A stretch of 51,508 nt of DNA, taken from positions 1 to 51,508 of the forward strand of contig CAZPGP010000006.1 in NCBI GenBank assembly GCA_964586395.1, given 5' to 3'. Below the pieces are notes generated by a model. That model did not search any database. It worked only from the letters and a program-made list of their open reading frames with translations, and was not told where the DNA came from. The translations under genes were made by a program, and so were the position numbers. The stretch is from an uncultured Candidatus Saccharibacteria bacterium (lineage in GTDB: Bacteria; Patescibacteriota; Saccharimonadia; Saccharimonadales; EFPC-124). This document shows, one piece after another, positions 1-51,508 of the stretch. The stretch's first letter is position 1. The number at the start of each line of letters is the position of its first letter.

Positions 1-2
1 GC

Positions 3-116
3 AAGCGCCTCGGTGCTGAAGTCAGCGTCAAGAACATGGCCAAGGGCGGCCGCCTGGTTATCCAGTTCAAGAACCAGGACGACTTCGACCGTATCACCGG
101 AATGCTGCTCAACTAG
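3..116 (+). CDS. 3' end of a CDS truncated by the window edge; tail resembles the ParB/Spo0J partition protein C-terminus
   Basis: Frame 3 reads KRLGAEVSVKNMAKGGRLVIQFKNQDDFDRITGMLLN and stops at TAG 114-116. The G-x-hydrophobic-I-x-F...(D/E)(D/E)(L/F)xRI ending is ParB-like. Only 37 codons are visible. Confidence 0.35.
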   Translation, partial: KRLGAEVSVKNMAKGGRLVIQFKNQDDFDRITGMLLN

Positions 117-128
117 CTTTTACGCGCT

Positions 129-227
129 AAGACCAGAACCGTTACGCTTAGAAAACTCTTCGCTCGCAAACAGCTCGCTCCGTTCGCCCGGGGAACGGGA
201 TGTTTCTAAGTGTAAGATTCTGGTCTT
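129..227. ncRNA. Candidate structured RNA / repeat element, copy 1 (core shared with 47201-47299)
   Basis: Outer stem AAGACCAGAA (129-138) pairs with TTCTGGTCTT (218-227). Second stem is CTTAGAAAAC/GTTTCTAAG. Unpaired core is CGCTCGCAAACAGCTCGCT (161-179). Inner hairpin is CCGTTC-GCCCGGG-GAACGG (180-198). Strand is undetermined. Confidence 0.3.
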
Positions 228-246
228 CCGCTGAGTGACTTTGCTG

Positions 247-846
247 CTAGAACGAACGAATGCCAGAGAGCGGCCAAAACCGCAATACAACCGTGCCTTG
301 AATCTCGCGGATTGGTACGGTGCTCATGCCGTTGCGAGAGTCTAATGAATTCTCTTCGAGCCGGTTGTCACCGGCCACAAATAGTTCGCCATCAGGTACG
401 ACACGGTCAACACTGCCAGATGTGGGGCTTTGAGGACCGTCAAAGTTATCATCAGGGTTGAAGCTGTCGGTCGAGTTTCCCGGGTAGACAGTGATGCGTC
501 CATCACGAACCGCTACACGGTCGCCAGGCAGGCCAATGACACGCTTTACGATGAACATATCGGGGTCTCCTTGGTCGTAGAAGGGATTCTTGAATACGAC
601 GAGTGCGCCACGACTTGGCACGTACTGCTGGCCGGTCAGTCGTGACCAGGAGATGGCGATTTTGTTAGTGAGTACGGTGTCGCCGCTCCGCAGTGTCGGC
701 TCCATGCTGATGCCATGCACGCTGTAGCTGCGCGCCACAAAGTTCACCATGAATACAGCCAGGACAACGGCCACAACTATCCATACGCCAAACGATAGCG
801 CGGTGCGAGCGCGAGGAGAGAGGCGGTTGGTGAATGTCTTGAGCAT
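247..846 (-). CDS. lepB: Signal peptidase I
   Basis: Carries the S26 boxes SMEPTLRSGD, KRVIGLPGD and GDNRLEENSLDSR, plus an N-terminal TM segment. Start is trimmed to ATG 846, one base after the stop of the upstream paralog; the longer ORF to 960 overlaps that gene. Confidence 0.8.
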   Translation of the reverse strand: MLKTFTNRLSPRARTALSFGVWIVVAVVLAVFMVNFVARSYSVHGISMEPTLRSGDTVLTNKIAISWSRLTGQQYVPSRGALVVFKNPFYDQGDPDMFIVKRVIGLPGDRVAVRDGRITVYPGNSTDSFNPDDNFDGPQSPTSGSVDRVVPDGELFVAGDNRLEENSLDSRNGMSTVPIREIQGTVVLRFWPLSGIRSF

Positions 847-847
847 G

Positions 848-1546
848 CTAGTAGAGCTTTGTCTTATCGAGCGGGAAGATACGGGCGAGTAGGCGACCTT
901 GGATTTTGTCGCTCTCGACTGGGCCAAAGGCACGTGAGTCGTATGATCCGCCCGGTGCACGGTTGTCGCCCATTACGAAGACCTGGTGGTCAGGTATCGT
1001 GAGGTTGATAGCGCTATCAACGTAAGCCGGCTCAAGGTTAGTTAGGCCGAGCGTCTGGTTGGGGTTGAACCCCTCGGGGTGTTCGCTGTTGCGGATGGTC
1101 ACGACGCCGTCGGTGTTAATGCTGATGTTCTCGCCGGGTAGGCCGATGACACGCTTGATAAGTTGCTCGTTGTGGCCAGACTGGTCTACGAGCGAGCTGT
1201 CGAGTACGACAATCTGCCCGCGCTGTGGAATGTAGTGTTTGCCGCCAGCGAGCGCGATGGTGCGCTCTACTTTGTCGATAACCAGCCGGTCATTGTTGTG
1301 AAGTGTCGGGACCATGCTGGTGCCATCGACATAATATGACTGGAAGACAAATTGATTGATAAGTGCGGCTGCGATAATAACGCCACCGATGAACGCCACG
1401 ACTGACAAGAATGCCTTCGCATTGCCGAGTCCAAAACGCTTTTTCTCGGGTTTAGGCGCTGGTGTGGCAGGCGGAGTGGGGGTGGTAGGGTGCTGCTCTG
1501 GTGGGGGAGTTGGCGCTGGCTGATGCTGGGTAGGTTCCATAGGCAC
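848..1546 (-). CDS. lepB: Signal peptidase I paralog with a Pro/Thr-rich N-terminal extension
   Basis: Carries SMVPTLHNND, KRVIGLPGE and GDNRAPGGSYDSR, plus a TM anchor. N-terminus is PAPTPPPEQHPTTPTPPATPAPKPEKK. Start is GTG 1546 or ATG 1540. Confidence 0.8.
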   Translation of the reverse strand: MPMEPTQHQPAPTPPPEQHPTTPTPPATPAPKPEKKRFGLGNAKAFLSVVAFIGGVIIAAALINQFVFQSYYVDGTSMVPTLHNNDRLVIDKVERTIALAGGKHYIPQRGQIVVLDSSLVDQSGHNEQLIKRVIGLPGENISINTDGVVTIRNSEHPEGFNPNQTLGLTNLEPAYVDSAINLTIPDHQVFVMGDNRAPGGSYDSRAFGPVESDKIQGRLLARIFPLDKTKLY

Positions 1547-1727
1547 TATAATACCACGCTGCGGAGGTGACTGGCTGAGAGTACAAAAGCTTATGTTTTC
1601 TCAGGATAATCTCAGACTTCGTCTTTACCATACTCCCGTTATGACAGAGATATCTATGATCCGTGGCGGGTGGCTCGCCGGGTTTACGCGTAAGCTTAAA
1701 CACGATATAGTGTGTAGCATTGCACTT

Positions 1728-3434
1728 ATGAGAAATTCATCCTCAAACAGGAATACTGATGGCATGTTTGTGCGGCGACGTAGTCCGCAGCAAACTCCCG
1801 GACGCCGCCCCAGCCTTGATGGCATGAGCGTGCCGTCTCGTTTTTTGAATGACACGGCCGCAGCTCACGGCAAGGACATGCCGCCAACACTCAAGACTCG
1901 TGTCGCCGGCGACAAAGCCGCCGAGCAGATTCAATTCAACAAAGCCACGTCCGACACGTCAGCCAAAGGCATCAAGCCAATCGACATCGACCTCACGCTT
2001 GACGATGAAAAGGTTGATGGTGGCGGCAAAAAAGGTAAGGGCGGCAAAAAGCGCGGCCCGTTCCGCTTCCGCAAGCCGAGCAAGAAGCAGGTTAAGTGGA
2101 TTATTATTGCACTTATCATTATCATCCTGGCCGTCGGCGGTTACTTTGCTTACCGCATTTTTGTTGCCTCGAGTCACGTCTTCAAGGGCAACGTCCTGAC
2201 TGCTGCGTTCAGTAGCGAGAAAGAGCTCAAGAAAGACCAGTACGGCCGCACAAACCTCTTGGTATTTGGTACGTCAGAGAGCGACCCGCAGCACCCAGCG
2301 GCGCTGCTGACCGACTCGATCATGATGATGAGTATTGACCAGAAGAACAAGACTGCATTCCTAGCTAGCGTACCGCGCGACTTGTGGGTTAAGTACGACG
2401 AGCCTTGTACTTTCGGTTACCAAGGCAAGATCAACACCGTCTACACCTGTGTGGCAGGTGATGGCGAGAAGGAAGACGCTGGCCAGAAGGCGCTGTCTAA
2501 GAAGGTTGGCGAAGTCTTCGGCGTCGACTTCCAGTACACCGTCCACCTGAACCTTGCTGTCGTGAAGGAGGCCGTAGACGCACTTGGCGGTATCGACATT
2601 AACATCGAGAGTACTGACCCTCGCGGTATTCTGGACCGCAACTTTGACTGGCGCTGTAACTACAAGTGTTACCTGGTTAAGTACCCAATTGGCCCAGCGC
2701 ACCTGGACGGCGAGCACGCAATGTGGCTTGCTCAGGCCCGCAACGACTCTGGTGGTTACGGTCTGCCGCGCAGTAACTTCGACCGCGAAGCGAACCAGCG
2801 CAAGATTATGATCGGCATGAAAGAGAAGGCGACTAGCGTCGGATTCTTAGCTAATCCAGTTTCTGTCACGAACTTTATGGAGTCGCTTGGCAATAACATT
2901 CACACGAGCATCGACGCTTCCGAGATCAAAACCTTCCTGAAGGTCGCCCAAGGCATCGACTCTAAGAACATTCAATCTATTAGTCTCATCGACCAACAGC
3001 CGTCTATCCTAACGACTGGCGCTGGCCCTGATGGCTCATCAGTCGTGAAGCCAACTGCTGGTTTGTACGAATATAGTGCGCTCCAGAACTTTATGAAGCT
3101 ACAGCTGTCTGGCCTCGGCGCTATCTCAACCGAAGCTGCCAAGGTGGATGTCTTGAACGGCAGCGGCGTATCTGGTGCTGCAACCGAACTCGCCAACAAG
3201 CTCGAAGACAACGCCATGACTGTCGGCAACATCGCCACTGCCCCTGAGATCACCGGTAAGTACCAATTGTACGACCTCAGCGGCGGCAAGAAGCCAGCTA
3301 CTCTCAAGAAGCTTCAGGAAGTCCTAGGCATGAAGGCTCCAACTGGCACAACACTGCCAGCGGGCGTCACTAGCGACGCAGCCTTCGTGGTTATCGTCGG
3401 TCCATCCGCAGCAAGCTCTAGCTCAAACCAGTAA
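1728..3434 (+). CDS. LytR-CpsA-Psr (LCP) family cell-envelope phosphotransferase with a LytR_C-type C-terminal domain
   Basis: Has a basic N-terminus and a TM segment (WIIIALIIIILAVGGYFAY). LCP core is NLLVFGTSE...LTDSIMMMSIDQ...ASVPRDLWV. C-terminal part reads VDVLNGSGVSGAATELANKLE. Start is uncertain; the ORF opens at 1593 and ATG 1728 was chosen. Confidence 0.75.
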   Translation: MRNSSSNRNTDGMFVRRRSPQQTPGRRPSLDGMSVPSRFLNDTAAAHGKDMPPTLKTRVAGDKAAEQIQFNKATSDTSAKGIKPIDIDLTLDDEKVDGGGKKGKGGKKRGPFRFRKPSKKQVKWIIIALIIIILAVGGYFAYRIFVASSHVFKGNVLTAAFSSEKELKKDQYGRTNLLVFGTSESDPQHPAALLTDSIMMMSIDQKNKTAFLASVPRDLWVKYDEPCTFGYQGKINTVYTCVAGDGEKEDAGQKALSKKVGEVFGVDFQYTVHLNLAVVKEAVDALGGIDINIESTDPRGILDRNFDWRCNYKCYLVKYPIGPAHLDGEHAMWLAQARNDSGGYGLPRSNFDREANQRKIMIGMKEKATSVGFLANPVSVTNFMESLGNNIHTSIDASEIKTFLKVAQGIDSKNIQSISLIDQQPSILTTGAGPDGSSVVKPTAGLYEYSALQNFMKLQLSGLGAISTEAAKVDVLNGSGVSGAATELANKLEDNAMTVGNIATAPEITGKYQLYDLSGGKKPATLKKLQEVLGMKAPTGTTLPAGVTSDAAFVVIVGPSAASSSSNQ

Positions 3435-3479
3435 TCGACTGGTGCGAGCGCGCGGCGACTCTGATATAATGAGTGCATC

Positions 3480-4250
3480 ATGGAGTTACTTAAGACAGGT
3501 ATTCGTCGTACCAAAGTAGGCGAGCTAGCCTATATTGGCATCAACGCTGCATTGCCCCTAGTGTTGCTGCTGTTGGTCCTCGACTTCGGCTCGGCTTGGC
3601 CGGCACTGACATTAGTTATGCTTAGCAAGTGGCGCGTCTTTGCGCTACGTCCTCGATTTTGGTGGGTTAACATCAAAGCGAATTTCGTAGACTTCTTGGT
3701 TGGCGTGAGCTACGTTGGCCTGTTGTACTTCAGTACCGGCAATCTACCTATCATGCTCCTTCTGGCTATCGGTTACGGCATCTGGCTTCTGTATGTGAAA
3801 CCTCGGTCCGACCACGGTTCGGTCATGTTGCAAGCTGGCATCGCGCAGTTCTTGGCGCTTACCGTACTCTTTAACCTGTCGACTGCTCCAGGGGTTAACG
3901 AATTCTTCATTATCCTTGGCTGTTTCATCATTGGCTACATTGTTGCGCGCCACGTGGTAGCTAACTACGAAGAAGATCGTGCAGAATTTATCGCCTATGG
4001 TTGGGGCTTGGTTGTTTCTCAGCTTGGTTGGTTACTATATCGCTGGACTAACGTGTACGATGTAAGCCTGCCGTTCAAGATTCCACAGATCGCATTGCTC
4101 ACACTGGTGATATCTATGGCCGCAGCCAAGCTATACGCTGCCGCCAAAGCGCATCGCCTCAATATGAGCCTCGTGCGCTCTACGGCTATCTTCAGCGCTG
4201 TGCTCATCGCGTTTATCCTCATTTTTGCCCGCTGGGACATTACGATTTAA
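3480..4250 (+). CDS. Polytopic membrane protein of unknown function
   Basis: 256-aa ORF with about 7 hydrophobic segments and backbone-like composition. No recognisable motif. Confidence 0.5.
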   Translation: MELLKTGIRRTKVGELAYIGINAALPLVLLLLVLDFGSAWPALTLVMLSKWRVFALRPRFWWVNIKANFVDFLVGVSYVGLLYFSTGNLPIMLLLAIGYGIWLLYVKPRSDHGSVMLQAGIAQFLALTVLFNLSTAPGVNEFFIILGCFIIGYIVARHVVANYEEDRAEFIAYGWGLVVSQLGWLLYRWTNVYDVSLPFKIPQIALLTLVISMAAAKLYAAAKAHRLNMSLVRSTAIFSAVLIAFILIFARWDITI

Positions 4251-4276
4251 CCAAGTTATTTAGGTAAGAGGGGAAT

Positions 4277-5449
4277 ATGGAAGAGGAGAAAAAGCCAGAA
4301 ATTCAGGCCGCCTCGCGTAAATTGCGCTTTGGCATGCCTGCAAAACTTGTGGGTATCGTGGCGCTTTGTGTGGCCAGTAGTGCGTTAACTGCTTGGTTGC
4401 TTTTGGCTACCGGTGTTATCAAGCCTGATGCGTCGCAGACTATCGATGCCAATCGCGAAAAGATCGTCCTCCAACAGGGAGAGATCGTGGCGGATGTATT
4501 TAAGAAAGTAAGCCCCAGTACCGTTTCTATCACCACTGAATCTGTCTCTGATGTTCGCCGATACTTCGGCGCAAACTCCGTCGAGCAGGGCGCTGGGAGT
4601 GGCATTATTATTTCGCCTGACGGTTACGTGATGACCAACAAGCACGTCGTGCCGGCCGGCGCGTCCAAGCTCACTGTCGTCTTGGCCGACGGAACAACGT
4701 ACGACGACGTAACGGTTGTCGGTCGTGACCCGCTGAATGACATCGCATTCTTGAAGATTAACGGCGCAAAGAACCTACCAGCTGTACAGCTGGGTGATTC
4801 CGATGCCGTACAGCCGGGTCAGCAGGTTGTCGCTATCGGCAATGCGCTCGGAGAGTTCCGTAATAGCGTGACTTCAGGGATTATCTCTGGTAAGGGTCGA
4901 CCAATCCAGGCCGGTGACGGCAGCGGCGCGAGCGAGCAGCTCGAGAATCTTCTCCAGACCGACGCTGCGATCAACCCCGGCAACTCTGGCGGTCCGCTTG
5001 TAACGCTCGACGGCAAAGTTGTCGGTATCAATACGGCAATCTCCGAAGAGGGTCAGGCCGTTGGCTTCGCTATTCCTATCAACGACGCAAAAGGCCTTAT
5101 AAACACTATTCTGAAGCAAGGCAAAATTGTCCGCCCATACCTCGGCGTCCGCTACGTGGGCCTTGATAAGGCAACCGCAGAACAGCTCAAGCTCAGCGTT
5201 AACCAAGGATCCTACGTGACTGGCGATGCGAATAGCCCGGCGGTTGTGCCCGGAAGCCCGGCCGATAAGGCTGGCCTGAAGTCCGCTGACGTCATCACGA
5301 AAGTGAATGACGCACAGATCACCGATGAGCATTCCTTGGCTAGCTTGCTGGCGCAGTACGGCCCTGGAGATAAGATTACTCTGACAATTATTCGCGATGG
5401 CAAGTCGCAAACTGTTACCGCAACGCTCGATCCGTACCCCGGCAGCTAG
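4277..5449 (+). CDS. htrA: HtrA/DegP-family serine protease with a PDZ domain
   Basis: Has a TM anchor, then a trypsin-like triad context (TNKHVV, NDIAFLK, GNSGGPL), then a C-terminal PDZ-like region (GSPADKAGLKSADVITKVND). Confidence 0.85.
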   Translation: MEEEKKPEIQAASRKLRFGMPAKLVGIVALCVASSALTAWLLLATGVIKPDASQTIDANREKIVLQQGEIVADVFKKVSPSTVSITTESVSDVRRYFGANSVEQGAGSGIIISPDGYVMTNKHVVPAGASKLTVVLADGTTYDDVTVVGRDPLNDIAFLKINGAKNLPAVQLGDSDAVQPGQQVVAIGNALGEFRNSVTSGIISGKGRPIQAGDGSGASEQLENLLQTDAAINPGNSGGPLVTLDGKVVGINTAISEEGQAVGFAIPINDAKGLINTILKQGKIVRPYLGVRYVGLDKATAEQLKLSVNQGSYVTGDANSPAVVPGSPADKAGLKSADVITKVNDAQITDEHSLASLLAQYGPGDKITLTIIRDGKSQTVTATLDPYPGS

Positions 5450-6252
5450 CGGGTTAACACGATAATGTAACCGGAAGTCGCGACGTGCTGAAGACTCTTG
5501 GCGCGGGCGTAGCTAATGATGGCGTCGTGCTGTTCGGGGTCAGCCTCGAGGAGAACGTAGCCGTTGTCAGTGAGAACGCCTGGGACTTGGTCGAGTAGAT
5601 CGTAGATTAGTTGCAGACCGTTATTATCGGCAAAGAGCGCCAAGGCTGGCTCGTAGTTGGTCTCGGGCGATGATCGTTCCCAAGCTTGGTCGACGTAGGG
5701 GAGATTGGCGGCAATGACATCAACTGGCTCGGTCAAAGGCTCCAACAGAGCGCCGCGTCGCAGTGAGATGTCGGCGTCCAAGTTTGCGGCGTTAGTTTTT
5801 GCAACCGCCAGCGCCTCTGTGCTCACGTCGGTAGCGACAACGTGCCAAGTAGGATGTTCGAGTTTGGCGGTGATGGCGATCGCGCCCGACCCAGTCCCAA
5901 TGTCGACAAGCGTTGAAAGCGCTTCGACATCGAGCGTTTCAAGAAGTTCAATAAGCGCTTCCGTCTCAGGTCGCGGAATCAAGACATCGGGCGTGACAGC
6001 GAACTCGCGGCCGTAGAATTCCTGGTGTCCGCGAATGTAGGCCATTGGCTCGCGGGCCGTCCGGCGCTGTAATTTCATTTCTAGATTGTCGAATTGCTCT
6101 TGGCTGAGCAGCTCGTCGTCGTGGGCGAGTATCTGCGCCTTGGTTTGACCTAGCTCGTCACTTAGCAGGATAAGCGCATCCAGCCTGGCCGAAGGTATAC
6201 CAGCCTCAACGAGGGTACCTGTGGCATCAATAAGCCACCGTTGGATCGTCAT
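5446..6252 (-). CDS. prmC: Release-factor glutamine N5-methyltransferase
   Basis: SAM motif DIGTGSGAIAI and catalytic tetrapeptide NLPY (NPPY type). Lies immediately downstream of prfA. Confidence 0.8.
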   Translation of the reverse strand: MTIQRWLIDATGTLVEAGIPSARLDALILLSDELGQTKAQILAHDDELLSQEQFDNLEMKLQRRTAREPMAYIRGHQEFYGREFAVTPDVLIPRPETEALIELLETLDVEALSTLVDIGTGSGAIAITAKLEHPTWHVVATDVSTEALAVAKTNAANLDADISLRRGALLEPLTEPVDVIAANLPYVDQAWERSSPETNYEPALALFADNNGLQLIYDLLDQVPGVLTDNGYVLLEADPEQHDAIISYARAKSLQHVATSGYIIVLTR

Positions 6253-6253
6253 A

Positions 6254-7330
6254 TTATTGCTTTTCTGCGCCAGCTGCCAGGAGTTCGCGTTCGTATGATT
6301 GGAGTTTTTCGACCAGGTCGTCGATCTCGCCGTTCAATGCGCCGGGGATGTTGCTGCGTGAATAGCCGATGCGGTGGTCGGTGATGCGGTCCTGTGGGAA
6401 GTTATAGGTACGGATTTTTTCAGAGCGGTCACCTGAACCGATAAGGCTTTGGCGCTGCGCGCTGAGCTTGGCTTGTTCGGCTTCGATCTTGATAGCGAGC
6501 AGGCGGGAGCGCAGTACGTTCATAGCCTTTTCTTTGTTTTTGATCTGGGACTTTTCGTCCTGACAGGTCACGACGAGTCCGGTTGGCAGGTGAGTGATGC
6601 GTACTGCGGAGTCGGTGGTGTTGACCGACTGACCACCGTGACCGCTACTGCGGTAAACGTCAACGCGCAGGTCGTTCTGGTTGATTTGGACGTCTGCTTC
6701 CTCGGCCTCGGGCATGATTGCGACGGTCACGGTCGATGTGTGAATACGGCCGGAACTTTCAGTTGCAGGCACACGCTGAACACGATGGACGCCGGATTCG
6801 AACTTGAATGTTCGATAGGTGTCGACGCCTTTAACGCCAAAGATAATTTCTTTGAAGCCGCCGACGTCGCTCGGGCTATCGCTGATGTGCTCGACGCGGA
6901 AATCGTGTGTTTCGGCATAGCGGACGTACATACGGTAAAGTTCAGCCGCGAAGAGTGATGCCTCGTCGCCGCCAGCGCCGGCGCGGATTTCAATCACGAC
7001 GTCTTTTTCGTCGTTGGGGTCCTTTGGCGTGAGGAGAATGAAGAGCTCTTCGTCGATGCGCGTGAGTTCGTCCTCAAGCTCTGGGATTTCTAGCTTGGCG
7101 AGGTCGGCGAGCTCGCCATCATCGGAGCCTACGAGTTCGTGGGCTTCATTGAGCTGCTTCTTGAGCTCGTCCTTGCGGGCGGCAATGCTGATAATTTTGT
7201 CCAGCTCGGTGAGCCGGCGAGTCTTCTTGGCATAGTCGGGGTCAGAGAAGGCGTTCGGAGTGCTCAAAAAAGCCTCGAGACTAACTTTCTCGGTTTGAAG
7301 CCCCTCTAGGTTGAGGTTGATAGTTGCCAT
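6254..7330 (-). CDS. prfA: Peptide chain release factor 1
   Basis: GGQ loop ([19 protein letters not shown]) and the RF1-specific P-A-T tripeptide (RVPATES). Confidence 0.95.
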
Positions 7331-7366
7331 TTACCGTATGCCCCCGGACTCGGCTTCCGCCTGAAG

Positions 7367-7696
7367 TTATTCTTCGCTGGTGTCAGCTTTTTTGGCGACC
7401 TTAGCGGCGGCCTTCTTAGCCTTGCTGGCCAGAGCGGACTTGCGGGCCTCGGCAGCTTCGGCGCGAGCCTTGAAGCGGTCAACGCGACCTTCGGTGTCGA
7501 GAAGCTTTTCCTTACCAGTGTAGAACGGGTGAGAAGCGCTACTAATGTGCACCTGAACGAGTGGGTATTCGTTGCCATCTTCCCACTTGATAGTTTGGTC
7601 TGCTTTAGCAGTTGAGCTGGTCAAAAAGGCAAAACCAGCAGCAGCGTCCTGGAAGACGACTGGGCGATAATCGGTTGGATGTAGATCTTTTTTCAT
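7367..7696 (-). CDS. rpmE: 50S ribosomal protein L31 (type B, no CxxC) with a Lys/Ala-rich C-terminal tail
   Basis: Has [17 protein letters not shown] and [11 protein letters not shown]. Carries an extra ~35-aa tail, [36 protein letters not shown]. Confidence 0.8.
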
Positions 7697-7915
7697 AACT
7701 TGATGACAATTGTATCTGTTTTAGGAGGAAATGTAAAGGGTATGGGCAGGGAGCAAACAGAGGAGACGCTTGGCTGGAATTGGTGTGAGGCTCTAAGAGT
7801 TGGCAATCCAGGGGTAAATGTGGTAAAGTACTGAGGTAATAAGTTTTAACGAATCACCCTGACGCGCGTTCAAATCCTCCCATTCGGGAAAGCGCAGGGG
7901 AAGGAGAAGGATTTT

Positions 7916-8644
7916 ATGGCAGTAGCTGTAGATATCAAGGCTTTGCTGGCCAGCGGTGCTCACTTTGGGCACAAGACCAGCCGATGGCACCCTAAGATGG
8001 CACCTTACATTCACAGTAAGCGTGCTGGAACTCACATTATTGACCTGACCAAGACCGTTGAAGGTCTGGAAAAGTCACTTGCCTTCATTGAGAAGGAAGT
8101 TGCTTCTGGCAAGCAAGTTCTCTTTGTTGGTACAAAGCGACAGGCTAAGGACATCTTGAAGGCAGCAGCCGAGGACGTCAAGATGCCTTTCGTTACCGAG
8201 CGCTGGATGGGCGGTATGCTCACCAACGTTAAGACAATCAGCGAGCGTGTTAAGCGCCTCAAGAACCTCGAAACTCGCATGGCAAGTGGCGAACTTGCTG
8301 CACGATACAACAAGCTCGAGGTACAGCGCTTCCAAGAAGAGATCGACGACTTGAACTTCAAGTACGGCGGCATCAAGGACATGAACGGCCAGCCTGGCGC
8401 TATGTTTGTTGTAGACGTTGTTGCTGAAGAAAACGCTGTTAAGGAAGCTCGCCGCTTGGGTATCCCAGTGGTAGCTATCGTTGACACCAACGCAAACCCA
8501 GATGTAGCCGACTACATCATTCCTGCAAACGACGACGCCATCAAGGCTGTCCAGTTGCTCACTGATTACGTTAAGCAAGCAGTTACTGAAGGCGTTGCGG
8601 CTCGAAAGGCTGCCGCTCCTGCAGCTGCCAAAGAGGAGAAGTAG
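7916..8644 (+). CDS. rpsB: 30S ribosomal protein S2
   Basis: Canonical N-terminus LLASGAHFGHKTSRWHPKM, plus RWMGGMLTN and VVAIVDTNANPD. Confidence 0.95.
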   Translation: MAVAVDIKALLASGAHFGHKTSRWHPKMAPYIHSKRAGTHIIDLTKTVEGLEKSLAFIEKEVASGKQVLFVGTKRQAKDILKAAAEDVKMPFVTERWMGGMLTNVKTISERVKRLKNLETRMASGELAARYNKLEVQRFQEEIDDLNFKYGGIKDMNGQPGAMFVVDVVAEENAVKEARRLGIPVVAIVDTNANPDVADYIIPANDDAIKAVQLLTDYVKQAVTEGVAARKAAAPAAAKEEK

Positions 8645-8647
8645 TAG

Positions 8648-9247
8648 ATGGGTGCAATTTCACTCGACGAAGTAAAGCGACTTAAAGAGTTGACTGGTGT
8701 TGGTCTGACCGACGCTAAGGTTGCTCTGACCGAAGCTGAAGGCGACTTTGACAAGGCGCTCGAAGCTATGCGCAAGAAGGGCATGACCCGCGCCGAAAAG
8801 AAGGGCGAGCGTGAAGCTCGCGAGGGTCTCGTGGACAGCTACGTTCACGGCGGCCGTATCGGTGTTATCCTCGAAGTTAACTGTGAGACCGACTTTGTCG
8901 CTCGCACCGACGACTTCAAGAACCTGGTACACGACGTTGCTATGCACATCGCTGCAAGTGCGCCTGAATTTGCAAGCGTCGAGGAAATTCCTGCTGACGT
9001 TCGCGAAGCTAAGAAGGCAGAGTTTGTAGAGAAGGCAAAGAACGACGGCAAGCCAGACACCATGCTCGAGCAAATCGCAGACGGCATGCTGAAGAAGTAC
9101 CTTGCCGAGAAGACTCTGACCGAGCAGCCATACATCAAGAATCCTGACCAGACTGTTGGCGACTACGTCAAAGAGCACATTGCTCGTCTGGGCGAGAACA
9201 TTGTTGTTCGCCAGTTCAAGCGCATCGAGCTTGGCGTTAGCGAATAA
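8648..9247 (+). CDS. tsf: Elongation factor Ts (short form)
   Basis: UBA-like N-terminus VKRLKELTGVGLTDAKVALTEAEGDFDKALEAMRKKG and the motif NCETDFVAR. Follows rpsB. Confidence 0.9.
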   Translation: MGAISLDEVKRLKELTGVGLTDAKVALTEAEGDFDKALEAMRKKGMTRAEKKGEREAREGLVDSYVHGGRIGVILEVNCETDFVARTDDFKNLVHDVAMHIAASAPEFASVEEIPADVREAKKAEFVEKAKNDGKPDTMLEQIADGMLKKYLAEKTLTEQPYIKNPDQTVGDYVKEHIARLGENIVVRQFKRIELGVSE

Positions 9248-9265
9248 TATATTTGCTCAAAATAC

Positions 9266-9304
9266 AAAAAGAAGTCGCGAGTGATCGCGGCTTCTTTGTT
9301 TTTG
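9266..9304 (+). terminator. Intrinsic terminator of rpsB-tsf
   Basis: Stem GAAGTCGCGA-gtga-TCGCGGCTTC, flanked by an A-run upstream and TTTGTTTTT downstream. Confidence 0.6.
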
Positions 9305-9315
9305 TGTTCAAGTAG
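9303..9315 (+). repeat. Degenerate copy of the cassette junction motif (TGTGTTCAAGTAG)
   Basis: Shares GTTCAAGT with the junction at 27434-27441 and holds the same position, between a native terminator and the cassette hairpin. Weak match. Confidence 0.25.
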
Positions 9316-9330
9316 TGTGGAGCTTGCCCG

Positions 9331-9372
9331 CCGGACGCCACTACCCATGCAGTCGCAGAGTAGGGCGCCCGG
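9331..9372 (-). terminator. GC-rich hairpin downstream of cassette gene A1
   Basis: CCGGACGCC..CTAC pairs with GTAG..GGCGCCCGG (one mismatch). Lies 25 nt past the stop at 9397. No U-tract. Confidence 0.4.
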
Positions 9373-9396
9373 CCGAGCAGTTCTCGTTGGAGTTGC

Positions 9397-9981
9397 TCAC
9401 CGAGTGGGCAGCAGGCAGGTTGCCAGGCTGCTGATGCGGCCACCTGGTACCGAGTCCCGGCGAATTTCATCCGGGCTCACGAACTGGATCTTGGGCGACG
9501 CCTTGAGCTTGGCCAGCACCGCAGCGGGCAGACCGATGTCGAAGATCTCGACCAGGTACAGAGTGTCCTGGACCGCGACGCCGCTGGGGCTTTGACCACG
9601 GTGCTGGACACGTCCCCTGAGTCGCTGGGTCAGGTGCCTGGCTTCGGCCGACGTCAGAACGTGGCTCCGGTCGATGAGCTGTTCGAACAGGGAGCGCAGC
9701 ACTCCGGTCTCCCGGAGCTGACGCGTTCCGAACCAGGTGACGACGTTGTCGACTCGAGCCACAGGCACAGTGAACCGAAGGTCGGATCGGCCCTCGGGCT
9801 GTGCCGCTCCGCAGTGCGTGGCCAGATAGTCCCAGCCGGTGGTGCTTTGGAGCGACCCGCCAAGTGGTCGCAGGAAGGTCTGGCCTTCTTTGGTCGTGAC
9901 GTAGAGCGCCAGGTTGCCTGCATCGTCCTTGATGCCGGCGAGCCCGGCGCAACTTACTCGGATTCTCGTGCCCGTACCCAT
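9397..9981 (-). CDS. GC-rich orphan protein A1 (paralog of 10173-10799; Nudix-fold-like N-terminus with a degenerate Nudix box)
   Basis: Start moved to ATG 9981, preceded by GGAGGTGG and a TTGTCA-16-TATAAT promoter. Third codon positions are almost all G/C. Shares the blocks RVSCxG, PxGGxL, LRFxVP, NVVxWFxTR, TLYLxE and DEIR with A2. Confidence 0.55.
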   Translation of the reverse strand: MGTGTRIRVSCAGLAGIKDDAGNLALYVTTKEGQTFLRPLGGSLQSTTGWDYLATHCGAAQPEGRSDLRFTVPVARVDNVVTWFGTRQLRETGVLRSLFEQLIDRSHVLTSAEARHLTQRLRGRVQHRGQSPSGVAVQDTLYLVEIFDIGLPAAVLAKLKASPKIQFVSPDEIRRDSVPGGRISSLATCLLPTR

Positions 9982-10030
9982 GATCAAGCCACCTCCGGTG
10001 GGGGAGTATTGCCAACAAGAACAAGGATTC

Positions 10031-10058
10031 ATTATATGTGTGTAACATTTTGTGACAA
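10031..10058 (-). promoter_or_regulatory. Sigma70-type promoter of cassette gene A1
   Basis: On the minus strand: TTGTCA (10058-10053), 16-nt spacer, TATAAT (10036-10031). Sits in a short AT-rich spacer between two GC-rich ORFs. Confidence 0.5.
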
Positions 10059-10172
10059 TCTTGAAATTATTGGGCGAAGTTGTCGGGTATAATATCTTGC
10101 GCGTTGAGTGGGGTCTCGCGCCAGATGGCGCCCGGCGAGTGGCTCGGGCACCATCTGGGCGGTGTGTTCTCG

Positions 10173-10799
10173 TCAACCTCTCGGGATCGTCTCGCTCGGA
10201 CGCAAGAGCGAAGCGGCGATGGGGTGGATGGGCGCGTCGTTGATCTCCAGCTTCTTGGCTCGGATCTCGTCAGCCGTGGCGAAACGGAAGTGCGACCGCC
10301 GTGCCACGGACTGCTGTCGCAACACGCGCATCGCCGCAGCCGGCACGGTGACCACGTACAGCTCGATCAAGTACAGCGTGTTGCGCTCATGCACGTTGGT
10401 GCGGAAGGTCTTGCCCGTTCCGCGTGCGAAGCCGGCGAAGCGATCGGTGATGCTGGCCGCCTGGGCGCGAGTGAGCACGCCGGTCTCCTCGAACAGCGCG
10501 TTCCGGAGTACTCGTCCGACTGATGTGTCGCGGTCCTCCCGCGTCTCGAACCAGTCGACGACGTTCGGAACCTGGGATGTCGGCACGGCGAACCGCAACG
10601 CAGCAGCCTGCTCGAAGGTGTCCGTTGGCGCGCCGAACTTCTGCATGAGCTTCGCCATCCCGCGGGCGCTCGCGTGGAGCGCGCCGCCGATCGGCATCAG
10701 GCCCATGTGTGACTCCATGTCGGTCAGTAGGCCGTAGCGCTTGCCATCCTTGAGAATGGCAAAGCCCGGACAGCTGACCCTTGTCATCATCGTTGACAT
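10173..10799 (-). CDS. GC-rich orphan protein A2 (paralog of A1)
   Basis: 208-aa ORF with ATG 10799 preceded by GGGGAG. High GC3. Contains PIGGAL and LFEETGVL, but the spacing does not fit a canonical Nudix box. Confidence 0.6.
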   Translation of the reverse strand: MSTMMTRVSCPGFAILKDGKRYGLLTDMESHMGLMPIGGALHASARGMAKLMQKFGAPTDTFEQAAALRFAVPTSQVPNVVDWFETREDRDTSVGRVLRNALFEETGVLTRAQAASITDRFAGFARGTGKTFRTNVHERNTLYLIELYVVTVPAAAMRVLRQQSVARRSHFRFATADEIRAKKLEINDAPIHPIAASLLRPSETIPRG

Positions 10800-10836
10800 T
10801 CTAACTCCCCGTTGATGGGCTACAGAACAAAAGGCT

Positions 10837-10864
10837 ATTATAATCAGTTATATCAATCTGGCAA
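10837..10864 (-). promoter_or_regulatory. Sigma70-type promoter of cassette gene A2
   Basis: On the minus strand: TTGCCA (10864-10859), 16-nt spacer, TATAAT (10842-10837). Confidence 0.5.
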
Positions 10865-10911
10865 CAGGGTTAGTCTGATATGATAAATAGAGAAGAAACT
10901 TTAGGAGCCGT

Positions 10912-11466
10912 ATGTTCGACACAAATCCATTTGCAGATAAGATGAATCAAGCCTTTGCGCACTTTGAGGAAGACCTCAAAAAGATCCGCACCGGTCGCGC
11001 TCACCCTGGCATGCTAGAGGGGGTAACGGTGGAAGCATACGGCAGCAAGATGCCGCTAAACCAGGTCGCCAACATCGTGGCGCCTGAGCCTCAGCTGCTG
11101 CAGGTGACTCCTTTTGACCCAAGCACGCTGAAGAACGTTGTCGCCGCCATCCGCGACGATCAGAGCCTTGGCTTCAACCCGAGCGACGACGGCCGAATTG
11201 TGCGAATTCCTGTGCCGCCTCTAACCACTGAGCGTCGTCAGCAGATCGCCAAGCAGCTCGGCGAGAAGGTAGAGGACTGCCGCATCGCTCTGCGCAATGT
11301 GCGCCATGATGCCCTCAAAGCTGCCAAGAAAGCCAAGGACGACAAGGCGATTGCCGAGAACGAAGTCCAGCGCGTCGAGCGAGTTGTCGATGACCTCATG
11401 AAGGACATGCAGGGCAAACTCGAAGCTGCAGCCAAGGCCAAAGAAACGGAAATCATGACGATCTAG
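10912..11466 (+). CDS. frr: Ribosome recycling factor
   Basis: 184 aa. Contains LKKIRTGRAHPGMLEGVTVEAYG, PPLTTERRQ and RNVRHDA. Confidence 0.95.
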   Translation: MFDTNPFADKMNQAFAHFEEDLKKIRTGRAHPGMLEGVTVEAYGSKMPLNQVANIVAPEPQLLQVTPFDPSTLKNVVAAIRDDQSLGFNPSDDGRIVRIPVPPLTTERRQQIAKQLGEKVEDCRIALRNVRHDALKAAKKAKDDKAIAENEVQRVERVVDDLMKDMQGKLEAAAKAKETEIMTI

Positions 11467-11494
11467 CGCCAACAAAGCGCTATAATGAACTGCC

Positions 11495-12199
11495 ATGCAC
11501 CAAGAATCTCCTGACATCTTGCCAACGCACATCGGTTTTATCATTGATGGAAACCGCCGGTGGGCCAAGCAGCACGGTCTGCCAAGTTACGAAGGCCACC
11601 TTGCGGGGTACAACGCCCTCAAGGATGTGCTGTACGAAACCTTTGATCGGGGCGTGAAGTATGCGTCTGTCTACGCGTTCTCGACCGAGAATTGGAAGCG
11701 CGCAGAAGAGGAAGTGGGCTACCTCATGAAGCTAACCCTCCGCATGGTCAAGACCGACCTGCACGAGTTCATCGAGCGTGGCATTCGTTTTAAACACCTC
11801 GGCTCTAAGGCTGACCTACCCGAGAAGGTCGCCAAGGCCTTTGAAGAAGCCGAGGAAAAAACCAAAGACCTGACCAAAGGTACAGTCTGCGCTTGCTTTA
11901 ATTACGGCGGTCAGCGTGAGATCGTCGAAGCCACCAAGAGATGCATCGAGGATGGCCTCAGCCCAGATGAAGTAAACGAAGAAGCGATCACGGCCCGGCT
12001 CTACGCGCCCGAGGTTCCGCCCGTTGATATGATGGTTCGTACCTCTGGCGAGCAGCGTATCAGCAATTTCATGCTGTGGCGTATTGCGTACAGTGAATTA
12101 CTGTTCTTGGACAAATTCTGGCCAGCCATGACAAAGGAAGACGTAACCGGTATCATAGAAGAATACGGCAGACGTAACCGCCGATTCGGAGGCAACTAG
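11495..12199 (+). CDS. uppS: Undecaprenyl-diphosphate synthase (cis-prenyltransferase)
   Basis: Contains HIGFIIDGNRRWA, YAFSTENWKR, RTSGEQRISNFMLW and a C-terminal RRFGG. Confidence 0.9.
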   Translation: MHQESPDILPTHIGFIIDGNRRWAKQHGLPSYEGHLAGYNALKDVLYETFDRGVKYASVYAFSTENWKRAEEEVGYLMKLTLRMVKTDLHEFIERGIRFKHLGSKADLPEKVAKAFEEAEEKTKDLTKGTVCACFNYGGQREIVEATKRCIEDGLSPDEVNEEAITARLYAPEVPPVDMMVRTSGEQRISNFMLWRIAYSELLFLDKFWPAMTKEDVTGIIEEYGRRNRRFGGN

Positions 12200-12203
12200 A
12201 ATT

Positions 12204-13298
12204 TTGGGAACACTGTATTTCATCATCGGGATCATTTTATTCGTGCTATTGGTTGTGATCCACGAGCTGGGTCACGCTATTGTCGCACGTCGTAATGGGG
12301 TAGTTGTCGAGGAGTTCGGCATTGGCTTCCCGCCACGCGCCTGGAAGAAGAAGCTTAAGAACGGCACGCTATTCACGCTTAACTGGCTGCCACTGGGTGG
12401 ATTCGTTAGGCTGAAGGGCGAGCACGATTCGGCAGATGGCCCTGGTACATACGGTGGCGCAACTATGTGGGTGAAGACCAAAATCCTGCTGGCTGGTGTG
12501 GTCATGAACTGGCTGACCGCTGTTGTTATCTTTACGATTTTGGCATTGACCGGTCTTCCGCAGCTTGTCCCGAACCAGTTTTCTGTGGCCGGTGACACGA
12601 AGGTTTCGACCGAAAACGTCTACGCCGCCGGAGTTGCAGCTGGGTCGCCAGCCGCAAAAGCAGGCATTGTTCATCGAGACTCGATCTTGGCGGCAAATGG
12701 CAAAGAGATTACTGGCGCTCAACAATTGGTCGATTTCACCGCTGCAAACGCAGGCAAAGAAGTGACGTTGACTGTTAAGCACGATGGTCAACAGCGCGAC
12801 GTAAAATTCACGTTGAACAAAGAACGAACTGCGAGCCAAGGCTACGCCGGCATCAGCCCGTTCGAACAGACCACGAGCACCTCAACATGGTCCGCACCGG
12901 TTGTCGGCGTCGGTCTAACCGCGCAGCTGACTTGGGAGACACTGAAGGGGATTGGCACGACATTGTCGCAGTTGTTCCGTGCTGAGTTTGCGCAGGCTGG
13001 CCAGAACGTTGCCGGCCCCGTTGGTATCTTTAGTATCCTGTGGAGCAGTAGCGAGATTGGCTTCCAGCCAGTGCTGTTCTTGATCGGTATCATTTCGCTG
13101 ACACTCGCGGTAATGAACGTTCTGCCGATTCCCGCGCTGGACGGGGGTCGATTATTCGTGACACTGATCTTCCGCGCACTGAAAAAGCCGCTCACCAAGG
13201 AGCGTGAAGAATCTATCCAAGCCGCTGGCTTCCTGGCGCTCATGGCGTTGGTTGTATTGATAACTGTGGTCGACGTCGGTCGCCTCACTGGCAAGTAG
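12204..13298 (+). CDS. M50 site-2 protease (RseP-like) with a PDZ domain
   Basis: HELGHA zinc motif in the first TM segment, a PDZ-like middle (GSPAAKAGIVHRDSILAANG), and NVLPIPALDGG. TTG start. Confidence 0.85.
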   Translation: MGTLYFIIGIILFVLLVVIHELGHAIVARRNGVVVEEFGIGFPPRAWKKKLKNGTLFTLNWLPLGGFVRLKGEHDSADGPGTYGGATMWVKTKILLAGVVMNWLTAVVIFTILALTGLPQLVPNQFSVAGDTKVSTENVYAAGVAAGSPAAKAGIVHRDSILAANGKEITGAQQLVDFTAANAGKEVTLTVKHDGQQRDVKFTLNKERTASQGYAGISPFEQTTSTSTWSAPVVGVGLTAQLTWETLKGIGTTLSQLFRAEFAQAGQNVAGPVGIFSILWSSSEIGFQPVLFLIGIISLTLAVMNVLPIPALDGGRLFVTLIFRALKKPLTKEREESIQAAGFLALMALVVLITVVDVGRLTGK

Positions 13299-14018
13299 AT
13301 GAGCGACGAGACCCACTCGAGCCGTCGGAAATCCCCCGAACCAAAAGAATGGGGGATTTTTGGCGCCACGGCGTGGGGGTTCGCGGCATTTTTCTTGCCG
13401 CAGTTCGCGCTCGTGCCGGTGCTCGGTGTTGTCGGGGCGCTGGCGTTGGATCAGAATGCCAAGATCTTTGTGCTGCAAGGTCTGACGCAGCTCATCACGC
13501 TGTGGGTGCTATGGCTTGTCATCACCAAGCTGTATCACAGCAAACTCTCTAAGATCGGCCTCGGCAAGTTCGACCCAGGGCTTTTGGGGTGGTCGGTTCT
13601 GGCGTTCCCGTTGTATTTGATTATCTCGACAGCGTTGTCCAACATATTCGCGGTGATGTTCAGTATCGACCTGACGGAGCATCAGGATATCGGCTATACC
13701 GACCCGAACGGGTATGAGTTGGCGCTGATATTTGTGGCGTTGGTTGTGTTGGCCCCGTTAGTTGAGGAAGTCTTGTTCCGGGGGTTTCTATTTACGGCCT
13801 TTCGGCGCACGTTTGGCTTTTGGGTTGGCGCGGTAGGGGTGAGTCTATTGTTCGCGGTGGCGCATGGACAGGCGAATGTGGGCATTGACGTTTTTGTGCT
13901 TAGTATGTTTCTCTGTTATTTGCGCGAAAAGACCGACAGTTTGTGGCCATCAGTCGCGCTGCATGCACTGAAAAATTTGGTAGCATTTATAGTTCTGTTT
14001 ATAATGAAAGTCAATTAG
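13299..14018 (+). CDS. CPBP-family (CAAX) intramembrane metalloprotease
   Basis: Multi-TM protein with EEVLFRG, FAVAHG and HALKN motifs. Confidence 0.75.
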   Translation: MSDETHSSRRKSPEPKEWGIFGATAWGFAAFFLPQFALVPVLGVVGALALDQNAKIFVLQGLTQLITLWVLWLVITKLYHSKLSKIGLGKFDPGLLGWSVLAFPLYLIISTALSNIFAVMFSIDLTEHQDIGYTDPNGYELALIFVALVVLAPLVEEVLFRGFLFTAFRRTFGFWVGAVGVSLLFAVAHGQANVGIDVFVLSMFLCYLREKTDSLWPSVALHALKNLVAFIVLFIMKVN

Positions 14019-14139
14019 GACCTCTGACGATGGTATTTTACACAGCCCAACCAGTCATGCACACGCCCGTTCCGGCTTGCCGGCCGTAATTTTTATACCC
14101 CAGATTTCGTACATGACATTTTAAGGAAGAGGATACTCA

Positions 14140-15384
14140 ATGAAAGTTTCACAACTGTTTACTAAGACCCGCAAGCAAGCGCCTGCGGATGAAACCGCCA
14201 AAAACGCCCAGCTGCTAATCCGCGCTGGCTTCGTCTACAAAGTAATGGCTGGCGTATACGCCTACACGCCACTTGGCCTTCGCGTTCTCGAGAACATCAA
14301 GCAGATTGTCCGCGAAGAGATGAACGCTGTGAATGGCCAAGAGCTAATCATGACTAACCTGCAACGCAAAGAAACATGGGAGACAACAACTCGTTGGGGC
14401 GACGACATCGTAGACGTGTGGTTTAAGACCAAACTCAAAGATGAAACAGAAGTCGGCCTAGCCTGGTCACACGAAGAAGCGATCATGGAAATGATGCAGC
14501 AGTACGTCGAGAGCTACAAAGACCTGCCAACCAGCGTCTATCAGTTCCAGACCAAACTTCGCAACGAGCTTCGCGCCAAAAGTGGCATTATGCGCGGCCG
14601 CGAATTTGTCATGAAGGACATGTATTCACTACACAATACCAGTGAAGACCTCGACGAATACTACGAGAAGGTTAAGCAGGCATACCTCCGCGTTTACGAC
14701 CGTCTTGGCCTAGGCGAGGACACTTACGTTACCTTTGCCAGCGGTGGCGCATTTACCAAATTCAGTCACGAATTCCAGACCATCTGTGAAGCCGGCGAGG
14801 ACATTCTGTATTTGCATCGCGAGAAGAAGATTGCTGTGAACGAGGAAGTCCTGGATGACGCCGTTGCAGAGTTAGGTATCGACAAAAGCGAACTCGAGAA
14901 GGTAAAGAGCGCCGAGGTCGGTAACATTTTCAACTTCGGAACCGAAAAATCAGAGCAAATGGGCATCTACGTAACGGGGGCAGATGGCAAGGAACAGCCA
15001 ATCTATCTGGCGAGTTACGGCATTGGCATTACCCGCGTCATGGGCGTAATAGTGGAGAAGTTTGCCGACGAGCATGGTATTGTGTGGCCAGACAACGTCG
15101 CACCTTACAAGCTATATCTCGTACGAATCGGTCAGAGCGACGAAGTTGTCGCTGAGGCTGACAAGTTGTACAAAACCCTTCGTGACAAGGGAATCGAAGT
15201 CCTGTATGACGACCGCGACGCTCGCCCTGGCGAGAAGTTCGCCGACGCCGATTTGATCGGCATCCCACATCGTGTGGTGGTCAGCGAAAAGACCATTGCT
15301 GCTGGTAAGCTGGAGTACAAGGCACGGGCCCAAGCCACCTCTGAGTCTATAGAGGTCGACACATTACTTGCCAAATTAGTTTAG
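14140..15384 (+). CDS. proS: Prolyl-tRNA synthetase (short form without the editing insertion)
   Basis: N-terminus KVSQLFTKTRKQAPADE..AQLLIRAGF, class II core FRNELRAKSGIMRGREF, and a C-terminal anticodon-binding domain. 414 aa. Confidence 0.85.
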   Translation: MKVSQLFTKTRKQAPADETAKNAQLLIRAGFVYKVMAGVYAYTPLGLRVLENIKQIVREEMNAVNGQELIMTNLQRKETWETTTRWGDDIVDVWFKTKLKDETEVGLAWSHEEAIMEMMQQYVESYKDLPTSVYQFQTKLRNELRAKSGIMRGREFVMKDMYSLHNTSEDLDEYYEKVKQAYLRVYDRLGLGEDTYVTFASGGAFTKFSHEFQTICEAGEDILYLHREKKIAVNEEVLDDAVAELGIDKSELEKVKSAEVGNIFNFGTEKSEQMGIYVTGADGKEQPIYLASYGIGITRVMGVIVEKFADEHGIVWPDNVAPYKLYLVRIGQSDEVVAEADKLYKTLRDKGIEVLYDDRDARPGEKFADADLIGIPHRVVVSEKTIAAGKLEYKARAQATSESIEVDTLLAKLV

Positions 15385-15513
15385 ACTGCTATACTGTAGC
15401 GTACGAACGGACACGGTGGTAGCCGAGGCCAGTTTATAAGACTGCTACACGGGTTCGTACGCTCCAAGGAATAGCATTCCCCAAATTGTAATGAGTGAGG
15501 AGAGGGAAGAATT

Positions 15514-15972
15514 ATGAAGAAAGTGTATCAGCTGACACCAGCTGGCAAATTAGAACTAGAAAAAGAACTCAACGAGCTCAAGTCTCAGCGCAGCGACATC
15601 GCGCAGAAAATTGCTGATGCGCGCGACTACGGTGACCTGAGCGAAAACGCTGAGTACGACTCTGCACGCGCCGAACAGGGGCAGCTCGAGACTCGTATCT
15701 CTGAGATCGAGGAAATCCTGCAGAACGCAAGCATCATCGAACACACCAAGACCTCTAAGGTGACTCTTGGCGTGACCGTTGTGCTGAAGAGCGACAAGGG
15801 CAAGACGGTGAGCTATGCTATCGTTGGCTCTGTTGAAGCTGACCCGCTCGAGGGTAAGATCTCTGATGAATCACCAATTGGTCAGGCTCTCCTGAACAAG
15901 AAGGTCGGCGACACTGCCACCATCAAGACTCCACGCGGTGAAGTTGTTTACACCGTCGAAGAGATCAAGTAG
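15514..15972 (+). CDS. greA: Transcription elongation factor GreA
   Basis: N-terminal coiled coil with DLSENAEYDSAR, and a C-terminal Gre domain (ISDESPIGQALLNKKVGD). Confidence 0.9.
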   Translation: MKKVYQLTPAGKLELEKELNELKSQRSDIAQKIADARDYGDLSENAEYDSARAEQGQLETRISEIEEILQNASIIEHTKTSKVTLGVTVVLKSDKGKTVSYAIVGSVEADPLEGKISDESPIGQALLNKKVGDTATIKTPRGEVVYTVEEIK

Positions 15973-15991
15973 CAAGTTCCCTCAATCACAC

Positions 15992-16020
15992 AAAAAGTCC
16001 GGCGCTGTGCCGGACTTTTT
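15992..16020. terminator. Intrinsic (bidirectional-looking) terminator after greA
   Basis: AAAAAGTCCGGC-gctgt-GCCGGACTTTTT, a perfect stem flanked by A5 and T5. Confidence 0.7.
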
Positions 16021-16032
16021 GTGCTGTGAGTG

Positions 16033-16041
16033 TATAAGTTC
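16033..16041 (+). repeat. Cassette junction motif TATAAGTTC (exact)
   Basis: Lies between the greA terminator and the hairpin of cassette gene B1. Confidence 0.6.
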
Positions 16042-16052
16042 TGTGCGGTGAT

Positions 16053-16084
16053 CCGCCGCCTGCGATGGTGGTCGCAGGGGCGGG
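16053..16084 (-). terminator. GC-rich hairpin downstream of cassette gene B1
   Basis: CCGCCGCCTGCGA-tggtgg-TCGCAGGGGCGG (one bulge). No U-tract. Confidence 0.45.
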
Positions 16085-16132
16085 TCGCCGACATCGTGTT
16101 AGGGGTCTCGTCCCGGTGCCGCCAGTGACAGC

Positions 16133-16639
16133 CTAGGCCGTCACGTACCGGTACCCGAACGCGTTCGGGCTGGTGAGTCGCAGCGCGGCCGGGATGGCGA
16201 CGAAGCCGAAGGCCAGGAGGGACTCCAGGACGGAACTGATGCTGATCTTCTGGACGATGAGCAGGCCCACGGTGGTGGTACTGGCCATGGCCACGATCAC
16301 TGCGATCGTCGTCAGCTTGCCCGAGCGACCAGTCCTCGCCATCGGCCGCTTCGCGAAGCTGGTGATGATGATCGCGAGCATGCTGACGATGAACGTCGCC
16401 AGCGCGATCACCGCGACCATGCCGAGGTTTTCCCAGCGCATGTAGTCCTTGATACCGATGAAGCCGAGCACCTCCCGCGTGCCAACGGGGTAGTGGGCGC
16501 CGAAGAAGTTCACGGCCTGGAAGTACGCGAGGGTCATGCCGATGGAGAAGGCGGTCGCCGTAATGGCGTCTGCGATCGCGGCGCGGATTTCACCGTTGTC
16601 GGAGTTGTACTGGCCGCGGATGATGTTGGGGATTCGCAC
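16133..16639 (-). CDS. GC-rich 4-TM membrane protein B1 (orphan)
   Basis: 168 aa. GTG start preceded by AGGAG. Four hydrophobic segments and high GC3. C-terminal NAFGYRYV resembles APIGYRRLGF of B2. Confidence 0.55.
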   Translation of the reverse strand: MRIPNIIRGQYNSDNGEIRAAIADAITATAFSIGMTLAYFQAVNFFGAHYPVGTREVLGFIGIKDYMRWENLGMVAVIALATFIVSMLAIIITSFAKRPMARTGRSGKLTTIAVIVAMASTTTVGLLIVQKISISSVLESLLAFGFVAIPAALRLTSPNAFGYRYVTA

Positions 16640-16699
16640 GGAGCGCTCCTGTGATGTCGGGTTCGGGGCGGGTGTTAGCTGCCCTAGTTGAACTTGAAT

Positions 16700-16728
16700 A
16701 TATTAGCATAAAAGGTTTAAAATGTCAA
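16700..16728 (-). promoter_or_regulatory. Near-consensus sigma70 promoter of cassette gene B1
   Basis: On the minus strand: TTGACA (16728-16723), 17-nt spacer, TAATAT (16705-16700). Confidence 0.6.
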
Positions 16729-16779
16729 TATCTTATAACCACCTTCACCCCTGTTGTGAAGTCGGGAAATAGGGTAATC

Positions 16780-16788
16780 TATAAGTTC
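16780..16788 (+). repeat. Cassette junction motif TATAAGTTC (exact)
   Basis: Lies between the B1 promoter region and the hairpin of cassette gene B2. Confidence 0.6.
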
Positions 16789-16795
16789 TTGTCAG

Positions 16796-16834
16796 GCTGG
16801 CCCGCCACCGTCAGATCGACGGGGCGGGGCCAGC
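16796..16834 (-). terminator. GC-rich hairpin downstream of cassette gene B2
   Basis: GCTGGCCCGCC...GGCGGGGCCAGC (one bulge), 22 nt past the stop at 16856. Confidence 0.45.
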
Positions 16835-16855
16835 GCTGAGTTCATCTTGCTCGGG

Positions 16856-17344
16856 TCACTTCGAATTGGTGAAGCGGATGAACCCGAGTCGCCGGTAGCC
16901 GATCGGCGCCGCGGCCAGACCGAAGGCACCGAACGCCTGGAGGAGCTTGATCGGGTCGAAGCCGTACGGGTAGGACGGCAGGGCGACCAGCTCGCGGATG
17001 CTGCCCATGATCCAGATGACGACCGTTGCCGCCAGCATCACCAGTATGGTGCGCCAGACGGTCCGGAACATCGAGCGGATCAGGCGAGGCTCGGATCGGA
17101 GCAGCACGCTGTTGGCCATGCTGGCCAGGCCGACCATGGCCGCGACGACTGCCTGTGTGGTCGCGACGTTCTCGAACTCCATGGGCATGAACCACCGGCC
17201 GCGGTCGCTCGCGTTGTAGAGCGCGAACGAGGCGATCAGAGTGATCATGCTGAGGACGAAGACCAGGACGGCGTCGATCAGCCCCACCAGGAGCGGGTTG
17301 TTGTATGTGGAAACCAGTCGAGCGAGACGTGTACGCGTGGTCAC
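16856..17344 (-). CDS. GC-rich 4-TM membrane protein B2 (orphan, same architecture as B1)
   Basis: 162 aa. GTG start preceded by GGGAGG. Four hydrophobic segments and high GC3. Several long shadow ORFs overlap it in other frames. Confidence 0.55.
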   Translation of the reverse strand: MTTRTRLARLVSTYNNPLLVGLIDAVLVFVLSMITLIASFALYNASDRGRWFMPMEFENVATTQAVVAAMVGLASMANSVLLRSEPRLIRSMFRTVWRTILVMLAATVVIWIMGSIRELVALPSYPYGFDPIKLLQAFGAFGLAAAPIGYRRLGFIRFTNSK

Positions 17345-17406
17345 GCGTGCCTCCCGGGTAGTGGTTGATGCAAAGCGGATGAAGCTCAGATTTGCTATTT
17401 TATAAC

Positions 17407-17435
17407 ATAATCATTATGAAGTCAATTAATGTCCA
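17407..17435 (-). promoter_or_regulatory. Sigma70-type promoter of cassette gene B2
   Basis: On the minus strand: TTGACT (17435-17430), 17-nt spacer, TAAAAT (17412-17407). Confidence 0.55.
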
Positions 17436-17486
17436 TCCGTTCACCTCTGGCAAGTTGGATCCAAATAGGGTAAAATATCCCCAGTT

Positions 17487-19013
17487 ATGCAGTGGTTAAA
17501 CGACATCGTAGAGCGAGCAATGACTCAGCACCCCCAAGGCGAGATTATCGTCAGTTCTGGCGTGTCGCCATCTGGCAAGTACCACCTCGGGACACTCCGT
17601 GAGATTCTGACCGCTGAAGCTATTATGGTTGAGCTGAAGCGCCGTGGCCGCGAGGCACGCCATCTGCACATCGTGGACGACCTCGATATCTTCCGCAAAG
17701 TTCCCTCTCAAGTCCCAGAAGAGTGGAGTGAGCATCTCGGCAAACCACTTTGTGACGTCCCATCGCCAGATGGCAACGGCAGCTACGCTGATTACTACCT
17801 AGCTGACATGATCGAGGCCGGCAAGAAGCTTCGACTCCAGATGGAAGTTGTGCGCTCACACGAGAAATACCGCCAAGGATTCTACGTGCCGGCTATCGAG
17901 AAAGCTCTGGCAGGTGTTGATATTATCCGCAAGGCAATCACCGAAGTTTCTGGACGTCAACTTGAGGAGTCTTGGTCGCCAATCCAAGTCATCGAAGATG
18001 GCCGACTTAAGAATCGCCAGTTCAAATCGATCAACACCGACAGCAAAACGCTCGTCTACGTGGACGGCGAAGGTAACGATCGCGAAATCGGGTACGCAGA
18101 CGGTCTGGTTAAGCTCAACTGGCGTATCGACTGGCCTGGTCGTTGGTGGCTCATGGGTGTAAATGTTGAGCCATTCGGCCGAGACCACGCTACTAAGGGC
18201 GGCAGCTTCGACACCGGCGAAGTGATCGTCCGCGATGTTTTTGAGGCACCAGCACCAATCCCTGTACCATACGACTTCATCAACCGTACGGGCGAGACCA
18301 AGAAGATGAGTAAGTCTGCCGGTAACACCATTACTGCATCTGAACTTGTCGAGATGATGCCTGCCGAGATCGTGTGGTTCTTCATCTTGCGCGCCGCTCC
18401 AAGCAAGCTCCTTTTCTTTGACGAAGGCGAGATCATGATGCGCCTGTTCGATGAATTCGCTGCGCTTTTGGCCAAACCAGACCGCACCGAAGCCGAGCAG
18501 CAGCTTATTGAGCTTTGTACCCACGATGTCGAGCCAACAGTTAGCAACATTCCATTTACGCACCTCGTTGCCAGCTACCAGGCTTCGCTGAAGGACGCCG
18601 ACAAAACCATCGATGTGATTCGTCGCACCGCCGAACACGCCGCAACTGCCGAGAAAGATGCCGAGATCATCCGCGCAGAGCTGCGCTTTATCGACAATTG
18701 GCTTCAGAACCGCGCCCCAGAAGACGTGAAATTTGAGCTACTCGAAACAGTTAACGCCGCTGACTTTAATGAAGTCGAAGTTGAATTCCTGACCCGATTA
18801 GGTGAGAAGGTTGCTCAAGCCCCGGCTGATGCCGACGGCCAGTGGTTCCACAACGCAATCTACGAATTCAAAGAAGAACTCGGCCTCAGCCCGAAAGATA
18901 TGTTCACCACGCTGTATCGCGCGCTCATCGGCCGCACCAGCGGTCCACGAGCTGGCTGGTTCCTGAGCATTTTGCCACGGGAGTGGTTGGTTGCAAGGCT
19001 GCAACTCAGATGA
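17487..19013 (+). CDS. lysK: Class I lysyl-tRNA synthetase
   Basis: SGVSPSGKYHLGTLRE (HIGH-type) and KMSKSAGN (KMSKS). The 508-aa length and layout match class I LysRS. Confidence 0.85.
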   Translation: MQWLNDIVERAMTQHPQGEIIVSSGVSPSGKYHLGTLREILTAEAIMVELKRRGREARHLHIVDDLDIFRKVPSQVPEEWSEHLGKPLCDVPSPDGNGSYADYYLADMIEAGKKLRLQMEVVRSHEKYRQGFYVPAIEKALAGVDIIRKAITEVSGRQLEESWSPIQVIEDGRLKNRQFKSINTDSKTLVYVDGEGNDREIGYADGLVKLNWRIDWPGRWWLMGVNVEPFGRDHATKGGSFDTGEVIVRDVFEAPAPIPVPYDFINRTGETKKMSKSAGNTITASELVEMMPAEIVWFFILRAAPSKLLFFDEGEIMMRLFDEFAALLAKPDRTEAEQQLIELCTHDVEPTVSNIPFTHLVASYQASLKDADKTIDVIRRTAEHAATAEKDAEIIRAELRFIDNWLQNRAPEDVKFELLETVNAADFNEVEVEFLTRLGEKVAQAPADADGQWFHNAIYEFKEELGLSPKDMFTTLYRALIGRTSGPRAGWFLSILPREWLVARLQLR

Positions 19014-19597
19014 AAAAAGTTCCCTTTGATCATGACAACCTAGACATAAAGAACAATCTTCTCAACCTCGCCCGTCAATCGTGGGATTCAGGCGACTTTG
19101 AGAAGAAGCTTGCTTCCTTGATAATCTTTGCGAGTTTCGCCGAGTATCTGGCCGAACACCTTCTCGATACCGTTCGCTACGCAGTGGAGAGGGCTAGTTA
19201 TCAGTCATACGGAGCGGTTATTTTTTTGAAGGCTGATGATACCAAGGCTAAACCACTCAATATGAGCGACTATATTAATCGCTTGTCCAACTTTGAGTTC
19301 CCTGATAAGAAGGATACCCTCAAGCTAATGAAAACCATTGCAACAGCGCGCAACAAGCTTTTTCATGATTTTGCGCGCATCACTCTAGAAGAGGCGGCAA
19401 TAGTCGACAAGTACGTTGAGGACATCAAGGAAGGTACGGAAGAGCTAATTACTAAGGTCAACACAATCGAAGGCAGCATCAAGGCTCAGGTGGTTACGCT
19501 TGTGACGCCACCGGGCACCGTCGATTCAAGCGGTGCAGCCGCAGCCTCTCAAGACGAATCCAGCAATAAGGAGCCTGAATCACCTAAAGAGCTGTAA
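19010..19597 (+). CDS. Hypothetical all-alpha protein with a HEPN-type RNxxxH motif and an acidic/Ser-rich tail
   Basis: ATG 19010 overlaps the lysK stop (ATGA). The sequence TIATARNKLFHDF fits the Rx4H HEPN signature. The listed ORF from 18842 is an out-of-frame run inside lysK. Confidence 0.4.
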   Translation: MKKVPFDHDNLDIKNNLLNLARQSWDSGDFEKKLASLIIFASFAEYLAEHLLDTVRYAVERASYQSYGAVIFLKADDTKAKPLNMSDYINRLSNFEFPDKKDTLKLMKTIATARNKLFHDFARITLEEAAIVDKYVEDIKEGTEELITKVNTIEGSIKAQVVTLVTPPGTVDSSGAAAASQDESSNKEPESPKEL

Positions 19598-19644
19598 TTG
19601 CGCACAGTGCTGTATAATTGAGGGTAATTCACAGGGGGCAAAAA

Positions 19645-21426
19645 ATGCGTTCAAAGTTGGTTCGTATAGGGGCATGGGCGGCGAGTCTGTTCGTGGCGGT
19701 TAGTTTGTTTGCGGTACCGGCGCGGGCGCAGGATACGCAGAATTTTGTGATTCGTTCGTTCAATGCCGATTATTCCCTGAGTCGTGACTCGCAGAACATC
19801 AGCACACTGAAGGTGACCGAGAAGATTATCGCGGAGTTCCCGAGCTTCGACCAAAATCACGGCATTATCCGCGCGTTGCCGCTGACCTACCAGGGTCACG
19901 ACGTGAGCCTCAAGCTTGAGAAAGTTGTCGACGCGGGCGGCAATAAGGTCAAGTACACGACAGAGGTCGTCAAGGCCGGCAATATGCTGGTCAAGATCGG
20001 CGATTCCAACAAGTACGTCCACGGTCTCCAGGAGTACGACATCACCTACACGATGCAGAATGTCGTCGCTAAGTTCAGCGACCACGACGAGCTGTTCTGG
20101 GACGTGAACGGCGACGACTGGAAGCAGCCCGTCGACTCGGTGACCGCGAGCGTGCACATTCCAAAGGACCTCGTGAGTTCGCTTAAGGACGATAAGCGCT
20201 GTTACACTGGCACCAACGACTCTCAGCAGTCGGACTGCACCATTACGGTCGACCCCAAGGACGGCGCGGTGACCGTGAACTTGGTTACGACGCGCGGTTT
20301 GGCTGCTGGCGAGACGATGAGCTACGTGCTGGGTTTTAACGCAAATACGTTTGTTGGCTACCAGGTACCGTTGAGTCAGATACTGTGGTGGATTGCTGGT
20401 ATCGTGCTCTTTGGGCTTGTGCCGCCAGCCTTCGCGCTGTGGGTTGTGATTCGTAAATGGCGCCAGTACGGCCGTGACGCCAAGGGCAGGGGCACGATCG
20501 TACCGCAGTACTTGCCGCCCAAGGAGATGAGTGTTCTGGGGAGCAGCGAAGTCTTGAAGCAGCGATTTGTAGCCGCTTCCATATCGGCGCAGATTATCGA
20601 CCTGGCTGTGCGTCGCTATCTGAAGATTTTTGAACAGACCGAAAAGAAAGTACTGAAAGACAAAACGACATATTCCGTCGAGCTAGTCAAAACCACAATG
20701 GGCCTGCGAAGCGAGGAGAAGGCAGTTGTCGCGATGTTATTTGGCGCTGAGCCGAAAGTTGGCGACAAGGTTGACCTGAGTGACCTCAGCAGCAAGCTGT
20801 ACAAGAAGGCCGCTGACCTGGGCAAGAGCATCGACCAGCAATTGGCGAACGAAGGCTACTTCTTGCAGCCACCGCAGAAGGTCTTCCAGATGTACCTGGC
20901 GTGGGGGATTGTACTGTGCGTCGTCGGGTTTATCTTCCCGCCATACACGCTGGGTATGTTGCTGGCCGGAGTCGTCGTGCTGGCTAGCTCGCGGCTCATG
21001 CCGGCTCGTACGCAAAAGGGCGTCGACATGCGCGACTACCTGTATGGCTTGCGCGACTACATGAAGCTCGCCGAGGTTGACCGTATTCGCGTGATGCAAA
21101 GCCCTAAGGGTGAACTGACCGAGAAGATCGACACCACCGACAGCCACAAGCTCGTCAAGCTGTACGAGAAGCTCCTGCCGTACGCCATGCTATTTGGTAT
21201 CGAGCGCGAGTGGGCGAAGCAGTTTGCCGACCTGTACTACGAGAAGCAGCCAGATTGGTACAGCGGTGCGGGCGCGTTCAGCGCAGTGTACTTTGCTGGC
21301 GCTATGCATAGTTTCTCGAGCACAAGCAATGCGACATTCTCGCCACCAAGTAGCAGTAGCTCCAGCGGCTTTAGCGGCGGTGGCGCCGGAGGCGGTGGTG
21401 GCGGTGGAGGAGGCGGTGGTTGGTAG
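19645..21426 (+). CDS. DUF2207-type membrane protein with a poly-Gly C-terminus
   Basis: Signal peptide (MRSKLVRIGAWAASLFVAVSLFAVPARA), a large extracytoplasmic domain, 3 TM segments, and the tail SSSSSGFSGGGAGGGGGGGGGGGW. Family assignment is from recalled architecture only. Confidence 0.55.
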   Translation: MRSKLVRIGAWAASLFVAVSLFAVPARAQDTQNFVIRSFNADYSLSRDSQNISTLKVTEKIIAEFPSFDQNHGIIRALPLTYQGHDVSLKLEKVVDAGGNKVKYTTEVVKAGNMLVKIGDSNKYVHGLQEYDITYTMQNVVAKFSDHDELFWDVNGDDWKQPVDSVTASVHIPKDLVSSLKDDKRCYTGTNDSQQSDCTITVDPKDGAVTVNLVTTRGLAAGETMSYVLGFNANTFVGYQVPLSQILWWIAGIVLFGLVPPAFALWVVIRKWRQYGRDAKGRGTIVPQYLPPKEMSVLGSSEVLKQRFVAASISAQIIDLAVRRYLKIFEQTEKKVLKDKTTYSVELVKTTMGLRSEEKAVVAMLFGAEPKVGDKVDLSDLSSKLYKKAADLGKSIDQQLANEGYFLQPPQKVFQMYLAWGIVLCVVGFIFPPYTLGMLLAGVVVLASSRLMPARTQKGVDMRDYLYGLRDYMKLAEVDRIRVMQSPKGELTEKIDTTDSHKLVKLYEKLLPYAMLFGIEREWAKQFADLYYEKQPDWYSGAGAFSAVYFAGAMHSFSSTSNATFSPPSSSSSSGFSGGGAGGGGGGGGGGGW

Positions 21427-21451
21427 CCGCCCGATATAAACAAGGAGAAAT

Positions 21452-21922
21452 ATGACCGAAACACTACTTATCATCACCGGGGTTCTGACGGCGCTGTTGG
21501 CCGGTGTATTCTTCGCCTTTTCTGTGGCGGTTAACGGAGGTCTGCACCGCCTGAAGGATGAGGCGTACGTCCAGGCTATGCAGCATATCAACGTCGTTAT
21601 CGAGAATCCTTTGTTTCTGCTGACCTTTATGGGGCCGGTTGTGCTGTTGCCGGTTATGACGTGGCTGACCTGGACTGATGGCACGACTCGACCGCTGCTA
21701 CTCGCTGGTGCAAGCCTACTCTATGTTGTGGGTACATTTGGCGTCACGATGGCCGGTAACATTCCGCTCAACAAGCGCTTGGCTCAAGCTGACACGAGCA
21801 AGCCTGGCGAAGCAACCAAGGCTCGAGCCGAATTCGAAAATCCATGGAATCGACTGCACGCCGTCCGAACCGTGGCTTCCATAGCCGCAACAGTGCTGGT
21901 CTTTGCCGCCTGCGTGGCGTAG
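21452..21922 (+). CDS. Small 4-TM protein (DUF1772/anthrone-oxygenase-like)
   Basis: 156 aa with 4 hydrophobic segments. The N-terminus LLAGVFFAFSVAVNGGL and overall layout recall DUF1772. Confidence 0.4.
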   Translation: MTETLLIITGVLTALLAGVFFAFSVAVNGGLHRLKDEAYVQAMQHINVVIENPLFLLTFMGPVVLLPVMTWLTWTDGTTRPLLLAGASLLYVVGTFGVTMAGNIPLNKRLAQADTSKPGEATKARAEFENPWNRLHAVRTVASIAATVLVFAACVA

Positions 21923-21931
21923 GGTAGAAGT

Positions 21932-22450
21932 ATGGACCAACAAGCAAAGAAAACCGAGACCGCACTACTCGCCGCCGGATGTTTCTGGGGAGTCCAGGCG
22001 TACTTTGATGACCTCGAAGGCGTCGTGAGCACTGAGGTTGGATACAGTGGCGGGCATGTCGCCAATCCGACCTACGAGCAAGTAGGCTCGCAAAAAACAG
22101 GCCATGCCGAGACGACCAAAATTGAGTTCGACCCCGAGAAGATCAGCTACCACGACATCCTCGAAAATTTCTTTCGCATGCATGATCCGACCACGCCAAA
22201 TCAAGACGGCCCGAACATCGGGAGCAACTATCGGTCGGCGATTTTCTACGAGGGCGATGACCAGAAGCACACCGCCGAAGCAGTTATCGCTGAGTTGACC
22301 GAGCGTGAGAAGTTTAAGGCGCCCATCATCACTGAAGTCGCTGAAGCCGGCCCGTTCTATCCTGCCGAAGAATATCACCAGAAGTTTTTTCAGAAGACTG
22401 GCTATGGTGCCTGTCATATTTGGCCTTCAGAGGTCGACATCAAGAGCTAG
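21932..22450 (+). CDS. msrA: Peptide methionine (S)-S-oxide reductase
   Basis: Contains the GCFWG active-site motif, GYSGG and HDPTT. Confidence 0.9.
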   Translation: MDQQAKKTETALLAAGCFWGVQAYFDDLEGVVSTEVGYSGGHVANPTYEQVGSQKTGHAETTKIEFDPEKISYHDILENFFRMHDPTTPNQDGPNIGSNYRSAIFYEGDDQKHTAEAVIAELTEREKFKAPIITEVAEAGPFYPAEEYHQKFFQKTGYGACHIWPSEVDIKS

Positions 22451-22468
22451 TAGGGTATAATAAAGTTC

Positions 22469-23767
22469 ATGTTAGACATCCGTTACATTCGGGAGAATGC
22501 TGCCCGTGTACAAGAGGCAAGCGAGCAAAAGGGCTACAAGAACGTAGATATTGCTCACTTACTCCAGCTCGATGAGGAGCGTCGCACGCTTCTCGGGAAG
22601 GTCGAAGAGCTTCGTAAAGAGCGCAACGACCTGTCCTCGAGTACCAAAGGGCAGAAGCCGAGTGACGAGCAGCTAGCGCGGGGCCGCGAACTGAAAACAG
22701 AAATTACCGAAATCGAAGACCGCCTGAACGTCGTTGAGGGTGAGTTTGTGACTGCGCTCAAGAAAGTCCCGAATATGCCGCTGGATTACGTACCAGTTGG
22801 CGCAACCGAGGACGAGAATGTTATCGCCAAGACTGTCGGCGAGCCAACTAAGTTTGATTTTGAGCCAAAAAACCACTGGGAACTCGCTTTAGCGCGCGAC
22901 TGGATTGACAAAGAGCGAGCCGCTAAAGTTGCCGGCAGCCGCTTTGCGTATCTGAAGGGCGAGCTGGCCCGTCTGCATTTCGCGCTGATGAGTTACGGCA
23001 TGGACGTCGTGACTGACGCCGATACTATGAAGAAGATTATCGCTGATGCTGGTCTGAACGTCTCCGATAAACCATTTACGCTTATTATGCCGCCAGCCGT
23101 CGCGCGCACCGAGGTCTACGATGCAACTGGTCGCCTCAACAAAGAAGAGCAGACCTACAAGCTCGCCGACGACGACCTCTGGCTCAACGCCAGCGCCGAA
23201 CATGTCATGGCGCCGATGTACATGAATGAAATTCTCGACGAAGCCCAGCTGCCAATCCGCATGGTCGGCTACACAACTGCCTTCCGCCGCGAAGCTGGCA
23301 CCTACGGCAAAGACATGGAAGGTATCTTCCGCCTACACCAGTTCGACAAGCTCGAGATGGAGAGCTTCACGACTGGCGACACAGGCCTGGAGGAGCATAA
23401 ACTGATGGTCGCAATTCAGGAATATCTGATGTCCAGTCTCGGTCTGCCATATCGCGTGCTCCAGAAGTGCACCGCCGATATTGGTGGCCCGAACGCCGCT
23501 GGCGTCGATATCGACACCTGGCTGCCCGGTCAGGACAAATACCGCGAAACCCACACCGCCGATTACATCACCGACTACCAAGCGCGTCGTATGCAAACCC
23601 GCGTTCGTCGCGCGAGTGGGGAACTCGAGCTGGTCCACACCAATGATGCGACTGCTTTTTCTCAGCGTCCACTTATCGCTATTGTCGAGAACTTCCAGCG
23701 AGCTGACGGTACAATCACCATTCCAGAAGTGCTGCGACCGTACCTTGGCGGCCGCGAAACCCTGTAA
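22469..23767 (+). CDS. serS: Seryl-tRNA synthetase
   Basis: N-terminal coiled coil (MLDIRYIRENA...), class II motifs (FRREAGTYGKD, RLHQFDKLE), and a C-terminal ENFQ. Confidence 0.95.
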   Translation: MLDIRYIRENAARVQEASEQKGYKNVDIAHLLQLDEERRTLLGKVEELRKERNDLSSSTKGQKPSDEQLARGRELKTEITEIEDRLNVVEGEFVTALKKVPNMPLDYVPVGATEDENVIAKTVGEPTKFDFEPKNHWELALARDWIDKERAAKVAGSRFAYLKGELARLHFALMSYGMDVVTDADTMKKIIADAGLNVSDKPFTLIMPPAVARTEVYDATGRLNKEEQTYKLADDDLWLNASAEHVMAPMYMNEILDEAQLPIRMVGYTTAFRREAGTYGKDMEGIFRLHQFDKLEMESFTTGDTGLEEHKLMVAIQEYLMSSLGLPYRVLQKCTADIGGPNAAGVDIDTWLPGQDKYRETHTADYITDYQARRMQTRVRRASGELELVHTNDATAFSQRPLIAIVENFQRADGTITIPEVLRPYLGGRETL

Positions 23768-23772
23768 GATCC

Positions 23773-24300
23773 ATGAAAGTCATCACCTCAGAAATATACG
23801 GCCAGGTTATCGCTGGGGTCGGTTTGAAGCCGAAGTTTGTGCGTGAGCTTAGGCCTAAGTTTGATATGGTGACCGACTGGGACCGAGAGTTCGTGACTAT
23901 TACCGACCGCAGCGGTAATCGAGGCATCTTATGGATCGAGCTGGCCGAGAAAATTTACATCCTCCCATACACCCTTAGTCGCGGTATCGTTGACAAAGCA
24001 TCGGGTCGGGCGCGTCCTGTTATCTGTGACCTCTGTTTTACGCAGCAGATCGGCACAGCGGCCGCGCGAATCGCCTTGAGCCTGCCGGGTAGGGCTGAGG
24101 CGACGCGCAGTCTGTTGTGCTGCGCCGACTTGGCGTGTTCTGATCACGTTCGCAGTCGGACGCTTTCGAGCAGGCGATCGCGGGCACAGCTACGCGAGAG
24201 TATTTCTCAGGGAGGATCGCGTCCAGCGACTGCAACGCAAGCTATCCGAGCTGGTGGAAGCGCTTGGCACAAAACCACAAATCTACGCTCGCGTCGATGA
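23773..24300 (+). pseudogene. FBP-like (EF-G-binding protein C-terminal treble-clef zinc-finger) gene with an apparent +1 frameshift
   Basis: Has CDLC...CCADLAC, a CxxC...CxDxxC pattern. After RESISQ the frame gives a low-complexity tail, while the +1 frame reads EDRVQRLQRKLSELVEALGTKPQIYARVDEAGLV and stops at 24314-24316. The shift falls at the GGG run 24210-24212. Confidence 0.4.
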
Positions 24301-24370
24301 GGCGGGATTGGTATAATATAACTAGCCAACTGAGGGTCAAACGACCCGGAGGTTAAGAGAAGAAAGGTGT

Positions 24371-24760
24371 ATGGGCATGATTGCTCGGATTGACAAGTCA
24401 GGAATCAACCTTGAGCTTGAAGCCGATGTTGTGAAATACATCGACCGCAAGATTGGCCGCCTGGATCGTTACATTCCACGCACCGCTCGTGCGAGCGCGC
24501 GCGCCGTTGTAACTATCCGCGAGATGGCAAATCAAGTAGGCAATAAGTACGAGTGTGAAGTCATCTTGCACTTGCCGGGAGAAATCATCACGGCCAAGGA
24601 CGCAACGATGAATAAGTTCGCCGCAGTCGATATTGTGGAAGCTAAACTCCACAACAGACTTCTCAAGTACAAGACCACGCATAGCAGCGCCGCGCGCAGA
24701 GGATTGCTCCGCCGCGTTCGCGAACGACTCTTTCTGAGTTCTACTGAATCAGACGCCTGA
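24371..24760 (+). CDS. hpf: Ribosome hibernation promoting factor / S30AE family protein
   Basis: Contains GINLELEADVVKYIDRKIGRLDRYIP and AAVDIVEAKLHNRLLKYK, which fits the HPF/RaiA layout. Confidence 0.75.
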   Translation: MGMIARIDKSGINLELEADVVKYIDRKIGRLDRYIPRTARASARAVVTIREMANQVGNKYECEVILHLPGEIITAKDATMNKFAAVDIVEAKLHNRLLKYKTTHSSAARRGLLRRVRERLFLSSTESDA

Positions 24761-24803
24761 GTTTCAGCATTAGCCGACTACACAAGTAAGAGAGGTAACC
24801 CAC

Positions 24804-27395
24804 GTGAGACAGTTTCTAACCAAAGTTTTTGGTGACCCACAAGCAAAGATCTTGAAGCGCCTGCGAAAGCGCGTTGTTTCAATCAATAATCTAGCCGAGC
24901 ACTACAAGGGTATGACAATCCCCGAGCTCAAGAAGCAAACGCAGGTCCTGAAGGACCGCCTGGCTGACGACAAGACGACTGTCGACGACATTCTGCCTGA
25001 AGCCTTTGCGCTCGTGCGCGAAGCGGCCGACCGCACGCTGAAGATGCGACACTTCGATGTTCAGCTCATCGGTGGTATGGCGCTGCACGAAGGTAACGTT
25101 GCCGAGATGAAAACAGGTGAGGGTAAAACGTTGGTCGCCACGCTGCCTATCTTCTTGAATGCACTCGAGGGTAAGGGCGCGCACTTCGTGACCGTCAACG
25201 ACTACCTGGCTCAGCGTGACGCGGGCTGGATGGGTCCAGTGTACAACTTCCTGGGGATGAGCGTGGGCGTGGTTATCGCCGACAAGTCATTTATCTACGA
25301 TCCCAAGTTTACAAACGAAGAGCACGACGATCCACGTATCCAAAAGCTCAAACCCTGCACTCGCAAGGAAGCATACGCTGCTGACATCACCTACGGCACG
25401 AACAACGAATTCGGGTTCGACTACTTGCGTGACAACATGGTCGACCAGACTGATCTGTTGCGTCAGCGCGAGTTACACTTTGCGATCGTGGACGAAGCTG
25501 ACTCTATCCTTATCGACGAAGCTCGTACGCCGCTTATCATTAGCGCACCGGCCAGCGACAGCGGTCAGAACTACGCAATCTTCTCAGGTATTGCTCGCAA
25601 GCTTCTACCAGATGACTACATTCTGGATGAGAAGCGCAAGGCTGTCAGTCTGACTGACCAAGGTGTCGAGAAGGTCCAGAAGATGCTCGGCATCAAGAAC
25701 CTTTATGCTCCTGACCACGTCCGTTCTGTCTACCACATGGACCAGGCGCTGCGTGCTGAGACATTGTTCAAGCGCGACCGCGACTACGTGGTTACAAGCG
25801 ACAAGGAAGTGATCATCGTCGACGAGTTCACTGGCCGTTTGATGCATGGTCGTCGCTACAACGAAGGTCTGCACCAGGCTATCGAAGCCAAAGAGGGTGT
25901 GCCTGTCCTACAGGAGAGCATGACCCTGGCAACGGTTTCGTTCCAGAACTACTTCCGCCTATACAAGAAGCTGAGCGGTATGACCGGTACGGCGTTCACC
26001 GAGGCAGAAGAGTTCCAGCAGATCTACGGTTTGGACGTTATTCAGATCCCGAGTAACAAGCCAGTCATTCGTGAGGACAAGACCGACATGATCTTCAAGA
26101 CCGAGTCTGGTAAGTTCAAGGCGATCGTTCGCGACGTTGCCGAGTATCAGAAGAAAGGCCGACCAGTCTTGATTGGTAGCGCCTCGATCGAGAAGAACGA
26201 AGCCATCAGTCGCGCATTGACCAAAGCTGGTATTAAGCACGAACTGCTGAACGCCAAGAACAACGAGCGGGAAGCCGCAATCGTAGCCCAGGCTGGTCAG
26301 AAGGGCGCTGTGACATTGGCGACTAACATTGCTGGTCGTGGTACTGACATTGTGCTGGGCGAAGGCGTTCGTGAACTCGGCGGCTTGGTGGTTATCGGCT
26401 CCGAGCGACACGAAGCTCGTCGTATCGACAACCAGCTCCGTGGTCGCGGTGGCCGACAGGGTGACCCAGGTCTGACACAGTTCTACGTGAGCACCGAGGA
26501 TGACCTGATGCGAATCTTCCAGGGTGAGCGTATCGCTGGCCTGATGGAGCGCTTGGGCGTAGACGACGACACGCCTATCCAGAACCGTGCCGTGAGCAAG
26601 ACTCTGGAGAGCGCGCAGAAGAAGGTTGAAGGATATAATTTCGATACGCGCAAAAATGTTGTTCAATATGACAACGTGATGAATCGCCACCGCAAGGCTA
26701 TCTACAGCATGCGTCGCCAGATTCTGGAGCAGGACGACATCAGTAGTGAAGTGAGCGACCTAGTCGAGGAGGCTGTTCGTCAGCTGGTTATCTTTGCGCC
26801 TGGCGACAAGGCAAAGTTTGGTGAGCAGTTCGAAGCAGTTATACCGCTCAAAAAGCCTGTCCTTGAGAAGCTTGCAGCCATCGAGAAGGACAAGGATCGC
26901 TTCGAAGCCGCACTGAAGGCTACGAACAAGCTCTACAAAGAGCGCGAGAAAGACTTCGGTAGCGAAACCGTTCGCAAGCTGGAGCGCGAAATTTACTTAC
27001 AGGTTATGGACACGCTTTGGATGCAGCATCTCGAGAACATGCAGCACCTTCGCGATGGTATTCACTGGCGCAGTATTGGCCAACGCGATCCATTAGTTGA
27101 GTATCGTCAGGAATCTCAACGGTTGTTTGAGACACTCCAGGCCACACTGCGTGATGAGGTTGTGCGTGCAATCTTCCATGTATCGCGTCAGGATATCGCT
27201 CGCGCTGACGAAGAATTCGACACCGAACTGACTCGCGCCGCCGAACAGTCTGTCGAGCAGGGCGTGAACGAGATCGCCGAAGTGACTCGCGAAGCCAACT
27301 TCCAGAAGAAAGACGAGAACCTCGCCAAGAAGAAAAAGGCCGAAACCAAAAAGAAGCGCAAGCAACAGCGCCAAAACCGCAAGAAACACAAATAG
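24804..27395 (+). CDS. secA: Preprotein translocase ATPase SecA
   Basis: Contains MKTGEGKTLVATLP, VDEADSILIDEARTPLIIS and TNIAGRGTDI, with a Lys-rich C-terminal tail. GTG start. Confidence 0.95.
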   Translation: MRQFLTKVFGDPQAKILKRLRKRVVSINNLAEHYKGMTIPELKKQTQVLKDRLADDKTTVDDILPEAFALVREAADRTLKMRHFDVQLIGGMALHEGNVAEMKTGEGKTLVATLPIFLNALEGKGAHFVTVNDYLAQRDAGWMGPVYNFLGMSVGVVIADKSFIYDPKFTNEEHDDPRIQKLKPCTRKEAYAADITYGTNNEFGFDYLRDNMVDQTDLLRQRELHFAIVDEADSILIDEARTPLIISAPASDSGQNYAIFSGIARKLLPDDYILDEKRKAVSLTDQGVEKVQKMLGIKNLYAPDHVRSVYHMDQALRAETLFKRDRDYVVTSDKEVIIVDEFTGRLMHGRRYNEGLHQAIEAKEGVPVLQESMTLATVSFQNYFRLYKKLSGMTGTAFTEAEEFQQIYGLDVIQIPSNKPVIREDKTDMIFKTESGKFKAIVRDVAEYQKKGRPVLIGSASIEKNEAISRALTKAGIKHELLNAKNNEREAAIVAQAGQKGAVTLATNIAGRGTDIVLGEGVRELGGLVVIGSERHEARRIDNQLRGRGGRQGDPGLTQFYVSTEDDLMRIFQGERIAGLMERLGVDDDTPIQNRAVSKTLESAQKKVEGYNFDTRKNVVQYDNVMNRHRKAIYSMRRQILEQDDISSEVSDLVEEAVRQLVIFAPGDKAKFGEQFEAVIPLKKPVLEKLAAIEKDKDRFEAALKATNKLYKEREKDFGSETVRKLEREIYLQVMDTLWMQHLENMQHLRDGIHWRSIGQRDPLVEYRQESQRLFETLQATLRDEVVRAIFHVSRQDIARADEEFDTELTRAAEQSVEQGVNEIAEVTREANFQKKDENLAKKKKAETKKKRKQQRQNRKKHK

Positions 27396-27396
27396 C

Positions 27397-27425
27397 AAAA
27401 CGCCCCGAGAAGATCGGGGCGTTTT
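27397..27425 (+). terminator. Intrinsic terminator of secA
   Basis: AAAACGCCCCGA-gaaga-TCGGGGCGTTTT. Confidence 0.7.
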
Positions 27426-27428
27426 GCG

Positions 27429-27437
27429 TATAAGTTC
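27429..27437 (+). repeat. Cassette junction motif TATAAGTTC (exact)
   Basis: Starts 4 nt after the secA terminator and lies 15 nt before the hairpin of cassette gene C. Confidence 0.6.
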
Positions 27438-27452
27438 AAGTGTTGCCCGGGC

Positions 27453-27481
27453 GGGCGCCGACGAGTGGTTCGTCGACGCCC
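27453..27481 (-). terminator. GC-rich hairpin downstream of cassette gene C
   Basis: GGGCGCCGACGA-gtggt-TCGTCGACGCCC (one mismatch). Confidence 0.45.
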
Positions 27482-27501
27482 AGCCACAGTGAACTGCCCG
27501 G

Positions 27502-27813
27502 TCAGGGCAGGAACAGCGTGATGTAGCTCACGCCGTGGGCCGGTGGCGCACCCGACTCGGGCTGGTGGAAGAAGCGCAGTCCACGACAGTGGCCTGCAAA
27601 GACGCCGCTCATCACGAACATCAGTGCTTCGACATCGCGCACCGGGTAGCTGCGGTCGTTGCTGAACCGTGGCTTGGTCCAGCAAGCCACCACCAGATGT
27701 CCCTTGGGCAGGCCGGCGGTGAGAGCCTCTAGGGCCTTCGCCGCAGCTGCCGCGTCGCCGGCGATACCTCTCCTGGCATCAGGGTCGGTGGGGAAGCGAT
27801 CAGTGATTTCCAT
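27502..27813 (-). CDS. GC-rich orphan protein C (103 aa)
   Basis: ATG 27813. High GC3. No recognisable motif. Bracketed by its own promoter and hairpin. Confidence 0.5.
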   Translation of the reverse strand: MEITDRFPTDPDARRGIAGDAAAAAKALEALTAGLPKGHLVVACWTKPRFSNDRSYPVRDVEALMFVMSGVFAGHCRGLRFFHQPESGAPPAHGVSYITLFLP

Positions 27814-27853
27814 CTTGTGTCCCTTGTTCGGACGAGCCTTGCTGTACCCGAGA

Positions 27854-27881
27854 ATAATATCATCAAAGGACCAAAAGTCAA
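27854..27881 (-). promoter_or_regulatory. Sigma70-type promoter of cassette gene C
   Basis: On the minus strand: TTGACT (27881-27876), 16-nt spacer, TATTAT (27859-27854). Confidence 0.5.
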
Positions 27882-27956
27882 CCCGACTTACCTCTATAAC
27901 ATTGGCGAACTAATGGTATGATGGTATGAGAATACGTAATCTGGATTTCTTTAAAC

Positions 27957-29243
27957 ATGAAACACACCGTTGAAGAAGTAGTACTTCAAAATGGCAGCCG
28001 TGGCCTGCTCATTCATGTGCCTAACGCCACTGTCATGAGCTTTGACTTTGAGTTTCGCGCTGGGTACGAATACGCGCTGAGCGAAGACATTTACGAAACG
28101 CCACACATCATGGAGCACATGGTGCTAGGCGCCAACGAGCAGTACCCAAATGCTCGTCTCTACAACGCCGAGCTCGAGAAGAACGGCGCCTACAGCAACG
28201 CCAGCACAAGCACCGTCAGTCTGAAGTATGTCGCCGACTGCGCAGACTTTGAGTGGGACCGCGTGTTGGATTTGCTGAAACTTGCCGTCACCAAGCCATT
28301 ATTCCTCCAAGCCGAATACAAAGCCGAATACGGCAACGTAAAGGAAGAGTTGACGGGCTACTTGAACAACCACGGTCGCGTACTGTGGCAGCGCATTGGC
28401 CGTGAGAGCGGCGAGCGATTTTTGAGCGACGAAGCACGCATGCTGACCATGCCAAACATCAAGCTCAAGGACATCAAAGAGCATTACGAGCGAACTCACA
28501 CCTCCGACAACCTGCGTTTCGTGATCGCAGGCAACTTGAGCGGTGGTCGCCACGAGATAATCATCAACAAGCTCGAGAAGTGGTCATTGCCACGCGGCGA
28601 GCGTTTTGCCGTCAAGCGGGAAGAGCTGGTTGGCGCGCCTGAGCCAATCCACATCTTGCGCAAAGACGTCGAGAATCTTATCTTCGGCCTCGCTATCGAA
28701 GCTAACTGGCGCTTCACTGACGCCGAGCACGACGCCATGAAGGCACTCAACCATATCCTGACTGGCACATTGCACTCTCTGATCCTTGGTCGCGCCCGTG
28801 AGCAAGGCCTGGTGTATGGTATGTGGTCTGACTTCTTGGTCAGCGACAGCACCAGCGAATGGGACTTTGGTGGACAGGTGAGCTTGAAGAACGCACCGAA
28901 ACTATTTGAGATCGTGAACGAAGAAGTTGGCAAAGTCCTCAGCGGCGACATTAAAGCCAAGGACCTCGAGGCTTCGAAGCAATTCGCCCTTGGCAAGCAC
29001 CAGATGGGCTGCCAGACAGTCGGCTCGATCGCGCACTGGTACGGCGACCGCTACTTCTTTGACGGCTACATTGACGATTACGCCAAGCGGCCAAAAGCCA
29101 TCGAGGCTATCACGAAGGACGCGATGGTAAGCGCCGCCAACAATCTAGTCAACGGCAAGCGCTGGGCATTCGGCGCACTTGGCCAGGCGAAGAGGGAAGA
29201 CCTGGATACTCTGCATCAGCAGCTCGGGGGACTCTTCCAGTGA
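27957..29243 (+). CDS. M16 (pitrilysin/insulinase) family zinc peptidase
   Basis: Inverted zinc motif HxxEH (HIMEH) about 55 residues from the N-terminus. Two-lobed, 428 aa. Confidence 0.7.
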   Translation: MKHTVEEVVLQNGSRGLLIHVPNATVMSFDFEFRAGYEYALSEDIYETPHIMEHMVLGANEQYPNARLYNAELEKNGAYSNASTSTVSLKYVADCADFEWDRVLDLLKLAVTKPLFLQAEYKAEYGNVKEELTGYLNNHGRVLWQRIGRESGERFLSDEARMLTMPNIKLKDIKEHYERTHTSDNLRFVIAGNLSGGRHEIIINKLEKWSLPRGERFAVKREELVGAPEPIHILRKDVENLIFGLAIEANWRFTDAEHDAMKALNHILTGTLHSLILGRAREQGLVYGMWSDFLVSDSTSEWDFGGQVSLKNAPKLFEIVNEEVGKVLSGDIKAKDLEASKQFALGKHQMGCQTVGSIAHWYGDRYFFDGYIDDYAKRPKAIEAITKDAMVSAANNLVNGKRWAFGALGQAKREDLDTLHQQLGGLFQ

Positions 29244-30526
29244 AAGTAGCGATAGTCGGTTTTGGCGTCGAAGGTCAGTCGGCATATCGCTACTATGCTT
29301 CGCAACGAGACATGGACATTACTGTTTATCACAAGGAGCGTCCAGCGGATTTGCCTGAGGGCGTGAAGGTTGTGCTGGACGCACACGCAACAGAGCTGAC
29401 GGGCTATGATGTCGTGCTGCGCTCGCCGCCGGTCGCACCAACTAGTTTGCACACAGACGGACGCGTAACCACAGTGACCGAGGAATTCATTTCTGCTTTT
29501 GGCACTGAGCGCTTGATCGGCATCACTGGCAGCAAGGGCAAGGGGACGATGAGCGCGTTGGTGTTCGCTATGTTAGACGCGGCAGGCAAGCGAGTCCACT
29601 TGGGCGGCAACATTGGCGTACCGGCACTCGACCTGTTACCAGATGTGAAGGATGGCGACTATGTCGTATTGGAGCTTTCGAGCTTCCAGCTGTGGGCCAT
29701 GCAGAAGAGCCCGCATATGGCCATCGTTGGGATGATTACGCCGGACCACTTGGACGTGCACGCTGACTTCGACGATTACATTGGCGCAAAGGCTAACATC
29801 GCCCGTCATCAGACGTCTGAAGATATTATTATTTATCATCCGACCAATAAGCATTCCAAATGGATTGCCGACCAATCGCCGGCCGCAACTAAATTGCGGT
29901 ATGCATCGGCAGAGGCTGCGCATGTTGAGGACGGTCATTTTGTGATTGCCGAACAGAAGATCTGCAGCGTTAGCGACGTGCAGATTCCGGGTAGGCACAA
30001 CCTCGAGAACATTTGCGCTGCGCTAACTGCTGCATGGCAGGTGACGCAGGATGTCGAGGCTTTGGCCCGTGCGATTCGTGAATACAAGGGTCTCGAGCAC
30101 CGTATCGAGTTCGTGCGTAAGATTGATGGCGTGGATTATTACGACGACAGTTTTGCGGCCAGCACGAGCGCGGCCATTGTCGCAGCGCAGGCATTTGAAG
30201 CGCCAAAGGTCTTGGTGCTTGGCGGTTACGACCGCGGGATCGACCTCAACGAAATGGTTCAGGCATTGACCAAACTCAACCTCCGCAAAGTTCTACTGAT
30301 CGGCCAAACCGCACCCAAGCTACGCGAATTATTCGACACAGCAGGGAAGGGTGAACTGGTCGAAGAACTTGGCGCCGCCAATATGACCGATGTCGTTGCC
30401 AAAGCTAAAGCTGCTGCGCAGAAGGGTGACGTCGTCGTCTTGTCGCCGGGTAGCGCCAGCTTCGATATGTTCAAGGACTACAAGGACCGCGGTAATCAAT
30501 TCAAGGAAGCAGTGCGGGCATTATGA
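29240..30526 (+). CDS. murD: UDP-N-acetylmuramoyl-L-alanine--glutamate ligase (MurD family)
   Basis: N-terminal Rossmann VAIVGFGVEG, Mur-ligase P-loop GITGSKGKGT, and a C-terminal LSPGSASFDMF. GTG start overlaps the upstream stop (GTGA). Confidence 0.85.
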   Translation: MKVAIVGFGVEGQSAYRYYASQRDMDITVYHKERPADLPEGVKVVLDAHATELTGYDVVLRSPPVAPTSLHTDGRVTTVTEEFISAFGTERLIGITGSKGKGTMSALVFAMLDAAGKRVHLGGNIGVPALDLLPDVKDGDYVVLELSSFQLWAMQKSPHMAIVGMITPDHLDVHADFDDYIGAKANIARHQTSEDIIIYHPTNKHSKWIADQSPAATKLRYASAEAAHVEDGHFVIAEQKICSVSDVQIPGRHNLENICAALTAAWQVTQDVEALARAIREYKGLEHRIEFVRKIDGVDYYDDSFAASTSAAIVAAQAFEAPKVLVLGGYDRGIDLNEMVQALTKLNLRKVLLIGQTAPKLRELFDTAGKGELVEELGAANMTDVVAKAKAAAQKGDVVVLSPGSASFDMFKDYKDRGNQFKEAVRAL

Positions 30527-31872
30527 AACCATTTGATCACAGTAAGGTAGAGACGTTTGAGATTTCTGGCTACGACTTTGATGCGCAGACCGGCGAAGTG
30601 CAGCTGCATTATGCGCTGCTGGGCGAGGGCGAGCCAATTACGCTCACTGAAAAAGCGAGCATTCCGGTTGGCAATATTGACCAGCAATCCGCTGAAGTTG
30701 CCGACCGACTAGCGCGTCTGCTTTTGCTGGCCGCGAGCGTTAGTTACTACAAAACAGCCGTGCCAACACGTGTCGCGGTGCGCATGCCCGTCACCAGTGC
30801 CGAGAAGCACTTCTTGACGGAAGTCATCCGCCGCGGGTTGACTGAGTTTGCTTACGTGAACAACCTACCGCACGCCTTGACCCCGGAGATTGAGACCTCA
30901 GAGATTATTCCGGGCGAACCAATCGCGCTTTCTGTTGTCGATGAACAGCACCCGCTTGTTGCGGTGGGCGGCGGCAAGGATTCTATCGTGAGCATCGAGG
31001 CTTTGCGTGCAGCAGGCTTCAAGCCGACGCTTTTTTCGGTCAACTCATATACGCCAATCGCGAATACTGTCGAGCGAGCCGAACTTCCGTACCTTAAGGT
31101 TGGCCGTCAGATCGACCCAAAAATTGGCGAATTGAACGAACAAGGCGCGCTGAACGGCCACGTGCCAATTACAATGATCAATTCAATTTTGGCCCTTTTG
31201 GCCGCGACGATGAATGGTCTGAGCACGGTTATCTTTAGCAACGAACGATCTGCATCCGTCGGCAACCTGATGTGGAATGGCATCGACGTGAACCACCAAT
31301 GGGCCAAAAGCATCGAAGCCGAGAAGCTGCTGCAGGACACTTTGGCCAGTGTTGTTTCGCCATCGCTCGCGTACTTTTCATTGCTGCGACCGCTGTCCGA
31401 ATTGCGCATTGCTCGTCAGTTCGCAACACTCGAGCAATATCATGATATCTTCACTAGCTGCAATCGCGCCTTCCATCTCGACCCAAGCAAGCGGCGCATC
31501 TGGTGCGGCGAATGCGATAAATGCCGGTTTGTGTTCTTGGTCTTGGCGCCGTATCTGAGCGCGCCGCAGCTCAAGGCGATCTGGCACAAAAATATGTTCG
31601 AAGATGGTGAGCAGTTGGCTGGCTTCCGCGAACTTCTAGGTATCGAAGGGCACAAGCCGTTGGAGTGCGTAGGAGAGATTGCCGAATCACGCCTTGCGTT
31701 GGTCATGGCTTCCGAAAAAGAAGACTGGAAACACACCGCACTCGTGCCGGTGCTGCTGAACGATTTGCCGGAAGATTCGCTCCCAACCCCTGAACAGGAG
31801 CGTGAGATCTTTGAAACGGGTGAGCATCTCATCCCCGAGACTTATCTGTTAGCGCTTGATCAAATCAAGTAA
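30523..31872 (+). CDS. PP-loop (adenine nucleotide alpha-hydrolase-like) protein coupled to murD; candidate MurL-type epimerase
   Basis: ATGA overlap with murD. Contains VAVGGGKDSIVS (SGGxDS-like PP-loop) and a C-terminal CGECDKCRF. Function is inferred from context only. Confidence 0.4.
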   Translation: MKPFDHSKVETFEISGYDFDAQTGEVQLHYALLGEGEPITLTEKASIPVGNIDQQSAEVADRLARLLLLAASVSYYKTAVPTRVAVRMPVTSAEKHFLTEVIRRGLTEFAYVNNLPHALTPEIETSEIIPGEPIALSVVDEQHPLVAVGGGKDSIVSIEALRAAGFKPTLFSVNSYTPIANTVERAELPYLKVGRQIDPKIGELNEQGALNGHVPITMINSILALLAATMNGLSTVIFSNERSASVGNLMWNGIDVNHQWAKSIEAEKLLQDTLASVVSPSLAYFSLLRPLSELRIARQFATLEQYHDIFTSCNRAFHLDPSKRRIWCGECDKCRFVFLVLAPYLSAPQLKAIWHKNMFEDGEQLAGFRELLGIEGHKPLECVGEIAESRLALVMASEKEDWKHTALVPVLLNDLPEDSLPTPEQEREIFETGEHLIPETYLLALDQIK

Positions 31873-31874
31873 GC

Positions 31875-32690
31875 TTATAATTCTTCTAGGTGCTTCTTGT
31901 ACTGAAGCGGCGTGAGGCCGACGGTGCTTTTGAAGTCGGTAATAAAGTGTTGCTGGCTGCTGTAGCCGAGGTCATACGCGATCGCTGTCCAGTCGGGCTG
32001 TTCGGTCTGACGAATACGTTCGGTTGCCGAGAGTAACATATGACGCTTCAGGAACCACTTGAGGCCAACGCCGACATATTCGGCGAATAGCGCTTGAATC
32101 CATCGTTCGCTTCGGCCAATTTGACGCGCGACGTCGCTGACCGTGAGGTTGGAATCGTCGGCTTCGATAGTTATGATGAGCTGATTGATTATCTCGATAT
32201 TAGGATCAGCTTGCGGTCGGAGCGAGCGAAGAAGCTCGGCAAACTCCATGGCATGGTCAGGGAGCGCAAGCAGCCGATGCTGCTCATGTAAATCCAAACC
32301 GGGTAGCAGGCGTTGTAACGGCACGACCGAATCCTGGAGTTCTGACATCTTGCCGGACCACAATGCGTGGAATGCGCCGGGGCGGAAGCGTGCGCCAATA
32401 ATTTTACCTGTCTCTGCGGCGACGTATGTCCGTTTGCCGCGGAATGTTCCCTGAATGCCAGCCTCGTCGGCCGATATAAAGACGTCAACAAATGGGCGGT
32501 GCATGACTTGGCTCGAATGATATGCGCTCTGCAGGTCCTGCCAACTAATGGTCCAGAAGTGTTGCACAAATTGTGCGAGGTCGGCTGGCGGCTTTTGAAT
32601 AGAGAAGTTGACGCTGCGCTTGAACCCTTCTGGGTTCAGGTGGCCACGCGATCGGTAACTGTCTGCGGGTTTTTGTAATATCTCTGTCAC
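31875..32690 (-). CDS. AraC-family transcriptional regulator
   Basis: C-terminal double HTH (VSDVARQIGRSERWIQALF ... GYSSQQHFITDFKSTVGLTPLQYKK). Confidence 0.8.
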   Translation of the reverse strand: MTEILQKPADSYRSRGHLNPEGFKRSVNFSIQKPPADLAQFVQHFWTISWQDLQSAYHSSQVMHRPFVDVFISADEAGIQGTFRGKRTYVAAETGKIIGARFRPGAFHALWSGKMSELQDSVVPLQRLLPGLDLHEQHRLLALPDHAMEFAELLRSLRPQADPNIEIINQLIITIEADDSNLTVSDVARQIGRSERWIQALFAEYVGVGLKWFLKRHMLLSATERIRQTEQPDWTAIAYDLGYSSQQHFITDFKSTVGLTPLQYKKHLEEL

Positions 32691-32740
32691 GTTGCTGGCT
32701 ATTATAGGGCTAGCCTCATTAATAACAAAGGAGATAACAG

Positions 32741-33163
32741 ATGAGCAAACAACATTTTCTACGTGGCATGGCTACCGTAAACTATTTCGCGGAGGACGTC
32801 ATTGCCGCACGCGACTGGTACGCTGCATTGTTCGGCGCGGAAGCCTACTTCCAGATGCCAAGCAAGGAAGCTCCGGCGTATGTCGAGTTCCGAATCGGTG
32901 ATAACGAAGACGAATTCGGTATCATCGACCGCAAGTATGCACCAAAGGCTATGCAGCCCGGTCCTGGCGGTTCGATCTTGCTATGGCATGTGGATGATGT
33001 CGAGGCGACATTCACAAAACTATTGGATATGGGGGCGACGGAGTACGATCCAATCACCAAGCGTGGCGAGTCTGGATTTGTGACCGCTTCGGTTGTGGAC
33101 CCATTCGGTAACGTCTTGGGCATAATGTACAACCCGCATTATGTCGAAATCCTTGGCAAATAA
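32741..33163 (+). CDS. VOC (glyoxalase/bleomycin-resistance) family protein
   Basis: 140 aa with paired beta-alpha-beta-beta-beta modules (YVEFRIG..., ILLWHVDDVEA..., ASVVDPFGNVLGI). Confidence 0.65.
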   Translation: MSKQHFLRGMATVNYFAEDVIAARDWYAALFGAEAYFQMPSKEAPAYVEFRIGDNEDEFGIIDRKYAPKAMQPGPGGSILLWHVDDVEATFTKLLDMGATEYDPITKRGESGFVTASVVDPFGNVLGIMYNPHYVEILGK

Positions 33164-33171
33164 ATAAGTTC
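33163..33171 (+). repeat. Cassette junction motif variant AATAAGTTC
   Basis: Overlaps the last base of the TAA stop of the VOC gene and lies 15 nt before the hairpin of cassette gene D. Confidence 0.55.
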
Positions 33172-33186
33172 AAAAGTGGTGCTGAC

Positions 33187-33221
33187 ACGCCCGTCGGACC
33201 CAGAGTGGGGCCGACGGGCGT
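33187..33221 (-). terminator. GC-rich hairpin downstream of cassette gene D
   Basis: ACGCCCGTCGG...CCGACGGGCGT, a perfect 11-bp stem. Confidence 0.5.
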
Positions 33222-33248
33222 GCAGTCGGGGCGTGCAGCGCCCGCGAC

Positions 33249-33605
33249 CTACTGCTCGGGGCGCTGACGCTCCTTCGTGATCCGCCTGGTGCGCCGCCCG
33301 GCCTTCTTGTTCTTCGCGATGAACGACACGAAGGCGATGATGACGATTGTGGCCATCGCCGCGATGAACAGGTTCACCAGGAACACCAGTGCTCCGGCCA
33401 GGATCGTGATGAACGGCCGGTCGCCGGTGTTCGAGCCCACCATCATGTTCATGATGGACTCCAACATGCCCAGGAAGGCGATGGAGACGTACGTCGTGAT
33501 GCTCGCGACCGCGAGATCGATGAGCGCCCAGCGCTTCCAGCGGCCCCTGGTCCTCGTCCGTGGACGCGGGGTCTCGTCAGCCGCCGGCTCGGGCAAAGTG
33601 GACAT
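33249..33605 (-). CDS. GC-rich small 2-TM membrane protein D with Arg/Lys-rich termini (orphan)
   Basis: Start moved to ATG 33605, preceded by GGGAGG; the longer ORF to 33662 would run through the -10 box. Two hydrophobic segments. Confidence 0.55.
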   Translation of the reverse strand: MSTLPEPAADETPRPRTRTRGRWKRWALIDLAVASITTYVSIAFLGMLESIMNMMVGSNTGDRPFITILAGALVFLVNLFIAAMATIVIIAFVSFIAKNKKAGRRTRRITKERQRPEQ

Positions 33606-33649
33606 CTGTCCTCCCACATAGTCAGGCCGAATATTCCGAACTAGGGTTG

Positions 33650-33678
33650 ATTCTACAATCATAAAGCCACTATTGCAA
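33650..33678 (-). promoter_or_regulatory. Sigma70-type promoter of cassette gene D
   Basis: On the minus strand: TTGCAA (33678-33673), 17-nt spacer, TAGAAT (33655-33650). Confidence 0.5.
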
Positions 33679-33695
33679 GTGATATACTAGAGGTA

Positions 33696-34775
33696 ATGGA
33701 AAAAATACAGCAACGTCTAAAATCCCTCCGCGGGCAGGTATCGCAGGCTTGGGCGCGATTACATGGCGATGAACTTGCGCATGAGCAAGAGTCTTTGCAG
33801 GCGCAAATGGCGAGATCAGATTTCTGGCAGGACAATCAACGCGCGCAGACGCTCACAAAGCAAGAGGCAAAACTTGAAGCCCTGCTGGCCCCGTGGCTCA
33901 GGTTGCAGCACGACGTCGACGACCTTGTCGAGCTAGCCGAGGCGGGCGATGTATCACTAGCTAATGAGATTGAGGCGCAGGTCGTGGCCCTGGAAGAAAG
34001 TTTCGACAGTCTCAAGCGCGACTTGTTATTCTCTGGCAAATACGATGACCACGACGTCATCTTGCGCTTGAGCGCTGGTGCTGGTGGAACAGATGCGCAG
34101 GACTGGGCGCAGATGTTGCTACGGATGTACACTCGCTGGGCGGAGCGGAGTGAAATGAAAGTTGAACTGCTGGAGCAGTCGAGCGGTGAAGAAGCGGGAA
34201 TAAAGAGCGCGACGTTGAGCATTAGCGGTCCATACGCTTACGGCAAACTTCGCGGCGAGCACGGCGTGCATCGTTTGGTACGTTTGAGCCCATTTAATTC
34301 CGACAACCTGCGCCAGACTTCGTTCGCGCTGGTTGAGGCACTGCCACAAATCGACGCACCCGAAGAAGTCGAGCTGGATGATCGCGATCTCAAGGTTGAC
34401 GTTTTCCGCGCCGGTGGCCATGGCGGCCAATCTGTGAACACGACCGATTCAGCCGTGCGCGTGACGCACCTGCCGAGCGGCATAACGGTGAGTATTCAGA
34501 ACGAGCGCAGCCAGCTACAGAATAAAGAGACCGCCATGAAACTGCTGCGGTCCAAGCTTGCACAGCTCGCTGTTGAGCAACACCAGGACAAAATAGCCGA
34601 GCTGAAAGGCCCGACTAAGTCGGCAGAGTGGGGCGCACAGATTCGCAACTACGTACTGCACCCGTACACCATGGTGAAAGACACGCGAACCAAATATGAG
34701 GAGCGCGACGCACAGGCCGTGCTGGATGGCAAAATCGACGGTTTTATTGACGCCTATCTCGAACAGGCGGTTTAG
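33696..34775 (+). CDS. prfB: Peptide chain release factor 2 (single ORF, no programmed frameshift)
   Basis: GGQ loop ([19 protein letters not shown]) and the RF2-specific SPF (RLSPFNS). TATACT lies 7 nt upstream of the ATG. Confidence 0.95.
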   Translation: MEKIQQRLKSLRGQVSQAWARLHGDELAHEQESLQAQMARSDFWQDNQRAQTLTKQEAKLEALLAPWLRLQHDVDDLVELAEAGDVSLANEIEAQVVALEESFDSLKRDLLFSGKYDDHDVILRLSAGAGGTDAQDWAQMLLRMYTRWAERSEMKVELLEQSSGEEAGIKSATLSISGPYAYGKLRGEHGVHRLVRLSPFNSDNLRQTSFALVEALPQIDAPEEVELDDRDLKVDVFRAGGHGGQSVNTTDSAVRVTHLPSGITVSIQNERSQLQNKETAMKLLRSKLAQLAVEQHQDKIAELKGPTKSAEWGAQIRNYVLHPYTMVKDTRTKYEERDAQAVLDGKIDGFIDAYLEQAV

Positions 34776-34847
34776 GGGATTTTATTTTACGAGAAGTATG
34801 GTATAAATGATTCTGTCTGCAGCCATTCTCTCGGAAGGGAAGCTAGG

Positions 34848-35243
34848 TTGGGAAAACCGCCACAGCCAGCGACGCCAATCGTGCTGGTGGTGATCAACGT
34901 TGTCCCTCGGACTACTCGCGCAATAGCTGATGTGTACATCAGCCAGGTGGGTCCGGTCGCCAGGACGATCGTTTGCCGCAGCAAAGCGGATCTCGCTCGT
35001 CTTCATCCCAAGCCGCATCATTGGAACAGCCTCAGGTTTGTCCTGTCTGAAGGGGTCATCACGCCCGAATATCTCGCGGCGTGGGTTCTCGCCAGAGCCC
35101 CGAAGCAGGACTTCGTATTCGAGGCTGTCGATACGGCCCCAACCGATCGCCGCAAGGCGGCGCGCGAAGCACCGCGAAGCTTTGTGGTGCGATTCTGCGC
35201 CGCATTTGATCGGCTTCAGTCTTCGCCGCGTCGGCCTCGCTGA
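34848..35243 (+). CDS. GC-rich orphan protein E1 (131 aa)
   Basis: TTG start preceded by GGAAGGGA. The ORF ends 13 nt before a strong hairpin. The competing frame (34930-35313) runs through that hairpin and was rejected. No motif recognised. Confidence 0.4.
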   Translation: MGKPPQPATPIVLVVINVVPRTTRAIADVYISQVGPVARTIVCRSKADLARLHPKPHHWNSLRFVLSEGVITPEYLAAWVLARAPKQDFVFEAVDTAPTDRRKAAREAPRSFVVRFCAAFDRLQSSPRRPR

Positions 35244-35256
35244 GACAATTGGCCGT

Positions 35257-35295
35257 GGCTGGCCCTTTGCCCCAAATCAGGGCGAAGGGCCAGCC
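35257..35295 (+). terminator. GC-rich hairpin downstream of E1
   Basis: GGCTGGCCCTTTGCCC-caaatca-GGGCGAAGGGCCAGCC (one G-U pair). Confidence 0.5.
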
Positions 35296-35328
35296 AGGGC
35301 GGAAAAATACTAGTCATTCCAATGGATT

Positions 35329-35337
35329 TATAAGTTC
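35329..35337 (+). repeat. Cassette junction motif TATAAGTTC (exact)
   Basis: Lies between the two convergent cassette genes E1 and E2, 24 nt before the E2 hairpin. Confidence 0.6.
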
Positions 35338-35361
35338 ATATCTCGAGCGAGCGGAATAGCT

Positions 35362-35399
35362 GCGCGGCCGGGCTCAGAACTAGATAGAGCCCGGCGCGC
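35362..35399 (-). terminator. GC-rich hairpin downstream of cassette gene E2
   Basis: GCGCGGCCGGGCTC...GAGCCCGGCGCGC (one bulge), 4 nt past the stop at 35403. Confidence 0.5.
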
Positions 35400-35402
35400 G
35401 TG

Positions 35403-35777
35403 TCAGCAGAAGCGGTGCTTGAACGCGACGGGCAATTCTGTGCCCAGTGCGCGAATTTTTTGGTCTTCCCCGGCCCAAGGGATGGGGGTGGTGACCAGGC
35501 CTGCCGCAACCGTGATCCTGTTCGATGCCGTTTGGCCTACTCCGTAGCGCGGAGCGAAGGCGAAGAGCACCCATTCGGGCAGGATCATCATGAACCAGCC
35601 TTCCTCCAAGTCTAGGAGACGCTGGCTAACGACGATCGGCAGAGACGGGCTCCCCAGCACGGCCTGGGCGCGTTGCCAAGACGGGGCGGGTAACACGGCT
35701 CGGGCGATTCTCAGCGGCGTAGGGCCGGACCGAGGGGCTTTGATCATCAGCCCCCGGTACGGGTTACGAGTTACCAT
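35403..35777 (-). CDS. GC-rich orphan protein E2 (124 aa)
   Basis: ATG 35777 preceded by AGGAAA. A TATAAT box lies upstream on the minus strand at about 35812-35817. No motif recognised. Confidence 0.45.
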   Translation of the reverse strand: MVTRNPYRGLMIKAPRSGPTPLRIARAVLPAPSWQRAQAVLGSPSLPIVVSQRLLDLEEGWFMMILPEWVLFAFAPRYGVGQTASNRITVAAGLVTTPIPWAGEDQKIRALGTELPVAFKHRFC

Positions 35778-35909
35778 CGGGGTTTCCTAGCGGTCGTCAA
35801 ACTCTGACCGATAGATTATAGAATAAAATATTAACAAAATGAAGTATTTATTTGTCGAAGGTCTGCATCGGCCCTATATTCATGAGCACTATACTGCTAC
35901 AATGGTATT

Positions 35910-36596
35910 GTGATTTTACTCGACCGAGTGACCAAAATTTACGGAAAAGACAACAAGCCAGCGCTCAATAGGGTAAGCCTCCATGTCGAGCCGAAAGAGT
36001 TCGTCATTTTAGTAGGCACCTCTGGCGCAGGTAAGTCTTCGCTGCTCAAAATTCTAACCCGCGAAGAGCGTCCCACCAGTGGCAAAATCGTCGTGGGCGG
36101 TATTGACTACGATACGTTGAAAGATCGTAATATTCCGCTGCTGCGCCGCAAAATTGGCGTCGTATTCCAGGACTTTAAGCTTCTGCCGCAGCGCACCGTG
36201 TTCGAGAATATTTCTTTTGCACTCGAGATCGTGGGTATGAGCAACCGCGAGATTCGTCATACTGTTCCTAAAGTTATCGAGCTGGTCGGTCTGACTGGTA
36301 AGGAGAACAAATTCCCGAACGAACTGTCCGGTGGTGAGCAGCAACGCGTGGCGATTGCCCGTGCCGTTGTGCGTCAGCCTAAGATCCTGATCGCCGACGA
36401 GCCGACTGGCAACCTTGACCCTAAGCACAGCTGGGATATTGTACGTTTGCTAGAGAAGATTAACCGCTACGGCACAACCGTATTGCTGACAACGCACAAC
36501 CAAGATATCGTGAACAAACTTAAGCGTCGTGTGATCACCATCGACCACGGTAAGGTCATCTCGGATGTCGCGCAAGGCAGCTACAACCAAGGATAG
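35910..36596 (+). CDS. ftsE: Cell-division ABC ATPase FtsE
   Basis: Walker A GTSGAGKSS, signature LSGGEQQRVAIARA, Walker B ILIADEPTGNLD. GTG start. Followed by ftsX. Confidence 0.9.
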   Translation: MILLDRVTKIYGKDNKPALNRVSLHVEPKEFVILVGTSGAGKSSLLKILTREERPTSGKIVVGGIDYDTLKDRNIPLLRRKIGVVFQDFKLLPQRTVFENISFALEIVGMSNREIRHTVPKVIELVGLTGKENKFPNELSGGEQQRVAIARAVVRQPKILIADEPTGNLDPKHSWDIVRLLEKINRYGTTVLLTTHNQDIVNKLKRRVITIDHGKVISDVAQGSYNQG

Positions 36597-36600
36597 AACC

Positions 36601-37530
36601 ATGAAACGAAGTATGACCACATTTCTGCGCATTTTCCGTTACGGCCTCGACAACTTCCGCCGTAACGCCTGGCTGACAACAGCTGCGACTATTGTGATGA
36701 CCATCACACTACTGATTATCATTACAACGGTGTTTGCGCGCTTTGTATTTAATGACACGATCGATCAAGTCCGCCAGAAGATCGATATTTCTGTGTATTT
36801 GCGTGACGATGTAACGCCATCGCAGGTTCAGAAATTCGTCGGCGACCTAAAGAATGTTCCACTTGTAACATCCGTAACCTATAAATCTAAGGAAGAAGCC
36901 CGCAAAGACTTCGAGAAGAGCAACAGTTCCGAGTTCAGTAACTTGCAGGCACTAGGCGAACTCGGCTCGGACAACCCATTCCCAGCCAGCTTGAAGATTA
37001 AGACCAAGGACCCGAACAAGCTCGACCCACTTAATGCGGTGATCGACAAGAACAAACCGCTTCTGGACGCCAGTACGCCAACAAGCTATTCCGGCGAGCG
37101 CAAAGCTGCCATCGACAACATCGCTAACGTCTCACAGTTCTCAGAGACGGCAGGTCTTGTGGCCGCAGGCGTGTTCGTTGTTATATCTATTATGATCGTC
37201 TTTAACACTATCCGCATGGCTATCTTTAACCGCCGCGACGAGATTGAGATGATGAAGCTTATCGGGGCAGAGAAGTACTTTATCCGCGGACCGTTCATTG
37301 TGGAGGCGGCAATGTATGGTGTGTTGGCTTCGATTGTGTCTGTCATCTTGGTATACGCTGTGCTGTTGAGCCGAGCAAACGAACTTTCGCAATACGAAAT
37401 TGTCGTCGGTAGCACGGTACAATTCTTCCAGTCGTGGCCGGTGTTGGTCTTCTTGGCTCAGCTGGTTATCGGTATTTTGATCGGTGTATTCTCGGCGCAG
37501 TTAGCCATTCGCCGCTACCTGAAGCTGTAA
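36601..37530 (+). CDS. ftsX: Cell-division permease-like protein FtsX
   Basis: One TM segment, a large extracytoplasmic loop, and 3 C-terminal TM segments. Start trimmed to ATG 36601, just after the ftsE stop. Confidence 0.85.
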   Translation: MKRSMTTFLRIFRYGLDNFRRNAWLTTAATIVMTITLLIIITTVFARFVFNDTIDQVRQKIDISVYLRDDVTPSQVQKFVGDLKNVPLVTSVTYKSKEEARKDFEKSNSSEFSNLQALGELGSDNPFPASLKIKTKDPNKLDPLNAVIDKNKPLLDASTPTSYSGERKAAIDNIANVSQFSETAGLVAAGVFVVISIMIVFNTIRMAIFNRRDEIEMMKLIGAEKYFIRGPFIVEAAMYGVLASIVSVILVYAVLLSRANELSQYEIVVGSTVQFFQSWPVLVFLAQLVIGILIGVFSAQLAIRRYLKL

Positions 37531-37569
37531 GCGTAAGCTCGATTGACAGGATATAGAGATTAGGATATT

Positions 37570-38697
37570 ATGATGAAGATTCGAATGCGTACACAAACAA
37601 ACATCACCATCTTCGGAAGCCTTCGCAAAGCAGCCGCCGGCACGCTTCTTGCTTTGTTGATGGCAATCTCTCCAGCTTTGAGCGTCTACGCCGACAACTT
37701 TGACGACCAAATCAACGCCCTGCAGCAGCAGGTGAGTGCCTTCCAGGAACAGGCCGGCCAATTGCGCGCACAGGCAGATAATCTGCAGGCTCAGATTGGC
37801 GCCATCGACACCCAGAAGCGAGCGATCGAGGCGCAAATATCTGCCAACGAGCTCAAGAGGGAGCAGCTGAATCAGCAGATCCAGGAAACTTCCGACCGTA
37901 TCACAACGCAGAAGGATGGCTTGGGCAAAAACCTTCGTTCTATGTATGTAGAGAGCGACATTTCTCCGCTTGAAATGGTTGCCTCCAGCAAAAGCATCAG
38001 TGATTTTATCGACAAGCAGGAATACCGCAACAAGATTCGCGATGCCATTCAGGACAGCCTAAAACAGATCAAGGATTTGCAGGCCAAGCTCACCTCACAG
38101 CGCCAGGAAGTCGAGAACGTCCTAGCGAGCCAGAAGGCTTTGCAGTCCAACCTTGCAGAGCAGGAAGCTCAGAAGAACCAGCTATTGGCTGAGACTCAGG
38201 GCCAGGAAGACGCTTATCGTCAGCTCGTATCCAGCAACAACAATAAAATCAACGACCTACGTTCACAGCAGCGCGCCGCTAACGCACGCTTTATTGGCTC
38301 GGCTGGCTCTGGCCCAGCTTGTGGCGGCGGCTACCCGGGCGTCTACTGTAACGCGCCAATGGACAGCATCGTCGACAACTGGCTGATGTATAACCGCGAA
38401 TGTGTGAGCTACGCTGCCTGGAAAGTCTACGTCAGCCACGGCTACAGCCCAACAGGCTGGGGTAACGCTAACATGTGGCCTGGCAATGCTCGGTCCGCCG
38501 GCCTGTCGGTGGACGGTAACCCTCGCGTTGGCGACGTCGCCGTTTGGAACGTCGGCTACTATGGTCACGTTATGTACGTCGAAGCGGTTCACGGTGACGG
38601 CACGATCTCTATCTCGCAGTACAATGCCGACTGGAACGGTACGTTCAGTACCGCTCGAGTCAGCGCTGGTGGCCTAGAGTTTATTCACTTCAAATAG
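37570..38697 (+). CDS. PcsB-like peptidoglycan hydrolase (signal peptide, long coiled coil, C-terminal CHAP domain)
   Basis: Gln-rich heptad region of about 200 aa, then a CHAP core with NRECVSYAAWKV (Cys) and GHVMYVEAV (His). Lies directly downstream of ftsEX. Confidence 0.75.
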   Translation: MMKIRMRTQTNITIFGSLRKAAAGTLLALLMAISPALSVYADNFDDQINALQQQVSAFQEQAGQLRAQADNLQAQIGAIDTQKRAIEAQISANELKREQLNQQIQETSDRITTQKDGLGKNLRSMYVESDISPLEMVASSKSISDFIDKQEYRNKIRDAIQDSLKQIKDLQAKLTSQRQEVENVLASQKALQSNLAEQEAQKNQLLAETQGQEDAYRQLVSSNNNKINDLRSQQRAANARFIGSAGSGPACGGGYPGVYCNAPMDSIVDNWLMYNRECVSYAAWKVYVSHGYSPTGWGNANMWPGNARSAGLSVDGNPRVGDVAVWNVGYYGHVMYVEAVHGDGTISISQYNADWNGTFSTARVSAGGLEFIHFK

Positions 38698-38719
38698 TAT
38701 ATAATTGAGCTCGAGCGAA

Positions 38720-38745
38720 GGGTGCCTCTACGGGAGGCCCCTTTT
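38720..38745 (+). terminator. Hairpin plus T-tract between the PcsB-like gene and the gnd-like cassette gene
   Basis: GGGTGCCTC-tacgg-GAGGCCCC followed by TTTT. Could terminate the upstream gene or act as a leader attenuator of the cassette. Confidence 0.45.
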
Positions 38746-38779
38746 AGTTGCTCATCCTTCGACCCGAGAGGGGAACGCA

Positions 38780-39709
38780 ATGCAACTCGGAATGGTGGGC
38801 CTGGGCAAGATGGGCGGCAACATGGTGGCGCGTCTCGTCCGCGATTCCGGCCACGAGGTCGTCGTCTTCGACCGCGAGCCCGATGCCATCACTCGCATTC
38901 AGGAGAGCGGCGTCGGCGTCACCGGTGCTTACTCGCTGGTGCGACTGGTCGAGCGCCTGGAAGCCCCGCGCGTAGTGTGGGTCATGGTGCCGGCCGGACA
39001 GCCGACGGAGTCGACCATCGACGAACTGGCCGACTTGCTGGAGCCGGGCGACGTCATCATCGACGGCGGCAACACCAACTGGCACGACGACACCCGTCGG
39101 CACTCGGTTCTGGCTGAGCGCGGCATCCACTACGTGGACGTCGGCACGTCCGGCGGCGTGCACGGTCTGAACAACGGCTACTGCATGATGGTCGGCGGCG
39201 ACGGCGAGGTCGTCAAGCTCATCGAGCCGATCCTGGACACCCTGGCGCCCGCGCCCAACGCGACGCACGGCCCGGGGTGGCTGCACGTCGGTCCGGCCGG
39301 TGCGGGTCACTACGTCAAGATGGTCCACAACGGCATCGAGTACGGAATGATGCGCGCCATCGCCGAGGGCTTCGGCATCATGGACGCCCACGAGTTCGAC
39401 CTGGATCTGGCCAAGATCGCGCACCTGTGGATGCGCGGCAGCGTGGTGCGGTCCTGGCTGGTTGAGTTGACGGCCGCAGCTCTGGACGCCGAGGGCAACG
39501 ATCTCGCAGGCCTGAAGCCGGTGGTCGCTGACTCGGGTGAGGGCCGCTGGACGGTCGACGAAGCCGTGCGCCTGCGGGTGCCGGCGTACGTGATCGCCGC
39601 GTCGCTGTTCTCGCGGTTCGACTCGCAGGATGGGGGCGACTTCGCTGCCAGGTGCGAGGCCGCACTCCGGGCTCAGTTCGGCGGCCACGCTGTCGTCCGC
39701 AAGGACTGA
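38780..39709 (+). CDS. gnd: 6-phosphogluconate dehydrogenase (decarboxylating), short gnd-like form; GC-rich cassette gene F
   Basis: Contains MQLGMVGLGKMGGNM (Rossmann), IIDGGNT, VDVGTSGGVHG and HYVKMVHNGIEYGMM. Start at ATG 38780 after GAGAGGGGA. GC3 is near saturation. Confidence 0.85.
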   Translation: MQLGMVGLGKMGGNMVARLVRDSGHEVVVFDREPDAITRIQESGVGVTGAYSLVRLVERLEAPRVVWVMVPAGQPTESTIDELADLLEPGDVIIDGGNTNWHDDTRRHSVLAERGIHYVDVGTSGGVHGLNNGYCMMVGGDGEVVKLIEPILDTLAPAPNATHGPGWLHVGPAGAGHYVKMVHNGIEYGMMRAIAEGFGIMDAHEFDLDLAKIAHLWMRGSVVRSWLVELTAAALDAEGNDLAGLKPVVADSGEGRWTVDEAVRLRVPAYVIAASLFSRFDSQDGGDFAARCEAALRAQFGGHAVVRKD

Positions 39710-39719
39710 GCAGCGCCGA

Positions 39720-39766
39720 GGGGCGGGCGGTAGGGTACACGAGACAAAGTGCCCACCGCCTGCCCC
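39720..39766 (+). terminator. Long GC-rich hairpin downstream of the gnd-like gene
   Basis: GGGGCGGGCGGTAGGGTAC-10 nt-GTGCCCACCGCCTGCCCC (about 18 bp with one bulge and two G-U pairs). No U-tract. Confidence 0.5.
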
Positions 39767-39789
39767 CGGCAGCAGATACGTAGTATCAT

Positions 39790-39798
39790 GAGCTTATG
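39790..39798 (-). repeat. Degenerate junction motif (minus strand CATAAGCTC), overlapping the start codon of the next gene
   Basis: Has 2 mismatches to TATAAGTTC. Its orientation relative to the cassette gene matches the other cassettes (gene, hairpin, GAACTTATA-like). Confidence 0.3.
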
Positions 39799-40302
39799 GA
39801 AAAGTTCTTGCCCGGTATTCATTTGTTACCAAAACGGGCGCGCCTCACACTTGGTTGGGTGGTTTTGATGATAGGGTTGGCTGTTAGCGTTGTGTCTATC
39901 GTGGCAGTTGCGAGTATGGGGCCAGCTTGTGGTGGCGGCTATCCGGAGAAATGGTGCCGCGCTAAACTTGATACAGTTGTGGACGACTGGGGGATGTACA
40001 ACCGTGAGTGCGTCAGTTATACCGCGCACAAGGTCGCTTCATCTGGTCGCGCTATGCCGTATGGCTTTGGTGACGCCAACAGGTGGCCAGAGGCCGCTCG
40101 TGATAATGGCATCGCCGTCGACGCACAACCTAGGGTGGGGGACGTGGCCGTCCTGCCAGATGGTGAGCACGGCCACTCGATGTATGTCGAGGCGGTCCAT
40201 AACGACGGCACGATCAGCGTCAGCCAGTACAACAAAGCCAAAACCGGCACCTACAGCGAAGAACGACGAAAGACTGAAGGCTTAGTGTTTATTCACTTCT
40301 AA
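39796..40302 (+). CDS. Small membrane-anchored CHAP-domain hydrolase (paralog of the C-terminus of 37570-38697)
   Basis: GPACGGGYPEKWCRAKLDTVVDDWGMYNRECVSYTAHKV ... GHSMYVEAV ... VFIHF aligns by eye with the CHAP domain of the PcsB-like protein. Confidence 0.75.
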   Translation: MEKFLPGIHLLPKRARLTLGWVVLMIGLAVSVVSIVAVASMGPACGGGYPEKWCRAKLDTVVDDWGMYNRECVSYTAHKVASSGRAMPYGFGDANRWPEAARDNGIAVDAQPRVGDVAVLPDGEHGHSMYVEAVHNDGTISVSQYNKAKTGTYSEERRKTEGLVFIHF

Positions 40303-40392
40303 GCAAACGTTCAGGTGGGGCGAGCATAGTAAGGGCAATCTATAAAAAGCTTACGCCTGAGCCAGCCAGGTGGTGTATCATAGGAGTAGTTT

Positions 40393-41634
40393 ATGAAAGA
40401 CACAGAAGGAGCAGACGTGGCAGTGACTAGTGACGTGCCTCGCCCGGTTAAAAAAGGGCGCACCGTTAAACTTGGTACGGTAATTTTGATTAGTGTAATT
40501 ATTGCAGTGGTTGGATTTGTAGGCGGCATGCGCGCTTCGGACCTCATCGTGGCGTTCGGCAATAGTCAGAACAAGAACACGCCTTCGCAGCTAAACTTTT
40601 CGAGCGTTCAGGACGTCTACGACAAGCTGCGCGAGAAGTACGATGGCAAACTAGACGTCCAAAAACTCATCGATGGCGCAAAGCGCGGTATGGTTGAGGC
40701 GACCGGCGATCCGTACACTGTTTACTTTACGGACGACGAAGCTAAGCAATTCTTCGGTGACCTCGAAGGTAAATTCAGCGGCATTGGCGCTGAATTGGAC
40801 AAGCGCGACAATCAGTTGATCATCGTTGCTACCATCGACGAGTCTCCAGCGCGCAAGGCCGGCCTACTGGCGAGCGATGCCATCGTGAAGGTTAATGACG
40901 AAGACGCATCGAGCTGGAGTGTCGAGAAGGCCGTCAGCAAAATCCGCGGTGACAAGGGTACAACCGTAAAGCTTGGCATCGTCCGCGACAACAAGCTCCA
41001 GGAAATCTCAATCGTCCGCGACGAGATCGTCACGCCAAGCGTGACCCACAGCATAAACGGTGACAATATCGGCTACCTCCGTATCTCACGCTTTGCCGAA
41101 GGCGACACCTCACGTCTAGCCGCAGCGGCAGCAGAAGAGTTCAAGAGCAAGGGCGTGAAGGGCGTTGTGCTGGACATGCGCGGCAACGGCGGTGGTTATC
41201 TGACCGCGGCTCAGGAAGTTTCGAGTCTATGGCTTAAAGATAAAGTTATCGTACAAGAACGGCGCGACGGCGTGACACAGGAAACCCTGAAGTCGGGCAG
41301 CAACCCTATACTAGAAGGCATTCCCACGACCGTTCTAGTTGACGCGGGGAGCGCCAGTGCCAGCGAGATCGTGGCTGGAGCGCTGCGTGACAACGGTGCA
41401 GCCAAGCTGGTCGGCGTCAAGACGTTCGGCAAGGGTAGCGTGCAGGACATCGTAAGCCTGGGTAGCGGCGGAGAACTCAAGGTCACAATCGCCAAGTGGT
41501 ACACGCCTAACGGCAAGAATATCAACAAAGAAGGCATCGAGCCTGACGTAAAGGTCGAGATAAGCGACGACGATCTCAAGAACGGTCGTGACCCCCAAAA
41601 GGATCAAGCTTACTCTATCGTAAAAAACCAATAA
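40393..41634 (+). CDS. S41 carboxy-terminal processing protease with a PDZ domain
   Basis: TM anchor, PDZ region (ESPARKAGLLASDAIVKVND), and S41 core (LDMRGNGGG, GSASASEI, TFGKGSVQ). Confidence 0.85.
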   Translation: MKDTEGADVAVTSDVPRPVKKGRTVKLGTVILISVIIAVVGFVGGMRASDLIVAFGNSQNKNTPSQLNFSSVQDVYDKLREKYDGKLDVQKLIDGAKRGMVEATGDPYTVYFTDDEAKQFFGDLEGKFSGIGAELDKRDNQLIIVATIDESPARKAGLLASDAIVKVNDEDASSWSVEKAVSKIRGDKGTTVKLGIVRDNKLQEISIVRDEIVTPSVTHSINGDNIGYLRISRFAEGDTSRLAAAAAEEFKSKGVKGVVLDMRGNGGGYLTAAQEVSSLWLKDKVIVQERRDGVTQETLKSGSNPILEGIPTTVLVDAGSASASEIVAGALRDNGAAKLVGVKTFGKGSVQDIVSLGSGGELKVTIAKWYTPNGKNINKEGIEPDVKVEISDDDLKNGRDPQKDQAYSIVKNQ

Positions 41635-41654
41635 AGTGCTAAACTGAGATCAAG

Positions 41655-42041
41655 ATGGACGCTAAGAAGAAGATTTTGCTAGTCGAAGACGACACGGCGC
41701 TCGCGAATGTCTACGTTTCGCGCCTCCAGTTAGAGGGGTTTGACGTTCGCCATGTCCAGAATGGCGAGGACGCGTTGAGCACGGCCATCGAATACAAGCC
41801 AGATCTCATTGTCCTGGACGCCATGATGCCAAAGATCAGCGGCTTTGACGTCCTGGATATCTTGCGCAATACGGCTCAGACCGCCAATGTGCGTATCATT
41901 ATGCTGACGGCGTTGAGCCAAGCGAAGGACCGCGAACGAGCCGAGCAGCTTGGCGTGGATGATTACCTCGTCAAATCTCAGGTAGTAATTGGAGACGTTG
42001 TCTCGCGCATCAAGCACCACTTGGGCATGGAAACTTCCTAG
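41655..42041 (+). CDS. Single-domain response regulator (receiver only)
   Basis: KKILLVEDD, DLIVLDAMMPKISG and IIMLTA.. K. No output domain. Confidence 0.8.
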   Translation: MDAKKKILLVEDDTALANVYVSRLQLEGFDVRHVQNGEDALSTAIEYKPDLIVLDAMMPKISGFDVLDILRNTAQTANVRIIMLTALSQAKDRERAEQLGVDDYLVKSQVVIGDVVSRIKHHLGMETS

Positions 42042-42063
42042 CCTCCGTAAACTTACTGAAAAC

Positions 42064-42094
42064 AAAACTCCCGGTCATATCGACCGGGAGTTTC
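42064..42094. terminator. Bidirectional intrinsic terminator between the receiver gene and rpmA
   Basis: AAAA-CTCCCGGTC-atatc-GACCGGGAG-TTTC. Confidence 0.6.
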
Positions 42095-42113
42095 TTGTTT
42101 GACTAAAGTGTAT

Positions 42114-42416
42114 TTACTTTTTCTTTGCTGGTGTAGCAGCTTCGTCAAGAACCATGACCTGAGTACGAATGGTTGTCTTGCCGGTAAATCGCTTTACTTT
42201 GACCTTCTGGAAAGCGACAACGCCAGCCTTTGCGGCGTGGATAGTGAAGTCGCGTGAAATGAACGTACCAGGACCTGCGGTCTTGGTCTGGCCAACCTGT
42301 CGAACGAGGACTTCGCCCTCATTAACTTTTTGGCCACCAAAACGCTTCACACCGAGGCGTTGGCCGGGTGAGTCGTGGACGTTTTTGGCTGTACCGCCTG
42401 CTTTAACGTGTGACAT
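42114..42416 (-). CDS. rpmA: 50S ribosomal protein L27
   Basis: Contains MSHVKAGGTAKNVHDSPGQRLGVKRFGGQ. Confidence 0.9.
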   Translation of the reverse strand: MSHVKAGGTAKNVHDSPGQRLGVKRFGGQKVNEGEVLVRQVGQTKTAGPGTFISRDFTIHAAKAGVVAFQKVKVKRFTGKTTIRTQVMVLDEAATPAKKK

Positions 42417-42424
42417 ATATTAGG

Positions 42425-43591
42425 TTACTCCTTGACTGTTAACACCAGTAGCTCGCGGGCAACGACTTGATCACTGCGATGATAGACCAGTGAATCATTA
42501 CCGACGTGCTTAAAACTTATCCGATTATAGCCCATTTTCTCGAGGTCGTCAACAATCTTCAGATGCAAAAACTTTCGACCATCAAACCAGGCCGGAACAG
42601 CGACGGCGCAGCGGGTGCCGGCAGCGAGCTGTTTACGGAGATTGACGAGGAATTTTGCAGTGATATCGTTGCATTCATCCATGATCTTTTGGAGCTTTTC
42701 AGGCGCTTCGAGTTCAACCATCGGCTGACCGAGATAGGTCTCGCAGGCGACGCGGTCAATGGGCTGCTGCCAAGTTGCTCGGGTGGCGTCGACTGCCTCG
42801 AGGTAGACATCGAAGTCGGTGTGGTAGGTTTGCTTGAGCCATTCGAGGTTTGCCTCAGAGAATTGCACCATTCGAGGGCTGATATCGGTGCCGTAGACGC
42901 TTGCGCCCATCAGCGCAGCTTCTTGGAGTAGGACACCGGTTCCGCAAAAGGGGTCGAGCAAGCGATCGCCAGGTCCAGTCTGGGCGAGGTTGAGCATCGT
43001 CTGGGCAAGCTTGGGCGGCAACATACCAACAAACGCGTCACGTTTTGGGCGACCAAAGTCGCGGCGAGCGTAGTCATCGATATCCTGGACATAGATCGTT
43101 TGAGCTAGGTGAGTGCGGCGTCCATCACGGATGAATAGCAGTTCGCAGCCGACATCGCTGGTTAGGCGGTTGTGGATAACCTGGGCGCTGTTGAGCTCGA
43201 GATTGGTGTTGGGGACGACGCGGACGGAGCGACCGCTGCTTTTGACGGCTTTCTTCAGCGAGAGGCCGGAGCGTTGGATACTTTTGAGGCTGACAGGCAG
43301 GTCGTAGACGCTAATGCCGAGCTTGATCTTGCCCTCTGGCATTTCGGCTAGCACCTCTTGGAGTGTCTCACCGGCAAAAGTGATCAGCGATGACCACTCA
43401 ACAGAGTCGTACGTTGCCAGCGGTTTGGCAAATTTCATCACGCTGCCCAGCAGATGAAAGGGGACGGCCTCAGCGTCGGCCGCAACCTCGGCAGCAAATT
43501 CGCCCAGAGGGAATACGCTCTCGGAGCCAAAGCGGCTTTCGAGTTCGGCAAGCCCAAAGGCTGGCTGGCGTCCAAGAATGCAAGTAATCAT
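42425..43591 (-). CDS. Class I SAM-dependent (Trm11/UPF0020-like) methyltransferase
   Basis: LLDPFCGTGVLLQEAALMG motif I, a long N-terminal non-catalytic domain, and a GTD motif. Substrate unknown. Confidence 0.6.
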   Translation of the reverse strand: MITCILGRQPAFGLAELESRFGSESVFPLGEFAAEVAADAEAVPFHLLGSVMKFAKPLATYDSVEWSSLITFAGETLQEVLAEMPEGKIKLGISVYDLPVSLKSIQRSGLSLKKAVKSSGRSVRVVPNTNLELNSAQVIHNRLTSDVGCELLFIRDGRRTHLAQTIYVQDIDDYARRDFGRPKRDAFVGMLPPKLAQTMLNLAQTGPGDRLLDPFCGTGVLLQEAALMGASVYGTDISPRMVQFSEANLEWLKQTYHTDFDVYLEAVDATRATWQQPIDRVACETYLGQPMVELEAPEKLQKIMDECNDITAKFLVNLRKQLAAGTRCAVAVPAWFDGRKFLHLKIVDDLEKMGYNRISFKHVGNDSLVYHRSDQVVARELLVLTVKE

Positions 43592-43597
43592 GAGTTC
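43589..43597 (+). repeat. Degenerate junction motif CATGAGTTC overlapping the start codon of the methyltransferase gene
   Basis: Has 2 mismatches to TATAAGTTC and lies 38 nt before the hairpin of cassette gene G. Confidence 0.3.
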
Positions 43598-43635
43598 TAG
43601 TATAACGTGTTTAATGGTTAATTCGCAGGTGATGC

Positions 43636-43672
43636 CTGGGTGCGCCCGCGGATTCCTCCGGAGCGCACCCAG
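43636..43672 (-). terminator. GC-rich hairpin downstream of cassette gene G
   Basis: CTGGGTGCGC...GCGCACCCAG, 7 nt past the stop at 43679. Confidence 0.5.
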
Positions 43673-43678
43673 TCGGCG

Positions 43679-44272
43679 TCAGTCCTCGTCCCGAATGTCG
43701 GGGATGGTGGGTTTGCGGCGAGCCCTGTCACGGAAGCGCGCCGCGATGGTGATGCCCTCTGTGGGGCGGTAGGCCAGCTCCAGGTCGCCAGTGGTCGGCA
43801 CGAGGCCTGGCGTGACGACCTTGAAGTACCAGCCGCAACGCGCGTTTCTCATCATGGCTGCGGCGGTTCCTTCGCCGCGCAGCATGTCGAGTTTGGCGCA
43901 CGGACTGCGTGGGCCGGTGACCTCCAGGAGGGCTTCACCCCAGCGCCATCGCTCGCCGATGAGTACCTCGTCCTCGGTGATCCCGTCGACCGTCAGGTTC
44001 TCGCCGAAGTCGCCGGGGACCAGGACTGTGCCCATCTCCGGCACCCACAGCGCGTAATGGTCGCGCGGGTAGACGTACACGGTCTTGTCGTTGACGGCAC
44101 CGTGCACTACGTGGTCGGCTTGCTCGTCGCCCTCCAGGCCGGTGGCGTGAAGGTAGACGTGTGTGTCGTTCACTGGCGCCTTGCGGATGCCGGAGCGGAC
44201 TTGCCTGCCACGGCGTTCGCCCAGCAGCGCCACTCGACCGGTGTTGACTGACACGATCTCCATTGTTCCCAT
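43679..44272 (-). CDS. MOSC-domain protein (YiiM-like); GC-rich cassette gene G
   Basis: Contains GLEGDEQAD, PGDFGENLTV.G, GERWRWGEALLEVTGPRSPCAKL (conserved Cys) and CGWYFKV. Start set to ATG 44272 after GGGAGAG; the TTG at 44290 is possible. Confidence 0.75.
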   Translation of the reverse strand: MGTMEIVSVNTGRVALLGERRGRQVRSGIRKAPVNDTHVYLHATGLEGDEQADHVVHGAVNDKTVYVYPRDHYALWVPEMGTVLVPGDFGENLTVDGITEDEVLIGERWRWGEALLEVTGPRSPCAKLDMLRGEGTAAAMMRNARCGWYFKVVTPGLVPTTGDLELAYRPTEGITIAARFRDRARRKPTIPDIRDED

Positions 44273-44307
44273 GCTCTCTCCCAGACTCAAGGGGACATGA
44301 CAGACTA

Positions 44308-44336
44308 TTTATAAGATAGAAATATCTTCTTGGCAA
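44308..44336 (-). promoter_or_regulatory. Sigma70-type promoter of cassette gene G
   Basis: On the minus strand: TTGCCA (44336-44331), 17-nt spacer, TATAAA (44313-44308). Confidence 0.55.
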
Positions 44337-44371
44337 CCTAGGCCGCCAGTACGATATAATGGAACGAGTTT

Positions 44372-45400
44372 ATGAAAATAAAACTCTGGATCAACATCCT
44401 CACATTTGTTGCCATTACCGTGGTGCTGATTTTTGCTCGGCACGACATCGCCCTGGCGTTCCAGAAGATGCAGCAGCTGAACCTCTGGGTTTTGGCGTTG
44501 ATGATTCCGGCGCAGTTTTTGGCATTCTACTGTGTGGGTCGCGTGTATTTTTATTTCTTCAAGGCGACTGATTCGCCATTGCCGATGAAGACACTCGTGC
44601 CAGCAGCGGTGGAGCTGAACTTCGTGAATCACGTTTTCCCAAGCGGTGGCATCTCTGGCTTTTCGTACCTGACCGTACGGCTGAAACACGAGGGCGTGTC
44701 GACCGCAAAGTCCACACTGGCTCAGCTAGTAAGGTTCTCTCTGGCGTTCATTACGTTTATCGGCCTGCTGCTTTTAGCGCTCGTGCTGCTGGCGATGGAA
44801 GACCATGTGAATCGTTTCATTATGTTAGTCGCGGCCGCGCTGACGTTTACGATTCTGTTTAGCACGCTGACGCTGACGTTTGTGATCGGCAAGCGCGAAC
44901 GCATTCGCGAGTTTACGCAGGTTATGAGCCGGGCCCTCAACAAGGTTATTCACCTCGTACGTCCGCATCACCCCGAGACGATTAACCTCAAGCGTACCGA
45001 AAAGGTCTTTAACGAACTCCACGACGACTACGAAACGTTGCGCCGCGATATCCGCAAGATGTGGCCGGTCGTGGGCTGGGCATTACTGGCGAATATCGCT
45101 GAGATTGGCGTGATTTACGTTGCGTTTGTGGCACATGGGGAATGGATTAACCCGGGCGCGTTGATAATCGCGTATGCTATCGCGACCACTGCCGGTTTGA
45201 TTGCTATTTTACCTGGTGGCCTAGGTGTATACGAGCCGTTGATGGCTGGTGTGCTGTTGAGCGCCGGTGTCCCCGGCAGCGTTGCCCTGAGCGCGACGTT
45301 GGTATCTCGCGTAGTAACGCTCGTGCTGGCACTTGGTAGTGGCTACTTCCTATATCATCGAACATTGAAAAGGTATGGAGACACTAGTCTTAAGAGTTAG
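44372..45400 (+). CDS. Polytopic membrane protein, lysyl-phosphatidylglycerol-synthase-TM/flippase-like (UPF0104)
   Basis: 342 aa with about 8 TM segments. Layout and the C-terminal GGLGVYE motif recall the LPG_synthase_TM family. Confidence 0.45.
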   Translation: MKIKLWINILTFVAITVVLIFARHDIALAFQKMQQLNLWVLALMIPAQFLAFYCVGRVYFYFFKATDSPLPMKTLVPAAVELNFVNHVFPSGGISGFSYLTVRLKHEGVSTAKSTLAQLVRFSLAFITFIGLLLLALVLLAMEDHVNRFIMLVAAALTFTILFSTLTLTFVIGKRERIREFTQVMSRALNKVIHLVRPHHPETINLKRTEKVFNELHDDYETLRRDIRKMWPVVGWALLANIAEIGVIYVAFVAHGEWINPGALIIAYAIATTAGLIAILPGGLGVYEPLMAGVLLSAGVPGSVALSATLVSRVVTLVLALGSGYFLYHRTLKRYGDTSLKS

Positions 45401-46499
45401 CGAGCTTATCGCGCTCGTCAATCAGACCCTCGAGTACGCCTACCCGAGCGTGGTTGTCGAAGGCGAAATTAGCTCGTTCAAGGTCAGCAAGGGCAAGTTC
45501 GTGTTCTTCGACCTCAAGGATGAAGAGAGCGTTGTGAGCTGCTTCATGATGGTTTACCAAATGCGCACCCCACTCGAGGACGGCATGAAGGTCAAAGTGG
45601 TTGCTAACCCCAAGCTGACAGCCTGGGGTAAATTCAGCCTGACGATTCGCGAAGTTGCGCCGGTGGGCGAGGGGAGCATCAAGCGCTCATTCCAGCTGTT
45701 GAAGGCAAAGCTCGAAAAGGAGGGTTTGTTTGATCCTGGACGTAAGCGACGCCTGCCTGCAATTCCGGAGCGCATAGCCGTGATTTCGTCGATCGAGGCT
45801 GCAGGATATGCTGACTTTGTCAAGATTCTGAACGGGCGATGGGGTGGCGTAGACGTCACCGTTGCGAACGTTGGCGTACAGGGTGCTGGTGCGAGCATTC
45901 AGATCGTCGAGGCGTTGCAACACTTCAATGAAGACGCCAACCCCGTCGATGTCATCGTGCTGGTGCGAGGTGGCGGTAGCGCCGATGACCTAGCGGTGTG
46001 GAGCGATGAACCTCTTGTGCGCGCGATTGCCGCCAGCCGTATTCCGACGCTGGTTGGCGTAGGGCACGAGGTCGACACGAGTTTGGCTGACATGGCCGCC
46101 GACGTTCGTGCTGCAACTCCGAGTAACGCCGCGCAGATCCTCGTGCCAGACCGTGAAGCGCTGATTCGAGAGCTGCATCACAAGCAGCAGCGTATGCTGA
46201 CGCGTTTGAGTGCCCGCCGCGAGCGCACGCTGCAATGGACCGAGGTAAGTGTCGAGCGAATGCTGAACCGGTTGTCGGCTGCGCTAAGCACTCAACAGCG
46301 CCACGTAGCGTACGCCCGCCAGACGCTCCGACAGCTTGACCCGAAGGTTGTCCTCGCTCGTGGCTACGCGCTTGTGCGTGACGGCAATCAGGCCATCGTA
46401 AAGGATGCACACAAGCTTAAGCCTGGAGCATCCATTGCAATCGAAACAAGTAACGTGATAATTAATGCAGGAGTAACCAATGTCCAGCCCAAAGAATGA
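45375..46499 (+). CDS. xseA: Exodeoxyribonuclease VII large subunit
   Basis: N-terminal OB fold (VSELIALVNQTLE..VVVEGEIS), VRGGGSADDL and GHEVD. Followed by xseB. Confidence 0.9.
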   Translation: METLVLRVSELIALVNQTLEYAYPSVVVEGEISSFKVSKGKFVFFDLKDEESVVSCFMMVYQMRTPLEDGMKVKVVANPKLTAWGKFSLTIREVAPVGEGSIKRSFQLLKAKLEKEGLFDPGRKRRLPAIPERIAVISSIEAAGYADFVKILNGRWGGVDVTVANVGVQGAGASIQIVEALQHFNEDANPVDVIVLVRGGGSADDLAVWSDEPLVRAIAASRIPTLVGVGHEVDTSLADMAADVRAATPSNAAQILVPDREALIRELHHKQQRMLTRLSARRERTLQWTEVSVERMLNRLSAALSTQQRHVAYARQTLRQLDPKVVLARGYALVRDGNQAIVKDAHKLKPGASIAIETSNVIINAGVTNVQPKE

Positions 46500-46692
46500 C
46501 ACACCACTGAGCGACCAGCTGAAAGATCTCGATGAGCTTATTGCATGGTTTGACCGTGACGACTTCGACCTCGACGAGGCGCTGAAGAAATTTGACGACG
46601 GCATCAAACTGACCGAGCAGATCGAAGAGCGGCTCAGCAAGCTCGAAAACAAAATCACCGTCCTTCGCGAGCGATTCGGGGAAGGTAAGTAG
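46480..46692 (+). CDS. xseB: Exodeoxyribonuclease VII small subunit
   Basis: 70-aa helical protein (LDELIAWFDRDDFDLDEALKKFDDGIKL) that overlaps the end of xseA. Confidence 0.85.
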   Translation: MSSPKNDTPLSDQLKDLDELIAWFDRDDFDLDEALKKFDDGIKLTEQIEERLSKLENKITVLRERFGEGK

Positions 46693-47186
46693 TGTTACTC
46701 CTGCTGTGGATTCTCGGCGTTGCAGTTGGGGTATTCTTTTTCTTTGTAGTCTTGCGAGGCGCGCCGTATGTGCCAACGCATAGACCCTCTGTTGAGCGGG
46801 CTCTGGATATGTTGAATGCACCTAAGGGAGCACATTTGATCGACCTCGGATCCGGTGACGGCGTATTCCTCAAGGCGGCGGCTGAACGCGGCTACAAAGT
46901 AGTCGGCTACGAGATCAATCCGTTTCTTTGCCTCATTAGCTATCTCCGCTGCTGGAAATATCGTGACCGCGTGACCGTACGCTGGCGTGACTTTTGGCTG
47001 ACTCGCATGCCCGAGGACACCGACGCAGTTTTTGTTTTCTTGGCTGGACCGTATCTCAAGAAATTGCACAAGAAGCTAACTGCGGAGCGGACGAAGCCGT
47101 TGAAGGTCGTGAGTTACGGGTTTTTGATCCCCGGGGCAGGGGAGCCGGTGAAGTCAGGTGAGGCGTTGCATCTCTATAAGTACTAA
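46692..47186 (+). CDS. Membrane-anchored class I SAM-dependent methyltransferase
   Basis: N-terminal TM segment, then GAPYVPT and LIDLGSGDGVFL (motif I). GTG start overlaps the xseB stop. Confidence 0.6.
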   Translation: MLLLLWILGVAVGVFFFFVVLRGAPYVPTHRPSVERALDMLNAPKGAHLIDLGSGDGVFLKAAAERGYKVVGYEINPFLCLISYLRCWKYRDRVTVRWRDFWLTRMPEDTDAVFVFLAGPYLKKLHKKLTAERTKPLKVVSYGFLIPGAGEPVKSGEALHLYKY

Positions 47187-47200
47187 TGCGGAACGGCACA

Positions 47201-47299
47201 GCCGGGTCTAACCTCCCGTCAAAAGTACAGTCCGCTCGCAAACAGCTCGCTGCCTTCCTCCCGGGAAGGTCGAGCTTTTTCCGAGAGGTTAGACCCGGC
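47201..47299. ncRNA. Candidate structured RNA / repeat element, copy 2
   Basis: Outer stem GCCGGGTCTAACCTC (47201-15) pairs with GAGGTTAGACCCGGC (47285-99). Core is CGCTCGCAAACAGCTCGCT (47233-51), identical to 161-179. Inner hairpin is CCTTCC-tcccg-GGAAGG, then CGAGC-TTTTT. Confidence 0.3.
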
Positions 47300-47366
47300 T
47301 CGGATCGACTGACAGAACCCCTTCCTATTTACAAAGTGCTCGTGTCTTTATTACTATGTAAGTAAT

Positions 47367-48023
47367 ATGATTCGACAAAGCGACCAACGGGGCGAAGTCA
47401 ACCCACTGCTACTGATCAGTATCGTGCTGACCATTCTAGTGTTGGGCTTGGGCTCGTTCGGTATCTGGTCATACATCAACTATACAGATCAGAAAAATAA
47501 CGTCGACCAGAAGATTTCTGCCGCCGTGGCAGACGCCAAGCGCCAGCAGACCCTGGAAGACGAAGCTAAGTTCGCAGAACGCGAGAAGCAGCCAACCCGC
47601 GTCTTTGCCGGTCCTGACGATCTCGGTCGCGTACAGATTAGCTACCCTAAGACCTGGAGCGTCTACATCGACAAGGACGGTAGCGGCAGCAACAACTACG
47701 AAGCATACTTCTCAGCCGGTGTCGTGCCTCCAATCAACAGCAAAGTTCCGTACGCTCTTCGCGTAACTGTCGAAAACAAGAGCTACGAAGACATCCTCAA
47801 GACCTATCAAGAACTCGTAAAGAAGGGCGATCTTAAGTCCAGTCCAATTACTTTGCAAGGCCAAACCGGTACTCGCCTCGATGGCAAGTTCACCAAGGAA
47901 ATCTCTGGCTCAATGGTGCTCTTCAAGGTCCGCGACAAAACCCTCGAAGTCTACACTCAGTCGCCAACATTCGTACCTGACTACGACAACATCATCTTGC
48001 CTTCACTGATCTTCAACAAGTAG
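47367..48023 (+). CDS. Membrane-anchored hypothetical protein
   Basis: 218 aa with one N-terminal TM segment and a backbone-like composition. No motif recognised. Confidence 0.5.
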   Translation: MIRQSDQRGEVNPLLLISIVLTILVLGLGSFGIWSYINYTDQKNNVDQKISAAVADAKRQQTLEDEAKFAEREKQPTRVFAGPDDLGRVQISYPKTWSVYIDKDGSGSNNYEAYFSAGVVPPINSKVPYALRVTVENKSYEDILKTYQELVKKGDLKSSPITLQGQTGTRLDGKFTKEISGSMVLFKVRDKTLEVYTQSPTFVPDYDNIILPSLIFNK

Positions 48024-48031
48024 ATAAGTTC
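48023..48031 (+). repeat. Cassette junction motif variant GATAAGTTC
   Basis: Overlaps the last base of the TAG stop of the preceding gene and lies 16 nt before the hairpin of cassette gene H. Confidence 0.55.
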
Positions 48032-48047
48032 ATAAAATTTGACGTGC

Positions 48048-48071
48048 GGGCGGCCCTCTCTGGGGCCGCCC
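48048..48071 (-). terminator. GC-rich hairpin downstream of cassette gene H
   Basis: GGGCGGCCC-tctctg-GGGCCGCCC, a perfect 9-bp stem. Confidence 0.5.
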
Positions 48072-48100
48072 GATTCTCACTTCGTCTCGGATGCTTGGGG

Positions 48101-48697
48101 TCAGCCTGACATCTTGATGTCGGCCGGGTCGACGTTGTAGCGGGCGTATACCTCCCAGGCCGCACCGGTCGTCTGTTCGCCATGGATCATCTCTGGCGAC
48201 CGACCGTCTTGCGCACGAAGTTCGATGAACTTGTACTCAGCCTGATGGTCTTGCCCCTTGGGGTAGTAGTGGATGCTGCTACCTTGCCCCATCTGGACGA
48301 ATCGGCGTGCTTGCCAGGTAAGCCCGCGTGATCCGTCGAGGGTGAACACGACATTCACCGGGACTGCCATCCAGGCCGCACGGATCTTCCCGCTTGGGTC
48401 AGAGGGATCGGCCTGGATGTAGAGCATGGTGAACTTGCCGGCATCGCCTTTGAGGCCGATGCGGTAGCACCGCCCCTGCTGCATGCCGTGCACCACGGTT
48501 TGCGATTCAACTGCATAGGCCACGCCGTCGTAGATGATACGGTGACCGCCCCTCAGCGATAGCAGCTTTTGCTCATGCGTGGCTCGCTGTGCTTCGCTGT
48601 CTTGGGAGGGCGCGGCCCTACTGGCCCATGCACCCACAACAGCGGCGAGCACAACCACGCCGACTACGAGGAGAACTGCTCTCCATGCTTCAAACAT
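48101..48697 (-). CDS. GC-rich membrane-anchored/secreted orphan protein H (198 aa)
   Basis: Start moved to ATG 48697 after GGAG; the upstream part of the listed ORF is AT-rich promoter sequence. Has an N-terminal hydrophobic segment, AVLLVVGVVVLAAVVGAWA. Confidence 0.5.
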   Translation of the reverse strand: MFEAWRAVLLVVGVVVLAAVVGAWASRAAPSQDSEAQRATHEQKLLSLRGGHRIIYDGVAYAVESQTVVHGMQQGRCYRIGLKGDAGKFTMLYIQADPSDPSGKIRAAWMAVPVNVVFTLDGSRGLTWQARRFVQMGQGSSIHYYPKGQDHQAEYKFIELRAQDGRSPEMIHGEQTTGAAWEVYARYNVDPADIKMSG

Positions 48698-48824
48698 GAC
48701 AAACTCCAGAGGAGTTGGATGGTTAGAATGCGAGAATCGAGTATTATTGTTGTATATTTTTAGCAATTAAGCAAGTAGCTTGGCTTCGTGCTACACTTGA
48801 TATAGAACAAAAGTGAGGGTATAA

Positions 48825-49547
48825 GTGGCTAACACAAGCACTTCAGAAGACTATATGCAGAGCCTGGTGGCGGCCGCACACGAACTCAAGACGCCCCTGG
48901 CGATTATTGCTCATTTGGCCTCCGCTCTCGAGGACGAATCTCTTGTCACGCCCGAATCTCGTCGCGAAAGCCTGCAGCGCATCCAGCTTTCCGCCGATCG
49001 CACCATGCGCCTTATTCAGGGTCTCACAACCAGCTATCGGCTCAACGAGCAGCAGCTCAGCCTGGCGCTCAACCTTCAGCCGGTCAACATCAGCCAAATT
49101 TGCGAAGAAGTGGCCCATGAAATCACGCCATTTGCCAAAGTCCACAACCAGACGCTTCAACTCCAACTCGGTCAGCGCTCGCAGCTGGTAGTGGGGGACA
49201 AGGAGCTGCTGCACAGCGTACTCTTTAACTTATTAGACAACGCACTGCGTCATACGCCGCCCGAAGCTGAAGTCCGCATGCATCTACGTCGTCGCAGCGA
49301 GCTCGTGCGCGTCTGCGTGCACGACAGTGGCCCCGGCATCAAAGCTTCCGACATGACGCAGCTCAAGCAACGCCTGGGCCGGCAGACCCAGCCAATCATT
49401 ACGCGTAGTAGCGGAAGCGGCCTCGGACTATACATCGCTCAGCAGCTTGCCGGTGCAATGGGCGGACGAGTGGGTGTGGGTACGGTCAAAAGCGGCGCGG
49501 ACTTTCATGTCGACTTGCTTCATTCGACGCAGCTGAGCTTCATATGA
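48825..49547 (+). CDS. Soluble histidine kinase core (HisKA + HATPase_c, no sensor or TM region)
   Basis: H-box AAHELKTPLAII, N-box LLDNALRHT, and G-boxes HDSGPGI and GSGLGLYIA. The start (GTG 48825 or ATG 48855) is uncertain. Confidence 0.8.
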   Translation: MANTSTSEDYMQSLVAAAHELKTPLAIIAHLASALEDESLVTPESRRESLQRIQLSADRTMRLIQGLTTSYRLNEQQLSLALNLQPVNISQICEEVAHEITPFAKVHNQTLQLQLGQRSQLVVGDKELLHSVLFNLLDNALRHTPPEAEVRMHLRRRSELVRVCVHDSGPGIKASDMTQLKQRLGRQTQPIITRSSGSGLGLYIAQQLAGAMGGRVGVGTVKSGADFHVDLLHSTQLSFI

Positions 49548-49924
49548 GCAAGATACTTTTAATAGAAGACGAGCCTTGGATGGGCGAATTGTATGTTCAG
49601 CTGCTGAGCCGCGAGCATGATGTGACTTGGCTTCGAGACGGCTACGAAGCCATGCAAGCCATCGACACCAGTCGACCAGATCTCGTCGTCCTCGACATGA
49701 TGCTGCCGTGGGCGAGTGGCGTGCAGGTGCTGCATGAGCTGATCAGCTACGAAGACACCGCCAGTATTCCTGTGGTCTTGTTCAGCGCAGCCCTGCCCGC
49801 AAACCTCGACGACGAGACGCTGCGGGCTTACGGCGTCGTCGAGGCACTCGATAAGACGACCGTGAAGCCTGCGCAAGTACTGCGGACGATTAACGGAGCC
49901 TTGCGCGTTCATGCAGACATTTAG
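49544..49924 (+). CDS. Single-domain response regulator (receiver only)
   Basis: KILLIEDE and DLVVLDMMLPWASG. ATGA overlap with the kinase gene. Confidence 0.8.
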   Translation: MSKILLIEDEPWMGELYVQLLSREHDVTWLRDGYEAMQAIDTSRPDLVVLDMMLPWASGVQVLHELISYEDTASIPVVLFSAALPANLDDETLRAYGVVEALDKTTVKPAQVLRTINGALRVHADI

Positions 49925-50585
49925 GACCGAAGCCATTATCCTCCGGCGCACGAACTACGGCGAAGCTGACCGTATATTGAATTTGTTAACGCCCGAGCGA
50001 GGCAAAGTGAGTGCCATTGCGAAGGGCGTTCGCAAATCCAAGAGCAAGCTCGCCGGTGGCCTGGAGCTCTTCGCGACCTGTGATGTCACGATCCTACAGG
50101 GAAAGAGCGACATGGGAACGGTCAGCTCGGCGCGCCTGGTGAAATTTTACGGCGATATCCTGAAGGACTATGACCGCATGCAGCTGGCATATGAGCTTAT
50201 CAAGATGACAAACCGTGCAGCAGAGATGGTCGGCGAATCTGAGTTTTATTATCTGCTCCGCGACGGTATGGTGTATCTGAACGAGCTAACTGTTGACTAT
50301 CGCATTGTGGAGCTGTGGTTTCGGTTGCGCTATGCGTCGGCTCTGGGTGTGGGGCTTAACCTCGCCGCAACGGCACAGGGCGAACAGCTAAAGGCGGATG
50401 AGCGGTATAACTTTGATTTCGGCGATATGGCGTTTGGGCCGCATCCGAGCGGGCGATTTGGTTCGGAACATATCAAGCTGCTGCGGTTGGCGCACGCCAA
50501 AGATCCTGCCATCTTGCGGCAGGTGAGCGGTCTGAACGATGTGCTGGATGATTGCTTGTGGCTGGTCCGAGCACTTAATCAATAA
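49911..50585 (+). CDS. recO: DNA repair protein RecO
   Basis: Contains TEAIILRRTNYGEADRILNLLTPERGKVSAIAKGVRKSKSK (OB fold). Confidence 0.8.
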   Translation: MQTFRTEAIILRRTNYGEADRILNLLTPERGKVSAIAKGVRKSKSKLAGGLELFATCDVTILQGKSDMGTVSSARLVKFYGDILKDYDRMQLAYELIKMTNRAAEMVGESEFYYLLRDGMVYLNELTVDYRIVELWFRLRYASALGVGLNLAATAQGEQLKADERYNFDFGDMAFGPHPSGRFGSEHIKLLRLAHAKDPAILRQVSGLNDVLDDCLWLVRALNQ

Positions 50586-50593
50586 ATAATTTC
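50585..50593 (+). repeat. Degenerate junction motif AATAATTTC abutting the recO stop codon
   Basis: Has 2 mismatches to TATAAGTTC and lies 19 nt before the hairpin of cassette gene I. Confidence 0.3.
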
Positions 50594-50612
50594 AATTAGA
50601 GTCTCCGTGCCA

Positions 50613-50651
50613 GCCGACACCGCCGCCCAGGTTCTGGGCAGGGGTGTCGGC
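50613..50651 (-). terminator. GC-rich hairpin downstream of cassette gene I
   Basis: GCCGACACC.CC.CCCAG-gtt-CTGGG..GG.GGTGTCGGC. Confidence 0.5.
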
Positions 50652-50672
50652 CGACTTGAGAGAGGTTTCCCT

Positions 50673-51362
50673 TCAGCAACCGTCGTCGACGCGGTAGGTC
50701 TTGTCGTAGCCGAACTCGTCGTCGGCTTCGGCGGTCCACGTGGCGTGGTCCTCGCGGATCGTGCGGAGCTTGTGCGCCGGGGTGTAGTGCTTGTTGCGAC
50801 GGTTCGCACGGGCCTTGCGCAGGCGCTCACGGCGGTTCGCCGCGATCTGCTTGCGCGCGAGGGCCGTGCCGTGGTCGCCGGGCGCGATGTAGCGCCGTCC
50901 CTTCGCCTTGCGGCGGGAGTTGGGCGTTGTGCGCAGCCAGGTCATCTCGGCCAGGCGCGCATCCAGCGGATCGGTGTTGTCGATGGTGACGACGCCGATC
51001 TCGATGGCGACCTGCAAGGCCAACTGCGCAGCCTTCATCGACTTGATCAGCCGTCGAATGGCCTCACGGCGCCTCCAGAGCGTCTTCGACTCGTCGTCGA
51101 TCGCCTTCGCACGCATCTCCTCGTGCGTTTTCCACGCCACGTCTGGCGAGTCGATCTCGGCCTTGTACATCTCGCGTTCGATCAGGGCGAGCACCACGTC
51201 CATCTCCTTGAAGATCGACATCAGCTCGGCGTACGACGTCGCTCGCTGGGCCGCCATCTGGAGGTCCAGCAGTTGCATCGACAGCATTTCCTCCCTGCAG
51301 AGAGCGCCCATGGGGCAGTCGGTGCAGGTCGGCTCGTCCTGGACAACGGGGGTCAGCGACAA
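50673..51362 (-). CDS. GC-rich, highly charged orphan protein I (Cys-rich N-terminus, Arg/Lys-rich C-terminal half)
   Basis: The ORF extends to ATG 51413, but that part is AT-rich and contains an 8-bp palindrome. TTG 51362 lies 6 nt after GAGAGGAG. No family recognised. Confidence 0.45.
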   Translation of the reverse strand: MSLTPVVQDEPTCTDCPMGALCREEMLSMQLLDLQMAAQRATSYAELMSIFKEMDVVLALIEREMYKAEIDSPDVAWKTHEEMRAKAIDDESKTLWRRREAIRRLIKSMKAAQLALQVAIEIGVVTIDNTDPLDARLAEMTWLRTTPNSRRKAKGRRYIAPGDHGTALARKQIAANRRERLRKARANRRNKHYTPAHKLRTIREDHATWTAEADDEFGYDKTYRVDDGC

Positions 51363-51380
51363 GGCTAACTCCTCTCTCGG

Positions 51381-51403
51381 CCGCCAATTTCTAACATTGG
51401 CGG
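51381..51403 (-). promoter_or_regulatory. Perfect 8-bp inverted repeat in the leader of cassette gene I (possible operator or 5' hairpin)
   Basis: CCGCCAAT-ttctaac-ATTGGCGG, immediately upstream (in coding direction) of the SD sequence GAGAGGAG. Confidence 0.35.
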
Positions 51404-51444
51404 AATGAGACATATTCTAAACTATTTATACTGATTGGTCAAAT

Positions 51445-51458
51445 TATAAGCTTAAGTT
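51445..51458 (+). repeat. Junction-motif-like sequence TATAAGCTTAAGTT at the start of a further cassette
   Basis: Followed 6 nt later by another GC-rich hairpin. The cassette body lies beyond the window end. Confidence 0.35.
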
Positions 51459-51464
51459 GCGGAT

Positions 51465-51505
51465 GGCCCGCCCCAGAGGCTCTGTGCGGAGCGTGGGGCG
51501 GGGCC
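51465..51505 (-). terminator. GC-rich hairpin of a cassette truncated by the window end
   Basis: GGCCCGCCCCA...TGGGGCGGGGCC (one bulge). Same position relative to the motif as in the other cassettes. Confidence 0.4.
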
Positions 51506-51508
51506 GCG

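Follow-up and report, generated by a model that had tools for sequence, protein, structure and literature searches.

Two described systems come close to the gene cassettes reported here. The minimal mobile elements of Neisseria (defined in PMC3787668) are exchanged as whole units by homologous recombination in conserved flanking genes, and our cassettes appear to be alike in this. Phage morons, the name that an earlier note on this DNA gave to the cassettes, share the architecture only: the surroundings are not those of a phage, and neither PHROG hits nor viral relatives were found. Natural competence is documented in Saccharibacteria, where linear DNA enters intergenic sites through homologous recombination that depends on comEC, in cultured oral species different from the organism studied here (PMC10633639). 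Horizontal transfer in Patescibacteria occurs mostly inside the phylum (PMC12455944).

The window, our term for the whole 51,508-nt stretch analysed, belongs to the chromosome of a soil-type member of the Saccharimonadales (Saccharibacteria, CPR), as shown by taxon assignment and synteny. Its backbone of conserved, mostly co-oriented housekeeping genes has a gene order common to ~50 other Saccharibacteria and is interrupted by about a dozen GC-rich foreign genes. We think it rather probable that these genes are foreign cassettes resembling minimal mobile elements and moved by natural transformation. The units are:

A1, 9303..10058, minus strand: weak tail motif TGTGTTCAA (9303-9311), GC hairpin (~9326-9390), ORF 9397-9981 (194 aa, Sa_NUDIX; Pfam PF18167, E=1e-11), promoter TTGTCA-16-TATAAT (10031-10058)
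A2, 10099..10864, minus strand: no motif copy of its own, hairpin (~10105-10165), ORF 10173-10799 (208 aa, Sa_NUDIX, 36 % identity to A1, GC3 0.84), promoter TTGCCA-16-TATAAT (10837-10864)
B1, 16033..16728, minus strand: exact motif (16033-16041), then hairpin, ORF 16133-16639 (168-aa membrane protein, orphan), promoter TTGACA-17-TAATAT (16700-16728); GC3 0.92
B2, 16767..17473, minus strand: exact motif (16780-16788), then hairpin, ORF 16856-17344 (162-aa membrane protein), promoter TTGACT-17-TAAAAT (17397-17425)
C, 27429..27881, minus strand: exact motif directly 3' of the secA terminator, then hairpin, ORF 27502-27813 (103 aa), promoter TTGACT-16-TATTAT (27854-27881)
D, 33163..33678, minus strand: motif AATAAGTTC adjoining the glyoxalase stop codon, then hairpin, ORF 33249-33605 (118-aa membrane protein), promoter TTGCAA-17-TAGAAT (33650-33678)
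E1, 34776..35321, plus strand: insert, possibly coding, ~0.61 GC, hairpin (~35251-35300)
Relic of the former prfB 3' end, 35322..35360, plus strand: GFISSYLERAE*, holding the exact motif copy at 35329
E2, 35329..35830, minus strand: hairpin (35356-35398), ORF 35403-35777 (124 aa), -10 box TATAAT near 35815
F, 38739..39795, plus strand: gnd-like decarboxylating 6-phosphogluconate dehydrogenase, ORF 38780-39709 (309 aa; Pfam PF03446 and PF00393; GC3 0.86), hairpin (~39719-39770)
G, 43592..44371, minus strand: MOSC-domain protein (Pfam PF03473), hairpin (~43624-43665), ORF 43679-44269/44290, promoter TTGCCA-17-TATAAA
H, 48023..48795, minus strand: motif GATAAGTTC adjoining the upstream gene's stop codon, then hairpin, ORF 48101-48697 (or to 48766; GC3 0.68)
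I, 50585..51442, minus strand: motif variant AATAATTTC adjoining the recO stop codon, then hairpin, ORF 50673-51413 (246 aa), promoter TTGACC-17-TAGAAT (51414-51442)
Start of K-J, 51445..51508 (cut at the window end), minus strand: motif variant TATAAGCTT and hairpin

The GC-rich blocks that the earlier note described were recovered by unsupervised GC segmentation and by a step in GC3. Segmentation called 11 cassette blocks at GC 0.63-0.69, compared with 0.55 for the window and for its backbone:

9326-9950, 10099-10704, 16045-16672, 16795-17358, 27445-27793, 33178-33594
35359-35738, 38794-39773, 43624-44241, 48043-48662, 50605-51385

GC3 is 0.68-0.92 in cassette ORFs and 0.50-0.73 (mostly ~0.63) in backbone genes; H is the weakest block, and segmentation called none at E1. 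It also flagged a mild backbone stretch at 45935-46385 (GC 0.64).

That the blocks are insertions is borne out by the same gene junctions in most Saccharibacteria, which span only 20-200 bp; the slots are empty in most of the ~50 syntenic genomes. Sister genomes, where the earlier note had proposed to look for empty sites, delimit the inserts exactly: L091 has neither E1 nor H, L181 neither C nor E, and the F site is empty in L011 and L012. H is also missing from its slot in L092 and L093, and in L091 an unrelated intergenic stretch of ~140 nt takes its place. An assembly chimera, which would produce such blocks too, is excluded: at least 10 independent assemblies contain cassettes A and B. 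The count for the A1 gene is 10 Logan assemblies.

Promoter scans and RNA folds substantiate a common layout: a sigma-70 promoter, a 5'UTR with a Shine-Dalgarno sequence, one ORF (rarely two), a strong GC hairpin and a short AT-rich tail with (A)TAAGTTCA at its end. K-J, whose continuation was read in L183, is a two-gene unit (95 and 244 aa). The consensus scan found six promoters (A1, A2, B1, B2, C and I), with A1 scoring 11/12; the D promoter reached 9/12, and that of G was read directly from the sequence. F has no promoter of its own and is placed after the pcsB terminator. Tail-region RNA folds reach -29 to -58 kcal/mol (-47.9 for A1), mostly from the hairpin, and hairpin sequences all differ among cassettes. 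As claimed earlier, the hairpins have no adjacent U-tract: a terminator scan that requires a stem and a T-run accepts the native tsf, secA, pcsB and rpmA terminators but none of the cassette hairpins.

The tail is what unrelated cassettes share. TATAAGTTC occurs exactly at 16033, 16780, 27429 and 35329, and the copies at 33163 and 48023 differ from it by a single letter, all positions given before. Its 8-mer ATAAGTTC occurs 7 times in the window, always on the plus strand, against 0.62 expected (0/100 shuffles reach 7), and six of the seven copies lie 12-30 nt ahead of a cassette GC block. Within the clade, 17/23 copies are at cassette tails. Other Saccharibacteria and unrelated loci, 2.27 Mb in all, contain 92 copies, not one of them ahead of a GC hairpin. 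Most, not all, cassettes end in this 8-9-base tag, always 0-2 nt from the insert boundary. The looser copies listed earlier fared less well. Those at 39790 and 43589 belong to neighbouring genes, CHAP and methyltransferase, whose discriminator regions (from -10 box to ATG) they form: tail alignment places the reverse copy beside F in the spacer of the next gene, and CATGAGTTC at G overlaps the methyltransferase start codon. The copy at 9303 is weak.

Is the tag a preferred insertion target, as first proposed? None of the empty sites examined contains it, which rules out a backbone target and makes the tag part of the cassette. The empty C slot of L181 assigns both promoter and motif/tail to the inserted unit. 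At prfB, the motif occupies codons only where E2 is present. The D tail TTGAACTTATT is identical in five lineages, next to a hairpin with 5 compensatory pairs; the C ortholog in L011 (49 % amino acid identity) ends in ATAAGCTC, and that in L177 lacks the motif. (A)TAAGTTCA is a real, clade-specific component of cassette tails under nucleotide-level selection. We think that it would most likely act as a cis-acting 3'-end signal (for termination, RNA 3'-end formation or insulation), which would be read by a lineage-specific factor.

How do the units move? They appear to be exchanged between relatives by recombination and not by a visible mobile-element enzyme: in the window there is no integrase, transposase, recombinase or tRNA, in line with the earlier note. 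Compared with 92 %-identical L001-type strains, the backbone is a recombination mosaic that alternates between tracts of 65-100 % identity, and the cassettes are 91-97 % identical. The H slot of L177 holds a different cassette, with TAA|GTTC. Where different cassettes share a slot, their junctions to the backbone lie at different positions, which argues against site-specific insertion. A recombinase acting in trans from a part of the genome outside the window is possible; recombination alone does not account for the same 8-9-nt tail end on unrelated cassettes, nor for exact trimming of units from -35 box to tail. If the units are taken up by natural transformation and then recombine through homology in the conserved flanking genes, a dedicated recombinase would not be required, and related lineages would gain, lose and exchange whole promoter-to-tail blocks. 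Given tiny intergenic spacers, the positions that selection tolerates may be those beside a stop codon or a terminator, with the cassette transcribed towards the upstream gene.

Occasionally one side would be homologous and the other joined illegitimately, as at E1 and probably B2. E1 is missing from L091 with exact boundaries. The new prfB 3' end (the last ~100-150 nt, to 34775) came in with E1 and is 88 % identical to L092 versus 73 % to L091; the relic matches the in-frame L091 prfB end at 36/38 positions, counted by eye. This combination, an L092-like 3' end arriving with E1 and an L091-like relic left behind, is what homology-facilitated illegitimate recombination produces, and E1 carries its scar. 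The neighbouring E2 has an ortholog in L091 that is 54 % identical, between flanking genes that are 91-100 % identical. B2 is bracketed by an 11-nt direct repeat, AAATAGGGTAA (16767-16777, 17463-17473), a copy of the lysS promoter.

Composition speaks for a foreign origin, as does an excess of GC→AT substitutions: cassettes show 67 GC→AT and 9 AT→GC third-position changes, compared with 1006 and 616 for the backbone. The proposed actinobacterial donor holds only for the gnd-like gene, whose best relatives outside Saccharibacteria are Solirubrobacterales/Thermoleophilia (Actinomycetota; 64-67 % identity). It does not extend to MOSC, for which homolog comparison gave no clear donor, or to B1 and I, which are orphans confined to this Saccharimonadales clade. 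Among 5.8 billion proteins, B1 matches only itself and one 89 % identical variant; I has 7 relatives among 1.84 billion representative proteins, and organism-named members are only Saccharimonadales. The H ORF has no Pfam match. The coding cores would derive from GC-rich donors, a Thermoleophilia-like actinomycete for the gnd-like gene and possibly hosts or their phages for the orphans.

Recent acquisition did not hold up. Throughout the clade, the gnd-like gene, MOSC (8/8 clade genomes) and D each keep their site, and the identity matrices of gnd and MOSC agree roughly with the backbone tree. Most acquisitions are old: most cassettes would have been in place before a small clade of Saccharimonadales (54-56 % GC) radiated, with GC loss and fast protein-level change thereafter. 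Their dN/dS is 0.2-0.7 versus 0.01-0.15 for the backbone, and the cassettes are losing GC3, evolve fast and vary among close relatives. Cassette GC3 of 0.76-0.90 persists at divergences where backbone synonymous sites are near saturation, which fits simple amelioration only if donor GC3 was ~0.95 or imported tracts inflate backbone divergence.

Unsupervised GC segmentation of the window returned eleven blocks of 0.63-0.69 GC in a sequence that is otherwise 0.50-0.58 GC, and their coordinates are those at which the earlier note had placed GC-rich blocks. Third-position GC (GC3) is 0.68-0.92 in the cassette open reading frames (ORFs) versus about 0.63 in backbone genes. The near-consensus promoters claimed for the cassettes were borne out by a promoter scan and by direct reading. 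The hairpins described as lacking a U-tract are strong: the tail regions fold at -29 to -58 kcal/mol, every sequence is different, and none has an adjacent T-run, a feature present in all native terminators compared (tsf, secA, pcsB, and rpmA). The housekeeping genes of the backbone were assigned by Pfam as follows.

Backbone genes of the window, assigned by Pfam
First group: two S26 signal peptidases, LytR-Cps2A-Psr (LCP) family protein, HtrA-like protease, prmC, prfA, rpmE, rpsB, tsf, frr, uppS, rseP
Second group: hisS-like, greA, class-I lysS, msrA, serS, hpf, secA, M16 peptidase, Mur ligase, MurL, prfB, ftsEX
Third group: pcsB-like CHAP, ctpA, rpmA, xseAB, two two-component genes, recO

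Could the blocks have been created by chimeric assembly of a CPR genome with high-GC reads? The sharp compositional steps are the sole observation in favor of this explanation. However, cassettes A1, A2, B1, and B2 are similarly arranged in at least 10 independent Logan assemblies at about 92% nucleotide identity, which excludes a chimera. Cassettes also lie at matching places in JGI, ENA, and NCBI contigs of related genomes, and the divergence of their orthologs keeps pace with the backbone. We therefore consider a chimera already refuted and give it practically no credence.

The junctions secA-M16, prfB-ftsE, pcsB-ctpA, and methyltransferase-LPG-synthase span 20-200 bp in most Saccharibacteria. 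Filled slots are confined to a small clade, all members of which have about 0.54-0.56 GC (the window and the related loci L011, L012, L091-L094, L177-L179, and L181). Across the window, L011, L012, L091, L092, L177, L179, and L181, the slots secA-M16, murL-prfB, prfB-ftsE, pcsB-CHAP, MTase-LPG-synthase, and 218aa-HisKA hold different cassettes or none. The backbone proteins of L091 are about 93% identical to those of the window, yet L091 lacks cassettes E1 and H, with sharp boundaries. Similarly, L181 lacks C and E, the secA slot of L092 and L012 holds unrelated genes, and the H slot of L177 holds a different gene. The empty C slot of L181 matches the window on both flanks, and the insert runs from the tail motif to a few bases past the -35 box; thus the AT-rich promoter and the AT-rich tail are both part of the unit. 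In the secA slot, cassettes join the backbone at differing points, either after the terminator or 2 nt past the stop codon. Judging from these alignments, the GC-rich cassettes are insertions.

Several smaller observations concern turnover. The cassette of the gnd-like gene is missing from L011 (13896-14201), though its sister L092 carries it, and the gap of about 300 bp between pcsB and CHAP in L011 contains two hairpin-like stretches that may be the leftover of a lost cassette. A pair of genes with normal GC3, found only in the window (31875-33163) and L091, encodes an AraC-family regulator on the - strand and a glyoxalase on the + strand; it fills precisely the interval from the murL stop codon to the cassette D motif. 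The D motif directly follows murL in L177, L179, and L181 (TAA-GTTCAA).

By analogy, the behavior of the cassettes as a whole is that described for the minimal mobile elements (MMEs) of Neisseria (Saunders & Snyder 2002; Snyder et al. 2007; both cited by PMC3787668). In both, the whole genes lying between specific conserved flanking genes are variable: they differ among close relatives, and more distant relatives have some of them in common. Both also lack mobility genes: there is no integrase, transposase, or tRNA in the window, and neither Pfam scans of 40 cassette and neighboring ORFs nor the precomputed Pfam lists of eight clade loci contain an integrase or transposase. Finally, MMEs belong to a naturally transformable group in which exchange is attributed to homologous recombination within the flanking genes, a route that we infer here as well. 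Unlike MMEs, the cassettes are single-gene units with their own promoter and hairpin and are strongly GC-rich relative to the genome. Most of them also share an 8-9-nt tail motif, whereas Neisseria MMEs carry no cassette-specific tag and the DNA uptake sequence (DUS) is genome-wide.

Autonomous promoter-ORF-terminator units of deviating composition between conserved genes, as found here, are also typical of phage morons. Morons, or scattered remnants of prophages or other mobile elements, would account for this layout, for the many small orphan genes, and for the Sa_NUDIX domain of A1 and A2, which is otherwise known from defense systems. However, the setting is a cellular chromosome in which the neighbors (tsf, frr, greA, lysS, secA, prfB, ftsEX, and recO) are all housekeeping genes in conserved order. 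None of ten cassette proteins matched a PHROG family, viral contigs scanned with I and A2 held no relative of either, and integrase, tRNA, and att repeat are all absent. A phage origin is therefore highly improbable. A1 and A2 (9397-10799) encode paralogous stand-alone Sa_NUDIX proteins that are 36% identical; elsewhere, the domain is found in fusion with CBASS 2TM effectors or with reverse-transcriptase systems of the DRT type. It is conceivable that A1 and A2 act against the cyclic-nucleotide defense of the host. The two genes lie between tsf and frr, an interval that is the usual place of pyrH in many bacteria.

How might foreign cassettes enter these slots? The backbone itself records extensive exchange. 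Over 5509-19000, identity to L001, which represents strains of 92% average nucleotide identity, ranges from 0.65 to 1.00, changing from tract to tract every few hundred bases (for example, about 0.66 in lysS at 17600-18000 and about 0.99 in rpsB at 7800-8600), indicating very frequent homologous recombination with divergent lineages. A scan with release factor 2 (RF2) against one genome per GTDB species gave Saccharibacteria/Saccharimonadales metagenome-assembled genomes (MAGs) as best matches, the nearest only 77-78% identical, and about 50 such MAGs share the gene order found around prfB. The 3' end of prfB in the window is recombinant: its last 100-150 nt are nearer to L092 than to the sister L091 (0.82 versus 0.70), whereas the gene upstream of that end shows 0.70-0.75 to L092 and 0.87-0.88 to L091. 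The former 3' end is kept as a 39-nt relic after E1, with 36 of 38 positions, counted by eye, matching L091. Together with the tracts of 65-100% identity, this recombinant end shows that homologous recombination is frequent.

Homology-facilitated illegitimate recombination in natural transformation has been described in Acinetobacter and Streptococcus pneumoniae. E1, with one homologous crossover, one illegitimate joint, and a partial duplicate of the anchor left behind, has the pattern that this process produces, and B2 is flanked by an 11-nt direct repeat copied from the neighboring lysS promoter. Such scars are found on only two units. Cultured Saccharibacteria are naturally competent and take linear DNA into intergenic sites through homologous recombination that depends on comEC (PMC10633639). 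We propose that the cassettes are foreign single-gene expression units occupying permissive slots of a streamlined chromosome and that they would be exchanged by transformation and recombination. E1 would have entered with a donor-type prfB 3' end as its homologous anchor, its far side being joined illegitimately. Target-site duplications as a general feature were rejected: only that of B2 (11 nt) is convincing, a 7-nt repeat at H is within chance, and no others were found. A supposed break of strain homology exactly at the 16780 motif is merely a 26-nt indel alongside it in the alignment.

Horizontal transfer into Saccharibacteria and other Patescibacteria likewise brings foreign genes into reduced epibiont genomes; competence has been proposed as the route, and most transfers are old according to PMC12455944. 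In the parts of this literature consulted, including that paper, we found no uniform cassette architecture, slot-wise turnover within a syntenic backbone, or shared tail motif.

Where did the cassette genes come from? A donor lineage was found for one of the four cassettes searched. The gnd-like protein has relatives of 79-84% identity at the same slot in clade genomes, followed by hundreds of matches at 63-67%, and every organism-named one of these is from Solirubrobacterales or Thermoleophilia, which makes the donor identifiable (gnd at 64-67%). No donor stands out in the homolog search for the MOSC protein of cassette G, whose relatives above 46% appear to come from the clade itself, judging in part by the single match that carries a name. 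B1 has no relative except its strain variant among 5.8 billion proteins. For the protein of cassette I, a search of 1.84 billion cluster representatives gave seven relatives, and the only named cluster members are Saccharimonadales. A metagenome scan with HisRS recovered only distant, lower-GC Saccharibacteria and no outgroup for cassettes A and B, and exact-match searches with pcsB and the response regulator were uninformative.

The identity matrices of gnd and MOSC roughly match the backbone tree, with divergence 2-4 times larger, and this agreement indicates that both were acquired before the clade radiated. Their subsequent evolution differs from that of the backbone. dN/dS is 0.2-0.7 in cassettes versus 0.01-0.15 in backbone genes. 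Among the three closest lineages, third positions of cassettes changed 67 times from GC to AT and 9 times from AT to GC (1006 and 616 times in the backbone), implying an equilibrium GC3 of about 0.50 for cassettes and 0.52 for the backbone. More decayed copies also exist, with GC3 of 0.76-0.79 for gnd in L177 and L179 and 0.70 for MOSC in L012. There is thus both a compositional contrast with the recipient and a directional decay toward recipient composition. We conclude that the GC richness of the cassettes is a slowly decaying relic whose persistence lies near the ceiling allowed by simple amelioration.

Nevertheless, some of these data could be read as evidence that the blocks are native, fast-evolving, lineage-specific genes whose high GC is made or kept locally, for example through gene conversion biased toward GC at accessory loci prone to recombination, or through selection acting on the mRNA. 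B1 and I have no relatives beyond the clade, GC richness ends sharply at transcription-unit borders, and a GC3 of 0.76-0.90 persists across lineages whose backbone synonymous sites are near saturation. Moreover, synonymous divergence is 2-3 times lower in cassettes than in backbone genes. The last point has another explanation: the backbone is a mosaic of tracts of 65-100% identity to L001, so imported divergent tracts inflate its synonymous values, whereas cassettes are absent from most lineages and are therefore not overwritten by such tracts. The 7:1 bias of recent third-position changes toward AT, with an equilibrium like that of the backbone, means that GC is being lost rather than maintained; this disfavors active GC3 maintenance, as do the visibly more decayed gnd and MOSC copies. 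Furthermore, gnd clusters with Actinomycetota sequences, and the slots are empty in most Saccharibacteria. A native origin is thus improbable, and we retain the reading of foreign cassettes. Antisense overlapping genes were also considered as the cause of low dS and high dN/dS and rejected; long antisense ORFs are an expected by-product of GC3-rich codons.

The part of the cassettes that lies beyond established mechanisms is the shared tail motif. As the earlier note had reported, TATAAGTTC occurs in the window in four exact and two one-mismatch copies. Its 8-mer ATAAGTTC occurs 7 times, always on the + strand, versus 0.62 expected, and 6 of these 7 copies lie 12-30 nt ahead of a GC block. Two looser copies that had been counted with them, at 39790 and 43589, turned out to be spacers between the -10 box and the ATG of leaderless-type neighboring genes. 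We counted ATAAGTTC in 196 kb of clade loci and in 2.27 Mb of other loci, mostly from Saccharibacteria. The clade loci contain 23 exact copies, 17 of which precede a cassette hairpin while the remainder are coding; an automatic filter passes 15, one of them a coding false positive, and three more cassette copies narrowly miss it. The other loci contain 92 copies, none of which (0/92) is ahead of a GC hairpin.

The position of the motif is equally regular. It always reads TGAACTTAT downstream of the hairpin in the sense direction of the cassette, is unpaired in 17 of 17 folds at 7-27 nt from the stem, and lies 0-2 nt from the insert boundary. It often shares the TAA with the stop codon of the convergent gene, as in L177, L179, and L181 (TAA-GTTC). 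The motif is missing at all empty sites examined, which means that it is borne by the element. In the tail of D, TTGAACTTATT is the sole stretch invariant in five lineages, and the adjacent hairpin shows five compensatory pairs. The prfB codons read ATA AGT TCA (ISS) in L091, L177, and the window relic and ATA AAT TCA in L179, all four of which carry E2, whereas E2-less genomes have ATC AGC GCC, ATA GAC GCC, or ATC AAT GCA. The motif is under constraint. Some orthologous cassettes are without it (C in L177, and gnd and MOSC in several lineages), and its prevalence declines with distance from the window. A literature search with the motif string returned nothing relevant.

What does the motif do? 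Several known signals were rejected. As a + strand promoter, it offers TATAAG without the -7 T, no -35 box or correctly spaced TG, and a terminator hairpin directly after it; as an ECF-type -35 (GAACTT), it has no -10 partner 16-17 nt away. A core arm of a tyrosine recombinase would need an inverted partner within 6-8 nt, and there is none; attC-like R''/R' pairing was rejected on the folds. Terminal inverted repeats (AAGTTC near the transcription start versus GAACTT in the tail) occur in B1 only. Pairing of mRNA 5' and 3' ends was rejected too, since duplexes between a unit's own UTR and tail average -10.05 kcal/mol versus -10.15 for mismatched pairs. A DNA uptake sequence would be enriched away from tails; here, hit lists sorted by hand gave 6 exact 8-mers outside cassette tails in the 196 kb of clade loci, against about 7.9 expected for the whole 196 kb at the density of the other loci. 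Rfam and ARAGORN returned no known RNA family or tRNA target. The tail motif is genuine and functional, yet it is not accounted for by established mechanisms. We favor a cis-acting signal, for the 3' end or for insulation, that a lineage-specific factor would read, because a compact genome would have the last functional element of each unit at its outermost position and because the motif is kept even within neighboring coding sequence.

A serious rival, though an unlikely one, is a dispersed system, integron-like or site-specific in another way, in which the motif and the variable hairpin together would form a site at which a recombinase or nuclease encoded elsewhere inserts whole cassettes by ORF ends. 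Like integron cassettes, the units here have a single ORF, a structured hairpin of variable sequence 3' of it, and a short conserved boundary sequence that also separates tandem units (B2/B1, J/I, and Y/X in L011). As in attC sites, the motif is conserved at a single end and in an orientation fixed relative to the gene. Its closeness to the insert boundary and its maintenance by selection fit such a site, as does its overlap with stop codons in several registers (TAA-GTTC, TAAATAA-GTTC, and TAGATAA-GTTC), and later insertions (B1, the AraC-glyoxalase pair, and E1) lie on the outer side of a motif already there. However, there is no recombinase in the window or in the approximately 20-kb loci of eight clade genomes, and intI, attI, and Pc are all missing from the 51.5-kb window and the loci of relatives. 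Unlike integron cassettes, these units are dispersed over many slots rather than collected in one array, stand at most two in tandem, and mostly have their own promoters. Unlike attC, the motif is never paired, lacks an R''/R' or inverted partner, and departs from GTTRRRY/RYYYAAC; only cassette C has a complementary 6-mer on the other side of the hairpin. Junction positions vary between cassettes of one slot, orthologs of C, gnd, and MOSC carry the motif in some lineages and not in others, neither solo motifs nor empty attachment sites were found, and the scar of E1 is of the recombination type rather than site-specific.

HUH elements of the IS200/IS605 or IS91 type, and their non-autonomous derivatives, have conserved terminal or subterminal hairpins that the transposase recognizes; the hairpins here differ in sequence and occur at the tail end only, and the promoter-side ends share nothing. 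Such elements insert next to a fixed tetra- or pentanucleotide, for example GTTC for IS91, without target duplication. A GTTC is present within the motif on the hairpin side; the empty sites lack the motif, and B2 has its 11-nt flanking repeat. A more speculative version, which we regard as quite unlikely, is that motif and hairpin, variable in sequence and conserved in structure, are recognized by an as yet unseen recombination or nicking system that reads structure, in effect an 'integron without an array' dispersed over the chromosome. It is just as doubtful that through such a system an epibiotic CPR bacterium captures single foreign genes, adds a promoter, and places them at ORF boundaries across its chromosome. 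In a still more speculative variant, donor-like codon usage, SD-led translation, and U-tract-less hairpins could persist because the genes serve for expression in the actinobacterial host.

The recO slot, past the end of the window, bears on tandem arrangement. In L183 (1124-2175), it holds a GC-rich two-gene operon of K (95 aa, GC3 0.76) and J (244 aa, GC3 0.88), followed by a glycyl-tRNA-synthetase (glyS)-like gene. As the slot holds only this one further unit, there is no long array. The J tail, AAGCTTATAA, adjoins the -35 box of cassette I, and the 15-nt J/I junction, GTCAAATTATAAGCT, also separates two cassettes of L011 (926) that are unrelated to each other.

CPR bacteria such as Saccharibacteria live attached to hosts, with genomes that are tiny and highly syntenic, and their route of innovation is poorly known. 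The window gives a clean, quantifiable view of it, with roughly a dozen foreign units, each expressing a single gene, that occupy fixed slots along the conserved backbone, with gain, loss, and replacement seen between close relatives, and with scars of transformation-type recombination on E1 and B2. This view connects actual gene-content evolution with the natural competence recently demonstrated in Saccharibacteria. It also supplies candidate host-interaction genes, among them the stand-alone Sa_NUDIX proteins and the small orphan membrane proteins. If the motif is a recombination site, it would mark a gene-capture system of a new type; should it act as a 3'-end signal, CPR gene expression would have a first cis-element, one of use in engineering these organisms.

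The backbone offers further observations. A second variable slot, AT-rich, lies between lysS and a DUF2207 gene.

Contents of the slot between lysS and the DUF2207 gene
Window, 18842-19597: 251-aa ORF, no Pfam match, local GC 0.45-0.49
L001-type strains, L001 13532-15350: AAA_15/AAA_21 ATPase and HNH nuclease, defense-system-like
L002, 13534-14304: another 256-aa ORF

The two signal peptidase I (S26) genes at 247-1546, on the - strand, are tandem and overlapping. Many backbone genes have a TAnnnT -10 box 6-9 nt from the start codon and no SD sequence (for example, starts at 11495, 22469, 33696, 35910, 39796, 42425-43591 on the - strand, and 44372); a -10 box so near the start codon, without an SD, suggests that leaderless mRNAs are widespread. 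Unlike these genes, the cassettes have -35/-10 promoters, leaders of 10-55 nt, and strong SD sequences.

What the first reader, a model, noticed from the sequence alone, without database searches (positions are those of the whole stretch)
9303..10870. Island A: two tandem cassettes encoding paralogous orphan proteins, each with its own promoter
The ORFs 9397-9981 and 10173-10799 (both - strand) share clear sequence blocks: RVSCxG, P(L/I)GGxL, LRFxVP, NVVxWFxTR, (D/N)TLYL(V/I)E and DEIR. A roughly 190-nt segment containing an AT-rich stretch with a TTGTCA-16-TATAAT promoter separates them. A2 has TTGCCA-16-TATAAT.

The N-terminal strand plus PxGG resembles the start of a Nudix fold. However, the Nudix-box glutamates are absent in A1, and the spacing is wrong in A2 (LFEETGVL lies about 65 residues after GG). 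Degenerate Nudix-like domains have been described in nucleotide-signalling defence contexts, but I cannot assign these proteins.

The island sits between the tsf terminator and the frr promoter region, splitting the usually tight rpsB-tsf-(pyrH)-frr neighbourhood.
Basis: partly seen in the sequence, partly recalled or inferred. Interest (0 to 1): 0.65.

Follow-up and report, generated by a model that had tools for sequence, protein, structure and literature searches.

The report
Paired degenerate Nudix-fold genes in Saccharibacteria
Two neighbouring genes in a soil Saccharibacterium encode soluble, fast-evolving, probably non-catalytic relatives of the Nudix domain found in CBASS anti-phage effectors; they are inherited vertically at this site in one clade, not recently inserted, and their function is untested.

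Summary
Two minus-strand ORFs, A1 (9397-9981) and A2 (10173-10799), are paralogues (36% identity, E 1e-27). Each has an 11/12 sigma-70-type promoter, a Shine-Dalgarno site and its own 3' hairpin. They lie in a 65% GC stretch between tsf and frr.

They are not orphans. Both score above the Pfam threshold for PF18167 (SMODS-associated NUDIX) and match PADLOC models of CBASS 2TM-NUDIX effectors. AlphaFold models (pLDDT 94) match only Nudix folds.

They differ from those effectors:
- No transmembrane segment.
- No CD-NTase in 51.5 kb.
- Three of the five acidic Nudix-helix residues invariant in intact relatives are lost.
- Strongly basic (pI about 10, against 5.8 for intact relatives).

The "island" is old. 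Every relative with Tsf at least 85% identical carries one or two such genes at the same site. dS is within the range of the flanking genes, and dN/dS is 5-10 times higher. More distant Saccharibacteria have an empty site or unrelated cargo, and pyrH is absent there in all 20 Saccharibacteria loci examined.

Best reading (inferred): non-catalytic binders of an anionic nucleotide-type ligand, in a conflict-related role.

The parts
8648..9247 (+). tsf (EF-Ts), left boundary gene
   Evidence: ORF. PF00889 on the orthologous genes. 85-95% identical in loci that carry the Sa_NUDIX genes.
9268..9297 (.). Bidirectional terminator hairpin shared by the convergent tsf and A1 genes
   Evidence: 13-pair stem followed by a T run on both strands. 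Folds at -16.7 kcal/mol, z -3.4 on the minus strand.
9397..9981 (-). A1: 194-aa soluble Sa_NUDIX paralogue. Nudix helix reads RSLFEQLIDR. pI 9.8.
   Evidence: PF18167 E 4.2e-12, 46.8 bits against cut-off 25. AF2 pLDDT 94.6. Foldseek matches are essentially all Nudix folds. Orthologues P0008-P0013 are 64-92% identical. Net charge +7.
9989..9996 (-). A1 Shine-Dalgarno site GGAGGTGG, 7 nt before the ATG
   Evidence: Read from the sequence. GGAGG is conserved in L001, L007 and L098.
10018..10058 (-). A1 promoter plus conserved leader: TTGTCA (10058-10053), 16 nt, TATAAT (10036-10031), N8, GTTCT (10022-10018)
   Evidence: 11 of 12 consensus matches. TATAAT-N8-GTTCT occurs in the window only at the two genes, 2 found against 0.04 expected. 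It is present upstream of every A1/A2-type gene in the related loci.
10115..10162 (-). Very stable hairpin directly after the A2 stop codon, without a U tract. Probable 3' end or stabiliser of the A2 transcript.
   Evidence: -39.1 kcal/mol, z -6.9. The L001 orthologue folds at -39.2 kcal/mol, z -7.2, with changes that keep the pairing.
10173..10799 (-). A2: 208-aa soluble Sa_NUDIX paralogue. Nudix helix reads RVLRNALFEE. pI 10.1.
   Evidence: PF18167 E 5.1e-11, 43.3 bits against cut-off 25. AF2 pLDDT 94.3. Foldseek matches are essentially all Nudix folds. Orthologues P0002-P0007 are 44-85% identical. Net charge +8.
10805..10810 (-). A2 Shine-Dalgarno-like site GGGGAG, 5 nt before the ATG
   Evidence: Read from the sequence.
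10824..10864 (-). A2 promoter plus conserved leader: TTGCCA (10864-10859), 16 nt, TATAAT (10842-10837), N8, GTTCT (10828-10824). Divergent from frr.
   Evidence: 11 of 12 consensus matches. Motif statistics. Conserved in L001, L005 and L100; L096 has AATAAT-N8-GTTCT.
10912..11466 (+). frr (ribosome recycling factor), right boundary gene
   Evidence: ORF. PF01765 on the orthologues.

Best explanation
A1 and A2 are two old paralogues of the SMODS-associated NUDIX (Sa_NUDIX, PF18167) family. They are inherited vertically in one clade of soil and root Saccharibacteria, at the slot between tsf and frr.

Shown here:
- Both have a Nudix fold.
- Both are soluble stand-alone proteins. They lack the two transmembrane helices of the CBASS effector Cap16 and have no cyclase, reverse transcriptase or other partner nearby.
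- Each is a separate transcription unit, driven by a near-consensus promoter with a leader motif found only at these genes.
- They evolve 5-10 times faster at the protein level than their neighbours but remain under purifying selection.
- One or the other copy has been lost in some lineages.
- Both have lost three of the five acidic residues of the Nudix helix that are invariant in intact relatives, and both have become strongly basic.

Inferred: they no longer hydrolyse a nucleotide. They use the retained pocket (R7, S9, P36-G38-G39, R69, W83-F84, R90, T141-Y143-E146 in A2 numbering) to bind an anionic nucleotide-type ligand, either a second messenger or a nucleic-acid end. They would then act as a sensor or buffer in a conflict-related process, such as phage defence or its regulation. 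The precedent is other catalytically dead Nudix folds (CFIm25, the MutY C-terminal domain, NrtR, AraR), which bind rather than cleave.
For: Family and fold: Pfam PF18167 above threshold for both. PADLOC CBASS 2TM-NUDIX models E 2.6e-12 and 4.6e-11, matching from profile position about 45 onward. AF2 pLDDT 94.3 and 94.6 with the same order of secondary-structure elements. Foldseek PDB hits are essentially all Nudix-fold proteins.

Soluble and stand-alone: no hydrophobic segment outside the fold core. Pfam scans of 30 other window ORFs found no SMODS, CD-NTase, RT or cyclase, and the remaining genes read as housekeeping by synteny. Only housekeeping genes lie within about 5-6 kb in all related loci.

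Degenerate helix: 124 of 174 family sequences keep R-E..E-E. The intact clade has E90, E96, E99, E100 and E104 invariant. A2 keeps only D/E at the first and last of these positions. A1 keeps only the first and third.

Charge reversal: the degenerate clade has net charge +6 to +10 and pI about 10. The 103 intact members average -3.3 with pI 5.8.

Still functional: 16 columns are invariant across 28 sequences. dN/dS is 0.22-0.48. Promoter, leader and hairpin are conserved. The genes are retained in roughly 1-Mb genomes, and the whole tsf-island-frr stretch is intact in contigs about 95% identical from other studies.

Conflict flavour: dN is about 3-10 times that of the flanks at similar dS. Paralogues are lost differentially. 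Family fusions include an Acb1-like 2H phosphoesterase, REC-TCAD9 and a P-loop kinase. Cap16 is a CBASS effector with a NUDIX domain (PMC10419184).
Against: - No ligand, partner or phenotype is known for any stand-alone Sa_NUDIX protein. No family member has a solved structure.
- A2 keeps an E-E-x-G-U stretch at the end of the helix (E104, E105, G107). By helix register this may equal the last part of the canonical Nudix box, so residual catalysis cannot be excluded.
- Some Nudix enzymes work with altered boxes. GDP-mannose mannosyl hydrolase was the top structural hit for A1.
- A raised dN/dS below 1 is equally what relaxed constraint would give.
- The conserved chromosomal position next to housekeeping genes, also seen in Chloroflexota next to dprA, is more typical of a cellular function than of a defence island.
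- No expression data were found.
Confidence: 0.4

Rival explanations
1. A1 and/or A2 are still active Nudix-type hydrolases with a non-canonical catalytic arrangement. They would clear a nucleotide: a signalling molecule, or a salvaged or damaged nucleotide in an organism that imports its nucleotides.
For: The fold is Nudix. A2 retains E104-E105-x-G107-V at the helix end and the A2 clade keeps E105 throughout. Most of the family has an intact box. A relative at the same locus (P0017, L096) is intact. A family fusion to an Acb1-like phosphodiesterase suggests nucleotide processing.
Against: Three of the five acidic positions invariant in intact members are replaced by V/N/A in A2 and S/Q/R in A1. 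The replacements differ between the paralogues and drift within each clade. The shift of about 10 charge units to pI 10 is not expected for a metal-dependent pyrophosphatase that keeps its substrate.
Confidence: 0.2
2. They are effectors or sensors of a CBASS-like (or RT-based DRT) defence system whose signal generator is encoded elsewhere in the genome.
For: The best PADLOC hits are CBASS '2TM' effector models, plus the DRT RTasNUDIX model. The Pfam family is named for its association with SMODS cyclases. Evolution is fast and copy number varies.
Against: There is no transmembrane module, and in Cap16-type effectors that module is the killing part. No CD-NTase or RT was found among the window ORFs scanned, and none lies within about 5-6 kb in any related locus. 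Stand-alone relatives in Chloroflexota also lack a cyclase neighbour. The rest of the genome could not be scanned.
Confidence: 0.12
3. The segment is a recently acquired genomic island from a high-GC donor, for example an actinobacterial host of the epibiont.
For: GC is 0.65 against about 0.54 and GC3 up to 0.84. The tsf-frr slot is a variable hotspot in Saccharibacteria. Other high-GC3 ORFs are scattered through the window.
Against: Orthologues sit at the same site in every relative with Tsf of 85% or more. Their dS (0.58-1.09) lies within the range of the flanks, so they diverged together with the chromosome. The high GC3 is maintained in all orthologues. There are no direct repeats, integrase or tRNA at the borders. 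The two named closest relatives are Saccharimonadales or Chromulinivoraceae; the others carry no taxon name. An ancient acquisition by the clade ancestor remains possible.
Confidence: 0.08
4. They are decaying pseudo-enzymes under relaxed selection, with no remaining function.
For: Catalytic residues are lost. dN/dS is raised. One copy is lost in several lineages. An extremely degenerate second copy exists in L096.
Against: dN/dS is still 0.22-0.48, well below 1, after dS of 0.6-1.1. The reading frames are intact. 16 invariant columns are shared with distant relatives. AF2 models are confident. Near-consensus promoters, SD sites, a leader motif and a hairpin with pairing-preserving changes are all conserved. 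The genes are retained in strongly reduced genomes.
Confidence: 0.1

Closest known systems
Pfam PF18167 Sa_NUDIX (SMODS-associated NUDIX domain). From my own knowledge, it was defined computationally by Burroughs et al. 2015 (NAR 43:10633); that paper could not be opened here.
   Same: Both proteins match the model over nearly its whole length, above the curated threshold. They share the family hallmarks: N-terminal R-[VI]-S-C strand, P-x-G-G, L-R-x-x-x-P, W-F, R-E/D, T-x-Y-x-x-E. They also share the roughly 50-residue insert between PxGG and the Nudix helix.
   Different: There is no association with a SMODS/CD-NTase gene. Three of the five conserved acidic residues of the Nudix helix are lost, and the net charge is reversed.
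Cap16, the CBASS 2TM-NUDIX membrane effector (review PMC10419184, citing Duncan-Lowey et al. 2021)
   Same: Homologous NUDIX domain: PADLOC PDLC00693 E 2.6e-12 and 4.6e-11, aligned to profile positions about 45-230 of 243.
   Different: The N-terminal transmembrane part of the profile is not matched and no TM helix is present. There is no CD-NTase operon. Membrane disruption by oligomerising TM helices therefore cannot be the mode of action.
Non-catalytic Nudix-fold binding proteins: CFIm25, MutY C-terminal domain, NrtR/AraR ligand-binding domains
   Same: Nudix fold with missing catalytic glutamates. CFIm25, AraR and MutY are among the structural matches. The basic charge is compatible with binding nucleic acid or polyphosphate.
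   Different: There is no detectable sequence relationship. Structural similarity is weak (TM 0.2-0.5). No DNA-binding wHTH domain is fused as in NrtR/AraR. The analogy is in mechanism only.
Stand-alone intact-box Sa_NUDIX proteins of about 200 aa: other Saccharibacteria such as P0017 and P0032 (Chromulinivoraceae), Chloroflexota such as Aggregatilinea lenta P0025, and one 634-kb phage
   Same: Same size and architecture. P0017 sits at the same tsf-frr site. These also have no cyclase neighbour.
   Different: They keep R-E-[LVI]-x-E-E-L-x-x-E and are acidic (pI about 5.8). The window proteins form a separate 'degenerate, basic' superclade in which A1-type and A2-type are sister groups.

Membership tests
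Pfam PF18167 Sa_NUDIX | Whole-protein score above the curated gathering threshold (25 bits) | tested here: met
   A1 46.8 bits, A2 43.3 bits, covering profile positions 1-179 of 199.
Pfam PF18167 Sa_NUDIX | Nudix alpha/beta/alpha fold | tested here: met
   AF2 pLDDT 94.3 and 94.6. The listed Foldseek PDB matches are essentially all Nudix-fold proteins, but weak (best E about 3e-3, TM 0.35-0.5).
Pfam PF18167 Sa_NUDIX | Conserved acidic Nudix-helix residues (R-E-U-x-E-E-L-x-x-E in the family) | tested here: not met
   Intact in 124 of 174 family sequences. A2 reads R-V-L-R-N-A-L-F-E-E and A1 reads R-S-L-F-E-Q-L-I-D-R.
Pfam PF18167 Sa_NUDIX | Genomic association with a SMODS/CD-NTase nucleotide synthetase | tested here: not met
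   None found among the window ORFs scanned; the rest are housekeeping by synteny. None within about 5-6 kb in the related Saccharibacteria loci or in two Chloroflexota loci. The rest of the genome was not testable.
CBASS Cap16-type 2TM-NUDIX effector | N-terminal two-pass transmembrane module | tested here: not met
   PADLOC matches start at profile position about 45. The maximum 19-residue hydropathy of 1.6 lies in a core beta-strand.
CBASS Cap16-type 2TM-NUDIX effector | Operon with a CD-NTase | tested here: not met
   The neighbours are rpsB, tsf, frr, uppS, rseP, a CPBP protease, proS and greA.
CBASS Cap16-type 2TM-NUDIX effector | Homologous NUDIX sensor domain | tested here: met
   PDLC00693 E 2.6e-12 (A1) and 4.6e-11 (A2).
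Canonical Nudix hydrolase (PF00293) | Nudix box G-x5-E-x7-R-E-U-x-E-E-x-G-U | tested here: not met
   PF00293 does not hit even at E up to 10. About 50 residues separate PxGG from the helix. Only E-E-x-G-V survives in A2 and nothing comparable in A1.
DRT RT-associated NUDIX (PADLOC PDLC03809) | Adjacent defence reverse transcriptase | tested here: not met
   The HMM hit is weak (E 1e-6 to 5e-6). No RT was found among the window ORFs scanned or in the related loci.
Mobile genomic island | Integrase or transposase, flanking direct repeats or a tRNA target | tested here: not met
   No significant flanking repeats. No such gene in the locus or in the orthologous loci.
Mobile genomic island | Patchy presence among close relatives, with an empty site | tested here: not met
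   Present in all eight kinds of locus with Tsf 85-95% identical, and in contigs about 95% identical from other studies. Empty sites occur only in species with Tsf of 74% or less.
Mobile genomic island | Deviant base composition | tested here: met
   GC 0.65 against about 0.54 and GC3 0.76-0.84 against 0.55-0.68. The deviation is equally present in all orthologues.

The most novel reading that the evidence does not exclude
The basic, box-degenerate A1/A2-type proteins are a cellular invention of an epibiotic CPR lineage: a former nucleotide-signal hydrolase turned into a high-abundance 'sponge' or nucleic-acid/nucleotide-end binder. It would intercept immune second messengers, or mark RNA/DNA ends, in the conflict between the Saccharibacterium, its phages and possibly its host. 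That would make it a chromosomal counterpart of phage sponge proteins, built on a Nudix fold and diversifying by duplication and rapid evolution.
Probability: 0.12. Interest if true: 0.8.

Novelty: new variant of a known kind. Interest (0 to 1): 0.42.

Why it matters
Sa_NUDIX is a computationally defined domain. The only experimentally touched form found here is the membrane effector Cap16, where mutating the NUDIX domain did not abolish toxicity (PMC10419184), so what the domain does is still open.

This locus gives a clean natural experiment. Within one syntenic site there is an intact, acidic form (P0017 in L096) and two derived, basic paralogues without the catalytic glutamates. All are soluble and small enough for direct biochemistry.

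Finding what they bind would say what the Sa_NUDIX pocket recognises. It would also show whether strongly reduced episymbiotic bacteria keep 'partial' immune modules for a purpose.

The result also corrects the island reading. The compositional anomaly is stable and inherited, which is a caution against using GC deviation alone as evidence of recent transfer.

Tried and rejected
1. LexA/Cheo-box reading of the A1 leader (GAAT-N4-GTTC). The pattern occurs 4 times in the window against 3.55 expected, and the left half-site is absent at A2-type genes. Rejected.
2. Recent horizontal transfer. Rejected on synteny and dS.
3. Phage origin or a phage counter-defence gene. Only one weak hit in 50,697 phage records (a 634-kb phage, 26% identity), none with an intact-box query, none in plasmids, and only generic Nudix folds in BFVD.
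4. A remnant of a lost paralogue in the single-copy loci, or extra copies elsewhere. A six-frame HMM search found none.
5. Wider context survey with the search for related loci on alignments A2 and A4, in the viral and metagenome collections.
6. Expression evidence. Only DNA or untyped runs (mostly soil, root and groundwater metagenomes) hold the sequence.
7. 'Joints' skipping the island in read laying (8775>11433 and 9179>11421). They rest on 33-43 letters of other species' contigs at 85% likeness and join the inside of tsf to the 3' end of frr. Judged to be alignment artefacts.
8. NCBIfam has no model for these proteins. The PDB has no sequence relative.
9. The founding paper of the family could not be opened. 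Statements about it are from memory and are marked as such.
Full report
**1. What is there**

The window is a 55% GC stretch of a core chromosome. Its closest relatives are Candidatus Saccharimonadales / Saccharibacteria MAGs. The sequence is held by soil and root metagenome runs.

The gene order is rpsB (7916-8644), tsf (8648-9247), a hairpin (9268-9297), A1 (9397-9981, minus strand), A2 (10173-10799, minus strand), then frr (10912-11466), uppS and rseP. The 9268-9297 hairpin has T runs on both strands, so it can terminate both tsf and the convergent A1.

Each gene has:
- a promoter with 11 of 12 consensus matches;
- a Shine-Dalgarno site.

A2 is followed directly by a -39 kcal/mol hairpin (z -6.9). 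The hairpin is kept in the orthologous locus L001 with changes that preserve pairing.

The two genes are therefore separate transcription units.

**2. What the proteins are**

They are not orphans.
- Both score above the curated threshold for Pfam PF18167, the SMODS-associated NUDIX domain (46.8 and 43.3 bits against 25).
- Both match PADLOC models of CBASS '2TM' effectors (best E 2.6e-12) and, more weakly, the RT-associated NUDIX of DRT systems.
- The PADLOC alignments start at about profile position 45, so the transmembrane part is missing. Hydropathy shows no TM helix.
- AlphaFold2 with a 28-sequence alignment gives pLDDT 94.3 (A2) and 94.6 (A1), with the same order of strands and helices.
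- Foldseek against the PDB returns essentially only Nudix-fold proteins for both, at weak scores (E about 3e-3, TM 0.35-0.5).
- No family member has a solved structure, and NCBIfam has no model.

An exhaustive profile search of 1.84 billion representatives finds 558 clusters (242 at E of 1e-10 or better). Nearly all are stand-alone proteins of 190-220 aa. A few are fusions: to an Acb1-like 2H phosphoesterase, to REC + TCAD9, to a P-loop kinase/AAA domain and to a PLP decarboxylase.

**3. The Nudix helix is degenerate and the charge is reversed**

In the family, the helix after the conserved R-E/D reads R-E-[LVI]-x-E-E-L-[VI]-x-E-[TS]-G. Of the 174 sequences compared, 124 keep R, E, E, E. In an 18-sequence alignment of intact members, E90, E96, E99, E100 and E104 are invariant.

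| | Sequence at these positions | Acidic positions kept (of 5) |
|---|---|---|
| A2 | R-D ... R-V-L-R-N-A-L-F-E-E | first (as D) and last |
| A1 | R-E ... R-S-L-F-E-Q-L-I-D-R | first and third |

All A1-type and A2-type orthologues are degenerate in the same way, with further drift.

By helix register it may correspond to the E-E-x-G-U end of the canonical box.

The long PxGG-to-helix spacing is a family-wide insert, not a defect of A2.

The degenerate clade is also strongly basic: net charge +6 to +10 and pI about 10. The 103 intact members average -3.3 with median pI 5.8. That is far more than the loss of three glutamates explains.

Sixteen columns stay invariant across both kinds, including R7, S9, P36, G38, G39, R69, P73, W83, F84, R90, T141, Y143 and E146 in A2 numbering. 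I take these to be the ligand pocket. This is an inference, because the model coordinates could not be inspected.

**4. Not a recent island**

Every related locus found through the homologues has the same arrangement, rpsB-tsf-[Sa_NUDIX]-frr-uppS-rseP (identities are to the window's proteins):

| Loci | Content between frr and tsf | Tsf identity | Sa_NUDIX identity |
|---|---|---|---|
| L001-L004 | two genes | 95% | A2 78-79%, A1 73-74% |
| L007-L009, L098/L099 | A1-type only | 92% (L007-L009) | A1 66% (L007-L009), about 51% (L098/L099) |
| L005/L006, L100/L101 | A2-type only | 88% (L005/L006) | A2 43% (L005/L006), 48% (L100/L101) |
| L096/L097 | an intact-box gene plus a barely recognisable 179-aa relative | 85% | A2 38%, A1 28% |

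Contigs about 95% identical to the window, from root and soil studies, span the whole tsf-to-frr stretch with only 1-2-bp indels.

Nei-Gojobori estimates, window against L001:

| | dN | dS | dN/dS |
|---|---|---|---|
| A2 | 0.14 | 0.64 | 0.22 |
| A1 | 0.20 | 0.58 | 0.34 |
| Ten flanking genes | 0.012-0.051 | 0.28-1.20 | 0.027-0.127 |

The same pattern holds against L007 (A1 dN/dS 0.36) and L005 (A2 dN/dS 0.48).

The genes therefore diverged together with the chromosome, but their proteins change 5-10 times faster. They remain under purifying selection.

A neighbour-joining tree places the A1-type and A2-type groups as sisters inside a single degenerate-box superclade, apart from the intact-box clades. 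The simplest history is an intact enzyme at this site, then loss of the box, duplication including the promoter, and differential loss of one copy.

No repeats, integrase or tRNA flank the segment.

**5. The site itself**

In 51 of 51 non-Saccharibacteria loci retrieved with Tsf, a 237-241-aa pyrH-like ORF fills a 728-1150-bp gap between tsf and frr.

Of 22 Saccharibacteria species representatives (Tsf 51-74% identical), 20 were informative:
- None has pyrH in the gap, and none has a Sa_NUDIX gene.
- Nine have tsf and frr 46-108 bp apart. These are the empty sites.
- Eleven have longer gaps. Nine of these hold unrelated ORFs: recF-like, a HAD hydrolase, an amino-acid-kinase-family gene, and several ORFs of unknown family.

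The genes therefore occupy a slot vacated by pyrH that serves as a variable region in this group. They do not split a tight operon.

**6. Regulation**

The promoter, and a motif 8 nt downstream of the -10 hexamer (TATAAT-N8-GTTCT), are conserved upstream of every A1-type and A2-type gene, in paralogues and orthologues alike. The rest of the spacer diverges.

In the window this pattern occurs only at these two genes: 2 found against 0.04 expected. This suggests common control, or a constrained start of the transcript. A LexA-box reading was tested and is not supported.

**7. Context outside the clade**

- Stand-alone intact-box relatives in Chloroflexota sit at a conserved position next to dprA, again without a cyclase.
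- One 634-kb uncultured phage encodes a 203-aa intact-box member.
- Other phage and plasmid searches found nothing, and BFVD gave only generic Nudix folds.
- Pfam scans of 30 other ORFs of the window found no SMODS, CD-NTase, RT or cyclase.

**8. Mechanism**

Shown: family membership, fold, solubility, separate transcription units, loss of acidic helix residues, charge reversal, vertical inheritance, fast but constrained evolution, and absence of a nearby partner.

Inferred: the proteins bind rather than hydrolyse an anionic nucleotide-type ligand and act as a sensor or buffer in a conflict-related process. The precedent is catalytically dead Nudix folds that bind RNA, DNA lesions or metabolites. 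Several of these (CFIm25, MutY, AraR) are among the structural matches. I put this at about 0.4.

Rivals:
- Residual hydrolase activity (0.2). A2 keeps E-E-x-G-V.
- A split CBASS/DRT-type system with the generator elsewhere (0.12).
- Functionless decay (0.1).
- Transfer from a high-GC donor (0.08, and then only as an ancient event).

**9. Comparison and novelty**

The proteins are members of PF18167 by score and fold. They fail two features of the family as described: the conserved acidic helix and the association with SMODS. They also fail both features that define Cap16-type effectors: the 2TM module and the CD-NTase operon.

I therefore file them as a new variant of a known kind: a basic, box-degenerate, duplicated, chromosomally fixed stand-alone form in one Saccharibacteria clade.

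**10. Unexplained**

- GC3 stays at 0.76-0.85 in all orthologues despite dS of about 0.6-1.1.
- The role of the conserved leader motif is unknown.
- The purpose of the charge reversal is unknown.
- The A2 3' hairpin has no U tract.

**11. Verdict**

This is a real and well-defined pair of genes. They are more ordinary than an 'orphan island' but more interesting than a housekeeping Nudix enzyme. Interest 0.42.

Noticed in passing
window 16133-16639(-), 27502-27813(-), 33249-33662(-), 38705-39709(+): Other ORFs with clearly raised GC and GC3 (0.75-0.92 against about 0.62) are scattered in the window. 38705-39709 is a 6-phosphogluconate-dehydrogenase-like NAD-binding protein. 16133-16639 and 27502-27813 have no Pfam hit, and 33249-33662 has only weak sub-threshold hits. 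This genome may have a stable high-GC class of accessory genes.
   Followed up: partly
L010-L031, gap between tsf and frr (for example L016:5660-6742, L017:5643-9094, L013:5607-6326, L010:5733-8171): In Saccharibacteria the tsf-frr slot lacks pyrH and is a variable region: 9 loci are empty and 11 have longer gaps, 9 of them with unrelated ORFs (recF-like, HAD hydrolase, an amino-acid-kinase-family gene, several ORFs of unknown family). In L010 a 186-aa ORF with a Nudix-box-like stretch but no Pfam hit precedes the kinase-family gene.
   Followed up: partly
L096:7751-8290 (also L097:4554-5093): The second gene at the same site in a relative with Tsf 85% identical is a 179-aa protein. Only its ends still match the family profile (E 3e-5). 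It looks like an extremely diverged A1-position paralogue next to an intact-box gene (P0017).
   Followed up: partly
L102:4950-5561 (LR745206.1, 634,780-bp uncultured phage): A huge phage encodes a stand-alone 203-aa Sa_NUDIX with an intact R-E-V-x-E-E-L-x-x-E helix, among ORFs that look aminoacyl-tRNA-synthetase-like by eye. It was the only hit in 50,697 phage records.
   Followed up: partly
proteins P0168, P0094, P0142, P0170 (no window coordinates): Family fusions: Acb1-like 2H phosphoesterase + Sa_NUDIX, REC + TCAD9 + Sa_NUDIX, P-loop kinase/AAA + Sa_NUDIX, and PLP decarboxylase + Sa_NUDIX. The Acb1-like fusion hints at stepwise degradation of cyclic oligonucleotides.
   Followed up: no
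L090-L095, gene at 7001-7645: In Chloroflexota (Aggregatilinea lenta and related metagenome contigs) the stand-alone intact-box Sa_NUDIX lies at a conserved position near dprA. DUF3048, PatA_N and a small GTPase lie downstream, and there is no cyclase.
   Followed up: no
window 10018-10036 and 10824-10842 (minus strand): The motif TATAAT-N8-GTTCT is specific to the two genes in the window and conserved upstream of all their orthologues. It may be an operator or a constrained transcript start.
   Followed up: partly
window 9237-9246: In the soil and root runs, contigs of co-occurring relatives match tsf up to its end and then run on into unrelated AT-rich sequence. This agrees with different content downstream of tsf in other Saccharibacteria in the same samples.
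   Followed up: no
L007:4903-5853: frr is called as 316 aa in this record although only 184 aa match Frr. The start is probably over-extended into the frr/Sa_NUDIX intergenic region.
   Followed up: no

Follow-up and report, generated by a model that had tools for sequence, protein, structure and literature searches.

Two GC-rich membrane-protein units in the greA-lysK spacer of a soil Saccharimonadales bacterium

The spacer between greA and lysK in a soil Candidatus Saccharimonadales (CPR) genome carries two monocistronic units on the minus strand, B2 and B1, which lie antisense to the core genes. We give somewhat better than even chances to the reading that this island is accessory DNA in a turnover hotspot, consisting of two moron-like modules of which B1 is resident and B2 was added later. 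The anatomy of the units, the paralogy of B1 and B2, their synteny, the variable occupancy of the spacer and the duplication of a promoter are established here.

Anatomy of the two units

Both units follow the same plan, in which a near-consensus sigma-70 promoter precedes a GC-rich leader, an ORF of 162-168 aa with four transmembrane (TM) segments, a strong stem-loop and the 9-mer GAACTTATA (Table 1). An earlier note on this DNA had listed promoters, Shine-Dalgarno (SD) sequences, ORFs, hairpins, 9-mers and the greA terminator on the minus strand, every one of which was found, and its description of two autonomous promoter-ORF-hairpin units, each closed by the 9-mer, is borne out by the sequence. 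The region contains seven promoter-like sites as against 0.9 expected, and the TTGAC(T/A)-17-TAnnnT promoter is kept in all B1 orthologs. The 3'UTRs fold far more stably than shuffled sequences (z = -7.9 for B1 and -5.5 for B2). No canonical intrinsic terminator was called by the scan at the hairpin and 9-mer, where the stem is present and the tail GAACUUAUA contains no U-tract. The canonical greA terminator, which is conserved in relatives whether their spacer is empty or occupied, lies 10 nt past the B1 tail motif and probably also ends the B1 transcript. As the locus is present in DNA metagenomes only, the promoters, transcript ends and UTR pairings described here are predictions. The genes that flank the modules are core cellular genes (greA, proS, lysK, secA, prfB), with no prophage.

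Table 1. Features of the greA-lysK spacer, numbered along the window (the whole stretch of 51,508 nt that was analysed)
Feature	Position	Strand	Description
greA bidirectional intrinsic terminator	15992-16020	both	AAAAAGTCCGGC...GCCGGACTTTTT
B1 tail motif GAACTTATA	16033-16041	-	0 nt from base of extended hairpin; predicted single-stranded
B1 3'UTR extended stem-loop	16042-16095	-	core 16050-16086, CCCGCCCCTG..CAGG[C]GGCGG, C bulged
B1 3' box GATGTCGG	16088-16095	-	5' foot of extended stem-loop
B1 CDS	16133-16639	-	168 aa, four-helix integral membrane protein, GC3 0.92
B1 5' leader	16640-16684	-	small hairpin 16666-16684; start codon GTG
B1 5' box CCCGACATCAC	16651-16661	-	conserved; adjoins SD AGGAG (about 16650); complementary to 3' box
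B1 promoter TTGACA-17-(TG)TAATAT	16700-16728	-	promoter scan
Decayed lysK promoter duplicate CACCCCTGTTGTGAAGTCGGGAAATAGGGTAATC	16745-16779	+	holds first 11-mer copy
11-mer AAATAGGGTAA, first copy	16767-16777		in the duplicate
B2 tail motif GAACTTATA	16780-16788	-	3 nt from base of extended B2 hairpin
B2 3'UTR stem-loop	16796-16834	-	CCCCGCCCCGTC..GACGG[T]GGCGGG, T bulged
B2 3' box GATGAACTCAG	16836-16846	-	part of the B2 3'UTR element 16796-16846
B2 CDS	16856-17344	-	162 aa, 4-TM membrane protein, GC3 0.88; distant B1 paralog
B2 5' leader	17345-17389	-	SD GGGAGG at about 17350-17355
B2 5' box CTGAGCTTCATC	17378-17389	-	complementary to B2 3' box, one bulge
B2 promoter TTGACT-17-TAAAAT	17397-17425	-	promoter scan
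Native lysK promoter and short leader (CTGGCA-18-TAAAAT)	17441-17486	+	back-to-back with B2 promoter
11-mer AAATAGGGTAA, second copy	17463-17473		in the native lysK promoter

A BLASTP comparison of B1 with B2 gave no match, and their relationship appeared in profile-profile comparison only (hhalign probability 86%, E 5e-6, colinear over 130 columns). This alignment, taken with the common UTR and hairpin design, makes the distant paralogy suggested earlier probable. The C-terminal GYR tail proposed as a common feature is weak; the profile aligns PIGYR of B2 with PAALR of B1 and not with the B1 GYRY. Four hydrophobic segments are evident from hydropathy in both proteins and from the AlphaFold model of B1 (pLDDT 76.7; helices 17-49, 69-95, 107-129 and 134-156), which has no fold match in the PDB (best Foldseek E-value 1.5). 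Exhaustive phmmer recovered only 12 clusters of the B family among 1.84 billion representative proteins, all of 164-192 aa, and was needed for the remote members, since a word-indexed protein search returned near-identical relatives only. No homologs outside this Saccharimonadales clade were found among the 1.84 billion representatives and 5.8 billion clusters, and neither protein has a significant match in Pfam, NCBIfam, PHROG or PADLOC. A tblastn search of phage records likewise gave no B-family match. The family alignment is too divergent for use in a locus scan, and a scan of viral contigs with GGCGGCGG-N-GAACTTAT gave unspecific matches only.

Length, the four-helix pattern and the invariant residues D24 and P150-A151 are nevertheless held over 15 sequences at 24-89% identity, and a short ORF in relative L011 retains the N- and C-terminal motifs together with the UTR boxes. 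B1 orthologs are 89, 55 and 34% identical where ProS is 98, 95 and 86% identical, and thus track host divergence at a much faster rate. The dN/dS ratio is 0.67 for B1 and 0.35 for B2, compared with 0.00-0.09 for core genes; the B1 value is close to neutrality, which we counted against our lead explanation. The B proteins may sit in the envelope and evolve under diversifying or relaxed selection, perhaps where the cell meets its host or phages.

Spacer turnover and the B1/B2 junction

The earlier note proposed a check for relatives with zero, one or two units at this site, and all of these states were found, along with a larger one. The greA-lysK spacer is without units in L010, L012-L015 and L085, holds one unit in L011, L017, L018, L019, L097, L099 and L103, two in the window and in L001-L008, and at least three in L020. 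Units occur in both orientations, and unrelated cargo, including TerC, is present too. B-family members P0005, P0006, P0007, P0016 and P0009 (the ORF of L018) map to the lysK-greA interval, P0014 maps to another place, and one further context that was looked up is too short to judge. Synteny of the membrane-protein genes in all relatives had been named as a finding that would count against the cassette reading, and it applies in part: where a relative has a B1 ortholog, this is almost always in the greA-lysK spacer. Since these orthologs are syntenic and diverge in step with the host, B1 is best described as a resident, fast-evolving gene and not as a recently mobile cassette. The spacer is a gene-turnover hotspot, not a proven mobile-cassette system. 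Hotspot spacers with differing accessory genes comprise greA-lysK, secA-M16, murL-prfB, prfB-ftsE, lysK-DUF2207 and tsf-frr.

The 11-mer noted earlier near both promoters is indeed present in two copies, at coordinates that had been off by one, but it does not delimit a cassette. It is part of the host lysK promoter and is also found in empty spacers, and the junction copy belongs to a decayed duplicate of that promoter. The native lysK promoter is conserved in relatives L010, L017 and L019, empty sites included. The L001/L002 version of the duplicate has an extra 27 nt and seems to extend as far as the first lysK codons; the copy at 16745-16779 keeps a TANNNT -10 element directed at the B2 3' end. 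This decayed duplicate between B1 and B2 argues that B2 was added by duplicative recombination, and an event that added B2 and also copied the lysK promoter explains the repeated 11-mer; the recombination may have been homology-anchored or illegitimate. The dS of lysK is 1.14, whereas that of B2, B1 and greA is about 0.1, and lysK is mosaic, which places a recombination breakpoint there. The AT-rich promoters of the B units are missing from the empty site and travel with the module, as those of a mobile unit would. Units might spread and turn over through natural transformation and recombination in the conserved flanks, with no dedicated recombinase; Saccharibacteria are naturally competent, integrate DNA by homologous recombination and live as epibionts of Actinobacteria (PMC10633639), and horizontal gene transfer is widespread in Patescibacteria (PMC12455944).

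The tail motif and the UTR boxes

The exact 9-mer is present four times in the window as against 0.13 copies expected, a number reached by none of 100 shuffles. All four lie on the minus strand, each shortly downstream of a GC-rich hairpin that itself follows a high-GC ORF. The proposal that it marks the unit end of a wider family held when extended to other GC-rich modules of the window and its relatives: the consensus RAAMTTAT ends at least 16 GC-rich, mostly orphan modules of this clade, with a gap of 0-13 nt between hairpin base and motif across 16 modules. Matches in a structured context amount to 16 of 17 in the ingroup (about 157 kb) and one in about 870 kb of outgroup. The motif is conserved among orthologs, reading AAACTTATT, GAACTTATC and GAAATTATT in the B1 orthologs of L097, L099 and L022, and is kept by most of the B-family cassettes recovered. 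The seven motif-bearing modules of the window are all on the same strand. Modules B1, C, D and NUDIX are syntenic across species and not scattered, and between genomes the 3'UTR of module D is 88% identical, its CDS 48% and core genes 77-83%. Modules of native composition in relatives (L224) do not carry the motif, which speaks against a signal common to RNAs in general and favours an association with the GC-rich class. The 9-mer may be a functional element of the transcript 3' end (a terminator tail, processing site or binding site) and not an insertion scar. The module as a whole comprises a GC-rich body (structured leader, four-helix ORF of about 165 aa and bulged stem-loop) behind an AT-rich promoter and ahead of the AU-rich RAAMTTAT.

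Several other readings of the motif and of nearby repeats were considered and set aside. By inspection, a dif/Xer-like site, an origin in XmnI/PsiI-type restriction sites, and a -10 or -35 element each fail to fit all copies. A 9-bp target-site duplication was discarded as a model for B1, since a single unit has just one copy of the motif. An 'AAGTTC...GAACTT' arrangement around the transcribed body, considered as a terminal inverted repeat, is seen in B1, L097 and L011 and is inconsistent elsewhere. The 6PGDH gene is surrounded by a CHAP-domain direct repeat of about 70% identity, which reflects an old paralogy and not a fresh insertion duplication. In L019 two convergent modules have a 14-nt palindrome, AAACTTATAATTTC, in common, and in the tandem arrays of L020 and L022 the next promoter abuts the motif. 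Other GC-rich modules encode ordinary enzymes (6PGDH, MOSC, TerC, NUDIX).

Messenger RNAs of the B family contain conserved complementary boxes in their UTRs, the 5' box beside the SD sequence and the 3' box at the stop codon. In a longest-complement test six of the eight B1-family members were individually significant, at the same positions, and 11 of 12 non-B modules showed no such complementarity; RNAduplex energy z-scores, which gave no discrimination in GC-rich sequence, were dropped in favour of this test. RNAalifold on seven family members found seven pairs with compensatory changes in the B1 3' stem-loop and, with the CDS replaced by a short linker, also recovered the 5'/3' pairing, for which conservation is the main support in the B1 family, compensatory changes being few. 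The complementarity is kept despite changed sequence in L011, L101 and B2. A hairpin foot is the predicted alternative partner of the 3' box, the family hairpins carry conserved bulged bases, and a search of the locus against Rfam matched no family. Pairing of the SD-side box with the stop-codon box could hold the mRNA in a closed form, in competition with the 3' hairpin foot, thereby tuning stability or translation.

Origin of the modules and comparison with known systems

GC3 is 0.88-0.92 in B1 and B2 and about 0.62 in the host, and a like contrast is seen in every ortholog-bearing genome: GC3 of about 0.9 and GC-rich UTRs persist in syntenic orthologs where genome GC3 is 0.45-0.65. Vertical descent does not explain this persistence, and donor homologs outside the clade were not found. 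Polarised substitution counts (19 S>W as against 4 W>S) are biased and cannot be relied on, given saturated, GC-rich outgroups. For the 6PGDH-like gene, the best tblastn matches to plasmids are at about 50% identity and come from mixed phyla, so that a donor cannot be inferred.

It is unlikely that the units are true mobile cassettes, inserted and exchanged by a site- or structure-specific enzyme that is encoded elsewhere and recognises a variable hairpin and RAAMTTAT, much as integron attC sites, HUH nic sites or IS91/Helitron 3' ends are recognised, with each new unit added at the motif's outer edge. This would account for the conservation of the motif on the module side of the junction only, where it tails unrelated orphan ORFs at many sites, for the abutting promoters in L020 and L022 and the palindrome in L019, for the conserved bulged bases, the promoters that travel with their units and the common strand of the seven window modules, and for two junctions, that of B2 with the lysK promoter duplicate and that of an AraC-glyoxalase block, which fall exactly at the outer edge of the motif. 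Junctions at this edge are, however, expected anyway, since viable insertions in a compact genome fall exactly between functional units. No recombinase, integrase, transposase, HUH or RT gene was found in the 51.5 kb window or in the fetched loci flanking modules, and the window contains no tRNAs. The units themselves showed no terminal inverted repeats, target-site duplications, matching 5' repeat or 5' motif, and inspection of both strands of the 3' regions of B1, B2, C, D and E revealed no attC R''/R' boxes (RYYYAAC/GTTRRRY). The synteny of B1, C, D and NUDIX across species and the lack of deletion or excision joints among contigs of four metagenome runs that cover the locus weigh against the mobile-cassette reading of the earlier note as well. 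Recent direct capture of Actinobacteria or actinophage DNA by a competent epibiont, with the hairpins as U-less terminators of the donors and the motif incidental, is in our judgement quite improbable. The modules have the GC, GC3 and UTR composition usual in Actinobacteria, and both the ordinary enzymes of other GC-rich modules and the competent, epibiotic lifestyle cited above would suit such a source. The B homologs are, however, limited to this clade, with no phage tblastn or PHROG match, their orthologs are syntenic and track host phylogeny, the 6PGDH-like gene is distant from its plasmid homologs, and the motif recurs much too often for an incidental sequence.

A hok-like type I toxin-antitoxin function, with membrane-damaging B1 and B2 and mRNAs kept inert by 5'-3' fold-back and perhaps an antisense RNA, is highly improbable. 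The products are hydrophobic, the genes stand alone and are variably present, the complementary boxes lie by the SD sequence and stop codon with a hairpin foot as the alternative partner of the 3' box, and the -10 element of the lysK promoter duplicate offers a possible antisense start. Against this, the proteins have 162-192 aa and four TM segments where known type I toxins have fewer than 60 aa and one, the promoter copy at the junction has decayed and is not the same in L001, an equivalent antisense promoter is missing from B1, and neither Rfam nor PADLOC gave a match. The chance that the B1 and B2 ORFs are spurious frames in GC-rich non-coding DNA is close to negligible. Stops are few in such DNA, antisense ORFs of 73-173 aa are present and the B1 dN/dS is high, but the conserved length, helices, D24 and P150-A151, the concentration of GC at codon position 3 in the called frames, the conserved SD sequence and promoter and the confident AlphaFold model all speak for genuine genes.

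A more speculative proposal, which we regard as rather unlikely, is that the RAAMTTAT modules represent a previously undescribed gene-capture or exchange system of Saccharimonadales, in which an enzyme encoded elsewhere reads hairpin and octamer at the DNA or RNA level. If so, the enzyme would install, swap or maintain genes of foreign composition at intergenic landing sites of a genome-reduced epibiont, which would explain the GC-rich body and the hypervariable ORF between conserved UTRs seen in module D. CPR bacteria, Saccharibacteria among them, live as obligate epibionts on minimal genomes, and little is understood of how they acquire and express new genes. The locus provides a concrete, well-bounded case of single-gene accessory modules at recurrent intergenic hotspots. 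The B family consists of clade-specific, very fast-evolving membrane proteins, which are candidate players at the interface with host or phage. The RAAMTTAT tail and the 5'/3' UTR boxes, both conserved and non-coding, are two signatures by which the full module class can be traced. If the modules are ordinary hotspot islets only, the value lies mainly in annotation, namely the unit boundaries and the identity of the 11-mer as the lysK promoter.

Phage morons, in the concept of Hendrix and Juhala, are autonomous promoter-ORF-hairpin units of deviating composition that are variably present and often carry membrane or defence cargo. The B units are likewise self-contained, with their own promoter, a single ORF and a terminator-like hairpin, deviate in composition and are set between unrelated genes. 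They differ in being flanked by greA, proS, lysK, secA and similar core genes and not by phage genes, in having no phage homologs, and in their common 3' tail motif and UTR boxes. Integron cassettes are comparable as single-ORF units with mostly orphan cargo, a bulged hairpin by a short conserved sequence and tandem arrays. In contrast to the one-orientation array read from Pc beside intI and attI, each unit here has its own TTGACx-17-TAnnnT promoter, the conserved sequence is on one side of the hairpin only, the units are dispersed, in both orientations and syntenic across species, and no IntI or attI was found. An IS, MITE or transposon does not describe the island either: each of the direct 9-mers belongs to one unit, as its tail, and the window encodes no transposase.

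The ends of IS91/ISCR/Helitron and IS200/IS605 elements provide a resemblance of form only, in that a variable GC hairpin is followed within 0-13 nt by a conserved 8-mer at the unit boundary, much as a subterminal hairpin lies near the conserved 3' terminus of HUH elements. Here, no Rep/HUH or TnpA gene is present in the window or loci, there is no conserved 5' end, hairpin sequences differ between units and no sign of movement between loci was seen. The hok/sok mRNAs are similar in the predicted pairing of a 5' leader box with a 3' box that has an alternative local structure, but the B protein is three times larger with four TM helices, and there is no sequence or Rfam relationship. Replacement or additive flexible islets, which sit at hotspots between core genes and are exchanged by homologous recombination after transformation, are comparable in that the same spacers carry different accessory genes between mosaic flanks in a competent phylum (PMC10633639). 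The B modules stand apart by their single-gene scale, marked contrast in composition, consensus promoters of their own and common tail motif.

Composition and proteins of the two island B modules

The description that best fits island B, the pair of minus-strand units in the greA-lysK spacer, is that of two moron-like modules for paralogous membrane proteins, set in a recombination hotspot and bearing a class-specific 3' tail motif and a family-specific predicted UTR pairing. The earlier note had seen a two-unit cassette array here; its observation is confirmed, as every element of the minus-strand layout is present within 16033-17474 and an exact 9-mer closes each unit behind a stem-loop, whereas its interpretation is supported in part. 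The 3'UTRs fold with z-scores of -7.9 (B1) and -5.5 (B2). The empty spacer lacks the B-unit promoters, which are therefore part of the module.

Features of island B and of other modules and loci in the window
Feature	Position	Strand	Remark
greA terminator, bidirectional	15992-16020		beyond B1 tail
B1 tail 9-mer GAACTTATA	16033-16041	-	
B1 stem-loop	16050-16086	-	
B1 ORF, 168 aa	16133-16639	-	
B1 promoter TTGACA-17-TAATAT	16728-16700	-	then SD AGGAG
B2 tail 9-mer GAACTTATA	16780-16788	-	
B2 stem-loop, strong	16796-16834	-	
B2 ORF, 162 aa	16856-17344	-	
B2 promoter TTGACT-17-TAAAAT	17425-17397	-	then SD GGGAGG
lysK, class I	17487-19013		
ORF in lysK-DUF2207 spacer	18842-19597	+	weak HEPN (Csm6/Csx1-like) match
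rpmE-rpsB spacer	7697-7915		empty
tsf-frr NUDIX pair	9397-10799	-	GC-rich
Orphan module	27429-27813	-	
AraC-type regulator and glyoxalase gene	31875-33163		native composition
Orphan module	33163-33605	-	
Orphan module	35329-35777	-	
CHAP-domain paralogs	37570-38697, 39796-40302		~70% nt identity
6PGDH-like gene, NAD-dependent	38780-39709	+	GC-rich
MOSC-domain gene	43679-44290	-	GC-rich
Orphan module	48023-48766	-	
Orphan module	50585-51413	-	

The flanking genes include rpsB, tsf, frr, uppS, rseP, proS, greA, class I lysK, serS and secA, and the nearest genomes, MAGs from soil, belong to Candidatus Saccharimonadales. Core genes have a GC3 of ~0.55-0.70 vs 0.92 for B1 and 0.88 for B2, the UTRs of which are also GC-rich and the promoters AT-rich; about 10 GC-rich islands of this sort lie within the window, which contains no tRNA genes. 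GC3 is 0.78-0.95 in every ortholog, although host GC3 spans 0.45-0.65. A polarised count gave 19 S>W and 4 W>S substitutions, biased by saturated GC-rich outgroups.

Neither protein matched Pfam, NCBIfam, PHROG or PADLOC, and a phage tblastn search returned no match to either. Searched exhaustively with phmmer, 1.84 billion representatives yielded only 12 clusters for B1, all of 164-192 aa, and no donor outside the clade. The family alignment retains four hydrophobic helices and a few invariant residues, namely D24 and P150-A151 (within a PAALRLTSP motif); the AlphaFold model is likewise a four-helix membrane protein (pLDDT 76.7, pTM 0.68), and no PDB fold matches it (best E 1.5). BLASTP detects no similarity between B1 and B2, but their profiles are colinear across 130 columns (probability 86%, E 5e-6). 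Because this match is accompanied by the same non-coding design in both units, we accept the suggestion that they are distant paralogs. The 126-aa ORF of relative L011 is a shortened family member that keeps both terminal motifs.

Turnover of the spacer and origin of the tandem

Five family members (P0005, P0006, P0007, P0016 and P0009, the last a match to the L018 ORF) lie between divergent lysK and convergent greA, unlike P0014, which adjoins a NUDIX gene; the contig of P0010 is too short for its context to be judged. B1 identity drops with host divergence, ~10x faster than that of ProS (89, 55 and 34% vs 98, 95 and 86%), and dN/dS between the window and relative L001 is 0.67 for B1 and 0.35 for B2, against 0.00-0.09 for core genes. 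Among relatives the spacer is empty (L010, with LysK 92% identical, L012-L015 and L085), holds one minus-strand unit (L011, L018, L097, L099 and L103) or one plus-strand unit with other cargo (L017, 112 aa; L019, TerC), holds two units (the window and L001-L008) or at least three (L020). Turnover is alike at other spacers: L223 lacks modules C, D, E and 6PGDH of the window, and different small-protein genes occupy these sites in L224 and L226. Since B1 is syntenic while occupancy varies, B1 is a resident, fast-evolving gene within a turnover hotspot rather than a demonstrably mobile cassette.

The 11-mer AAATAGGGTAA is present near both promoters as the earlier note had it, one base away from the coordinates given there. 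One copy (17463-17473) is part of the lysK promoter (CTGGCA-18-TAAAAT), which is conserved in empty spacers too, and the other (16767-16777) sits inside a 35-nt decayed duplicate of this promoter; in L001 and L002 the duplicate is 27 nt longer, apparently extending into the first lysK codons. The order is thus greA terminator, B1 unit, lysK-promoter remnant, B2 unit, lysK promoter and lysK. Recombination of a B2-bearing with a B1-bearing allele would yield this layout if it was anchored by homology in lysK and joined illegitimately at the B2 tail. lysK is mosaic relative to L001 (dS 1.14, vs ~0.1 in neighbouring B2, B1 and greA), which places a recombination breakpoint at or near its 5' end. 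Natural competence occurs in Saccharibacteria, with acquired DNA integrated through homologous recombination (PMC10633639).

Closer lysK alleles than that of L001 occur in L010 and L097. In L009 (1-607), a B2-like ORF (72% identity) stands directly behind a lysK-type promoter plus ATGCAATGG, and the greA terminator comes after its tail, GAAATTATC. This 607-bp contig, at 1x coverage, possibly represents a B2-like allele directly beside the greA terminator; it arose either by promoter capture or as a chimera of the assembly.

The lysK-DUF2207 spacer, immediately downstream of lysK, is a second hotspot (window, L001, L019, L097 and L099), occupied by a Septu-like AAA_15/21 ATPase and HNH gene in L001, a TauE permease in L097 and L019, and an AstE/AspA-like gene with two small ORFs in L099. 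The gene downstream of greA encodes class I LysRS (tRNA-synt_1f) in the window's clade and L010-L015, and class II LysRS (tRNA-synt_2 and OB fold) in more distant Saccharimonadales (L023 6377-7891, L026 597-2123); the class has been swapped in place. In L224, from another lineage, the secA-M16 spacer (8064-9852) is filled by three paralogous genes for small TM proteins, arranged in tandem. Their GC content is native, every gene has a separate promoter and the leader (GATGTTGGCAT.TCC) is conserved, so tandem small-membrane-protein arrays at these hotspots are not restricted to GC-rich modules.

The tail motif and the wider set of modules

Four exact copies of the 9-mer lie in the 51.5 kb (0.13 expected), and all of them share strand and context. 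Its consensus, RAAMTTAT, follows a hairpin in B1, B2, C, D, E and the modules at 48.0 and 50.6 kb, and in relatives L009, L011, L019 and L020 (two modules each), L022, L097, L099, L225 and L226. Of 17 hits in GC-rich structured context, 16 fall in the ingroup (~157 kb) and one in ~870 kb of outgroup sequence. The motif is predicted to be single-stranded, begins 0-13 nt (median ~4) past the extended-stem base, tracks module orientation (L017) and is kept in most recovered B-family cassettes despite saturated divergence. It is absent from GC-rich modules with recognisable enzymes (NUDIX, MOSC, 6PGDH and TerC) and from native-composition modules.

Conservation is limited to the module side, and the sequence past GAAMTTAT varies between host terminator, host stop codon and next promoter. 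Across genomes that share 77-83% identity in core genes and only 48% in the D CDS, the whole D 3'UTR retains 88% identity, which points to a present function and not a scar. No corresponding element at the 5' side, terminal inverted repeat, target-site duplication or attC boxes were found, and a role at the transcript 3' end seems somewhat more likely than one as a recombination site. A dedicated mechanism that mobilises the modules as cassettes has no direct support, recombinase, transposase and integrase domains being absent from the window's ORFs, and we consider it unlikely.

Five further GC-rich orphan modules have a promoter, ORF, hairpin and RAAMTTAT. A 106-aa homolog of C (103 aa) occupies the same spacer in L226. 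L225 carries a syntenic counterpart of D (2-3 TM helices), with a CDS only 48% identical at the nucleotide level and a 3'UTR 88% identical. The AraC-type regulator and glyoxalase gene occupy precisely the interval from the murL stop codon to the D tail motif; L225 (3988-4071) lacks them, its tail motif abutting the murL stop codon. In the rpmE-rpsB spacer of L019 (1592-3065), two convergent modules meet tail to tail, their motifs overlapping as a 14-nt near-palindrome, AAACTTATAATTTC. The tsf-frr pair, which lacks the exact motif, comprises tandem paralogs with a SMODS-associated NUDIX domain; they are CBASS-effector-like and also match PADLOC '2TM effector' and RT-associated NUDIX models (two copies in L001, one in L019). 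The 6PGDH and MOSC genes have no tail motif; the former is flanked by the CHAP paralogs, and L223 and L224 lack both it and the second CHAP gene.

Predicted UTR pairing in the B family

All B1 orthologs share a TTGAC(T/A)-17-TAnnnT promoter, a small hairpin in the leader with a stem sequence that varies among members, a box CCCGACATCAC immediately next to the SD, a second box, (T)GATGTCGG, complementary to the first and located at the stop codon or just past it, and a bulged GC stem CCCGCCCCTG..CAGG[C]GGCGGG; no Rfam match was found. Complementarity at the box positions is individually significant in 6/8 members vs 1/12 non-B modules. Sequence is altered and complementarity kept in L011 (GTACCCGACA/TGTCGGGTAC), L101 (TTGACATCAC/GTGATGTCA) and B2 (CTGAGCTTCATC/GATGAACTCAG). 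In an alternative predicted pairing, the 3' box forms the foot of the 3' stem. Retained complementarity together with this alternative suggests an interaction that may close or switch the mRNA, similar in principle to the fold-back pairing of hok.
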